Of a DNA stretch of 64,000 nt, positions 1 to 64,000 are shown piece after piece. The stretch covers positions 12,432,451-12,496,450 of the forward strand of contig NC_134035.1 of NCBI RefSeq assembly GCF_964204645.1, written 5' to 3'. This stretch comes from Tubulanus polymorphus. Taxonomy: Eukaryota > Animalia > Nemertea. Made by a program: the position numbers and the translations under genes. Position 1 is the stretch's first letter, and every line of letters starts with the position of its first letter. A model generated the notes under the pieces. That model was not told the DNA's origin and did no database searches. It was given only the letters and a program-made list of their open reading frames with translations.

Positions 1-319
1 ATCTGCCAGTCGATGGATCTTTACCAATAATTAATCTAGTCTAGATTATTTTTGGTATAACCGACGACAAACCGCAGTGCAAAACGACAATTTCGAGATC
101 TACGTAAACGACCGTAAAAATGAATAAGTGAAAATCATTTATCAAATTACCCCTTAGAAATTACCCGATTGGTCTATGTACAATGTGTGCATATCTCTCT
201 ATTTGGTTTTAAATTAATGATCATTCATTCATTTGATCATTAATTTTTCGATGCGGTGGTTCAAATTCTGAATTTCAGTTCTTTCGTTTTCATTCTAACA
301 TCTATTTTCTCGTGTATAG

Positions 320-3300
320 TTTGACCCGAATGCGATGTTGATTGAGGAGAGAGTCGATTGGTTGAAAACTGATCCGAGCGTATTCAGAAATACGAACAAC
401 AGTTCTGTTTATTACAGTCTGTTGGATCCATATAGTAAGTATAAAAAATAACCCAGCTCATTTATCACTTCGATGAATTCACGTTGACGGCAAAATAATG
501 GCAATCCTCATCACCCAGTTTTAAAGTGTTAATCGATTTTTTTTTCAAATTCCATGCGGGAACTGCATCGAACTGGATCGAGATTGGCACCCGCCATACA
601 GCGGGCTGATGACGTGGTTTTTGTTTAATCCCCCTAATGATTCCCCGTATACACGCGCGTGTGTTGTGGCTCCTCTCGGTCCCAATTTGGATATGATACA
701 ACTACGAGGAGAGTTTTTTTAACACCCTCAATCCGCTAAGCGCCACGCAGGGTATTATAAGCGGGTTCGATGTTTCTTTTTCCCAATGGGGGAGAGACCA
801 GAGATGAATCTTCGACCAAATAAACTCTGTCGCCACGAGAAATGTTAATTTCACGTCAAGCCGTCAATATCCGATAGTAATTCTACTGACATATTCTACT
901 CGCGGGTTTAGTGACATATCGGCTCCTATTTCGTGGCGTGTAGAATGTTTTATGTGAGATTTAGAGATGGTTTAGAGATTATTGTGCGGGTGACGGATAT
1001 AAACCACTGACGTCGTGTCAGAGTCCGCGCAGCTCGCAGTGGTCGGTCGTAGGAAACGTTCGAACCACGGATCTCTGCGGGAAATCATCCATCATCCTAT
1101 TCTCAACAGTTCATCTTTTCCTCTATATTTCTGACGCCGTCAAAGCCGTTACAATAATGCTTTTGATACATTATTGATAACATGGATGCTTTATTTAAGC
1201 GATACTGCTAGTCCATGTGCGCTACGTCATCGATATAAGCGTTTCAAAAACAAACTCAATTACAATTGTATATTTTGGCATTCATTGACAGGCCTCTTAT
1301 TCTTTCGTGCCTTTTTAACAATAAACCTTTGAGCGGATGTGTAATCGATATTAGGGCTAGACTGGTTGCTGGTAATATCAATTCAATTAAAAATTGTTAT
1401 CGTCTTCCTTAAATGTTTATATTTTCTCTCTTTTTTCTTTCGCCGCTCGTATAGAAAATATGACGTCCGAAACGACGAAAATAGTCGAAGATTTATATTA
1501 CAATTTCGGTGATGCACAATTCAACAGCGTCGACAGTTACGATGAGATACCGCCATCTATTGCACCGATCGTAAACGATATTTTCAACAGTAGCTATGTT
1601 TATACCGATATTCAATTGAAAAGACCCCCTCCTACCTGTATACCTATGCCAGGTAGGTTCAGCGCCAAATCGTGTGCGAGTTTTAACTTATAGCTTAATC
1701 GTGGTGCGGTTTAGTATACTGGCCCAGAGTCTCTGATGTATAAGGACTAGAGCTCTGTACTATAGAACTTAAAGATAAAACGTATCAGATTTCAAGAAGT
1801 TTTCGGTGTAATTACTGCTTAGAATTTATCAATATGATAACACTTAAGTCAATGCTTAGATAAATATTTGCAAGTGAAAACTTTCCCTTACTCTTTGAAC
1901 TGTCATAGTTAATAAGAGTTTAGTTAGATACCGACTCACATCTGTGGAACGGTAGTCCAGGTAGATTTGATGATATTGAATCTCGAGATCGCTTCTCAGT
2001 TGAACTTAAAAAAACACAGTTATAGGAATTGTATAATGCTCGGCCACTTAATCGTGTATTCTGTTGTGTTTTTATCGATGATTAGGACCGTTCATGCCGT
2101 GTGATGATTTGATGGGTTGGTGGTCGTTACGTTGCGGCGTATGGATCGTGTTTCTATTAGCGGTGTTCGGTAACGGAGTTGTGCTATTCGTGCTCGTAAT
2201 GAGTAGGACTAAAATGGACGTGCCACGTTTTCTCATCTGCAACTTAGCCGTCGCTGATTTCATGATGGGTATATATCTAGGATTTCTAGCTATCGTCGAC
2301 GCGTCAACTTTAGGTAAATAGGTTTTTTATTCGAATCCTCGCCGGAAATTTGAATATCCTTTTTTTTCCTACATAAAGTGAACTCCCAATCCGCCACTGT
2401 TGGGATCAGAGTCTTGTAGGCAGATAATAAGCATCGACGATAAATAAACATCATTTTAATTGAGGCAATTTGGGTCCTGTTTTACAAGAAGAACTCCTAA
2501 ATCGATTTAACATAAACTGAATAAATGAAGAATTAGAATCGAGTTGGACGTTTTTGTGAACATAGGCCTAAAGAAGAACATCGCTCATGGTGGGTAATCG
2601 AGGGTTGACTTTTCTAGTTAATACATCATGATGTAGGAAAAATTACTATTATTCTAATAGTTGGCAGATTTAAGGTAAAACTCACGTGTGTTTCGTAGAT
2701 GGGCGAATCGCTGAATAATGAATGTGATTTTGCAGGAGAATTCCGGAAATACGCGATTAAATGGCAGCACAGTGCCGGATGTCTGGTCGCCGGATTTCTG
2801 GGGGTATTATCCAGTGAACTGTCCGTATTTACTCTGACTGTGATCACAGTTGAAAGATTCTACGCCATCACGCACGCCATGCATTTAAATAAACGGCTGT
2901 CGATTCGACACGCGAGTAAGTATCACACCCCCCTGAAAACGTGTACATTTCGGCATTCGTTTTTTTCATATAACGTAGTATTACGGGAATAGCATCTGTT
3001 CGTATGGCATCTATCACCGCGGAGGTAACTCGTAATTGGCTACCTCGGCGTGGCTACTTCATCCCAGATTATGCCCTTACTTTGAATACAACCTTCTAAT
3101 TTGCCTAGAACTACGGCTGGTAAAAGGTTATGCTATTTTCTCGGAAAGATTTCTGATATTAAAATGATTGAATTGAATTCTACTAAATGTTTCTTTCTAT
3201 TGGCGGCGATGATTTCTGAGAATTCGGTATTGTTAATTCCAGGTTATATTATGGCACTCGGATGGTGTCTAGCGCTGCTGTTGTCATCGTTACCTTTATT

Positions 3301-5682
3301 CGGAATAAGCGACTATAAAAAGTTTGCCGTCTGTTTGCCATTTGAGATCGGTAACAACATCAGTCTGGGTAAGTTGTCTATAGCTATAGGAAGGCTATGA
3401 ATTTTAACTCAGATCTTTAAGAACCCAAAACGCACTGATGAAATCTACCTTACCAAAGTATCATTGACCAGATATACCTGATCCCCGATAAACTTTGGTT
3501 CTAAATGTGAATGCCGTTCTTCCAATTTCTGATCATCCTCAATAGACTTGTGGCCATGACCTTATGTAAAGCCTTTCTGACATAAGACATTTCAACATAA
3601 GACATTTCAACATAAGACATCGTCTAGACTTCGCGCTAAATTTCCCAGTGTCATAAGGGATTAGTTTTCGAATTAATAACCGCTGAATATCTTCGTCTAT
3701 ATTTTACAGGTTACGTTTGTTTCATAATGTTTTTCAACACTGCTGCATTTATCATTATCGTAACGTGTTATATGAAAATGTACTGTTCCGTCCGTGGGTC
3801 TCAGGCCTGGAATTCCAACGATTCTCGCGTGGCTAAACGCATGGCGCTGCTCGTCTTCACCGACTTCCTCTGCTGGGCGCCGATCACTTTCTTTTCGCTC
3901 AGCGCCGCCTTCGGTTTGCATTTGATTTCGTTAAACGACGCTAAAGTGTTCACGATATTCATTCTACCGTTGAATAGTTGCGCGAATCCGTTTTTGTACG
4001 CGATATTTACTAAACAGTTTAAGAAGGACTGTATGGTGATCTGTAAACGCTTCGAAGAAACGACCGTCGCCAGGAACTTGTCCCGTCTGAGTCAACGCAG
4101 CCCTGCGTTCAGCTGGGGCTCGTCAGTCGGCATACGAAATTCAGGATTGCAAAGCTACCTCGACGTGCCGAAGCATGCCGATAGTATTTCCTACAGCGGC
4201 GAGGTGAATCTCGTTCATTACGGCGAACACGACGGTGCAGTTCGACAGGTCGGGTTCTATATACCCGGAGAAACACCTCCGAACAGTGACTCCAGCAGCG
4301 GAGTGGCCGCAGCGGCGAAAGGAGCCGTCGCCGTTAGACAGCAACATATGAAAAAGGTGCGCATCAAAGCTTTCAAATCGAAAAAGAAAAACAAAACGAA
4401 AAAGAAATGTACGCCGCGTAGGAATTCGTACGCGGCGGGTGGTGTAAGTCCAGTCGGGTGTAGTTCATCGACGGGTGACTCGGGTGCCAGCGCCAGTTCG
4501 CTCTTGCTGCAAATTCTACAAGCGAAACTCGCTTCGCAAAATAGCACGGACAGCAACAACGGTTTAGACGAGGCGGACGTGCGCGACGAACTGTTACAAC
4601 GATCTCGAGAACTACGACGCAGTTCCGAATCGTTCCTGAAGCGCTCGTCGCTGTCGGCGTCCGCGTGTTCGGGCGCCATGGCGGACGTCTCCGAGGACGG
4701 CATGCTCAGCGACTGTCCGAATAATAATCACGACTACGTCAACATCACCGAAGACATGTTGAAGCAAATGCGCGGATTTAACATCGCTTGTCCGTTCAGA
4801 AATCATCAAATTTCGAATTTTCCGACGGACTATATCCGTCTGAACAAAGCGGTGACGTCATCGTCGTGCGGCGGGAATTCCGGCTCGAATTTCCCCGATG
4901 ATTACGTCATTTTTTCGCCTAAGGAATGTTCGCCGGAATCGACGACGGATCCGTCGGTATTCACCGGCGTGTGTGTTAATATACCGTGTTTATTGAGCGA
5001 CGCGATCAAACACAGCGATAACGATAAGTCAAACATCGATTACTGCGATAATTCCGCCACTACAGACGATAGTGATCAGATCCTCCGCGACGCGGCGTCA
5101 CAATCGCCTCGGATGAACGGCCACGTGGTGGCGAACGGGCCGTTACATCTGTGCAACGCGCGGCGCGCCAATTTGAACAACAACGGTCAGAATTCGGATG
5201 ATCTGAACGAATCGGTTTCTTTGCTCGGACCTGATGTCTCTAGATATATATCTAAATCGTGTGATAATTCGCTAAATCTCGGTCGGGATGAGTCCGCGGA
5301 TCCGGCCGCCGGCACCGGAATCGTATCGTGCTCGTCGGAATGCGTCGGGCGACCCCGCAATATGAAATGTCAGCGCGATTCGGCTTGTAGCGTGTCGTTC
5401 GACAATATCAAAATGTGTCATCGTAAGAATAACGGCTGCGTCACGTCGGGTCGTTTGAGCCCGTTGTGTTTACATAACAGTAACACCGTCAATAAACAGT
5501 ATCAAAACGGTAACTTACCGTGTCAGTATAAAGCGTTAGGTCACGATCTGATCAAACATCTCTCCGATTCGTGCGTCCAAAGCTCGGAATCGAGCCAGCG
5601 CGAACTGCTCACCGCCAACATTCCCTGTTTGAAAAGTAAAAGCTGCGAAAGCGGATTCAATTCCGAAGAAACGGCTGTGTGA
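320..5682 (+). CDS. rk: Type-B leucine-rich-repeat GPCR (bursicon receptor, rickets/LGR2-like); 5'-partial, with the LRR exons upstream of the window
   Basis: Phase-consistent GT-AG exons 320-434, 1455-1652, 2086-2313, 2736-2915, 3243-3368, 3710-5682. Hinge end GPFMPCDDLMGWWSLRCGVW, KMDVPRFLICNLAVADF, SELSVFTLTVITVER, DYKKFAVCLPFE, RGSQAWNSNDSRVAKRMALLVFTDFLCWAP and NSCANPFLYAIFTKQFKKDC match rickets/LGR2-type receptors rather than type-A LGR1. The first exon (320-434) is the least certain. Confidence 0.9.
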
Positions 5683-7383
5683 CTTACTGTTTTACCTCAG
5701 AGACAAATCTCAACTAATCTAATCGCGCAATTATAGAAAAATTCGTTTCCGTATTCTTGTTTTTGTTTTTATCCGTAGACGTGGATATGAAAGACGACCC
5801 CTAGTGGTAAGCTGTTGAACTAAGGTGCTATATTATACGGAGCTGTGAAAAGTCCACGAAAAAAGCGATCACGTGAATGAAGCGTACACGAACATCACGA
5901 GGTTCATTTGAAAAACTGCTCTAAAACAATTGTCAAATAATGGATTAATTTGCATTGTTTGTTTTGTAGGTGAAGAGTTCTACTTCTGCAAGAGAATTTT
6001 CATCATCGTGTTATATTTCAGCCTTTCACTTTGTATTCTAAAATATGAAATATTGACGATATTTTGAGATTCCTTTGTACAAGATGGCGATGGTGAAGAA
6101 TAAAGAGAATCTAGGTATCTGCTGCTGCAGAATTGTTTTAATTTTCGCTACTTCCATTTAGGGTACCGTTCATTAACAACGTGTACGTCTGAAAACTATT
6201 GATCTTAACATGCATACGTTAAACTAAGTGACCAGTCCCCTTTGAGCTAGTTTCCGGAGTTCAGTTGCACGGGACAGCAGAGGCTTGCATTTAAAACCGG
6301 TCTAAGACCATAATCTAACAACTTAAAACTCTGGCGTTGACAGTTACGGCAACCTAAGTTCCGTAATCAATCAACAGACTAGTCTTTAAAGTGAAGATAA
6401 CTTTTGGACTTCAGTCACGACTGTGCAACTGGGCTCGCAGATCAGCCCGTAATAGTAGATTGGCGTTAGATATAGATATACCTTGTCAGTATAAGAGAAA
6501 TTGTGATTAGTTGTGATACATGAACTAAAGACGTCCGGGCGTCTCCATGATCAAAACATAAATGTATATATGGCTTTATTAAATATATTATTTATCTATT
6601 TATTTGATATGGGAATTGTTATGATTTGTTAATATAATCGATACTATTGATTATTGATGATTATTGATTGATTTATGAAATAAACGAACAATGTTGTGCC
6701 TAAAAATTTATATAGAAATATTCGTTGTTGACCTGCATATGGAACTATATGATAATAGATTATGTATTGAGTAATTTTTGTAATGAAAAGAAGTGTCAGA
6801 GAATGAAAACTGAAAATATGGAGAAAAATAAATGGCCAAATTATTGGTGGCTGAATACGTGTATTTCGTTGACTTCATTCAGTTGTATGTTTTAGATGTA
6901 AATCAGAAACCAACAGTTCTGCCGCAGTCCCGAGTACACAATCCTCGCTGCGTGACGAAACGTCGAAGAAAATATGCATATATCTATTGAAAATAAGTTG
7001 AGCCACAGCCGTCACGTAAAGATTTACCGAAACTCGAGTATATACAATAGAATCTTTTCTTTCACCCGTCACTCTGCAAAGTTTTCGAAGCCCAAATTCT
7101 AACATGATTTCATATCGTTATAGGTCGTTGCTAGACTATAGTAGTGGCTTTAGAACGCATACCAGCTGTTCGTCGATTTGGAGAGAATCCACACGAGTTC
7201 GAATGATATTAAAGATTGAAGACATTTTTTAGTATTGTGACTAAAAACGTACGTATTCATTTCAAGAACATTCATTACAAAATTTCGAAAAAATGCATAG
7301 ATTTATCATACGCTTAAGACTAGAGACAAACATGTTAAAGTCTGATCGTCGTGAGATTTTAAAGACCTCAACTGATAATCTTC

Positions 7384-10300
7384 CTATTCCTCGGATTGTA
7401 GTAGATTAGCTGAGACGCCTTCATTTCGGTCTATATTCGGTTGTTTGCATATAACTAATGCGCTATACTGATGCGTTTTCACTACAGCCAAAGGTTCGGT
7501 TCGGTTCACTCGGGAATCTTCGGTCGGATTCGGAGATCTTCGCGATTCGCTCGGTTGATGGATACAAACATCAGAAGCCGGTATCGACGCGTTACGCGAA
7601 TGTTTCTCGTCGCTTTCCCCGCAGCGATGGGTAGCGATGATCTGATACGGTTTTGGCGCTAGACTCATATTTTGGATTCCTTCTAGCGACGGTAAATCCT
7701 CACCAGCGGCCGAGAAATTAAACTGTTGTAGAAGGTTCGATGCAGCGATAAAAAGTTGCATTTTTGCCAACTGACTTCCGGGACAAAAGCGTGGACCTGA
7801 AAAATAATGAATGATTAAAGCTTTACTCGTTAGAACACAGGAGCGTTCATTTAAAATACAATGTGAATGCAACAATACAGTGCAATGAACATTTCAGATT
7901 TTGTTGAGAACGTGTATATTTTTAAAGTAACGTATAAGGCCTACCTAAAGAGAACGGTATGAAATGTGCCGACTTGATAATTTCCCCATTTTGAATCCAT
8001 CTATCAGGATTAAACTGTTTCGGTGACGACCAGAGCTCACTGTTCATATGAACCGCGTAGATATTTAGAAATACGATAGTTTCTTTCGGAATGAAATATC
8101 CCTTCAATGTCGTGTCTTCCGTGGTCGATCGCGGCGCTCCTAGCGGCGCTGTAGAGAGATAAACGGCAAATGACAATGTAAGGACTACCAGGCCTCTTAA
8201 ATCTAAAACGTGAAATGAAATTCGTTGGAAGTATTACCCACCTATATTGGCGTGACGTAGCGTCTCCAGAACAGTGGCTTGCGTGTATAACATACGGGAT
8301 TTATGATGTATTGATACAGACTGTTCGCGACCGACAACCTGGAATGAGAAATAAACCGTAGAACATCAGAATCTGCATAACCGAAACCCGTCCTTCAATA
8401 GTTTCAAAATGAAGTGGATGTATTGAATATCTAAGACAGAATGGGATTGTATAATGATATAGTAAAAAGTTCCTGTTATTTTTTTTAAATGTTGAAATAG
8501 GGGAAATATCTTGTTTCTTCTTTGTCGATGAGGTATCCTGTCTGGTGTGTCTCCTCCAATGCGAGGGGAAAAGACATCTTTTGATAATGTCATGTGTCGT
8601 GGTATTCAGAGTGTCGTGGTATTCAGACAGGGTTGATTGGGTCAAAACCAAAACCTTCTTACAGTATGCAGAGCGACTAGTTGGATCGGGTCTATCAGAA
8701 TGGATAATAATACTTACCTCGTCAATTTCCTGTTGACATCTTCTCATAACGTCTGGATATCTGACCAGATATAACAACAACCATCTCATAACGACCTGTG
8801 TACTCTCTACTGCTGCTAATAATATGTTATTCACACTGTGTTTGATCATTGCATCTGAATGGACAGAAATAGACACCCTTTTTTCAATTCTGGAGATTAC
8901 CGCCTGACCTGACCTTTAAACTCGTTAATTCACTTTCTATATTTGTACTATTTGTTCTTTAGTCGTCGAAGCATTTTGTCCGTTCGACCTTCGTCTAGCA
9001 TTTTAATGGATATAAAGACATTGTAGACGTTTTTAGAATTGCCCTTTTCCTCAGACACATTTCGTGACGTCTTATTTACCTGAGCAATATCCTTCGTGTT
9101 GTTTGTTTTGTCTACATTCTAATAATATACTGATGGCATCTTCGATTCGGTTCGGATTGAAATTTGACTTGTGATCGCTGAGAATGTCGTCCAAAATTGC
9201 GTCGATTTTTTCGATGGTTTTCTTCATTGCGCTCACCTGATATATCGATTGAGTGAAATATAGCGAAATTCAGTTCATCGTCGCAAAAACGTGAATGATT
9301 CAAAACTTTTTAGCTAGCCTAATCACGAAATATATTCGCTATATTCAGAAATATTCGCAAATCAAACCCGATGGAAAATTTGTTTGGAATGGCCATCCGT
9401 TCATAACTTACCGAAGAAGTTGGTTTTATCATTTTGAGAACGGGTAGAAAATTCTCCGATAATTCAACTCGTAGATTGTTCATATATTCGTACAGCAGTT
9501 CATTTAATTCATTGAACATCAGACCAGTAAAATCATACCTACAACAATATACACTTACACATATAAACATATTCATGTATACATTCTTTGCTTGGAATCG
9601 GGAACTATAGTAATATGTAGCCAAAATAAAGAAATCGCTTTTAATCTTCTGAACTTTTTATATTTCAAAATGTAATTTCTCATAAGACTGCAGAGACTAT
9701 CGACTCTATCCAAATCCTGTGATTCTAGATGAAGATGACTACCAGGGCGAACTTCGGTTATCGGAGTTATAGTCGAACTAAACGAAACCGAATGTCAGTT
9801 AGTCGAAACTTTGGTCCGAAATGGTCGACCACGGGATTGAGCGCGGTCGTTTAGTTCCGACCCATTTCCAAGATGGCCGATACTGTGAAATACGTTACGA
9901 CCGAACTATAGTGCGTTCGGTTGATAGTTCGACTAACTACAAAAACCGAAGTTTGTAGTCGAAACGTCGAACCAGCTCGTGGATATTTTTCGGACTGTAA
10001 TATTTCATTCTCGGTGTAGGATTATTATATATTATCTTTAAATCTCGGCTGTTTGGTTTTAAAAGCTTTTGATTTATCACGAAGCCCGAGTCTCTCCTCA
10101 GTGTGACGTAAAATCATCTTACCTGTTTCCGAATAACATGCGATAAAATGAACAGGAGAATAGTCGTTTACAGAACTGAGTCGGGTCGAACGGTTGTCTG
10201 TCCAATGATTTCATCTGTACGATCATATCGCGTAGGTCATTCATCAAAATGCTCTCAATTCTATCTTGATTTAACGCCGAGTGGCTGAACGCGATTTTCA

Positions 10301-11058
10301 GCACGTTTCGACTAGAATTTAAATGATCCGCGCCTAAATCTAAAAGGCAGATAAAAACAAGAGAAATTTAAAGCAAGTTGTATCGACGTATCGAATGTAA
10401 CGAATCGGTACTGATTAAAAGCCCAAGAGTTGTTGCTCACGAGAAAAAAATCAACTCGTGGTTGTTAACCGATAATGATTAATATAAAATTATTCAATCA
10501 ATAAATGCATTTGTCATCAATATGATAAGACATTGTTTGTCACGAGGATTCGAACCCAAAACTTTGGTGGCGGGGAGCTAACACTTCCGTAACCACTTCG
10601 CCAGTTCGTAACGTTACGAAACGACGTGTCTTATAACCCATAAATGAATTGCTTTCATATCATCGTGTGAATACGTTATAATTTTTACCTTTTCGTTTGT
10701 ACAGTTCCTGCCAAACTCTCATCGTTCGCGGTCGATCGCTGAATCGATCCGATTGGTGCACGATCGCTTCTTTGATGACGTCATACGAATTCAGAAACAC
10801 GACTAGTTGTTTACCGAAATAGAGCGATATGACGTCACCGTAACGTTCGCCTAAACTGTCGATGTATAGATACATATCGCGAGAGCGGCGTCCGACCGCG
10901 ACTAGGTTACCGAGTACGGGCCAAGCGAATGGTCCGGGAGGGTAGTTCTTACGACGGCGATCCTGCGTGTACCATACCGATAATATGATCGCTGTCAGTA
11001 GGATAGCGAACGATGCCGGTAGTAAACCTATCGCCAGTATCAAATCGGATACAATCAT
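7384..11058 (-). CDS. Cytochrome P450, CYP2 clan (~573 aa)
   Basis: Minus-strand exons 11058-10689, 10339-10123, 9538-9412, 9236-9080, 8854-8718, 8338-8242, 8148-7945, 7796-7384, all phase-consistent. N-terminal TM anchor plus PPGP-x-x-WP-x-LGN hinge, F-S-D-R-P, ExxR (ETLR), F-N-P-D-R-W (PERF-like), and heme ligand FSLGPRFCPG split across the last intron. Confidence 0.93.
9751..9950. mobile_element. Palindromic MITE-like element in a CYP intron
   Basis: Imperfect inverted arms acttcggtt...tagtcgaacta / tagttcgactaactac...aaccgaagt with internal inverted sub-repeats. Confidence 0.45.
10540..10604 (-). mobile_element. tRNA-derived SINE head fragment
   Basis: Minus strand shows A-box-like TGGCGAAGTGG and B-box GGTTCGAATCC at pol III spacing, but no complete cloverleaf. 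Confidence 0.45.
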
Positions 11059-14000
11059 CTCTCTCTCTCTACGAAAAATAAAATTGAAATAATTTTACTC
11101 TGATCGTTGATGAACAGCTACAAGTAGAGATATGAAAGTCCATACTTAGAATGAAAAATAAAGTACGAAATGTTTCCTTGAGTTAACAGTTTAAAATTCA
11201 ATGTTTCTACTATCATATATCCTAATAGTCATTTTCAGCAATACATAATGTTGACTTACGTTATGGTAAAATGGTTGAAATAAACCACTTTAAGGAAACA
11301 ATTCGAACTCTATTTTTTGTTCTCGTTGGCGGATTTATCACCGTTACACAACACCGAGTGCTTAGTCTCAAGTGATCGTCATTGATACTGTATATAAGAT
11401 GGAATATTCTACGTTGAAACATGAATTATAGACAGAATACTTGAAATTTCCTATAACATCACCCTACACATATCCGAAAAACACCCGACGCACATCCGAC
11501 GTCAAAGCAATTTTTCCCCTCCTGACTTTTAAAAAAGTATTCTAATTGTCTAATTGTGAGAACGTTTTCAGAATATTCGATACGTTTTAACATTGCCAGA
11601 ATAGTCATCGAAAAACATCTCATATTACGTTGAATTGCTTCTACGCGCGTCAAGTTTTACCAGGAATTCAAATTTCTATAGCAAATTGTTAAACGCATGT
11701 TCAATTTGTTCAAGCAAGCTTACCTTAATCGTAACGATAATCTCGGAGACAGATCGTGTGGATTGATGGTTGTTCTCTGAGTGACGAGTGTCGTTACTTC
11801 AACGCTGATCGACGAAACAACGTACAGTTTTATAGTCGACATTTTGTCTATGGAATTTGTCAAATTGATGGGGTCCCTAGAAATCCCAGGCCGTAATGAG
11901 TTCGACTGGCTGTAGCCCTGGTCACAGTTCCAGGGTGGTGCGTATCTGGACAACATCACCACCAGTTTTACACCTAGCGAGCAGACAGATACAATATGCC
12001 TGTGAAAAAAACTTGTCTCGACAAAAGATGATAAAATTCGAGATATACATTACGAGATTTTTGATCGTAATAATTTAGATTTTATTCTATTATCACGATA
12101 TAGGCCTACATGTTCTACATTGGACTCGAGTATGTTCAAAACCAACGTACTTTTTTCTATTCGCAGACAGTTCAAATTGCAGCGGATATCGAATATCGAA
12201 ATAAACTCAATAGATTTAGTTTCTAATCGTTAGAAAGGTAAGGTGTACGGATAGTGTCATATGTATGTCTATAGTGTATTGGCGTCTAGTGAACTCATCT
12301 AATCGATAGTACTCAGCGATTGCAATATGACGTCCAAGGACGGAGCTTACTAAAAAACATCATTATGCATGCCGCGTCAATGGTATAAAACACTCAAATG
12401 TATTCACATGATAGAAACTCAAATTGTGCAAATCTCCTGATTCAATCATTTTTTGTTTGTACGGCGCAAGTCTCTAGAACGGGCTGGCAAACAAACTATG
12501 ACGTCAAGTGCAAACCGTTCTCAGCTCTACATGATGATGGCTCTTGAAAAACAACACAAACAACAGATGAACGTTTCAATTTTCAAGATTATATTTTTCA
12601 AAATCAATGATATCGCTTAGATTTTATTTGTTCACGGACCGGTTTATTTCGAATGAACGTGAATTGTTCAAGTTATAACTGTTTGTAGAAAACGCGCAGA
12701 TGAAACATTCGGTATCGTCGGTTGAAGGTCGAAGACGAGCGGGTGGCATTATCGCTTTTCTGTCACATCTGCTTAACTCGTAGTAACTTCAAATAAATCC
12801 CATGTTGATACATATATGTATATATGTGTCGTGCCTGGATTGATTTCATAACTGTGATGAAAAAAATGACGCCCAGACTAAAATGTTGTTGTCGATAACC
12901 CGAATCCGTTGGGGAACGCGAGTGAAGAAAGACAGAATCCAGACCTGACTGGTGATATTTATAACAGGACTAGACTCGGCCGAGTGACATCTTTCTTTTC
13001 TTAGAATGTCGGGGCATTCGTTGTGCAAATAGACACACGTTTTGAATCCGAGCGACTGATGAAAAATGATTACATAATATTCACAACTAAAACCCGTAAT
13101 CTGAAGCAGACTCAGTACATTGATTCTGACAATTCCAGCACCAGTTCTGCGGTTTTGAGTTTTGCGTTTTGACTCCATATACTCATTAGATTTCAGTCAA
13201 AAGTTAGAATCAGTAAAAATCTCAGATCAAAGAAAAATCATAGCAAATCATGGTAAAACCTCAGCAAAATCATGGTAAAAACCTCAAACCAAATGTTAAT
13301 TCAATATTGGGTCCTTGAAGGGTCTCAGTATTTTGATAAGTTATTCACACTTGTTTACTAAACCAGAGAAAAATCGCTCGAATCTTCTGCATTGAGGTAA
13401 ACTTCAGTTAATGAAATGATATTGCATATTGCTAATAAGCAGCAAGTAGTCGGCTTTATCATGAACTCATGGCATTGTCAATTCTCACACAAGCACACAT
13501 GTATTATATTGAATATTTCAATATTTCGAGTACTGTAGATTTGACCAGTTCACATTTGATTTGTCATTGTACACAAATGCGTCAGTGTTAAGTGCTTGTT
13601 CGTTTGATAAACTGCGGCAGAAATGTTGAAAACGTGTAAACATTCGGAAAGTTCACTTTCATGTGTCTTATTCAAATACTTATTGTAAACTGTTGCGAGT
13701 GACAGTGCGTGTGTATATTGGCAATGCGCTGACACATTTGACCATTAATCCGTCATTTTCTGCAAGAATAAAGACGTCGTCTTAATAATATGCGGACAGC
13801 GCAGAATTCTCAACAAACCGCGTAGAAAAAGGTACGAATCGGTTATTACGACGTCTATAGTGATTGATGTTCGAAAATTCATTTTCGATTTTTAAGAAGT
13901 TGCGAAATAATGGCGATAAAACTAAGACATTGATGTAACAGCTTAACTTTGTCATAGTATAAGTTCAACATATAGAAATATAATAGTTGGCCTATGAATT

Positions 14001-14455
14001 ATAAGATTAATTGTTTTGGAATTTCGAGTTAAAAACACGAAATATATATATACACTAGTATTGTGGGGCACTGCGTTGTTTACATTTCTGCGCACTGGGT
14101 TCAAATTCACCCGCCGATTTTCACGCTCTTTCTATGAATGCCGTATTTAATGCACAATAGTTTCCCTAGCGTGGTCATTGTCGCTGCTTAATTAATGAAT
14201 TTCAACGTTTAACAATAACTGTGGCATTATAGCGCATGACATGAGAATCGTCTATCGCTGCGAGGCACATATATTTTTCTCTCGCGGTGCCGCCGTTTGG
14301 CAATGCGCTTAACTTCTAAATGTATTTCAATTAAAATCAAAGCTACAAGGTAGATAGATATGGATCGGTGCCAGAATATGCCTGAATTTTAACCTAGTGT
14401 GGTTTCATAAAATACGGTTCATTTATTTTAGAATATAGCCTATACCTGCCTAGTG

Positions 14456-17400
14456 ATGGAAGAGCGTGAGAAACTGCGAGCTGCGGCTAATAGATGGCAG
14501 CAGTTGACGACCAGGGCTAGATTCCGCGCCTTGTCTGACGTCAGGAAAAGATACATGAGACTCAACCGTAAACCAGTACGTGATCCGGGTATCATAATTA
14601 TCAATATTCACGATTAAAGAAGTGGTAGTATGGAAAAGGTGCACCCACTGACCCGATGAAGCTATTGGTGCACTAGTGGTAGCAAAGTCTCGAAATTTCT
14701 AATAAAATCAAGTCAACCTTCATTCACAGATCTATCTGTTTCGACACCAGGTTAACAAGTCTGCTCTCTGCAGCTCGATACGATTTACGAAGAGAAAAAT
14801 GTCAAATATCGATAAATTCCACGATAGATTCTTTAAAAATGAATCAGTTAAAAAATTGTCAAACTGAAGACCCAGTTTTAATCATTAATTTAATCAATAA
14901 TTCTAACGACGGACTGTGATCCAGTTTCACAGCATTGGAGATAGAATCAAAGGCAGTTCATTTTCAATGAGTCAAACCTTAACTCGGAACTTGTGGAACT
15001 GGATTCTGATTACGAATATTTGAAAAGAAGTTCTCTGCGATGATAAATTGTTTCGTATGGTTTTACAGTTACGACGACAGCTCAGATTCTGGTTACGATT
15101 CGTCAAACACATGTGTTCGTTAGCGATAGAACTGAAACGACGGTCGATGGACGCCACGGAGAAAACCGTCGTCTCGGAGTTCTACTACTTGAAAACGAAC
15201 GGACCGTCAGACGTGACCGACGCCGCCTTCGACAAAAACAAATTCAGGCGCAAATTCGACGTAGGTTCAAAAGAGTTGTTTTGTAGAATATTCTTAGAAA
15301 TAACGTATTTGATAGTTGAATACCCTAAATGTAAACGCGTGTGGCAAAAGCTGGTTACGGTTTTGTAAAGTCGCTCTCATGTCACAAATTGAGCAAATTG
15401 GTGAGAATTTTATATTACTATAAATTAGAAATCTAAACAGTTCGAATGTTGCCAAAGTTGGTTTATGTAGTCTTGCACCAAGCCATCAGCGAAAAATTCT
15501 CTTCAAGGCTTGTGGCCCCGCACCATTATCGATCGAGTGCCGTTGATCATTTTTAACTGCCTTGAAGCGCCAACTCATAGTATTTGAATAATTAAATCAT
15601 TTAACCGTGTTCGGAAAGCTTGACGATGACAATGAGTTCTAAAGTATTCAAATACGAATTGATTGTAACATAATTGGGAATTGTGTGGTATGAATGCCTT
15701 TATTTATTTACCAATTACACTCGAGATCGGGCGCAAATCCATCGAGATAATTCTAGCTCACTCAATTTCGGTTGAAATTTTGTGCGATTCATCAAATCGA
15801 GGTGTATTTTGCTTTGTTTTTGTTGTTGTTTTTTTTGAAGGATCGTTTGCCGATATTTCTACAGAAGATAACGCATAAACCGCCGGCGATGAGAACCGAT
15901 GTTGAGTTAAACGGGCTGTTGAAAGTAATGAATCGAATTCGTAGTTTTCAGTATAAATTCACGGACGCGATGCAACATCAGATCTGCCGCACCGTACAGT
16001 ACACGTTGTATGTATCGATTCGGTTTATTTCGTTTTATTAAATGTAGAAAATGCCGCGTTCACCTGGAACGAAAAAGCCACGAAGAAAACCTGAGTATAA
16101 CATTGAAATGCCTTATAGAACGATGACCACACTCAAACGTGGTGAACGGATAATAAGATAAAATCCCACTATTTACAGATTAAAATAATTTAAAAACCAG
16201 AATTTATTTATTAAATCTAAAATATTTAAAAGACACGACGTTTCGATCTCACCCTAGAGATCATCGTCAGGTGAGATCACGTCGTGTCTTTTAAATATTT
16301 TAGATTTAATAAGTAAATTCTGGTTTTTAAATTCTTTTAATCTGTAAATAGTGGGATTTCATCTTATTGAAATGCCTTCGCTATGTACGAATCAATATAT
16401 ACATAATTTCAAGTATCTCACTTTTATCAAAATGAAAACGGGATGTTTCGGGACAATTATCATTATCAGGACCCAATGCTACTAGTCAGACTAGTTTTAA
16501 CAAGCCCACAATTATCAAGAAAAAGCACGGACTCTAAAACGTTTTAGAGTCCATTGAAAAACTAAGAGAATAGTGAAATTCGAGACCTTTTCCTATATTA
16601 AGAGAGCGAAGTTTCGAGCCATTTTAAAAACTTGAAAATGAAATTCATTCATTAAGAATTGAAATGAAAAATTAAGACACGACGTTTTGAATTTTCTAGA
16701 GGGACCAACCTAAGGCGTCTTTTTAGACTTTTTATTTTAATTCTTGAGAAATTAATTTCGTTTTAATCTAAATTGTCTGTGTACGTATTGGGGTTTAGTT
16801 TGATTATCTATTTTCCACGGGCTTCGTGTTGTTTTTATTTTTGTGTATAGTTGTGAGAAAGGTCGTGTGATCGTACGTCAAGATCACGTCGGGTACAATT
16901 TCTACTTCATATACACCGGTTCGTGTCTCGTACAGAAAAACAAACTCGACCCCGAAACGATGCAACCGACCACAGTTACTGAACACGTGTTGAGAAAGGG
17001 TGATAGTTTCGGGGTAAGTGTGTGACTGATAGGGCTGGAAGTGACTAAGGGGTTAAGATATTCATATGCGGCCTATGTAATTGAATATTTAATGTAGTTA
17101 TCTAACAAGCAAGAAGCACACAGCGGTCGAAGAAAAACATTTTAAACTGAAATGGCATTTTTGTTTGGGAACCAAGCAAAATCATGTTTTCCTGCTTCGC
17201 TTCCTGGCAAGTGTGGTGGGTTCACGGGACATAAAATCATAAAAATCAAACGAAATCTACCAATTAAATAGATAACATGCTCAATCCCTGTTTAAAGATA
17301 AAAAAGATCGTGTTTTCCTCGCATTGCTTCCAGCAGATGTGGTGGGTTCGTAAGGGACGCCGAATCAAATCTACCAATCAAATAACTTACAATCCGTATT

Positions 17401-20400
17401 TAAGATGAAAAAGGTTTTTTCAAAAAGTTAGTAATCGCTCTGTTTTATCCACCACCCATTTATATCTATTCGTATTATAGGAGTTGGCTTTGTTGGGCGA
17501 TGGATTGAGAACAGCTTCGATCATCTGCGGCGAAGCGACCGAAATATTTCAAATCGAAAAAGATACGTTCATGGAATTTTGTCCGGACATATTTCAAAAA
17601 GAGATGGATTTTAAAATTCAATTCGCCAGGTAAGGAGACTCACAGGACCCAAGCAGATCGACAGCCGATGTATTGGTTCACTTCTAGTTTCAAAAATCTT
17701 TCTCTAGTGGTTCCTCGTTTACTAAAATTTCAGAAGTTTTTCGCTGTTCGAAAGCGTCGATTTCGAGCCACTGCGAAACCTGTGTTTCCAGTCTCAGATC
17801 ACTGAAATACCGGACGGTAAACTGATATCACACGACTGGTCTCACGATCCAAATATATATTTCATTCTCAAAGTAAGTGATTCGGAGAAATAAAATCGAA
17901 GTTCCGAGAAGCAGAACAGCAGGACCCAGTTCCACAATTCTGAGTTTAGATTGAACCCACGAGTCAAAGATTGAACTAATTGATTCAAAATATACTAAAG
18001 AACTGGATCCAGAACAGTGGACACTGATCTATGGTATATTTCATGATAGGATTTAGATCGAATGGAAATAAAAATGTTACATTATAGTATGAATTACCAG
18101 GGTCTTTGTATAAATTCACGGTTGGGTTAAAATTTCACAGAAAAGTTGTGATTAGTGTAAGTTATGAAATCTAAATATTTGTTTTCATGTAGGGACGGAT
18201 TCTGTTGCTGAGAAAGTTGGATCTTCGACGAGTGCACGAACAGTACAACGTCACCGTACGAGTTAATATGAATAAAAAAATCCCGTGGCCCAGAGAAGTG
18301 ATCGGTTCGAACTATTGTCGTTACGCGGCGGTTGGGCTTTTACAAGCCGGCCAATATACGGTAACTTATCATACGTAGTACGAATAGCGACTGCGAGTAC
18401 AAAAAGCAGTTTGAACATGTAGAACTTTCACCATTTCGTGCTAATTTAAGGTATCACAGTAAATACAGTGAAAGTTATGAGTTATCTTTTGAGAAAAGTT
18501 TAGTGAAAAGACCGAATAGTATTGTGTCACTGACGTAGATTTGTTATGTAAATGGGATCGAATCCCGGTGGTGGCTGGGTTTCATTGTCGAAGGGTCTCT
18601 TTCTTTACGACGAAAAAATGAACACGCTGATAATAATGCCCCCAGTGGCGTTCAGTGGGGTTGCTTTGAGACAGCTCGAACTAACTAATAAAATCCGAGT
18701 TGGCACTAGAGAGGTATATACGATAGTCTCTCGCACCTTCCTGCTAACTGGCACTGATTCAAAGCAAATAAACTCATTCTGCATACAAATTGGTGTTGTA
18801 AGCGATTAGGTAAAACAGTTTTGGATACAATAATATCAGCCACAATCAGTAGTTTGACGGCATCACAGGCAATGCCAATATTTGAAATGACACACGTGAG
18901 CTTACAGCACCGGCTCAGATATACACAATGCATCATTCACATTTGTGCGTTGAACACGTTGGACCTGAATAATTAATCGAACTGAACCTCTGAACTGAAT
19001 ATTGTGTGAATTCATAGAATATGTTAAACGAAACGAAATCGAAAGCACGAAGAAGAATGTGGTTCTCTGATTGAAAATATCCAAGATAGTACCAAAAAAC
19101 CCTGTATAGATTTAGACGTAGAAAACCAATAATCGACTCGTCGTTTCTATCGTTACCTTTTTCGCATCCATCTTCAGAGAATTTATTGTCATATTCAAAT
19201 TGAAATTATATCGGTTAAGTTAGAATGATAGAGTTATTACCTAGTCGTCTAGAATCTATGCCTTTAGATTGATTATTCAAATTGTACACACATTTTTTCC
19301 ATGTGAATATGGATTTTTTTCGTACCTTCGTAAATCTATTTTTCACTTTATTCTTTATTTACGAAATACTGACTTTATCATTCATTATTCATTAAATGTT
19401 TTATCTGAGGTATTCTGCACGAAACGATCGAGTTCAAGTTCATTTCACAGATAGCTAAGAATTATATCCAGACAAAGAAAACTGACATGAAGTATTGACA
19501 AAATTTTACGTTAAAACAACGAGTTCGTTCTTATTGATTTCAAACTAATAACTGTTACTGCTATTAGTCTAGTACAATCTCGTCTCGTATAGATTTATTT
19601 TCTGTATTTTACGCCTAAATCATTTCTCTCTCTTCTTTTGACGCAGGATTTGCGGATTTTGAACGAAAATTTGGCCAGTCAAATACCGAGCTTAATCATG
19701 GTCAGCGAGGGCGTGTCCGTGCTGCGCATGTCCGTGTTTCTTATTCGAAGTCTCGTTCCGCGGCAAATCATCGACAACTTCCTGCGAAAATCATTCAAAC
19801 CGTTTAGGTGAGGATTTTTACGTAGCATCTCCATATCGTGCATCCACTCACAGTGCATCCACTCACAGTGCATCCACTCACAGTGCATCCACTCACAGTG
19901 CATCCACTTACAGTGCATCCACCCACAGTGCATCCACCCACAGTGCACCTGACGGACTTGTATCTCCTCAGTTCCTGACAAAAATCAACTCAACGAGCAC
20001 GCGTTCGAATTATATGGCATTGCGTTTATTTCCGATTAAATCTAAAAATCTCAAATTCACCTGTGATATGATATCATGACGTAACCATGAAACTAGCAGT
20101 AATGATGGCTGATGTGACAACTTGTATTCATAATATTCACAATTCAACATGTATATAATACATCAATACTGACAGTACTGTATTCAGTGACGACACCATC
20201 CCCTCACAGTGCTGTATTCAGTGACGACACCATCCCCTCACAGTGCTGTGTTCAGTGACGACACCATCCCCTCACAGTGCTGTGTTCAGTGACGACACCA
20301 TCCCCTCACAGTGCTGTGTTCAGTGACGACACCATCCCCTCACAGTGCTGTGTTCAGTGACGACACCATCCCCTCACAGTGCTGTGTTCAGTGACGACAC

Positions 20401-20968
20401 CATCCCCTCACAGTGCTGTGTTCGAATTCTCAGATTTGAATATTCATGATGAAATATCTAAAAATGTAGAGAGAATCCCACAATGATAAGAAAAAGTCCG
20501 AAAATGTAACTTCGAGATAGTAGTTTATTTCAACGTTAAATACGTTTATAGTTATTTCAACGTTAAATAGTTTCAACGTTGAATAAACTACTATCTCGAA
20601 GTTACATTTTCGGACTTTTTATCATCATTGTGGGATTCTCTCTACATCGCGTCAACACAGATATAGTGTTCTATCAATCGTGATCTAAAAATGTATCTTT
20701 AGTATTATGATTCTATATTTTCATGTACGCATACAGCATTCCCGGAGATAAAGAACTCAGTCAACGCGTTCTCGAAAACCTCAACTGGCAGCATTTCAAA
20801 TCGAAACTAACCGAAACTCTGAGACTCGAACGATCAGGCGGAGCAGTGGCTAGTGTAGCGGCCACTGCGAAAGGAACGAGCGGTTGGTCGAGGTGGCCCG
20901 GTCGATCTCGACTACCGAAATCAGCTCCTCCCAGGACCCGATGTCCGACTTTCCCGCATTTAGCGTAA
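14456..20968 (+). CDS. Cyclic nucleotide-binding domain protein, CNBD2-like (~496 aa, two CNB domains)
   Basis: Phase-consistent exons 14456-14575, 15069-15260, 15841-16007, 16851-17013, 17481-17629, 17734-17872, 18193-18360, 19647-19807, 20737-20968. CNB motifs GRVIVRQDHVGYNFYFIYTG and GDSFGELALLGDGLRTASI; second, degenerate domain IYFILKG...SLIMVSEG; C-terminal PGDKEL...NWQHFK. The start exon is less certain. Confidence 0.85.
16115..16365 (-). mobile_element. Palindromic Penelope-like terminal-repeat insertion (family A) with hammerhead motif
   Basis: Long inverted arms. 13-bp direct repeat attgaaatgcctt at 16102-16114 and 16366-16378 (TSD). Minus-strand CTGACGA-T-GATCTC-TAGGGT-GAGATC-GAAA-CGTC at 16237-16270. 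Same family at ~24340-24500 and ~26820-26945. Confidence 0.75.
17182..17410. repeat. Two-copy imperfect tandem duplication (~125 bp) in a CNBD intron
   Basis: tc(a/g)tgttttcct...tgtggtgggttc...aaatctaccaat(t/c)aaata repeated at ~17182 and ~17308. Confidence 0.65.
18552..18662 (+). mobile_element. tRNA-derived SINE-like fragment (related copies at ~46401-46495 and ~49220-49322)
   Basis: B-box-like gg(a/t)tcgaatc followed by gg(t/g)ggc(t/a)g(g/a)gtttc...gtggcg(t/c)tc(a/g)g(t/c)gg in three places. Confidence 0.5.
19838..19948. repeat. 15-bp minisatellite (catccactcacagtg) x7
   Basis: Units start at 19841 with a 15-bp period. Confidence 0.95.
20172..20422. repeat. 34-bp minisatellite (cagtgacgacaccatcccctcacagtgctgtgtt) x7
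   Basis: Units at 20185, 20219, 20253, 20287, 20321, 20355, 20389. Confidence 0.95.
20469..20682. mobile_element. Palindromic Penelope-like insertion (family B), ribozyme core deleted
   Basis: Inverted arms gagagaatcccaca...tgtgggattctctc nearly identical to the 55.8 kb element. 13-bp TSD atctaaaaatgta at 20456-20468 and 20683-20695. Confidence 0.75.
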
Positions 20969-21857
20969 CACTGAGATTAACCAGAAAGACCGGCTTTATT
21001 GATTAGTATTAACTTAAACCCAGTGGATTAGAAAATAATTGAGTTAACCGGGTTTCAAGCTAGTCTATGAAAATACCCAGGTCATTGTTCTGATACGAGC
21101 CGTATGAATTTTGGAGTCCCATTTCCCAATGTTTGGTACTTTGTCTGTGGTTGCGTCTTCGGCCAATTGATAACGACCACCATTCATTCAGTATTTCTTA
21201 CAACGCAGTTTTTCTTGTGTTCGGCGCATCTTGAAAATATGTAAATAAAATCATGATGAATTCAATAAATGAAACGTATATAGATAGAAACAATGCGATT
21301 AACGCTTGTAATTATTCCGACATTCCAACATGTATTCGTTCAAGTTCGTTTATATCATGTAAGCATGCTTTTTATATATTTTCAAAAAAGACGGAATTTT
21401 TCGCTCGCAAACGCCGCATAATTTAGAACTGGTTCACGGGATTTACGATGATTCAGCTTTTTCAACAGTTTACAGTTATTTGACAAACTGATGGTCTAAC
21501 TGAAGATATCAGTGACAAAAATAGAACAATACACATCATTAAATAGCGGCTAGTGTCAATTTTACACCGATATTTTACCAATTTTACTTATATTAAGATA
21601 CATAACTAATACAACGTTACGATGTCCCTTGTCTGAGTGATGATTATTTATACTGGTTTCGCTTAATTGAACATTTTCTGTCATTATATTTGGTCCTTTG
21701 AATGTCAAGGGCTGGACAACATAATATATAGTGAAATTCATCCCCTAGATCACTGTTGCAAAGAGGACAAATCCTATTTTCTCTCTGTACTTTTATCCAT
21801 GTGCAAGTTTCAATTGGAAGTTTGTGGTAGTTCTAAATCTACTTACACTATATATCA

Positions 21858-21960
21858 GGACCCGGTTCCACAGTTGTGAGTTAGAGTTAACTCTGAGTTA
21901 AAGTTAGTTCATTTTTAACTCAGAGTTAAATCTTAAATCGGAACTGTGGAACTGGACCCT
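21858..21960. mobile_element. Short MITE family (gacc(c/g)(a/g)gttccacag...ctgtggaactgg); relatives near 14870-15005, 17923-18010, 30465-30565, 33398-33543, 41460-41560
   Basis: Terminal inverted repeats around a gagttaactctgagttaa core, repeated many times in the window. Confidence 0.7.
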
Positions 21961-22817
21961 GCAGTGAAATTGCAGGCTATGATTATATCTTTGATTAGAG
22001 AATAACCGTCACCTTTATGTGATTCCCTTGTGGATGCTCTCCATTCTTGGAGGAACTGGTCCATCAGTTTTTGCTTTAAAGTGGATTTCTGCCATCTAGT
22101 ATTTGGAAAGGATTGTTGATCCCATATGTTGTTTAGCCCTACGGAATACAGAATGATTTTTTTTACGTTGCTTATTCATTTAAAATTTGGAACTATGCAT
22201 TAGTGTAAAAGTTATTGATTATTCCTGCTGTATGTGACATGCCGGATAAAAAGAACGACATTTTTTATATCGCATTCAGTTGAGATTGTGAAGCAGTCTT
22301 TCATGTATCGAGTCGCCGTCGCAGTAACTGCAATTTTTTTTCGGAATTTGAACATGTGTCGTTTTCTCGTCTTGACGTACTTCGTGTTTGTCTGCGCTTT
22401 TCTAGGTAAGTGCATAATACACATACATTTTACTATTCATAAACAGTTGATTTAAGATTTCAATAGAAAGAGGTGTATATTTTTTCAGTCAGAAATGGAT
22501 TCTCATTCTCTGTCTACTTTAAATCGAATGATTCCATTTTCTATTTATTTGAACGTGTAGTAAATTCAATCAGCTAATTCTTTCAATTACTAATCACACA
22601 CGCGTTGACCGAGTCGATTCATTGCTCTTAGCTCGGAATTATATTAACAGCTATTTTTCCTGCCATAATTGATAAAAAGAAAACCTCACGATGAGGGATA
22701 GAAATAGATAAAGAAAAAACGGCAGATGTTTTCTTAATCATGACCATTGAAGAAACACTATTCCGTGTTGTAACGGTATAGTAGAGAATCCCACACTGAT
22801 AAAACAAAAGATGAAGT

Positions 22818-22861
22818 CATTCCTGAAGATGAATATTAGGTTATAGTCGAAACGTCGAATG
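22818..22861 (+). ncRNA. Minimal type-I hammerhead ribozyme motif (family B) inside a Penelope-like palindrome (~22770-22945)
   Basis: CATTC-CTGAAGA-T-GAATAT-TAGGTT-ATAGTC-GAAA-CGTC-GAATG: 5-bp stem I, stem II with one mismatch, palindromic ACGT stem III, GUC cleavage triplet. Confidence 0.65.
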
Positions 22862-23673
22862 AATAAAAAACACATCAGCTACATAGGTAACATTTTTCGG
22901 ACTTCATCTTTCGTTTTATCAGCGTGGCCCGGATTCTCTACTATATTTTCTTTATCGATTTATAGCCGATTAGAAGGCAATGAAGGTGCATCTCAATTGA
23001 TTCAACATCGTTTTTTGATTTATTGTACAGTGAGGTACACAAAACCGACAGGTTTAGGAACAATAATGTTTTTACTGTTTATTGATGCACGATATAATAA
23101 TTACGTGGTACATAAAATATTCTTTAATCATCCTGTCTCATTTTATTGGTTAATTTTGACTATACAACTAAAATTAGTTGATTTGAAATTTTGACTCGAG
23201 AGTTTGTAAGTGTTTTTTTGCGTATTCTTTAGTTATTGAATGAAAGGAAACGAATTATTCGGGTCCATATGTGGAAAGAGGACAGTCGCTGGTGAGATGT
23301 CCACTTGGTCTAGTGAGAGTAGCCTGTACATGTGAACCATGGTGGAGCAAATCTTGCGATGGTGCTAAATTTGCGAGTAAAGGCTGTAGAGCTTACAATC
23401 GTGGCGGAGCTGAAAGAGCGAGGGTAAATAGAGAAAGTTTCATCTTTAAATTAGAAATAATCACATCTCTGTGATCCTTACACTGCTCATTGGGTATTCT
23501 TGTAATCGAAAATATGTAATTCTAATTTCAGAGCGTTGTAACATGCACCGACGATGATACGAATATCTATTACACTGTAACATCGGCATTGGTTGCGAGT
23601 CCGGCAATAACGTGTCCTCTTAATTCAAAAGCTGTCTCCTGCACTGTGACTGTGAAATCCGGGTGAGTTTATA

Positions 23674-23969
23674 AGCCGAGATCACACGGAGACGATTTGG
23701 CCCGGGCCAAAAATGCGTTCACACGCAAACGATTCATTCGATATTAAACAATACCCAAAAAAATGAAGTGGGTCATTTCCGGTACCAGTTGCAATTCAAA
23801 CGCAATAATTTGTCTAGTGCTAAAATTTGGCTCGGGCATGGTCCGAAGTTTTTGGTCGGACCAAATTTGGCCCGGGACAACTGTTCACATGGATGCCCTG
23901 TTTGTTTGGCCCGACCAAAAACGTCGGACCAGGCCCGAGCCAAATTTTAGCACTCGTGTGATCGCGGCT
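23674..23969. mobile_element. MITE with agccg(a/c)gatcacacg TIRs; related partial copies at ~56760-56990 and ~60295-60480
   Basis: Left agccgagatcacacgg, right ctcgtgtgatcgcggct. Internal inverted gtgctaaaatttggctcgggc / gcccgagccaaattttagcac. Confidence 0.7.
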
Positions 23970-24340
23970 ATAGTCTATCATCATATTAATTCTGAGATGA
24001 AAAACCGCCTAGATCATTAATTCAACCAATATTCCGCTAACATTTAAATAATTGCACATAGAATAGAATACATTACATACTGGTTTGATAGGTTTTCCCG
24101 ATTTTGCATTACATTATCATTTGAGAAATTTGACAAAGAAAGATATTGGTCTACTACTGGTTGACAGTTAAGTGCAGTGCCCGTAGAGTGCATTATAGTA
24201 CTCATTTGGTTTTTCTGCCCCTGAAAACAGACCAATTTAGTGCTAATATATTGATTGGCAATAACGAGCGCTCGCTATCATTTTTAATATCAATGGGATT
24301 CGCTCACCAATTTCACCTACGAGCAATTATCTAATTAGAT

Positions 24341-24501
24341 AGAACGATAACCACACTTAAACGTGGTGAACGGATAATAAGATAAAAAAAACCCACTACA
24401 GATTGAAAGAATTAAAAAACAAGAATTTGTTTATTCAATTTAAAATATATAGAAGACACGACGTTTCGATCTCACCCTAGAGATCATCGTCAGGTGTGAG
24501 A
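24341..24501 (-). mobile_element. Penelope-like insertion (family A) with intact hammerhead motif at 24456-24497 (-)
   Basis: ACAC-CTGACGA-T-GATCTC-TAGGGT-GAGATC-GAAA-CGTC-GTGT on the minus strand. 10-bp TSD taattagata; inserted into the centre of a palindrome ctacgagcaattatctaattagataattgctcgtag. Confidence 0.72.
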
Positions 24502-26819
24502 TAATTAGATAATTGCTCGTAGATTTCACGCACGGCGCGCAAAGACTAATGAAAGCATGTACCTTCAGAATGGTGACTGATTCGGGCCATAGTACATAAA
24601 CTTTATTGTCTGTTGATAATAAACTATTGACAAATAACATACAATGACACATTTCTAAAGATGGTAACAACAATTTATAGTCCGAAAAAATCCGAAATAA
24701 CGCAAAACATTATACATCTAATAATCGAGTTGTCCTAAGCTTTTCCATAACTTAAAAAAATCTAGAGATATTTTGAAACATAACAAATTTATCGGTGTTC
24801 GGGTGTACAAAATAATTTCTAGGGATGTATTGAGATCTGGGAGTAGCGAATGTGGGACATGCTTATATAAAACGTGGTATAAAATCTTCAATTCGATCAT
24901 CAATAGGGCAGGTTCGATTCTCATAAAGTAGCGGTTGTGGTCGTCGCCATCTGCCTGTTTCTACACATAGATTATGATTCGAGCATCGGTACCTATTAAA
25001 AGTTATTCTGATCCACTTTGGTAAATCTAGGTATCGTTCATATACAATATTTTAGTCTTGTAGCAACGATAGTAAAAGGCTCTACCTGATAACGAGAGAA
25101 ATCCCGCAATAAATTCAGCCAAAAATGAAAAGTTTAAAAGTAAACGGCTCTATTTGATCTCTGTGGGACGTTTTGAAAGCATTGAGTATACTGATCTTTT
25201 AAACGTTGTTCTATGGAATTGATAAACCATGATTCGTTCTCAACACCTCGACGGATCCAGAATTCTCCGAAGCCTAACTGGTTTAATAAATCATTTACAC
25301 TTGCGGTCCAGATAGATATATCATGGACGTATAAACTAGATTATCTAGTTTATACGTCCATGGATATACCGATATCAGACATTACATCATACATTTTTCT
25401 TATCAACTTATCTGGTTTTGATTTGAGCACTTTTAACCAGAACTTAATTATCTGGATTCGATGTTGGATATTCAAAAGGAATAGGCCTTATTCTCCGTAT
25501 AAAAGTCTGCAAAAAAAGTCAGGCGTGGATTGTTTAACTCCTAAGGAGCCCGGTGGGGACATGGTGAGAAATGAATATATATTTTTTTCGTTCCGGGCCT
25601 CCGTAGTCCTAACATTCTTACTGGTGATAAAGTATGTCTGAAGAATCTAAATATTTAAGCATGCCTGCTTGATTCTCGAATATTCGGGACAAGAAAAGCC
25701 CTGAATAGCCTACGCAAATAGACTATCGGTTTTGTGAAACATTTATCCGTCCAGATTTTCTAAATTACCGAAATCTGTCTTGTTGATTGTAGTTATGGCT
25801 ATTCGAATAAAACACTTGTGATCATAAATGGTGGAAACACGTGTAAAGTTGGCGGATGCAATGAGTGTAGCGTTCAAGCAAGATGTAAGATCAGTAAGTA
25901 CAGAATACGGTTAGCGGTAAAAGTTCCCCTACTGTTGAATGCTTCGTATTTCATATAAGGAAAAACTATTTTCACGATAGCAAAAAGTCAAACACATTTT
26001 GCCACTAGAAATGATGATTAATGATGAATAGAATTGGAAAAATATTTTCATTTGAAATGTTCTTAAAACATCATAAGAGGGGATTTTTTTACCCAATTTG
26101 ATGAATTGGAGAATTACGATCGAAATGTCGCGTCCTTTTGATTCAATCGAATGACACAATCTTATTATTTTTTTGACCGACACATTTATTTTGTATGTTA
26201 TTATTTTAAGACATGCAATGTTCAGACACGGCGATCTATTGATACAAAATTCCACAATAAGAATCACGAATTGAGTCCGAAATATTTCCTTGAGCCAATG
26301 TATAAAAGAGTAGAAATGTTGAATAAACAATAACTCTTGAAAACATTTCGGTGCCGGGTTTCTTTCTTGTGGGATTTTATATTATCGTTACAGCGCGGAC
26401 TCTGACTGTTTCATCCATGTTTATGCTTATCTATTGGCTCTGTCCTGAACTCTCTCACTCATTATCAAATAGTTGATAAAATGCCTGTTTTATTTTTTTT
26501 TTCAGGTAAACAGAAAAATGATGATATTGGTTGTATATTCCGTAATCTCACATCACCAATGGTTCCATATGCAAGTGTGCTTCATAAAAAGATTAGGACA
26601 ATATCGGAGACTGAGTGCGCCGGAGCATGTGTTAAAGAAATCGCTCACTGTAGATCTATAGAATATTTCTCAGGCGCAAGATGTTCACTGAAAAGGTGTA
26701 ATCTACTCAGAGAAACTGATAGACGATTCAAGAAGAGAAAAACCGGATGGATTTATAAAAGCGTCGACCCCAGCACTATCACAGTTTCGTAAAAAAGATC
26801 GAACAATGTAGAAATTAGT

Positions 26820-26945
26820 ACGATACCCACACTCAAACATAGTGAACAGATGATAAGATAAAAACCCACTATTTACAAAAAGAACACGACGTTTCGATCC
26901 TGACGATGATCTCTAGGGTGAGATCGAAACGTCGTGTTCTTATAT
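26820..26945 (+). mobile_element. Penelope-like family A remnant just 3' of the copy 1 stop codon
   Basis: Shares ccacactcaaac...gataagataaaacccactattta with the 16.1 kb copy. Hammerhead core CTGACGA...GAAACGTC at 26900-26933 inside a hairpin; stem I broken. Confidence 0.65.
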
Positions 26946-28506
26946 TCTAGATTTTTGGATCAATAGCCATCTATATGTCGTCTTATATACTTTTTACCGT
27001 TTTCATTTATCCTTATTAGTTTTTAAGTAATTGCGAGTCAAACCTTAACTTTAACTTTATTATTCATTATTTATGAAATGAATTATCTGAAGTATTCTGC
27101 ACGAAACTTTCTAGTTCAAGTTCATTTTACAGATAGCTAGAAATTGTATCCAGACAAAAAAAATCCTACATGGAATATCGACAAAATTTTACGTACAAAC
27201 AACGGGTTTGTCATTATTGATTTCTACAACAAGTAAAGACTGTTACTGCTAATTAGTCTAATGCAATCTCGTCGTGTTTAGCTTTATTTCTGTATTAAAA
27301 CTTCAGTAATTTCTCTCTCTCTTCTTTTGCATTCTATATATTTACAAAAATAAAACAATTTTCGTTCGTTATCAATGCATAATTTAGAACTGATTCACGG
27401 GATTTACGATTGTTCAACTTTCGCTATTAGAAATAAAAATCTGGAGTTGGTTGCTACATAGGAAATGTTTTTTTTGGAGCTCTTTGATATGTTGATGATA
27501 TTATTCTATTGGTACCTTGTTAATTAGCATTGAATATCATGATTGATATATGCGATCGATTTTCAATAGAATACGAAGTCAAGTTTAATGCTAAAAAGAC
27601 AATTTACTTATTTTTCCCCGGCAGGATTAGAATCCTTGAAAATCACAGTGTTCTATAGCAAGGTCATATTATCAAAGCTTCAAAAACTGTTATGTACTTG
27701 GGTAATAAAATCGCTACCGATGAGACTGACTCTGAATGGATATACCACGCAATATGTGAATTTGACAGAAAAGTAAATCTATAGCTCTCACAATCTAATC
27801 ATGTTAAACCTTTATCAGACTTAATTTATTCAAATCACTCTGTACATTTTTCTATGGCTCCCCGTGATGGGACTTTACGATGAGAAATGTTTCTGACTTT
27901 TTACGGCATGGAGGAATGCCATTAGACGAATCATTAACTTACCCTATCGCACCCATGCGCGATAACTTCATTTGATTGTTTATGACTTGCCGAATGAATA
28001 TCTTCATTCATTTGGAAAGTTACAAAATACCTGATACATGTTGGAAATAGTAAATTGATGATTGGAGTCTGAACAGAGCCATTGAGGCTGCGCAATCAAT
28101 ATAGACGCTTAAACCCAATGGAAAAAACGATTTAATGATGATTATCATAATTACGATGATAGATAAATTGGTGAAATTAAATAAATGATTATTGAAACGT
28201 GTGATTATTGCAGTCTTTATGTCATGGATGTTTGCATTTTGATGTTTAAACGAACACAGCATATTCGCTGGAAACTAATGAATAATTTAGAAACGGTTAA
28301 CGATTTTCAATAATGGGGTTTTTTTGTTTTTTGCCAATATGTTATTGATCTTACGTCACGTGACTTCCGGTATTCGGCGAACGTTTTGCGGTTTTTGATG
28401 CTTCTTCGGATTAATTTTTTGGATTTCACATTCAATAGCTGTGACAGCGGAGCGGTCCCGTTGTTGGAAGCAAACATTAAACTGATATTCATATCTGAAT
28501 TTGAAT

Positions 28507-31221
28507 ATGTGTCGTTTTGTCGTCTTCACGTATTTAGTGTTTGCCTGCGCTGTTCTGGGTAAGTGCATACATTTTATTATTCATAAAAAGTGGGTTTTCT
28601 CATAGATTTCGATTGAAATAGGTCGTGTATTTTCTGTCAGGAATTGATTAGGGCAGAAAATCCAAATATAAGCTATTTTTCGCAATTTCCAGAAGGCAAT
28701 TAGCAGGTATTCTAATCAATTTAACATTCTTTTTCCTACTAAATAAAGTACACCTCTCTTAACAGCAACATAATAACGTGTTAACAATTACTGTACAACA
28801 GTGCAAGAAAAAACAATTACGCGCTAAAGAAATATTCTATAAATCACCCAGGCTTCATTCATAAATCGAACTAAAACTAGTTAATCATCTGGGCTTTTAT
28901 TTCTAGAGATAATCCAAAGATAATCGAGAATATGTGGAAATGCGTCCTGAATATTAGAATAAAGTGTTAAATATATAGTTCATTCTAAAAATCTGGTTGA
29001 AATATAGTTTTGTGTATTTTTAGTTGTTGAATGCAAGGAGACGAGTCATTCCGGTCCAACTGTACCAAAAAAAGACGGCGCGCAATCGCTGGTGAAATGT
29101 CCATCTGGTAAACTGAGAGTAGCGTGTACATGTGAACCGTGGAGCTCTTGTGACGGGGCTGAATTTGCGAAGGATGGCTGCATCGGCTCCAATACTGGCA
29201 GAGTTGGAAGCACAAAGGTAAATGGAGAAAAGTGTGATAGGAGATTCATGTCTCACTATATAAGAGCGTTCGTTTCATGAACGAATATGTCGACTTAAAA
29301 TCTCGCATCGGTCAGTGGGAATTAGGTCTATGATCGTGAAAATGTCATTCTATCTTCAGAGCGTTATAAAATGCACCGATGATGTTCAGGATATTTACTT
29401 CACTGTAGGAACGAAATCGGTTACGGTGGCGAATCCGTCAGTAACGTGTCCACTTAATTCAATAGCTGTCTCGTGCACAGCATATACACAGTGAGTATAT
29501 ATAGTATATTATCACATTGATTCTGAGATAGATCATTAATTTAGCCTTAATACAAAAATAATCCCATATATGATTGTACATGCAGGTTTGACAGGGAAGT
29601 GTTTTCCGCATTTTCATACATATTTAATGTTTATTTGAGAAATATGTAAAAACCGATGGTCTATAACTGTTTGAATGTGACGTGCAGCGTGTGGTCCGTA
29701 GAGTACATTGAACATTGTAACACTCAGTTCTTTTCGTCTGCCATTGAAAACGACGTTAACATTGATTAGTTAATTGGACATTAAAATAAGCGCTCGTTAT
29801 TATTTTCATCCATGAGCTTCGACCTTCAGTAACGTGCACAGCGCGCATAGACATAGTGCATTTCAGATTGTTCTTTTTTCTATGTGTTGCGAAGTGTTTC
29901 GTCTTGCTGAAGAGCATTGCAGTCGCGTGAAAAATTTTTCAGGTCGAAATTTCGAATTTTAAACTCGAAATGTCGTCTCTATAACACATGATGTGCGCAT
30001 GCTTAGATTCACACAATGAGAGCAGTTTATCGTTCTCTCTTCAAGCTAAGGTTTAGATAATGCCGAAATACGATATTGCCTTAGCAAGCACGATAACGTC
30101 TTTCTAATTTGAAATTGACGGGCGCACGTCAAGCGAGCTAATTCAGTCGAGATTAAAAGTCGAAATTTCGAGATGAAAAGTCGAAATTTCGGATTTAAAA
30201 GTCGAAATCTCGACTTAGAAAATCATTTTCATGTGGCCGCAATTCTCTTCCGTTCTGCTCATATCAAAAGTATATGTGCCATATCGCCAATAGATGAAGA
30301 GTCGAAATATTTGAGCGTGCGCGTTTGACTCCCAGGTGCAATGATTATGCCTTGCGTAGATAGAGGAACGTCCAATGAGATGGGCGAGTAGGGTAATATA
30401 CAACGGAGAAAAGTAGATTTGTTGTCTCGGCGAATACTATATTGTTACCCGAAATGAATCCGGTCCCACAGTTACGAATATAGAGTTAACTCGGAGTTAG
30501 GATCAGTTCCTTTTCAATGAGTTAACTCAGAGTCAAATCTAAACTCACCGGGAAACTGGTTCTAGATGTTCAACATTCATCGAGAGCATTCTTGACACCG
30601 TGAATATGGACTGAAGGTTTTAAAATTCTGAATTAACAAAATCTGTCTTGTTGATAGTTGGGGCTATCCGGGAAAATCGGTTGCGATTTCAAATGATGGA
30701 AGAACGTGTAAAGTTAGTGGCTGCGATAGATGTAAGGTTCAAGCAAGATGTAAGATCAGTAAGTACAGAACATACAATATTACAGTTCCATTAGATTTAA
30801 ACAATTTTGAGCGTTGAGAATCAATTAAGGACATTTGCACTGACACTTTTTCAAAGCTTTATTTCTATATGGTAGCTCGGTCCTGTATTTATTTCCCCGC
30901 ACTCCTCAATCGACCAGAATGCTTGTTTTCCTTTTTTCAGAAAAACAGAAAACTAATAACATCGGTTGTAAATTTCGCAAAGCTGTCAGTTCATCGGTTC
31001 CCGATTCGGTCTATAAAACGATGCGGACCATATCGGAGCTGGTTTGTATCGGAGCGTGTGTTAACAATCTCGTTTACTGTAGATCTATAGAATATTTCTC
31101 AACCGCGAACAGTTCATTAAAAACGTGTAATTTACATAGAGAAACTGACTTTACCAAACAGAGACAAACTGGATGGATTTATAAAATCGTTGATCCCAGC
31201 ACTATCGTCATCGTTCCATAA
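28507..31221 (+). CDS. Array copy 2: secreted Cys-rich protein, resistin/PCSK9-CTD-like x2 + PAN/apple-like domain (252 aa)
   Basis: Exons 28507-28558, 29024-29217, 29360-29490, 30658-30758, 30941-31221; open frame. Signal peptide MCRFVVFTYLVFACAVL; ECKETSHSGPT...CPSGKLRVACTCEPWSSCDG; CPLNSIAVSC...TCKVSGCDRCKVQARC; PAN-like SELVCIGACVNNLVYCRSIEY...TCNL. Confidence 0.88.
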
Positions 31222-31509
31222 AGAGTACGTTGAAAAGTCGTTTTCAGAAATTTATTTCTATTCAACATCCAGTTAATTACAAAGAGCAATTTAAACTTTT
31301 AACATCAATAAACGGTCGTCATCTATAGACTTTTGAATATTGGAACGAATGTGTTGCTCGTAGAGATCGGTCCTGTGATGACATACGAATTATACGTTTT
31401 AGGGGTTCATCCGATGCTGCGTTATGGTGTTCAACCAACTTCAACTGGCCGTTCAATCAGTTCAGAAAAAAAGAATTCACAATTCAATTAAATCCGTTTT
31501 TCAAATCCC

Positions 31510-32637
31510 TTATCCTGCAGATTTTAAAGTTGGACCACAGCAGGGTTTGTAGCTACATTTCTGGAATTTCAACTGTTTAACGGCGAGTCTGAATTTACTA
31601 TTTGATAAGCAATAAACGATAAAGTTCATACATGAATCTACGACGGTCATTCCGATACCGATTTTACGCCGAATCATCAGCGTTTCTGCAGGATGCAGAT
31701 TTCCATAGCTGATCCAAACTATTCCAGGAAACCCGACATGCTGTAGTTTTTCTAGAAAAAGCACTGATTCGCAGGCAATGAAAACGGCCACTAATGCCAG
31801 TGACATTCGTAAAACACGCAGTTCTAATGTGTTAGTGGCGCGGCTTTTAGAACGAGTTCTGCCGGCGACACTACAAATTTTAACCATGATCAAAGCTACG
31901 ATTAAGATTATATTGATAACACCCAGTGAGATCATTGGGGCCATAACGCTGGTTACTACACTTATCCAGCTATTTGCAAAATTTTTCCATATATAAATGA
32001 CATTGGGGTAGCGTATGGAAACGCTTAGACCAAGAACTGGGGGGTTGTGAACACAGGGCATATGTGCAGGAACTTGATCGGGTAGAAATAGCGGAAAAAA
32101 CCAACAAAAACTATACAAACTTATCACACCTATCAGGCAATTCACTACGGTTCGTGTCCAAAACATTCTGGATTTTAGCGGGAAAAGTATAATAACGAGT
32201 CTTTCCAAACTGACGAGAATGACGCACCAGTTTCGTATTTGCTGTAGCGCGAAATATGGGCTCATCGCCAGCATTATGAATTCCCAACCGAAAAACCAAT
32301 CATCCAACCGCAAGATGACGTCACCTAAATGTATATAAATGTGCATTGCGCGTAGAGGGTACATCACGAATACGCTTGAAGAATAAGATATGTCGAAAAT
32401 AGCGAGAACTTTGATTAAATAATACGCACTATTATTTAACTTATTCAACACTAGAAACGTTGTGATATTCAAAATGATACCGAGTATTGTGACTGGTCCG
32501 TAAAAGAAGATGTACATATAAATGCTGAACTGATATTCCCATCGTATTCTTACGGAATTCCGTGCATAATCGCAGAATCCAGCGAATGTTCGAACAGTCG
32601 GCAACAGAACAGTGGTAACGTTTGAAGAACTCATCAT
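31510..32637 (-). CDS. Intronless rhodopsin-class GPCR, FMRFamide-receptor-like / invertebrate chemoreceptor-like (375 aa)
   Basis: Seven hydrophobic segments. GIILN (TM1), LAIFD (TM2), RNWCVILVSLERL (TM3), P in TM5, FIACE (TM6), DSCMNFIVYC...SKFR (TM7/H8), N-terminal NVT sequon. Confidence 0.88.
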   Translation of the reverse strand: MMSSSNVTTVLLPTVRTFAGFCDYARNSVRIRWEYQFSIYMYIFFYGPVTILGIILNITTFLVLNKLNNSAYYLIKVLAIFDISYSSSVFVMYPLRAMHIYIHLGDVILRLDDWFFGWEFIMLAMSPYFALQQIRNWCVILVSLERLVIILFPLKSRMFWTRTVVNCLIGVISLYSFCWFFPLFLPDQVPAHMPCVHNPPVLGLSVSIRYPNVIYIWKNFANSWISVVTSVMAPMISLGVINIILIVALIMVKICSVAGRTRSKSRATNTLELRVLRMSLALVAVFIACESVLFLEKLQHVGFPGIVWISYGNLHPAETLMIRRKIGIGMTVVDSCMNFIVYCLSNSKFRLAVKQLKFQKCSYKPCCGPTLKSAG

Positions 32638-33730
32638 TCGAAGCTTTGCAGTAACGTGTAATAGTTATCCGGCGTTCCCTGTTCCCTCACCATGTTACGC
32701 CCCTTTCAATGTTCGCGTAATATAATAACGGGGTGTAGCTTTCTGCGCTCCCTCGAAAGCTATTTCTATATTACAAACGAAAAGTCAATGCTAAGATATT
32801 GACCTAAATTTCTATATGGTCGTTCGAATCCTTTTAATCAGTAACCAAAGTTACGCAGAGGCAAACGTTTACTAATGAGTCAAAAAATGGCAACGCGACC
32901 AGGCTTGACGATTATAGAGTGTATTGCCCACCACATGTTTATGCTGCACCGAATAGCCGTGTTATCCCGAGAACCCGGTTATAGGAGCCGGCCGTCTGCA
33001 GGCGGCACCTATCGGGGATTGTAATTGGTTTCACGCCGTAGATCCGCAGGCATTATCGGAGCAATCGATAACAAATCTAATTTCGTTAATTCCGCTGTAT
33101 CCAGCTGCTTACCTGTATCTTTTTATCTGCTCTAACACAATAACCCTTTGGTCGCTCAGGCACCGCGTCAGTGCTCTCTTCGGGCTTCGGCTTGGTAAGT
33201 TGTCGAGACTCCAGCGAACTTAGACCGCAAACGCAGCTTCAGCCCATACAGGCGCTCAGGTGGCAGCGTAAAGGATATTTTACACACACAACAATTTGAC
33301 CTTACAAGATGGCAAAGATAACAATAATATTGGTTTCGTACGTGACGTCAGTAAAGTCAGCGCAAAAAACTTAAACGCAACAGCATAAGATAACCAGGAC
33401 CCAGTTCCGCAGTTGTAAGTTAGGATTTGTTTCGGAGTAAACGCATAGAAAATGAAGAACTTATTTTAACTCAGAGTTAACTCTAACCAAAAATACATAT
33501 GTATGTTTTTTCTAACTCACAACGGTGGACGGAACTGGATCCACGGATTTACTAATGTCAGCCTCTGTCATATAAACTTCCATATCTTGTATCTGAGGCC
33601 AATATGGCGTATGTCACGTGATAAAAGCACATGGCTGCAATACGTCTTTTGGACAATAAAGCTCAAAACATTTGAATCGGAACTTTTTAGTATCTCACCG
33701 GAACTAACCTTTTTTTCTTTTCGATTCTAC

Positions 33731-33985
33731 AAAAAAAATTCGGGAGGTGAAATTTGCCGGTACATGTTTGGACTATTCTAGGTCCATTAGTTCCCGATTC
33801 AGTTTATGAAATTCTCAATGGGACAATATTGGAGATTGAATGCGCGGAGCATGTGTTAACAATCTTGGTCATCATTAAAAACGTGTAAATTTCACAACTG
33901 TTAAACGGAGAAACTGATTTTACCAAACAGAAACGAACTGCATGCATTTATAAAACCGTCGATCCCAGCACTATCGTCACTGTAA
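33731..33985 (+). pseudogene. Orphan decayed PAN exon (exon 5) of the array family
   Basis: gttcccgattcagtttat...gagattgaatgcgcggagcatgtgttaac...gaaactgattttaccaaacag...gtcgatcccagcactatc matches exon 5, closest to copy 3. It has frameshifts, lacks the CRSIEYFS segment, and has no AG acceptor. Confidence 0.85.
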
Positions 33986-34044
33986 AGAAGATATATCGAA
34001 AAATCTAGTAGTTGTTTGCAGAAATCTAATTTTATCATCAATTT

Positions 34045-34270
34045 TAGGCTAAACAAAAATGATACCTTGTTTCTCCGCAGCGGCCGGGTCATTTTTGTAA
34101 AATATGATAAAATTTATAAACAGTTCATTTCTATAGCGGCCGGGTCTGTTATGGTAAAATTGATCACGATTTAAAAAAAAAGTAATGTATAGGGTAGATA
34201 GGCGGCCGGCCGGGTCAACATTTAAGCTCAGCAGAGCGGAGAAACAAGGTATCAATTTTTTTTGGTCTTA
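34045..34270. mobile_element. MITE with gataccttgtttctccgc inverted repeats
   Basis: gataccttgtttctccgc (34061) / gcggagaaacaaggtatc (~34237-34254); internal gcggccgggtc repeats. Confidence 0.7.
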
Positions 34271-34680
34271 GCATCAATAATAATCGTAGTATCGTAATAT
34301 ATGAAGAGGAAATTGCTGATTCTAGCCGGGCAAAAAGTGCAGTGATATAGGCCGTATCAATCTATATACTTTGTTTTATGACTATGTCCCATGCAGATTA
34401 ATGATATGATACATTTTTAAATAAATGATGTAGTCAGTAGTTTTATGTGTATTGCACGTAAAGTGTAAACTGCAGTCGGGTTTCTATCGTTTCACGTCAA
34501 CTCTCAGTTGTCAAGGGTCTATATGAATCAAAACACTTTATACGCGAGACACTTATATCATCCCTGCAAACGTTATCGCATCGTTACATCTACAAGAGTT
34601 TTTTATGTTCGCTCGTCCGGACACGTATGACGGATTAATTCACTAGGACGAGGAACTAAAATTCATTTCCGGAATCGGAT

Positions 34681-37600
34681 ATGTATCGGTTTTTGAACGC
34701 CAACCGAAGCGTTTTTCATTTAACTTTTTTGATTTTCATCCGCGCTATTTCAAATCTGAGTAAGTGCTTTGTCTTTTGTATTTTTAATTCGTTTTTTAGC
34801 TAAATGTGCTCGTTTTATACTCCAATAATGGGCTGCATTCTCATTCGTGAACTGTTGATTTGATAGTAAGACCAAGAAAGTAGAATGCTTGATATAGAAT
34901 GAGAATTTTTTATTCACAATTTCGTATCAGAATTTCTAATCTACGCTAGACGCTGTTGTGATCACTAAATTCAAGATTCAGCATAATTTTCGCTTACGAG
35001 CTGATTGTAACAGGAAATATTCACGTAATGCTCCTTTCAGCTCCCTTCTAAATGATTCGATTCATTTGCAAAAAATTGATACAACGATTACAGTCAACAA
35101 GACAGTTGGAGCGTTATACCGGAGCGTTATTGGAGATTCCCCAATAACGTAAAGTTGTTTGATTTGTTCAACTCAAATTGCCAAACCCTTAAAAAACTGG
35201 CGTTGTATATACGCAAATGTTTAATACATTTCTAATGTTAAATGTTGCAATGTCTATTGTAAATTAATTTTGTGCTCTGTGGAGTAAATAAACTAATTGT
35301 AAATATAGCTATTCGTCGATAACAATGACACATGCGAAGAATTAAGGAAAAGCCAAAAGGGCTAAACTATAGTCAATGATTCTGCCTTAATTGCGACGGA
35401 ATATACTGTCACGATTTCTCTACGAATTGTAGATCTAGTTGAATGCGCGGAAAATAGTTATTCGAGCGCATTTATACCTAGAAAGGACGACGCTCAGTCG
35501 TTTGTGAAATGTCCTATCGGTGAAGTGAAAGTGTCCTGTACGTGTAAGCCGTGGAGTTACTGTGACGGGTGTAGATTCCGCAAGGACGGCTGTGTAGGGT
35601 ATAATTCTGGCAGATCTGGCAAGACAAAGGTAATTCAGTTGAGCTTTATTCGTCGTGGGCTATTATAAAAAAGAAAGAAGTACCGCTGAGTGCAACTTAT
35701 ACCGAAGAATGACGGTCAGGTCTGCAAGATTCCAGTTTGACTGGCACCGGCTAAGGTCTTCTGAATCAAAACTTATTATTTTTATTATATCTCTCGACAT
35801 CGAATTACTCGAGGAAGTTTCATCGTAAGAATAGACTACTGCTATTCGGTGACAGCGCGATCAACCTGGTGTGAAACATATCAAGCTACATCCAGTTCCA
35901 CTTTTCGTGGTTAAAATGAATCTACAGTTTTAGATGAAATTATTTCAGTGTTTTGACCCGATATCCAGAACCTGGACTGGTCTCTGGGCTATGATACAAG
36001 TTCCCGACTGTCCAGCATATACAGCTCATACAGTCCAGAACGTGCTGGAACCTACATGAAATTGTACCAACTGAAATATTTGAGATTGATCAATGCAGTT
36101 CCATCAAACTTTTTTGTTTTGGCTTCTTCAAGTGTATTTCACTTAACTTTAATGAGTACTTGATAATGTTTGAAGCATGCCCTTGACAAGCGAGTATTGA
36201 ATTGCGTGGCTGAACAAACCGATATTGAATTCAATAAACACGGGAATTAGAATACAGCAATCATGAGTTTTGCACTTACAGTTGTAAAATCGAATATCCG
36301 AGTTGAATTGAAACAATATCGTGTGGTACGAAAGTTTGGAATATGGAATGTTGAAACAATCTCAAATATCTAAACTATACCTTCTGTAAGCTACCTGTGG
36401 AAATTGGATAAGACTGACGCAGTCATGAGGTTCATTCGATCCAGTTGAAACGAGGTTCCACCGGTCGGTCGAGGAGAGTATACACGTTAAAAGCACGATG
36501 GCTTCTTTATGTTTTTTTTTCTAATTTCAGAGCGTTATAAAATGCACCGACGATGTTCGGAATATTTACTTCACCGTAGAAACGAAATCGTACGCATCAA
36601 ATCCGTCAGTAACGTGTCCACTGAATTCAGTAGCTGTCTCGTGCACATCTCACTCACCGTTAGTATCTATGATAATAATAATCATAATAATAATTTATTT
36701 CTTCATAAAGCGCATTTCTATAAAATATAATCATTGCACATCAGATTACAGAAGATAGGGTTGCATGTTTTATGAACTCGTCGGAAACTCTCGATATCTC
36801 GTACCTCTATCGAACTTATGTCTTTTTTCTTAATTCGAAAAATCGTACGCATATCTGTTTTTCTAATTCGAAAATTGAAGAAATCTTTGTTTGATTCGAA
36901 AATATATCTCGATGTATGGGAAACGTTGCTTTAATCATTGAATAGAGTTTCTGACGAGTTACGTTTCATAAGAAATACCTGCATTTTTTCTTCATTCATA
37001 AATCAGAAAAACAAGACTCAATGCATGTTATCAATGTATATACGAATTATTGTAACAGCTTTTACGGGGCCAAAAATCGCCGAAATTAAAATGTTGCATA
37101 TCGAAACAGCTACAGACTCAATTGCAGATCTCACAAATCAATACCTTCATAAGTTTCTCTTAATGAGTTCATTTATTAACGAGGTTCATTGTGTCAGATA
37201 TTGGTAATAATTTAAAGATTTTCAATAGCTAATGACTATAATTTGCATTCGAGGTGACGGTGACGTCGCTGATTGGCCAAATATCCGTTATAGAAACGAC
37301 ATCGCTCGATGATATCACCCAAAGTCAATATATTAAGCATAGACTCTAAAAAAACCGATTTCGTTGTGAATTTTTTTTTGTTTTTTTTCAATACGTGTCA
37401 CTAAAATGGATAGGTAACTCTAGATGTTTGATATATTACCCGGGGTTAAATGCGTATACGGGTAATGTAGAATTCCACCCTAAATGAAAAAAGTCAAAAA
37501 TGTTTGCACGAAACTAATAGTTTACACGACGTATCGACTATATCCGACTGTAAAGATGTTTTTCGTGTAAGAATACTAGATGTTTTTTAATTCATATAGG

Positions 37601-38611
37601 TGGCGCTATACGAGCAAAACACATTCGATAACGAAAAGTAGAACTTGTAAAGTGAACGGATGTAAGGAATGCTTGACTCAGGCTCGATGTCGGATTAATA
37701 GTGAGTGTACTAGAAAAAACCCACGGGAACCAATATACAATAGCAGTTCAATTATGTTCTGCGTATAAATTGCCCCTGTGACACTGCCATTTCATATAGC
37801 ACCAACTAGGCCTACGAAAAATGAATATCAGTTATAGGACAACTTTCTGGATCCGGTTTCACGAACGAGGATTAAGCCCCTATCCAGTTAATTCGAATTA
37901 GTTTAACCCGTCTACGGAGCAAGATTAAATCGGCTAATTCGTAATAGTTACTACGAACACGAGCTATACTGCAGTGCTCTTGGAGCCGGACCCGAACGCA
38001 AACAACGGAAACATTTCGATTCCAGTAATGAAGATATCTTTTATGTTATGGCCCTTTACATTTTAGAATATATCGAAATTATCATTGGAGAAAGAACTTT
38101 TATAGGACTAATGCATTATGGGAAGCTGATTCGGAGATTTTCGCCAATTCGCGTTTTATAAAACAGATTATTTAATCAACGAATTAGCTAAAGACCCAAA
38201 TAAACATCTTTGATGCCAATTGAAAGTTAAGCCCGTTCATGAAACCGGGCCCAGTCCAATCCTCGCTTACCACAGTCGCACATAGAATCCTCAATCTGAA
38301 CTAATGGTTATATTTTTTTATGTTTAACAGAAAAACGTGAGGCGAAATTCACTGGTGCCGTATTTCAAACTGTTCCAGGCGCATCGGTTCCCGATTCGGT
38401 TTATCGAATTTTTAATGAGACAATATCAGAGATTGAGTGCGCCGGAGCGTGTGTTAACGACCTCGTTTACTGTAGATCTATAGAATATTTCTCAGCCGCG
38501 AACAGTTCATCAAAAACGTGTAAATTACATAGAGAAACTGACTTCACCAAACAGAGACAAACTGGATGGATTTATAAAATCGTTGACCCCAGCACTATCA
38601 CAGTTTCATAA
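34681..38611 (+). CDS. Array copy 3: secreted resistin/PCSK9-CTD-like x2 + PAN protein (261 aa)
   Basis: Exons 34681-34759, 35433-35629, 36531-36658, 37600-37700, 38331-38611; open frame, same intron phases as paralogs. Confidence 0.85.
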
Positions 38612-38912
38612 AGAAATCTGAATATGCAATTGAAAGTACAGTCAACCCACATCGGTGCAGAACGATTTTGGCGGTATAGAGTCGGCGGGGGTGGCGGTAT
38701 TGAGAGTATGGCCGTATATCGGGGAGGTTTTGCTATGTATTTGTATAGAGATGTACATTGAGAAAACCTGGCGAAAATCTGAACAACCAGTCTCTGTTTT
38801 TTACTTCGATTGATTCGCTCGTTGTTTAGCGTATCGTCGAGTATGCAATTTCTGATAGAGAATGAGTAACGCGTAACTGTGACTTTGATTACGAACGGAA
38901 CATGGACTCCTA

Positions 38913-38980
38913 AATGTATACATGCACATGTGTAAATGTATACATGCACATGTGTAAATATATACATGTACATGTGTACA
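38913..38980. repeat. 22-bp tandem repeat (aatgtatacatgcacatgtgta) x3
   Basis: Direct reading of the sequence. Confidence 0.8.
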
Positions 38981-39732
38981 AGTAAATACTGAACAAACGT
39001 CAGGCTTAGAAAATGGAATGACGATGCTGACGTCATCTGTCAAAAATGATTCAAACAATTTATGTTTGCTTATTGTCGTCGTTCGGTAGAATAGAAAGTA
39101 AATGATATAAATTGTTATGAATCCTACGCCAGGTACCGTACACGGCGGCGATACCGTACACAGCGGCCATACCGTGCACTGCGCACAATTACCGCGTTGC
39201 ATCTATTATCGATAATATTTGCTATATTATATAATGTAACGGTAATAATGTTTGACGGGGATCCTCAATTCACATTATTGATGATCGCCGTAAAGAAGAT
39301 AGAAACGATAGTTGTAGCGTATATGACGCAAAATACGACCATTTCACTTACGCGCTGACGCCCAATCAAAACTCCAAATGTCTGCTGCATTTGTTTGTTG
39401 ACATATTTTCTCCTGACTGTAAAATCGAAGCGCTTCAAATTCAAATTGTTTGCTTTTCAACGCGTGAATTTCAACCGTAGAATCAGGAGGCAAACGGGGG
39501 GAATTCTCTTGAAATTCGATTCTCACTCATAAATCGATTTAGCGCAGTTAATTGATATTTATTTATTGATAAAGCGAGTGAGAGAATGAGAGAGAAATCA
39601 TAAATGATTCATCGGTCGTTCATGCTAGTCCGTTTTTTTACCTACCGGGATACGCGCGAGGACATTTAGTTATATCATCGGAATACAATTAGACGCATGA
39701 TGATAATACGAGCTAATTTTCTGGATTAAAAC

Positions 39733-42593
39733 ATGCGTCGAATCATCGTCGATTATCAAGGCGTTTTTTATTTTACGTGTTTCGTATTTGTTGCTTGTGC
39801 TTTTATTTCACATATAGGTAAGTACCAACTGCGGTGAGAATGCTGATTATTCGGGCCACGAAATCACAAACTGGACAAATAAGAAGGTTGTTTTTAGTGA
39901 GCGCTGAAGAAAACAAGTTGCTTTCAATGCACGCAGCCCACTAAAAAGAACTATGGGGCCATTTTTAGTTGTTTTCAACGCCCACTGGTCTTAACAATTA
40001 CTTTACTATTAAAGAATAAGATTTCAATTTTTTCCATTAATACATTTTAGACCCGAAGGTGTGAGTTTGATATTTTTATTGGCGTTGTTGTTTTTCAATG
40101 TTAGATTGATAAACACAATATAGCTGCTAGGCGTAGGTTTTACTATATGGAGCTGATTATTTCACGAAACAAAATTGTGTTCAATTAGAATATCTTTCAG
40201 ATGTAGCAATAAATAGTTAACATGTAAACCCTACGATTTCTCTACGAATTGTAGATCTAGTTGAATGCGCGGAAAATAGTTATTCGAGCACTTTTATACC
40301 TAAGAAAGACGACGCCGAGTCGTTTGTGAAATGTCCTATTGGTGAAGTGAAAGTGTCCTGTACGTGTAAGCCGTGGAGTTACTGTGACGGGTGTAGTTTC
40401 GACAGAGACGGCTGTGTAGGGTTTAATTCTGGTAGATCTGGCAGCACAAAGGTAAATAATTCAGTTTTTCAGATTACCTGTATTTGTAGCTGGAAATTGT
40501 TAAGATGAATACTTGTTACACAAGTAGGGCAGCGCCCACCAGTCTATATTTCTAGCCAATCAGATTCGTTGTATTTATAGAGCAAACGTCGTTCCGGTAA
40601 AAAACGCATTTGATTGGCTAGATATATAGACTGTTGGGCGCTGAGCGGGAACCTGTCTGCCCACGAAATCTTGGGCGATGTAATGAAGACCAATGAACGG
40701 TTTGTGGCTAGGGTTTGTGTTGGCGTGAGCTTCGGCAGGCAGCAATCAAACGCTGGCAAGATCAGATTCAGATTATGTCCACCAGGGGGCTAACATGAAG
40801 AGCGACGTTTGCAGCCTAGAGGCCGCAATATTATTGACCGTTTTCTTTCAAGCTTGGTACACAAGTAACACAGAACCCTATTTAGAATCGGGTCGATGCG
40901 ATTCAAATTATGGCCAGCAGGGGGCGACATGAAAATGACGTTAACAGTCTAGAGGCTGCAAATGTAATCGATATTTTTCAAACTCGAAATAATTGTGGCC
41001 ACGATATTTCCAACGCATCCACCACAAACTCTGTAACTCCACATGGTAAGCCGGAGAATTTCAGGCCAGGGCATTCGAGGCGTTTGACTCGTTCTACTAA
41101 CTTACTGATAAATGGACGATTATATCGAGAATATATGTATAAAGAATATTGTCCATTTCAGAAATTCAAATTCTTTTATCGTTGAGATTCAATCGGATAT
41201 ATTTCAGAGTGTTATTAAGTGTACTGATGTACAGAATATCTATTTCACAATATCGACTACTTCGTACCAAGCGAATCCATCAGTAACGTGTCCCCCAAAA
41301 TTCAATAGCTGTCTCCTGCACATCCCACTCGCCGTAAGTATTTCGGATATAGAATATATACATTCGTTGTCGGTACTTGCGACGTGACGCTGTTTCGCTG
41401 GTCATGCGAAGTCATCACAATCACGGAAAAACACACATGCGACGATGATATTCAGCAAGAACCGGTCGGGAGTTAGAGTTTTTCTGAGTTAAAATGAATT
41501 CATTTTTTGAGGCGTAAACTCCGTTATATCTTAACTCACAACTGTGGAAATGGATTCAGTGTTTCATGTACATTTATATCATTCACGTTTATTGGAAAAG
41601 CGATCATTTTTCAAAGCAAACTGTTTGAAAAAAGAATTACACATTTTCAAATGAAGCAGACATTTTCAATTTCCATTAACTGTTTCCTCTGTGCGCTAGT
41701 CTATCGAGACGGGGAAACATTTCTAACAGGTACTATTTGTCACTTTTAGGTGGGGCTACACGAGTAAAACGACTACAATCACAAACAAGCGAACGTGTAA
41801 AGTATCGTCGTGCGAAAAATGTAAAACTCAAGCACGTTGTATGATCAGTAAGTTGTGTACAAAATTATCAATCTATCAGAAAAACTATTTGAATATTAGG
41901 TTATAGTAAACCGTGACCGGAAATTGGTAATGAGTCCGGTTTAAGGATAGGAAAATACTTAAGAATATATAATAAGTTAGTGAATGGTCCCAGTATAAGG
42001 CGTGGTTTACCGTAGGCCGAGTGGTCAATCCAGGTTTAACAATGGCTACAGTATCGAGGCGTTTGAAGTCTTCAAAACCGACATCGCCTGACAATACTTT
42101 ACTATAAGTATATGACTCAAAGGGAGGATATTACTTTTAAGATAGAATATACCCCTTCTACAAGAGACGACTGTATTTTCAGAATATAAACAAATGCATC
42201 TATCCTCGATTTTGTCGTTGAATCACGATATACAGACACCGGTAAAAATGATCGGTTGAAGTCGTCGGTTGTTGAATGTTGCGGTTGATTTACGCATTTC
42301 CTTTTTGTTTTTCAGATTCCGAAAATAAGAAACATATCGGTTGTAAATTTCGCAAAGCTGTCGGTTCATCGGTTCCCGATTCGGTCTATAAAACGATGCG
42401 GACCATATCGGAGCTGGTTTGTATCGGAGCGTGTGTTAACGATCTCGTTCACTGTAGATCCATAGAATATTTCTCAACCGTGAACAGTTCATTAAAAACG
42501 TGTAAATTACATAGAGAAACTGACTTTACCAAACAGAGACAAACTGGATGGATTTATAAAATCGTTGACTCCAGCACTATCACAGTTTCATAG
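39733..42593 (+). pseudogene. Array copy 4: same architecture with a +1 frameshift in exon 3 (or a homopolymer sequencing error)
   Basis: Exons 39733-39817, 40255-40451, 41208-41333, 41750-41847, 42316-42593. Exon 3 is 126 nt versus 125 in copies 5 and 6: tgtCCCCCaaaattca (41292-41296) versus tgtCCACaaaattca. The shifted frame stops at TAA early in exon 4. Confidence 0.75.
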
Positions 42594-42770
42594 AATTGTT
42601 TCTGCTCGCTCAGGTTCACTATTCGTCCAGCCGTCCACAGAATCAAACAGTTTTGGAAACACGTCTGATGTATTGTATAAACAATCTTAATATACATGTA
42701 CCTATCCTAGATACGTAATTGCCTAATCAGAATCAAGATGGTCGTGGCCATTGTAATTCGCTAAAACCAG

Positions 42771-42909
42771 GGGCCAGTTGCACAGTCATGACTTAAGTCC
42801 AAAAGTGGTCTTAAATCATAAGACCGGTCTTTAATTGTTAGATTTGCTATAGAAATAAGTTGGTCTTAGACTAGTCTTAAGTCTAAGTCATGACTATGCA
42901 ACCAGCCCC
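42771..42909. mobile_element. MITE gggccagttgcacagtcatgact...agtcatgactatgcaaccagccc (relative at ~6260-6435)
   Basis: Near-perfect inverted arms, flanked by cag on both sides. Confidence 0.72.
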
Positions 42910-43210
42910 AGGACATGTTTTTCAAATGCAGAATACAGATCATCTAGACCAATCGGCTATAACTCCCCTAGTTTCAGCTTGAATCAATTCACAGAAATCT
43001 CATTTGCATATTTATTGCATTTTCTCAGTTTGCACCAAATATAGACCGATATTGTTTTGCAAAATATCGGCGGTAGTAAAAAGAGATGCTGCAAAACATG
43101 TTGAATGATTCATCAGTTGACGTCGGTGGCGCTCAATTTTTATCAATAATACATGAACGAAGTGCAGGTTCTGCTCGTTATTTCAAACGCATCGGATGCA
43201 AGATTCAAAC

Positions 43211-46200
43211 ATGTGTCGTTTTACCTCCAATTTTCAAAACATTTCTTATTCGACGTGTCTAGTGTGCTTTACCTGCACACTTGTTTTGCCGTTAGGTAAG
43301 TATAATTATCGATTAATAACTATTTTATTTGAATGATGATTGTCTTTTTTTTCATTTAATTCCATTGACTGGAAGTTGCTGTTTACAGCAACTTGATCTC
43401 TTGCGATTATATCAACAATCAGAGGCGGCCAGAGGAAAACCCTGTTAGTCTTACTGTGGCTAGTGGATTATCCGTGGTTTAGGCTAAGCAGCTTGATATA
43501 AGAGGCCACGCGAAGACAATGGTTACCTAACAGCGTTTTCCTGCACCCATTTATGCCTAACCACAGTTTGCTATTCACGTTTGGCACGAACAGGGTTTCC
43601 TGCGCTGACCTCTGTTAGCCTTACCATGGTAAATAGCTTATCCGCGGTTTAGGGTAACCAGCTTCAAAAAAGAGCCCGCACTAACCGCGGTTAGCTAACA
43701 GCGATTCCTGCACCTATTTACGTCTAACCACAGTTAACTAAACCGATTGGCACGAACAAGGTTTTCCGGCGTCCGCCCCAGTTTTGTTTTTAGAATTAGG
43801 AATCAGAAATAACGGAATTGCGTTATAAGCCGCAGACATTGAGACATTCTGCGTGAATTGTAGATTTAGTCGAGTGCAAGGTCACGAATTATTCGAGTCC
43901 GTTTGCGGCCAAAATAAATGACGAGGAATCATTGGTAAGATGTCCGACTGGTTTAGTGAAAGTTTCCTGTCATTGCACGCCGTGGAGTTACTGTGACGGT
44001 AGCAAATTCTACAGAGATGGCTGTGTAGGGTTTAATTCCGGTAAAACTGGCAAAACAAAGGTAATTCAGCTGAACGTTTTATCTGTTTATTTTATGTCTA
44101 AAAATTAAAAAGATATTTATGATAGTACGATTGAATCTATTTTGACTGGAGAATGACTGTCAGATCTGCAACTCATGTCGAGCTTCTAGTTCGACATGCA
44201 TCGGTGAAATTACTCTCGAAATTAGTTAGTTTTTTTCTTAACGGACGCGTCCTGGTTACATAAATCATGTTGAGACTTGCCAATTGAAATCAAGAAAAGC
44301 ATGATCTTTTTAATCAGATACAACGGTGTTTTCGCCCGGCGGCCATTTTAATTCCGACCTTTTTACCGAAAAAACTCATTTTCATATATCATTTTCATAT
44401 ATAATAACTTGTTGTTTTGTTTTCGATCGGCGGCTATTTAATTCTGACTTTTAGCCCGACCGATGAATACGTTTGATCGAACCGTTCTCATCTACACATT
44501 TACACGCGGAAGCGCCGCACACTGTTGCGTATCGCGTTGTCAAGCATCACTGCGCCCTTTATTAATGCAACGCAACGTATTGGTGCATACCATCATCGAA
44601 CCTGTCGACTTGGTTATTACCAATAATATTATATATGATTTGTACGGAAGTGATAGAGGGCCATCGGTTGTCACGTTCCAAAACTCGACAAGTCACTATA
44701 CTTATGTCAACAAATATGGCGACTTGTCGAGTTGGAACGCGACAACTAGAGACCCTTTTTCGCTCCCGTTGATTTCGTAATAAAAAGTCCGAATTCCGGT
44801 CGAAAAAAACGTCTTTTTTATCGATCGGCAAAAAAAAAAACATTATAGTAATCATAATCTTCCGTAGTTTTCGGTACAATCTAGCATTTCTAAAATTGTC
44901 GAATTGTTTCAGAGTGTCATTGAATGTACTGATGAACAGAATATCTATTTCACAATATCGACTACTTCTTTCGAAGCGAATCCATCAGTAACGTGTCCAC
45001 AAAATTCAATAGCTGTTTCCTGCACAGCGCATACCTAGTAAGTATTATATTTACAGTTACCGAAAACCACACTTAATATGCAGATTGTGAATCATTTTCT
45101 ACGATGGGAATAGACACATCTTTTAGTAATTCTTAATGACTATGAGTAAAAATCCCGCAATAAATGAATTAATCTAAAAAAGTTTATTAAAAAATTTCAG
45201 GTGGTTGCTGCCACCCTAATCCAGCCAAAATGATAGGCTGATCGCTTTTAAACTGAAGAAGGGTGGCAGCAACCTCCCGAAAGATTTCTAATTTCCAAAT
45301 AAACTTTTTAGATTCATTCATTTTTTGTGGGATTTTTACTCATCGTCTTATCACGGATATTGTTATTCTCAACACTGATTCATCTTAAATGATCAATTTC
45401 TTATTTTCAGGGTTTTTTACTCGTCCCGTAGTGATATTTTTCTTTTCATTTATATATATTCATACACGCGTATATTAGAAAGCAATGCTTATAGAAAACC
45501 ATCATATTGAAGCAAATAATATTACATTTCCGAAATCGAATAACTAAAATTTGACATTTTCATTTTCTAAACTCTGGAGTATCTTCTTTTAAAAACCCTA
45601 CATGAGTGACGAGTACGCGGTATAAAACGAAGGTTTGTGACTGTTTTTTGGGATCCGATCGGCTTCTTGAATAGAATACAAAAAACGTCTTGTTTGGTAC
45701 ACCAGGTAGAAATGATGAATACCATACAATTATTACATCTTTCGAGCATTTTCGTTTACCGTTTCCCCTTTTACATCGATTTACACTGCAAAAAAGGCTC
45801 CGATCATCAACGAGGGTACCGGGGGTATTTGTGAAATCCTTTTTTTCTAATGACCAAGAAGACTAAAATTGATTTCGCAATTTCAGTAATTTAATTTTCC
45901 TTCGATCGATTTGATTGTGATATATTTTCCTTTATATCAATTATACATATTTCTAAATATATATTTTCATATAAGTAATGCTTTGAAGTGATAAGAACAA
46001 AATTTCATCGATTTTCAAAATTCGACATTTTTATGCTCCAATTCGTGAACCATATTCACGGGCGGCAACACTAGAAATTCACTTGAGGCAATTTTTGTTC
46101 GGTAAATGATGGCTATTGGTGGTTTTCTCAATAAATTGTCTTTAAATGAAGAAAATATCGAAAGGCCTTGTCTAACGCATCAGGCTCGAACTGGAAAAGC

Positions 46201-46895
46201 TATATGATTATCGCATCTTTTTGTGTAATTTTGTTTACCGTTTTCTTGTATTTCTAGCTGGATTTACTCGTCTAAAAAGACACAAATAATTAACAAGAGA
46301 ACTTGTAAAGTATCGTCGTGCGACAGATGCACAACCCAGGCTCGATGTATGATCAATCAGTCACTCGGAAAAGGTTAGGTGCAGTCCAGTTGAGGGGTAC
46401 TTGGGTTCGAATCTTGATGGGGGCAGGGTTTCTTCTCACTCGTGTTTATTCGTGAAAAGATACCTCCATCCTCGAGTGGCGCTCAGCGGGTTAACTGTCG
46501 AGAAGAAAGATCGTCATGATTTTAAATTATGTTGGCTGTGCATTGAAAATACATTTTCGCTAATAATGGTTTGGAATCTGATGTATTAAAATGGAGGCAT
46601 CCCTGTCATTTCAGATCTCACAAATACGAAGCGTATTGGTTGTAAATTTCGTGTTGAGGAAGCGGGTCCAAAGGTTTCAGGTTCTGTTTATAAAACGATT
46701 CACAATGTATCGGAGCTGGTTTGTATCGGGGCGTGTGTTAACGATCTCGTTCACTGTCGATCTATAGAATATTTCTCAGCCGCGAACAGTTCATCAAAAA
46801 CGTGTAATTTACATAGAGAAACTGACTTTACCAAACAGAGACAAACCGGATGGATTTATAAAATCGTTGACCCCAGCACTATCACAGTTTCATAG
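43211..46895 (+). CDS. Array copy 5: secreted resistin/PCSK9-CTD-like x2 + PAN protein (267 aa)
   Basis: Exons 43211-43295, 43864-44060, 44913-45037, 46258-46373, 46615-46895; open frame. Confidence 0.87.
43421..43780. mobile_element. MITE-like element with internal ~165-bp duplication; related copy at ~57890-58050
   Basis: Termini gaggcggccagaggaaaacc / ggttttccggcgtccgcccc. Shared body ccctgttag...ttatccgtggtt...aagaggcc...gaagacaatggtta(c/g)ctaacagcgttttcctgc. Confidence 0.65.
45143..45342 (+). mobile_element. Third palindromic Penelope-like remnant with degenerate hammerhead core
   Basis: Inverted arms gagtaaaaatccc...gggatttttactc. CTGAAGA-A-GGGTGG-CAGCAA-CCTCCC-GAAA at 45253-45282; stem I not evident. 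Confidence 0.5.
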
Positions 46896-47497
46896 AATTT
46901 TTTCAGCTTACTTTTCGTCCATCCGTTACTTCGTTCACAGAATCAAGAATGTTCAATAGTTCTTGAATACGTTGTTTTAAGATTTAATCGTCTTCGTATA
47001 AATGTTTCAGCCCTTGACGCATCTGCAGTCTAGAATTGCCTAATCAGAACCAAGATGGTTTTTGTCAATTTTGTCAATTTCAAAATTCAGATGTGGATTT
47101 ACCTTCATTTATCACAATTACATCAAGCGCATCGGGTTAAAGATTCAAACATGTGTCGTTTTTTGACAATTTCAAAATTCAGATTAATACTCACTTATTG
47201 CGTATAGTTTCCCTGGGACCCTAACCTGAATCTGATCTGATTCACAGACAACTCATTTGCATATTATTGTATTTTCTCAGCTTAATAGCTGCACCAGTTA
47301 CAGGAATTGGAAATTCTAAATCAATACTTTGTGAAAATGTGGAGGTCATAAAACAGACAGAGATGAAAAACATCTTGAATAATTCATCAGTCGCTGTTGC
47401 TTGCACTCATTTTTTTCAACAATAAAACGTTAACAAACTGCTGTTTTTACTTCATTTATCGCAATTACATGAAGCGCATCGGATTAAAGCCTCAGAA

Positions 47498-49658
47498 ATG
47501 TGTCGTTTTACCGTCAATTTTCAAGGCGTTTCTTTTTCTACGTTTTTGGTGGTTTTTACCTGCGCAATTATGTTACCTTTAGGTAAGTGATCATCGATTC
47601 TTCACTTCTAAAAGGACGTTTATATTTTCTTTTTTTCCATTCAATTCGATTGATGTGAAAAACAAAAAGCCTGGCTCAGAAAATACCTCATTAGCTTTTT
47701 ACAAGTTTTGATCAGTTGTGATTCTATCCGTTTTGTGTTGAGAGTAAGGACTATAAGAAGTAATGCAATTGCGTTATAAGCCGCAGACATTGAGACATTC
47801 TGCGTGAATTGTAGATTTAGTCGAGTGCAAGGTCACGAGTTATTCGAGTTCATTTGTGGCTAAAGTAAACGACAGGGAATCATTGGTAAGATGTCCGACT
47901 GGTTTAGTGAAAGTTTCCTGTCATTGCACGCCGTGGAAACACTGTGACGGTAGCAAATTCTACAGAAATGGCTGTGTAGGGTTTAATTCCGGTAAAACTG
48001 GCGAAACAAAGGTAATTCAGCTGAACTTTATTTGTTGTTGGCAAAAATTTTAAAAAGCAGAAAATCTACTCGTCCTGAAGAATGAGTCAGATCTACAACT
48101 CATGCTTCTACTTCGACAGGTATCGGTGAAATCAAGCTCAAAATTAGATAATTTCTCGACATTTCTCGACGTCTGCGGGTTCGAGATATTAGATTACGTT
48201 TCGGAATTTTGGTAGCAATCTCTTTAAAAATACCCGATCGAATTTTTTTTCAGAGCGTTATAAAATGCACTGACGAACAGAAAATCTATTTCACAATGTC
48301 GACTACTTCTTGGCGAGCGAATCCATCAGTAACGTGTCCACAAAATTCAATAGCTGTCTCCTGCACAGCGCATACGAAGTTAGTATATAATATATAGAAA
48401 AAGAGCAAATCGCCTTTAAAATTAGTACATCATCAGTATGCAGTGGCTTTCTTTGGCTGGGAAAGTTATCAATAACAGTTTTTTAAGTAAATGTGCTTTT
48501 TTTTCTAGAAATATGCCTGGTTTTCATTAACCCTTTCAGTGCGTCTACACCACAGTGCGGTGTATAAATCATTGATAGATTTTGCTAGTACACCGCACTG
48601 CGGTGTATTGATGTAATTAGTAATTTGTAATTATCTCTATTGAAAAATGGCAGCACGTGTCAAACATAGTGAAATACTAGTAACTAATGATACACCGCAC
48701 CGCAGTGTAGACGCACTATAGTGGTATTCCCGTTGTTCAACACACTAGGGTGCAATTTTTTAGAATTTTCAAATTATCTCCAGCACTATAGGGTATTAAT
48801 TAGTCAGCACTGAAAGGGTTTTAAGCAAATAATTTGTTCCCAAAAATCGTTCGGCTTCCTATAGAAGTTAAACGTTGCCCTATACAACTTGATAGGGTAA
48901 TCCTTCTATAATTGTTTTGATCGTCTGTGTAGACATATTCGTCAAAGTAGATATTTTCATTTCCCAAGTAATGAAGCATCTTAAAAAACACTAGAAATGT
49001 CACTAGTGTAAATATACCCGGTAAACGAAGACTTGTGATGACTTCAATTAGAGTTACCTTTTTCTTTTATTTGTAGATGGAGGTACGCGTCTAAGAGGAC
49101 TAGAATCATAAACAAGAGAACTTGTAAAGTATCGTCGTGCAACAAATGTACAACCCAGGCTCGATGTATGACCAATCAGTCAGTTGGAAAAGGTAAAGTC
49201 CAGTTCAATCGATGACTCTTGGCTTCGAATCTTGAAGGTGGCTGAGTTTCTTGGTCGAATGTTCTTCTATCTCCCCGTAATCGTGAAAAGACACCTGGAA
49301 CCCCGCGTGGCGCTCGGCGGTTTGAATAACGAAAAGAAAACACTATCATTTGAAATGTAGCGTTCTTTTGTTTTCAGATCTCAAAAATATGAAGCGTATT
49401 GGTTGTAAATTCAGAGTTGCGATGGGTCCAAGGGTTCCAGCTTTTGTTTATAAAACGATTCACAATGTATCGGAGCTGGTTTGTACCGGAGCGTGTGTTA
49501 ACGATCTCGTTCACTGTAGATCTATAGAATATTTCTCAGCCGCGAACAGTTCATCAAAAACGTGTAATTTACATAGAGAAACTGACTTTACCAAACAGAG
49601 ACAAACTGGATGGATTTATAAAATTGTCGAGCCCAGCACTATCGATATGAGTCGATAA
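47498..49658 (+). CDS. Array copy 6: secreted resistin/PCSK9-CTD-like x2 + PAN protein (267 aa)
   Basis: Exons 47498-47582, 47815-48011, 48254-48378, 49077-49192, 49378-49658; open frame; closest to copy 5. Confidence 0.87.
48531..48818. mobile_element. piggyBac-type MITE (288 bp) in copy 6 intron 3
   Basis: TTAA|CCCTTTCAGTGC ... GCACTGAAAGGG|TTTTAA. Internal palindromes tacacc(a/g)ca(g/c)tgcggtgta. Confidence 0.78.
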
Positions 49659-51279
49659 GATTTGAGCGACGTTTCGACTAAAAAATTATTAGCCATCATT
49701 TTTGCTTGGGATTTTTTGCGTTCCATATCGGTGCAGAACGATTTTGGCGGTATAGAGAGTATGGCGGTACTTTTATGGCGGCATTTCTCTTTTTTTCTTT
49801 TCTCTTTTGAGGGACCTGTTTTATACAAATTATTCTTTAGTTTCTACAGGCCCCTCCAGGTCTAATTTACTGTATTTTGTATTATGCTTTGTACACTATG
49901 CTGTAAATTATATTTGAAAAATAAAGTGTTCAAGTGTTCAAGTATATCAGGGGTATTTTACTATGTATTTGTTTAGAGATATACTACATTGAGAAAACCC
50001 GACGGTAGGCCGGGTTGGCGGTATATAGGAGGGTCGAATATCGGGGCTTGACGGTAGATTGAATCCGTTCATCGTACGTGTAACCCGTAATGAGGGCAAT
50101 GTCCCAAAAAGGATTCACTTCTGAATCGATTTTAGAGTGAGTTGAACCTTTATGTAAAACTGATAATCAAATGTAGATGATTATTTATGATACAAATGAA
50201 TGAATGTTATAGAGGAGGAGCTGTGTTAACCTGCTATAAAAAAAACAGGTGTTACGTAAACTCTAATAAATCTAGTTTATATAATAAAGACTTCTATGTT
50301 GAGTAAACATCCCGCTATCCCTGCACCAGTAGTGCCAAACGGTGAAATTAGATTTTTGGTTATATGTATTTGATATTCTTGATTTTATTTTTTATTCGCA
50401 TTTAGTGCATTGTAGCTTCATCGGAAAAATGATTGGAGATGATCGAATTGAACTGTTTAATTCATGTAAATGTGTTAAATCTTGATGTGCACTTCCTTTG
50501 TGAATAGATTGAATGTAACTGTAACACGATACTGAAATTAGTGAATATCCTCAATCTTATAAATATTTTTATACATATTCTCTTTTTTGCCATGTTGTTG
50601 CTTTTCTATCTGATTCTATATCCTCTTATTGTCGTTGTAATGGTTTCAAGTGAATAATAATGAACTGTATGAATTGCTGTGTACAGGATAGGTCACGTTA
50701 TACATACTATACGCAAAACATAATGCTAGAATTCATGTTAATAAGCGTTATAAAAAAAAAACATTTTAGATAAAATCGAAAATTTTAAGATTAGAAAATT
50801 TTCCTGTGCAGAATAGATATAATATACAAATTCCATAGCTATCAATTTCAAAATCATTTTTATCGTTAGTTACATTAAACATATGGTCATGTTAGAAATC
50901 ATATTTCAATTCTGTCCAACGTATCTTGACAATTCTTTAGACTAACGGAAAATGTTGAAATGGATCGAAATACATGGATTTTAAATGGGAAGTTAATAAA
51001 TGATAACGTTTCAGTTAAAGGTTGTTTTCATAATTTAAATCTCGATAGTAGGAGTAGGAGGCTGCAATGTCTTCCGTTATAACGCCATCTCGGAGTATAG
51101 AATATTATGAAACTCTCTCATTCACCGAAGCTGAAACCGGCGCGACGGTACGGTATTGAACCGCCAGGTCGCGATGCGTACTCCCAATAAACCGCTCTTC
51201 TCTGTAATGTCCGTCGTCAAACTTATCACAGATCGGTGCCAGAAAACTGCGGTCGTCTAGCTTCACGCTAGGTGCGACA

Positions 51280-51334
51280 ATGAAGTACAATCCATTTATT
51301 ATCTTAATCGGGATTAACATAATCGGATTAGCCG
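51280..51334 (+). CDS. Candidate first (signal-peptide) coding exon of a downstream secreted or membrane protein gene
   Basis: acaATG, MKYNPFIILIGINIIGLA(G), then a perfect G|GTAAGT phase-1 donor. No downstream exon identified in the window. Confidence 0.35.
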
Positions 51335-53404
51335 GTAAGTTCTAGTGCAACCCGTTTGTATTTTCGCTATTTGTTGTAGATTAACGTGTGAAAATATCCC
51401 GTTCGTAAACCGTATATTGGACGATGTCAGCTCCTGATATAGCGCGCCCAAATCAGTGATTTAGGATTTTGGCGTTATAGAGAGTATGGTGGTTTATCAG
51501 GGGTTAATTTTGAGTGGTCTACGACAGAATATGAATGTTCCGATCTTAGTAAGACAACCTGGCGTCGACGGGGGAAGGGTATCCCACTGAAACCTGACCG
51601 CTATGGAAACTTACCGGGGACAGGGGAAATTCCACATTATTTTTCAGAAAGATATAGCCACGAAGTTGCTTGATTTAATAGAATCACTTAGTACGGCCCG
51701 GAGTAATTATACGCGCTCAGATCGAAGTAAAATGTGAAGGATTTTTTTGGAAGTCGTTGTCAGATCACACGTAACCAAATGAGAATAAAGGGGTCGCTTA
51801 TATATTATTACTATACTATCTTTCATACTGGATACTCATACTTCAACGTTTTATGGTTTATATGTCGGGTCACCTAAATTTTATTGAAACATCTGTCTCA
51901 GAAAGCTAATTAATTATTAAGTTGCAAGAATTCTCTGGCGTTAAGTTGTAAACGTCCCGCTGTACAATGCAATATATTCCTGATGTCGACAGCAAATAGA
52001 AATACAGGACCATGCCGAGGGCGGGGGCTTCGGGGTAGCAAAGGTACCCCTACAAAGCGTCCTTAAAAAAGTCAGTGTCAAAAAATTTGGGTCAAGGTTT
52101 TTCGAAATTTGGATGCAATTTCCATTTTTTCTTTTGAAAAATGAATAGTAATCAATTCTCAAATAATATACGAAAGGTGAGTGCCCCTTGAAATAAAACT
52201 GCCCCTAAAATAGCTCGGCACGGGCCTGGCGTAGTAGACTATTCATACTTGTATTAACGGAGTTTTGAAACGAATAGAAAATACGGTTGAAACTCTTAAC
52301 ATCTTATTTGAAATAAGAAACTACACCAGGTATTCGACGGGGTTCAAATAGAAAAAAATAAGCCATTTTTACTTTGCGAGTCAAACCAAACAGTATTGTA
52401 TCATAACGCACGATCAAATGAAAAAAATCAATTCAATACTTACTTCACATTATTGACTTCGCTCTTCGGGTGTTTATGTTTCTTGCCGGAAAGTGTTCGC
52501 GAATGTTCTTCAGTCTCCTTGAAATTAGTTCGACGTAATTAAATATTAAACACTTCAGGTAAACAGGTACTTGAAGAACCGCGGGTGTATATTATATACT
52601 ATAGTTCATTAACGTGTCTATCAATGAACGAGAGTCCGCGTTGTAATTATAATATTAATGTATATACCAAACTAAGAATAGGTAGTCGAAAAGTTTCGTT
52701 AAGCTATAAATTATTCAACGTCTCCTTGAGCAATAGTTTATACGACGTTTTAAGGTTTTCAATGATATAATAAGGATATCTTGTATAACTCGTGATTTTC
52801 CTAGAACATTAGAATTCTATGACTATCGAGTACCATTGATAAGAAACTATATCCGAGTTATGACGAAAGATCTATAGAGCATCCTACAATAAATTATGAA
52901 GTCTGAGAATATTTCCTTAAGGTTATAGTTTATTCAACGTTTCAACTTTATCCATAATAGGCATTTTCAGGAATACTGAATTATGAGGTTTTCCTGGAGA
53001 TTACCACTGAGATTACCACTTTGTGGGAACGTTGGAAAATAGTACTACGAGCTCAAGATACATTTCTGACTCCATTGTTTGTCGCTCTAAGCTCTGGATA
53101 TTGTATTAACCGTTTCTGTGTTCGCTTATTGAATACGGAATCGAATATGACTTGAACATTTACAACTTGAAAGTGTCAATAATGCGGAATGCACGAATCC
53201 GTTGCGAAAGAGATACATAATTCACGCGCTGAAAGAATGTGATGAAAGTACAGATCGTGATAATATGGTTTTGATTATCGAAAAAACTTGAGTTGAAGGC
53301 AAACGCTTTAAAAATCGATGTGTACAGACATTCGTAACGTTATCACCGTAATCTCCATTTCTGTTCATCTAGAGGCGTAACATGTGTTCAGAACTTCGAC
53401 ATTT

Positions 53405-53630
53405 CTAACTGCAAACATCAGATATTAGATATTTTATCAGCTCAATTCCAAAAACTGATCATCCACACTTCACATGTGTTCACTACTTCACCGTTGACCT
53501 ACAAACACCAGACATTTAGACATTTTATCAGAACACTTCGAAAAACTGATCACTTCACATGTGTTCAGTACTTCACCTGAGACATTTTTGATTAAAAATG
53601 ATCTACAAACACGAGATATTAGACATCTGG
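53405..53630. repeat. Imperfect ~95-105 bp tandem repeat (2.5 copies)
   Basis: caaaca(t/c)(c/g)aga(t/c)att(t)aga at ~53411, ~53502, ~53605; aaaactgatc...acttcacatgtgttca(c/g)tacttcacc occurs twice. Confidence 0.65.
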
Positions 53631-55813
53631 ATAGCGCACTAACAGGAGGTTGTTGTCTGGACCTCACACTATAAACAGAAGTGAATGTTTGGTGGGTGCG
53701 GGGGTGTTGGGGGTGTTAGGGGTGGTTGGTAGATGGTTCTAGGCAGCATATTGATACCTGAAGGGATATTTCATATATTACATAAGTATATGAGCAAAGA
53801 TGCGTTACGTTTGTTGATTCTAAGATCAAGTTGATGTAATATTATCAATGTACGTACGGTATAGATTGATTAAAGCTCGATAAATAAAATCAATCATCAA
53901 CATTCATGAGCATCTCATCATATACTTATATAAGAGCGTCTTATTACTATTTATCACTTATATACTGTCTTAATCATGATATGACCAGATAGGCGAGCTA
54001 GGTACGAGGACATGAATATAGGCGAATTTATCGAAACGCAATCAGTACCCCAACTGCGCATTATCGACGCATGTACTCGTTTTGAAGTATGGTATTCGGC
54101 ACATCTATCTAAAGGTATACTCGATTTTGGGTACCGTACTTGCCTTACCATGCTCGTGATGAAGGCGCGCCGTGATGAACTCACCGAAGCGAAGGGTGAG
54201 TTCAAGAGCATGGTAAGGCTGAGTATACACGATGAAAGAAAATGCCGGCTACTCATTTGCAAATCGGCCACATTCGTCGCAACGAAAATCAAAACCCTCA
54301 TTTATCCACAAAGGACACACGCAAAATTGAGTACCCTATACTCGTCGAGTACCGTACCCGGAATTAGACACGTTTCGATAAATTCACCTAGACCCAGTTC
54401 GATGCTGATACTGCCGCACATTCATAATTCAGAAAGAAAAACTGTTATCGTCGATTGCGACTTTCATATACTAACTAATATCGACAGATTATCAAAGGCT
54501 TCAGAACAGCGTTGGGATATTATTCTGTATGTATTTTGTATACGTTTTAGCCGTTTTAGCCGCCGTTAAAAACTATATCACTTAAAAACACTTCAACCAC
54601 CATTAAAACTTGAATAGTGAGCAACGGACTGCGTTTAAAAGGCTTTTAAACACATTTTGACAAGAGCGCATATACCATAATGCCAGATATGTGTTAAAAT
54701 ACAACGAAATATATGTTATGAGTTTCGTCGTTAAAACCTGCGCTGCGTGACTAGCAAACGTGCAGCAAAGTATTTTTGTGAATTTTGACCATTGCATTTA
54801 AATGCATTAAATCAACCTTATTTGAAGTTGAAAAGGTCGGATTTATCAGATACGGTTCGAAACATCGTGTCATTTCAATTTTCAATAATTTTCAATCTTA
54901 GTTTGATTAAATATTGTATTTACCTTTTCCATTTGTGTGCAGGGGGTTTTATGGAATATCAAATCACACAGAATTTATCATTATTTTGTTAAAATAAGAT
55001 GATGTAGCTACGCACATATGAAGTGACATTTTGAGGAGATAAGACCAGGAGGTTAAAGAGGTGCGCGGGACATCGATTAGTTGCGTTTTGGAGTTTTTGA
55101 ATAAGATGTCAAATAAGCGAACTATGTGAACATCTCTACTATTACTGTTCAGATTATGTATTGATGCGTAAATAATCCTTAAATTCAACAACCGACAGAA
55201 AATATCACGAAGAGACGCTGCCATCCACAGATACAGTAAGATAGTAACCTCTCAAGAGTGGACAGTCGTGTTCCAATTACGTATGTAGCGTCCTAGGAGA
55301 TTGCATCCAATTTCTGACGATTCCCTGTGAACATGGACACACGTTAACTTTCATTCATGTCGAATAATCTACCTGACAGACAGCGTCCAAACATTCTTTA
55401 TCATCAATGCAGCCGATGCGTTATGTGTTTCTTATATCTCAATAATTCTAACGGCCTGTCAGTGACGGCCAATCATCAAATCTTACTCGCATTCCAGTCG
55501 AATGCATGCTTGCTGATAAGGGCCTTTCTGAGGGTGGTTTTGTTCTGAGCAAATAAAACCTTTTAACAGTACGCTAAATCGACTTCAATTACAGATGAAC
55601 TGACCGGTACAAACCTGGTCGGTTTCCTCCCTATCCTACCCCGGCAGGAATTCAAACCTGATGCCATCAGGTTCGAATCCCTGTCGAGGGGGATGCACAG
55701 TCATAGCATCCTTATTTTGAATCAATTTAAGTTCATTAGAATTCATAGTTTTTTCTTAAACTAAAGATATAAAATCTAATGTAGATAGAAATAATTATAA
55801 CAACTTAGTCTCT

Positions 55814-56138
55814 TCACGATTGATAGAACACTATATCCGTGTTGACGCGATGTAGAGAGAATCCCACAATTATAACGAAAAAGTCCGAAAATGAAACTTC
55901 GAGATAGTAGTTTATTTCAACGTTTCGACTATATCCTAATAGTCACCTTCAGGAATAATCTTCATTATTCCTGAAGATGACTATTAGGATATAATCGAAA
56001 CGTTGAATAAACTACACTAGCTCAAGGAATACAGTATTCCTGAAGATGACTATTAGGATATAGTCGAAACGTTGAAATAAACTACTATCTCGAAGTTTCA
56101 TTTTCGGACTTTTTCGTTATAATTGTGGGATTCTCTCT
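55814..56138 (+). mobile_element. Palindromic Penelope-like insertion (family B) with two tandem sense and one antisense hammerhead motifs
   Basis: 14-bp TSD acaacttagtctct at 55800-55813 and 56139-56152; ~100-bp inverted arms. Hammerhead motifs at 55966-56009 and 56035-56079 (+); antisense copy at ~55916-55957 with CTGAAGG. Confidence 0.8.
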
Positions 56139-58044
56139 ACAACTTAGTCTCTAGCGCTGCATTGAATCAAAATCAGTTAATTCTAAATGTTCAAAGTGAA
56201 ATTGGTAACCGATTACTGTAGATGGAACTGACTGTTAACAGAGTTTTAGCGGAGTACTCATTCTATCAGACTCTGCCGTTGTTTCTGTGTTAGAAGCATT
56301 GTACACGAATACGTATGAATATCCCAGGTGCGATCAAGCTTTGCCTTGTATCGCGTTTTGTTTTACGCGCTATTGAAGAATTCGTTTTTTATTTACTTGA
56401 CTGAATTCAGCATATGGGCGACAACTTCTCGACATATTCGAGTTTCATAGCTTCCGATATGTACACGAACGAGCACTATGGACGCTGTTCCGTAGCTGTC
56501 AGAGTTACATTTGACTACATCTGGACGGAAAGGACTTCACTTCGAACATTAGATGCCATTGCTCTGGTACAGGTTCCGGAATTTATCGAGAAATGTAATA
56601 ATGTTAATAATCCCACAATCACAAAGCCGCAAAGCTTGAATTAAATATGTATTTGACTGAAGATTAATCGTACCCACGTACGTACTCTTACCTGGAATGG
56701 AAATAAACTAGTTCAATCTAGATGTTTTGGAATAGCAATGCGACCGGTTACTCTAAAGCTGCACTCACACGGGGACGATTTTGCCCGGGGTCAAATCCGC
56801 ACGGATCAGGCCTGAGTCTTAACTAAAACCCGTGCCTAAACAATGCTTAAACAAAGCGGAGTCATTTCCGGAACCGGTTAAAATCCACACAATAATTCGA
56901 CCCGTGCTAAAATTTGGCTCGGGCCTAGTCCGACTCTTTTTGTGGGCCCCGACTTTGCCTGATTGACCCGGGCCCATTTGGCACCCGGTTGTTCCAAGAT
57001 TTGACTCTAAACAGATTTAGTTGGCCACATGCATCTAATTCGATGAACGTTTCAAAATAAATATTAGAATTTCCGGAATATTAGGAAATTATTTCGATTT
57101 ATTTGCAATTGAAATTAATGTGTTTAAATGTATTCATTTGCACGCGTTGAAAATTAAACGGCTTCCCGTGTTGAAAACGGCTGCGTGTAATTGATGTGAA
57201 AATGCGGATGAAAGCAAACGAGTTGAGGTTTTAATTAGCTCTGAGTAATCAGTCAGTCAGTCAGCAGCCACGGGACTAATTGAATTTCCTAAAGCCGCAG
57301 ATGTCACGTGTACACGATTACCGCGTATATATACACAGCTATCAAACAATAGTTACAATTTCTATAGTCGTAAAAAATCCATAACGACAGAGATTCGAAC
57401 GCGCGTCATTTTTGTGTCAAGAATTTACACATTGAACTCTAATTACAGATATTTCAATATTTCATCGCGTTACAGTTATATCGAAGAATCCCACACTATA
57501 AGAATGAAAGTAAAGCCCGAAATGATTCCTGGGTTTTAGAAATGTGCTATTAGGATACGGTCGTAACGTCAAAATAAGCTTCTAGGTCAAGGGGACATTT
57601 CTGACGCGGCGCACTCATTCGTGCGATCGTAACTTTTCGATTAGATGAACATTGGACGTGGTCTCGTTCGTGCTCTAAGTCTACGAGATTTCAATTAGCT
57701 GATTGAAACACCTGTAGTATACTATTAACGAGTCGCTATGTACCGAGACATCTCCGTTTAAACAACTGACATGTCGTAAAAATTCCATTAAACAAGTGTC
57801 AAATGGAGCTTCGCACTAAAACGGCTTCACTGTTACGCATATAGGACAAGCTGCATAACCATTGGCCAAGCGGACTAGTTCTACTGGTCTGGGGCGGGCG
57901 CAGGGAAACCCTGTTAGCCTAACCGCGGTTAGTGGCTTATCCGTGGTTAGGCTAACCAGATTGAAATAAGAGGCCGCACGAAGACAATGGTTAGCTAACA
58001 GCGTTTTCCTGCGCCCCATATATGCCTAACCACGGTGTACTAAC

Positions 58045-58112
58045 CACGGTTGCTGGTTAGCGCGCTTGCTCTCTGCGTGCAAGGCCCGGCTTCGATCCCC
58101 GGTGAGTGCGCG
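58045..58112 (+). mobile_element. tRNA-derived SINE-like fragment
   Basis: tggttagcgcg A-box-like and ccggcttcgatccccgg T-arm-like hairpin; no proper acceptor stem or anticodon arm. Confidence 0.4.
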
Positions 58113-61100
58113 TAATTTCGCTGTCATTTCTCTTCGTCGTCCCATCATTAGATATTCAGTTTGTTACCGCTTATGTATCTTGACCATTTTTTTTAAAACA
58201 AAGTAGCTAAACGTTTCAGTGTGAATTGACCGGATTGTTGTCGAATCAAGGTTAGGGATACCGGCGACGCTACTGCGGCAAGCGAGGATTCCACCAGGAT
58301 CGCCAGTGGTACTGGTTTATACCGCGCTTCTATTCGGGTTTCACTACATCGTATCACTCGTAACCATCCTTTGATGGCTAGGTCTAGTTCCAATAAGCAA
58401 AAATAGTTCCTTCAATTGCCTCTTAAATCTAAGCCAACTTTTCTCATAGGGAAATCAATTTCTAGTGAAATCTTGATCATACACTGACTTTGCCATACAA
58501 AGACAGTTTAATTGACAATTTTCAAATTTCGATACCTAGAAATCAAGTTCAAATTTCACGGAAAATGAACATATTTTCACTACAGTGTTTTGTTGCGCTT
58601 TCTGAAATTCTGTATATTTGTAGTTTGTTGAACATCAACATTATGTTCAGAAAAACTTGTTCATCCTTTGTAAATATTGTGTTTCGCGGTGTAATGTAAA
58701 CTTTACATCAAAATCTGTTTTTGCCCTGCGCAACATCGAATGAAAACTTTAAAAAGTGAAACAGCGTTGATCGAACAGGTGAAATTTCATGCTTATTCTA
58801 TGAATATCATCGTATCGTTGTAAAACACTAATTTACTAAATTGAAACGAACAAATCCAGCTGTTTACATATCGACGTCACATTATGTCACGTGACGATGG
58901 TTTAATCCGAACCGATCGAGTATCGTTAGTACACAAATATAAATCAAAGCCTTTCTACTCGATACACAGCGTGATACTGGACGGCTATCTTTATTGTAAG
59001 TCATTTTCTGGCTGGAATAATTTCCGACTAACGACTGCTGACCGCCGTCAGATGAGATACACTCAGTCGCTTTATAGCCAGCTATCGTTGATAGCATATT
59101 GCACGCTGAATAATGCGCTAACACTAAATACATCACCCTTAGGGAAGCCGGGTCCGGGTCGATGAAGGTCGAGGGTGATTAGCATTCGAAAAAGGGCTGG
59201 CACCTTTCACGACCTGTTTATATGAATCCATATAGGATTATAGATATCCCGCAAATTGACTAAAAGTTTATTAGAAAGATATCTCAAATATTTCGGGCTG
59301 TCACTATATACCCCTACATTCTAATACGCAGTTGATGTTAGTTATGTATAGGATCTTCATTTAAACAAAAGGTTATTGGTCTTACTTGTATTATTTGTTC
59401 ACATAAACCGTCAACTTTACTTTTGAGTCAAACTCTTCGAGTGACGTCACGGGCCCGTCTCACTAAATGGCGTACAGTTTCATCGGTTATATGGCAACAA
59501 CTAGTGGAACTTTAGGAGGTTGTGAAACGGTCCCCGTGTCTGGATGAGGAAAAATTCGGTTCCTCTCAAGCAATACGTTTGATGGCAATTTATGCCCGCT
59601 GGCGGCGCTGGTCGAATCTAACGGTTCTCCAGAAACAGGCGCACATTTATGACAGATTGGTTTGAGAGTGGACGTTGAGAGAAAGTCATCTGCGACGCAC
59701 ACGTATCTGTTGTTTTCAGCGGGATTATCTGAAATCTAGCTGTAATTGCCAGGCGATCATCATCAACAGATACAAATTCCACATCTCGTTAACAGTCCAC
59801 CCACATCCACTTTACACCGCCACAACAAACCCTATCTACCTCGATTAATAATACGATGTCTAATCGCCTCATTTCGGGACGGTTTTTATCTTGTCTTCGG
59901 AATTCAGTCAAGGAGCGACAATATCCATTGCATAACTGTGCTGGTTCATAACTGGTGTTTGCGGTTCATTTTCAATGAATAGAGTCCTAGGCAAACTTTT
60001 CGAAAATGTCCTGATAAAATGTCTAATAGCTGGTGTTTGTTGTTAATTTTCAATTAAAAATGTCTCAGGCGAAGTTCTGAACACATATGAAGTGTGGACG
60101 ATCATCAACTGGAAGTTGTATAAGATAAAGTATGTGACGCTTGAGATGCAAGGTCAAGATAGCAAAATAATGATACTTGTATATTAAAATCCTCTTGAAT
60201 TTTAGCAAATATTGCGTCATCTCTGTATAATGACAATGGTCAGTAAATCTATAGCTGCGATACTCATTCGATACACAATGCTATAAACACAGCGGAATGA
60301 GTCTCCGGAACCAGTTGCAATTCACACGCAATCATTTGACCCGTGCTAAAATTTCGGCTCGGGTATGGTCCGACGTTTCCTTGGCCCGGATCAAACGGGC
60401 ACGGGCCCACTTGGCACCTGTGTGAACAGTAATCCGGGCCAAATTTAGCTTGGGCCAAAAATACTCGAGTGATCGTGGCTTTTATAGATGGCAACGATAC
60501 TAACAGGACACATTCCTATCATGTACCCGCTTACGTGCTTGCACCATCGTATTTCAAGATGACGATTCTGATGGCTAAGTCTTCCTTCGTGATGTAGCAA
60601 TCTATTTTCTGTACACATTCAGCTATACTCAGACCGTACAGACATATGTAACGTGTAACGTATCAATCATATATACATGCGAGTGCCATTTTATTTCTGA
60701 CTGTCATTGAAAAATAATTTCTCTGTGGAACTGAGGAGACCGTATTTCAAGTGGTTTCGTATTGTACCGCACACAATCTATCGAGTGAATTACTCCTAGA
60801 ATATGTATATTACATTGGTTCATCGCTTCGTTAAAATTATAAATTAGCATTTAGATTTAGCATATTACAGTATAGTCGAAACGTTGAATGAAATACTAAC
60901 TCAAGAAAACATTTCGAACTGAATGTTTTTCATTACTGTTATGGGATTATCGTCACAGCACGGACAGAGTACTGTCATCAGTGGTTATCATATCATATCT
61001 TATTCAAGCAACACGGTCATTAATGTTTTGTGAGTGACTTTCTGAAAATGTATGATAGATAGAACCAAGTCTTAATCCCTATGTCCCCAAAAACTGATAA

Positions 61101-62610
61101 ATTAACAGTTAAATACAGTAAGAATTTCTTAATATTACTGAAAGTCTAAACCTATTCGGATGAGGGATCAGTTTCTGTACCCCCGTCTTACTTCCATTTT
61201 ATGATTACCCTTGTTGTTGATGTTTGGTTGTTAAGTGTTATTTAAATCATATCGAATTCTCGTGATGAATCGTTAATTTCCGTGACTGTAACGACGATTA
61301 GAGGCAACCGAGTGCTGGCTTTATTTCGCCGCCGATTTCACCGAAGATCGACTCTATTCATGCAAAACTCACATCAGCTGACATGTTCTTGACACGATAA
61401 AATTATCGAAAACGGATTAAATATGGGGGAAAATATATGTTTAGAGTGTTTCATCTTGATTTCACTAAATCATACGACAACATGATCGTAAAATATGCCG
61501 CGGTGCTTGATATCCATGGCTGCGACTGACTGCACGGCGTGTATAGTCAAGTCGTATCTTGTAAAAAAGATATATTGAAAGTAGAATATCGGTATGAATG
61601 TCCGGTAAGAGATATAACCTCATTCAATTATATTACTAAAAAGCAAATTCTGGCATAACGTGAACCTGCTTCAATTTGGGTGCCTGCTTCAGCGGCCTTT
61701 TATAATGGGTTTGAAAGAGCTGGAATAGCGCGCTCCAATATTTGTAATTTGTCTGTTTTCTCGGTTTTAAATTGTTTATTTTTCTCTTGATTATGTTGTT
61801 CCACTTAAACGTGAAGTAATATACTGAATTGAATTGAATTGAATTGTGAATAAGGTCTATAGAGTACTGCGCGATGCCGTCTTCAATTTCAAGTGATCGA
61901 AGGAAATGAATTCTTTTGAATGTCTGAATCAAATCTCCCCACTGCTCTCCATAACTGCTGCACTCAGCCGGTCTCCTGACGCCGGGAAAATAATATTTCC
62001 ATAAAATACTGTGGTGCGCCAATAATAAGCGAATCATTCGCAGTCGGTTAGGTCAATATCTGCGAGTAAAATTTCTATATTCAACCAATATTTCGACGTG
62101 TAAACTGAACCGCGCAAGATGACACGTCAATATTAGTCGCCGTAAATTGACTGTAAGATGACGATACTCACAATATAAAAACTACCATTCAGACGTATTA
62201 CGTCACCATCAACGGTGTTATTTCAAAATGATGTACCATTTGGTTTCCGTAGACAAGTTTCCATAGACAAACAATTAAATTGATAAAAACCCATAATTAT
62301 GAAGAAAAACAAAGAGTTTATTGACGTTTCAACTAAATTCTATGAGCTGCTTCAGGGATTCGGGAGTCAGAACATTGAATAAACTACTACCCTTAGAAAA
62401 AAAGATTCGGACTTAAGTATTTTTGTTCTAAATTGTGAAATGTGAATTTATTTTCGTAAACCGGTTACGAGGTATCCAGTGCAAGCCAACAGGCTGTACA
62501 TAAAATTAAGGCGCTGGAACCTTGTGCAGAGTGCAGGGGAATGTGCAGTGATACTTATATAAATAATGCTATTAATAACCTTAATGCTTACAATAATAAT
62601 TATGCTAATC

Positions 62611-63235
<625 letters not shown>

Positions 63236-64000
63236 ATAATACTAAAAAAAATTCTAATAATGATGATGACAACAATAACTTATACAAATACAAATACAAT
63301 GATAATCATAATTACGGCAATATACTATAACCATTTATATTTCAGTAATTTAGGTAAAGATACTCATAATGATAATTGAAGTTTGTTTAGTGTGACATTT
63401 TCTAGATCATCTTCACAACACGGATTCAGAGTTTGTCATCAGTGGTTATCCCTTTCTAAGTGGTGTATGATGTCAATCGGAACTTTGTGGTGTTCTCTAT
63501 ATTTTCTCATTTTCTATAATGCGCCGCGCGAATAAATCAAGCCGTCCTCGTGCGTTCGTATAGCAAGCATACTGTAAGATCAGATAAACGACGAAAACTC
63601 TATGAAATCATTTATAGATAAGCAACAAACCTAATACATTATCCACTTTCTTTGATCTAAAACTTATGAGATGAAAATAACACGAATATACGCCGAGTCG
63701 GATGTTTGATGTATTTTTCTTGCTCAGTCGTTTTTACATCACTTTCGCATCTTGACTTCCATGAGAAAAAAATCATCGTAAAAACAACAATTTTTATAAT
63801 CATCATTCAAACGCGAGCTTTATAATGGAAAAGCTTCGCCTAGGATGTTGAGTTTTAACTAGTGAAACCATGTTTATAGATTTAAGCGGAAGGAGATCTT
63901 TTGAATTTTTAGAATTATAACTAGATAAAGAAGCTTTATTTTGGATAAGATCGCCTTGTGTTCCGTGTCAGTTTTTTTCTAGTCAAGTCAGAAACCACTT

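What the first reader, a model, noticed from the sequence alone, without database searches (positions are those of the whole stretch)
22354..49658. Six-gene tandem array of secreted proteins: two resistin/PCSK9-CTD-like modules fused to a PAN/apple domain
Seen: six co-oriented paralogs share five exons (phases 1,0,2,1). Most exons are missed or mis-framed by the ORF track. Architecture: signal peptide; module 1 EC-x20-CPxG-x5-CxCxPW-x2-CDG-x5-GC-x16-C; module 2 CPxNSxAVSC...W.Y...TCKVxxCxxCxxQARC; then C-x3-C-x6-CRSIEY-x10-CxL...GWIY. Known: resistin/RELM has CPxG with C-x8-C-x-C and ends in ARCC; PCSK9's C-terminal domain is three resistin-like modules (module 1 includes HSGPT, also present in copy 2); PAN/apple domains have C-x3-C...C-x-S/A...C-x-L and bind glycans or proteins; some RELMs are bactericidal. 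Inference: a lineage-specific, rapidly duplicating family of secreted recognition/effector proteins (mucus, innate-immune, venom or gamete-surface). I do not recognise this domain combination as a named family.
Basis: partly seen in the sequence, partly recalled or inferred. Interest (0 to 1): 0.9.

Follow-up and report, generated by a model that had tools for sequence, protein, structure and literature searches.

The report
Ribbon-worm resistin-like PAN protein array
Six neighbouring ribbon-worm genes (four intact, two broken) encode likely secreted proteins that join two modules predicted to fold like the hormone resistin and the tail of human PCSK9 to a PAN/apple domain whose core DNA is nearly identical between five copies; they likely work as surface-binding proteins of mucus or epithelia and belong to an apparently unnamed invertebrate family.

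Summary
The array is real. There are six co-oriented five-exon genes with intron phases 1,0,2,1. Copy 2 is identical to a Tubulanus polymorphus RefSeq protein.

The domain calls hold. Exon 5 passes Pfam PAN_1 in 6 of 6 copies. A model of the N-terminal 144 residues (pLDDT 81) matches PCSK9 modules M1+M2 (Z 10.2) and resistin (Z 7.6), that is, two-thirds of a three-walled beta-prism.

The architecture is not confined to this lineage. The two-module unit recurs in Lineus, Lingula, Saccoglossus and Ciona. It is followed by PAN in Saccoglossus and perhaps in Lineus.

New here: copies 2-6 are mosaics. The PAN core is homogenised even at silent sites, while the modules are old and divergent under purifying selection (dN/dS 0.22-0.56 in all 15 pairs). 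No positive selection was seen.

Best reading (about 45%): cationic secreted two-ended binders at mucus or epithelial surfaces, with a constant PAN end and a variable prism end. Expression, secretion, oligomer and activity are untested. Verdict: a new variant of a known kind, moderate interest.

The parts
22354..26792 (+). Copy 1; exons 22354-22405, 23233-23423, 23532-23662, 25793-25893, 26506-26792; in-frame TGA at 23241-23243, likely pseudogene or null allele
   Evidence: a short-read contig of run X1 covers 22893-23709 with no difference from the window; no SECIS-like match downstream
28507..31221 (+). Copy 2, intact, 252 aa; exons 28507-28558, 29024-29217, 29360-29490, 30658-30758, 30941-31221
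   Evidence: identical to RefSeq XP_074660970.1
31513..32637 (-). Single-exon rhodopsin-family 7TM receptor-like ORF lying inside the array; not shown to be linked in function
   Evidence: Pfam 7tm_1 E 2e-4, below the curated cut-off
33743..33984 (+). Decayed orphan exon 5 (PAN), relic of a seventh copy
   Evidence: tblastn, nhmmer E 9e-37
34681..38611 (+). Copy 3, intact, 261 aa; exons 34681-34759, 35433-35629, 36531-36658, 37600-37700, 38331-38611; weakest signal-like N-terminus; lacks the first PAN cysteine
39733..42593 (+). Copy 4; exons 39733-39817, 40255-40451, 41208-41333, 41750-41847, 42316-42593; frameshift in exon 3 near 41292; mosaic (exon 2 like copy 3, exons 3-4 like copies 5/6, exon 5 like copy 2)
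43211..46895 (+). Copy 5, intact, 267 aa; exons 43211-43295, 43864-44060, 44913-45037, 46258-46373, 46615-46895
47120..47215 (+). Partial relic of exon 1 upstream of copy 6
   Evidence: nhmmer E 9e-7
47498..49658 (+). Copy 6, intact, 267 aa; exons 47498-47582, 47815-48011, 48254-48378, 49077-49192, 49378-49658; most basic copy (net +23)

Best explanation
These genes encode likely secreted, basic, disulfide-rich proteins that probably act as two-ended binders at a mucus or epithelial surface: a PAN domain, nearly identical between copies 2-6, would hold a shared partner such as a glycan or matrix protein, while a divergent pair of modules predicted to fold like resistin and the PCSK9 tail would grip varied targets such as anionic microbial surfaces. 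Shown: gene structure, PAN match, high net positive charge, purifying selection, and homogenised PAN core against divergent modules. Predicted: the two modules pack like M1+M2 of PCSK9, that is two of the three walls of a beta-prism. Inferred and untested: secretion, tissue, ligands, a defensive role, and completion of the open prism by self-association or by the partner.
For: Fold: AF2 model of residues 18-161 with pLDDT 81.5. Foldseek's top 28 listed rows are all PCSK9 (best E 5e-4, TM 0.61). VIA among 48,161 chains: PCSK9 M1 Z 10.6 / rmsd 1.9 / 73 aligned for module 1; PCSK9 452-604 Z 10.2 / 3.7 / 129 for the pair; resistin Z 7.6 / 2.2 / 58 and RELM-beta Z 7.3 for module 2; next unrelated row 4.9. 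Sequence link: 5 of 14 non-self hits are repeat proteins, 4 of them above a Pfam PCSK9_C1/C3 cut-off on both or one model and the fifth on C3; a profile of their repeats scores module 1 at 35-40 bits in 6 of 6 copies against a maximum of 11.7 in 1200 shuffles. PAN_1 is above cut-off in 6 of 6 exon-5 products. The unit's partners in relatives are extracellular domains: FN2, FN3 plus a membrane helix, EGF, PAN. Net charge of the mature chains is +9 to +23. Analogy: the RELM-beta C-terminal head binds anionic lipid and permeabilises liposomes (PMC13647132, section 2.3); the related APC-beta prism anchors Toxoplasma PLP1 to membranes (PMC6294395, passages); the PCSK9 modules bind proteins (PMC9113161, passages). 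Silent-site differences are lower in the PAN core than in the modules in 9 of 10 pairs among copies 2-6 at p<0.02, and 6 of all 15 pairs survive Bonferroni. Exon trees reject each other (AU p 6e-29 to 0.01).
Against: No expression, tissue, secretion or activity data were obtained. No sign of positive selection: dN/dS 0.22-0.56, upper 95% bound below 1 in 15 of 15 pairs for the mature chain, whereas recognition arms races often show it (site models not run). A shared fold shows no function, and this fold serves hormones, protein adaptors and membrane anchors. The two-module unit in 9 relatives has net charge -5 to +9, so the charge argument applies to this array only. Homogenisation of the PAN core may be a by-product of its slower evolution, not a selected 'constant region'. 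The core boundary was picked after viewing the alignment, and the pairs are not independent. Module 2 scores no better than shuffles against the PCSK9-type repeat profile (3-7 bits), so its assignment rests on predicted structure. The signal peptide was judged by hydropathy only.
Confidence: 0.45

Rival explanations
1. Structural or adhesive components of the animal's own secretions (mucus, dwelling tube, egg coat) or gamete-surface recognition proteins; the two ends cross-link self molecules, possibly through the spare cysteines (positions 21 and 169 of copy 2).
For: Purifying selection without acceleration. Odd cysteine counts in the module pair (13) and in PAN (5) leave one spare in each part. 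Basic, disulfide-rich chains suit a cross-linked matrix. That Tubulanus secretes tubes is recalled, not from a call.
Against: No low-complexity or repetitive matrix-like segment; compact two-domain build. Disulfide pairing was not read from a model. No tissue data.
Confidence: 0.22
2. Venom or defensive-mucus toxins (or toxin-targeting subunits) that act on membranes of prey or predators.
For: Nemerteans carry protein toxins in mucus and proboscis (PMC6410017, passages). The copies are basic, cysteine-rich and tandemly duplicated, with birth-and-death turnover. Fold relatives include membrane-active RELMs and the PLP1 anchor.
Against: No pore-forming or enzyme domain in the chain. No positive selection. 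Relatives occur in Lingula, Saccoglossus and Ciona, animals not known to me as venomous (recalled). Two array motifs and the words resistin, apple and PCSK9 gave 0 hits in the supplement of a nemertean toxin-transcript survey that includes this species (that survey lists homologues of known toxins only).
Confidence: 0.13
3. Signalling ligands or receptor adaptors (resistin- or PCSK9-like protein-protein function) acting inside the body.
For: The PCSK9 modules bind CAP1 and MHC-I, and resistin is a cytokine (PMC9113161, passages). A relative carries the unit on a membrane protein with FN3 domains (P0006). PAN often mediates protein binding (own knowledge).
Against: Six divergent, recombining tandem copies with two losses are unusual for a signalling ligand (inference). 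No receptor is known; the neighbouring 7TM ORF is not shown to be related.
Confidence: 0.12
4. A largely decaying array in which only copy 2 is still used.
For: Only copy 2 was found in the protein collection in three searches. Copies 1 and 4 are broken, two relic exons lie in the array, and copy 3 has a weak N-terminal hydrophobic stretch.
Against: Copies 3, 5 and 6 keep all splice sites and open frames. dN/dS is 0.31-0.46 among them, including 0.46 (0.27-0.78) in the young pair 5/6.
Confidence: 0.08

Closest known systems
[quoted passage not shown]
   Same: Predicted module fold and the packing of two adjacent modules; module 1 linked by sequence through invertebrate or unassigned repeat proteins that pass these Pfam models.
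   Different: Two modules, not three; no protease; no direct Pfam match; neither module has the full six-cysteine set; fused to PAN.
Resistin / RELM family (Pfam PF06954; PDB 1rgx, 1rh7)
   Same: Predicted beta-sandwich head fold; signal-like N-terminus, cysteine-rich; module 1 has a C-x8-C-x-C motif.
   Different: Two modules plus PAN in one chain; no helical coiled-coil tail in the model; 6-8 cysteines per module against ten in the RELM head (PMC13647132).
PAN/apple domain proteins (Pfam PF00024)
   Same: Exon 5 passes the curated cut-off in 6 of 6 copies; four core cysteines invariant.
   Different: A single PAN behind a resistin-like pair; 4-6 cysteines in the exon; no protease, kringle or ZP partner.
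Unnamed invertebrate two-module proteins: Saccoglossus XP_006818615.2, Lineus XP_064649669.1 / XP_064648907.1 / XP_064635769.1 / XP_064642682.1, Lingula XP_013390711.1, Ciona XP_078490857.1, Tubulanus XP_074659421.1
   Same: Same two-module unit with the module-2 W and CxxC..C pattern; Saccoglossus has PAN_1 directly behind it.
   Different: 23-35% identity; other partners (none, FN2, EGF, FN3); mostly less basic; none has a functional name.
APC-beta domain of apicomplexan perforin-like proteins (PDB 6d7a, 7pln)
   Same: Same beta-prism subgroup (Z 5.3-5.5; PMC6294395 places it with the PCSK9 V-domain).
   Different: Three walls, attached to a MACPF pore domain; weak match only.

Membership tests
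PCSK9 C-terminal domain | Module fold (beta-sandwich wall of a double-layer beta-prism) | tested here: met
   Predicted model against solved structures: Z 10.6 (module 1), Z 10.2 (pair); Foldseek; Atlas TM 0.82 to a PCSK9_C1 region
PCSK9 C-terminal domain | Pfam PCSK9_C1/C2/C3 score above cut-off | tested here: not met
   No hit for copy 2 whole or for 13 module-coding exon pieces; link is only through intermediates
PCSK9 C-terminal domain | Three modules in one chain | tested here: not met
   Two modules, then PAN
PCSK9 C-terminal domain | Six cysteines per module paired 1-6, 2-5, 3-4 (PMC9113161) | tested here: not met
   Each module ends in a single cysteine, module 2 lacks the first one, and both carry an extra pair; pairing itself not read from the model
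Resistin/RELM | One ten-cysteine head per chain behind a helical coiled-coil tail | tested here: not met
   Two modules of 6-8 cysteines; no helix of 4 or more residues in the model
Resistin/RELM | Head fold | tested here: met
   Z 7.6 and 7.3 for module 2; Foldseek probability 0.98-0.99 for RELM-beta
Resistin/RELM | Oligomer formation and membrane permeabilisation | not testable with these tools
PAN/apple | Pfam PAN_1 above curated cut-off | tested here: met
   6 of 6 exon-5 products, 23.6-28.4 bits against 21.4; the full-length copy 2 gave no hit
PAN/apple | PAN fold in a predicted model | tested here: inconclusive
   Own full-length model has pLDDT about 30 in this part; the Atlas model aligns residues 161-244 to an apple-domain protein at TM 0.71 by target, under the tool's bar for naming
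Selenoprotein (copy 1) | SECIS element behind the gene | tested here: not met
   No SECIS family among 13 Rfam rows at E up to 10 in 26500-28500; own pattern scan 0 hits in 2 kb, with no positive control
Known nemertean peptide/protein toxins | Sequence likeness to described toxins | tested here: inconclusive
   No toxin family in Pfam or PDB sequence searches; text search of two supplements gave 0 hits; no direct comparison with toxin sequences was run

The most novel reading that the evidence does not exclude
The resistin/PCSK9 beta-prism exists in invertebrates as an ancient stand-alone two-walled unit, and this ribbon worm uses it as a diversifying antimicrobial or cytolytic head: RELM-beta-like membrane attack completed by self-association, on a PAN 'constant region' that gene conversion keeps uniform while exon swapping makes new heads. 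That would be an invertebrate counterpart of vertebrate mucosal RELM defence with a constant-variable design.
Probability: 0.15. Interest if true: 0.8.

Novelty: new variant of a known kind. Interest (0 to 1): 0.5.

Why it matters
Resistin and the PCSK9 tail are studied almost only in vertebrates, and the solved members of this prism subgroup that my searches returned have three walls (three modules in a chain, or one module in a trimer). This locus and its relatives point to a two-module version that is a mobile extracellular domain across nemerteans, a brachiopod, a hemichordate and a tunicate. I found no name or description for it in the library searched. Small, secreted-type copies such as these would be a direct way to ask what the ancestral module binds and whether the membrane-killing activity of RELM-beta is old. 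The constant-PAN / variable-module mosaic also gives a natural domain-swap series. If the proteins prove to be plain mucus binders, the value is an annotation of a new invertebrate domain family.

Tried and rejected
No whole genome was held, so copy number elsewhere in the genome is unknown. No RNA holder was listed. The three runs listed behave as DNA contigs: they cover introns, and none of the joints shown matches an intron (many rows were not shown). Expression is therefore untested.

PDB sequence searches with copy 2, the exon-2 profile and the exon-5 profile gave only chance-level rows. Three word-based homologue searches returned only copy 2 and one Lineus protein already in the query, although the full HMMER scan found 14 relatives. 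Those blanks show low sensitivity, not absence.

The first AF2 run (full length, exon-2-only alignment) was poor, pLDDT 44. Alignments A3 and A4 of exon fragments were misaligned and discarded. Selenocysteine read-through for copy 1 was rejected for lack of a SECIS.

PAN in the tails of two Lineus relatives: profile comparison and Pfam gave nothing (the same profile comparison also missed the Saccoglossus PAN). A small own profile beat all but 7 and 1 of 500 shuffles, so this is weak support only. The 7TM ORF was not found by exact look-up.

Literature searches with no relevant paper in the listings: PCSK9+resistin+C-terminal domain+invertebrate, PCSK9_C1, PCSK9+xylanase+GH10, PAN/apple+gene conversion+tandem array, PCSK9+mollusc+secreted+cysteine-rich, 'resistin-like domain'. 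The library lacks most subscription papers.
Full report
Observation. The window is AT-rich animal DNA. Self-comparison shows five blocks repeated six times on the + strand between 22.3 and 49.7 kb. Splice-site inspection gives six five-exon genes with GT..AG introns and phases 1,0,2,1. The spliced products are 252-267 aa and 51-84% identical, with a hydrophobic N-terminal stretch and no later membrane-length segment. An exon-2 profile search returned one protein among 1414 candidates, identical to my copy-2 model and named LOC141913364 of Tubulanus polymorphus, a palaeonemertean ribbon worm. This supports the exon model and names the source. Exon profiles find six copies of each exon and two relics.

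Copy 1 has an in-frame TGA at codon 21, a column that is cysteine in the other five. A short-read contig of run X1 spans it with no difference from the window, so it is unlikely to be an assembly error, though X1 may be the assembly's own sample. Selenocysteine was tested: no SECIS match in Rfam or in my own uncalibrated pattern scan. Copy 4 is frameshifted in exon 3. The reads are ambiguous: one X1 contig runs over the spot without a gap but only about 12 letters from its end, and one contig each of X1 and X2 differs from the window there, which could be another allele or copies 5/6 laid on copy 4. So 4 of 6 copies are intact in this assembly.

Domains. Exon 5 passes Pfam PAN_1 in 6 of 6 copies, although the whole copy-2 protein gave no Pfam hit. 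The N-terminal 144 residues have no Pfam match. A HMMER scan of 1.84 billion representatives gave 15 hits at E up to 0.001, one of them self. Five are repeat proteins that match PCSK9_C1 and C3, each above the cut-off of at least one model. Nine carry the same two-module unit as the array. A profile of 11 repeats from the first group scores module 1 at 35-40 bits in all six copies against at most 11.7 in 1200 shuffles, but module 2 only at shuffle level. With the relatives as alignment, AF2 gives pLDDT 81.5 and pTM 0.68, all beta. Foldseek's top 28 listed rows are all PCSK9. VIA-align ranks PCSK9 M1 (Z 10.6, rmsd 1.9, 73 residues), PCSK9 M1+M2 (Z 10.2, 3.7, 129), resistin (7.6) and RELM-beta (7.3) first among 48,161 chains. 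The apicomplexan APC-beta prism follows (5.3-5.5), and the best unrelated row is 4.9. The earlier poor model gave the same four top chains for module 2. The Atlas's own model matches the PCSK9_C1 part of mollusc GH10 proteins at TM 0.82 over 141 residues and PCSK9 itself. The unit is therefore predicted to be two walls of the three-walled prism.

Distribution. The unit stands alone in Lingula, Lineus and a second Tubulanus gene. It precedes FN2 repeats in Lineus, sits between EGF domains in Ciona, and heads an unnamed FN3 membrane protein. In Saccoglossus it is followed directly by PAN_1 above cut-off and then EGF. Two Lineus proteins have tails with weak PAN likeness (7 and 1 of 500 shuffles reach their scores; other tests blank). 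The six window copies group together (91/89, long branches), so the expansion looks local while the domain and probably the architecture are old. These counts come from one search with one query at 50% clustering and are lower bounds. Earlier scan notes report PCSK9/resistin-like modules in a sea-urchin receptor, a protist and several prokaryotes. They are unchecked, but they agree that the module is mobile and lower the surprise.

Evolution. Pairwise dN/dS over the mature chain is 0.22-0.56, with the 95% bootstrap bound under 1 in 15 of 15 pairs (simple counting method, no site models). Silent divergence in the modules is mostly 0.5 to saturated, but in the PAN core it is 0.06-0.27 among copies 2-6. 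Silent differences are rarer in the PAN core in 9 of 10 such pairs at p<0.02; 6 of all 15 pairs survive Bonferroni; pair 5/6 and three pairs with copy 1 show no difference. Exon trees conflict: exon 2 rejects the exon-3 and exon-5 trees (AU p 6e-29 and 3e-4), and exon 3 rejects the exon-2 and exon-5 trees (0.011 and 8e-7), while the exon-4 tree is not rejected by exons 2, 3 or 5. Copy 4 is 85-98% like copy 3 in exon 2, like copies 5/6 in exons 3-4, and 92-98% like copy 2 over residues 167-241. Runs of matching sites exceed permutation in 6 of 15 pairs at p<0.005. Short-read contigs link copy 4 exon 4 to the start of exon 5, and copy 3 exon 2 to exon 5, which argues against a pure assembly chimera. 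Gene conversion or unequal crossing-over is the simplest reading. Whether it is selected is unknown, the core boundary was chosen after viewing the data, and the pairs are not independent.

Mechanism. Shown: structure of the genes, PAN, basic charge (+9 to +23), constraint and mosaicism. Predicted: the fold. Inferred: secretion and a two-ended binding role. The closest functional analogies are the RELM-beta head, which binds anionic lipid, multimerises and permeabilises liposomes and Gram-negative bacteria; the APC-beta prism, a membrane anchor; and the PCSK9 modules, which bind proteins. I put about 45% on mucus or epithelial surface binding with a likely defensive role, 22% on structural or gamete use, 13% on toxin, 12% on signalling and 8% on decay. 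One spare cysteine in each half (21 and 169) could staple the domains or link chains; this is inference.

Comparison and novelty. It works like a PCSK9-tail or resistin module pair plus PAN, but it is not a member of either vertebrate family: module number, cysteine set, coiled-coil tail and Pfam score are not met. It is a PAN-domain protein. I found no description of the two-module unit or of this fusion in six targeted searches, in a library that lacks most subscription papers. Verdict: new variant of a known kind, interest 0.5.

Papers seen. PMC13647132: passages and section 2.3. PMC9113161: passages. PMC6294395: passages. PMC6410017: passages. PMC7460313 and PMC9415933: passages and a term search of one supplementary file each. 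All others were seen as search listings only. General statements on PAN ligands, on Tubulanus tubes, on the HSGPT motif in PCSK9 and on which animals are venomous are recalled and come from no call.

Noticed in passing
window 1391-5679 (+): End of a rhodopsin-family receptor gene (7tm_1) with a very long C-terminal tail; looks like a glycoprotein-hormone / LGR-type receptor (label recalled).
   Followed up: no
window about 7400-11100 (-): Multi-exon cytochrome P450 gene (Pfam p450).
   Followed up: no
window 31513-32637 (-): Intronless 375-aa 7TM receptor-like ORF inserted between copy 2 and the relic seventh copy; below the Pfam cut-off; exact sequence not in the protein collection.
   Followed up: partly
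window 23816-23954, 34046-34268, 40530-40643, 42767-42912, 45138-45347, 48538-48717: Short inverted-repeat elements in introns and spacers, several at very high read depth, MITE-like.
   Followed up: no
copies 1, 3, 4 (cysteine columns): Cysteines shift in step: copy 1 lacks the N-terminal one and has an extra in PAN; copy 3 lacks the first PAN cysteine and has an extra in module 1; the mature count stays 18 in 5 of 6 copies.
   Followed up: partly
ESM Atlas rows: Mollusc GH10 (xylanase-type) proteins with CBM_4_9 carry PCSK9_C1 modules (66% of 85 members), and several Actinomycetota and Myxococcota clusters have similar predicted folds; hints at a carbohydrate-related role for the module.
   Followed up: no
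P0018 (Lingula cluster member): 578-aa record with the two-module unit repeated three times plus a half unit; may be a fused model of a tandem array like this one.
   Followed up: no
window 62450-63380: Long AAT/GAT trinucleotide microsatellite.
   Followed up: no
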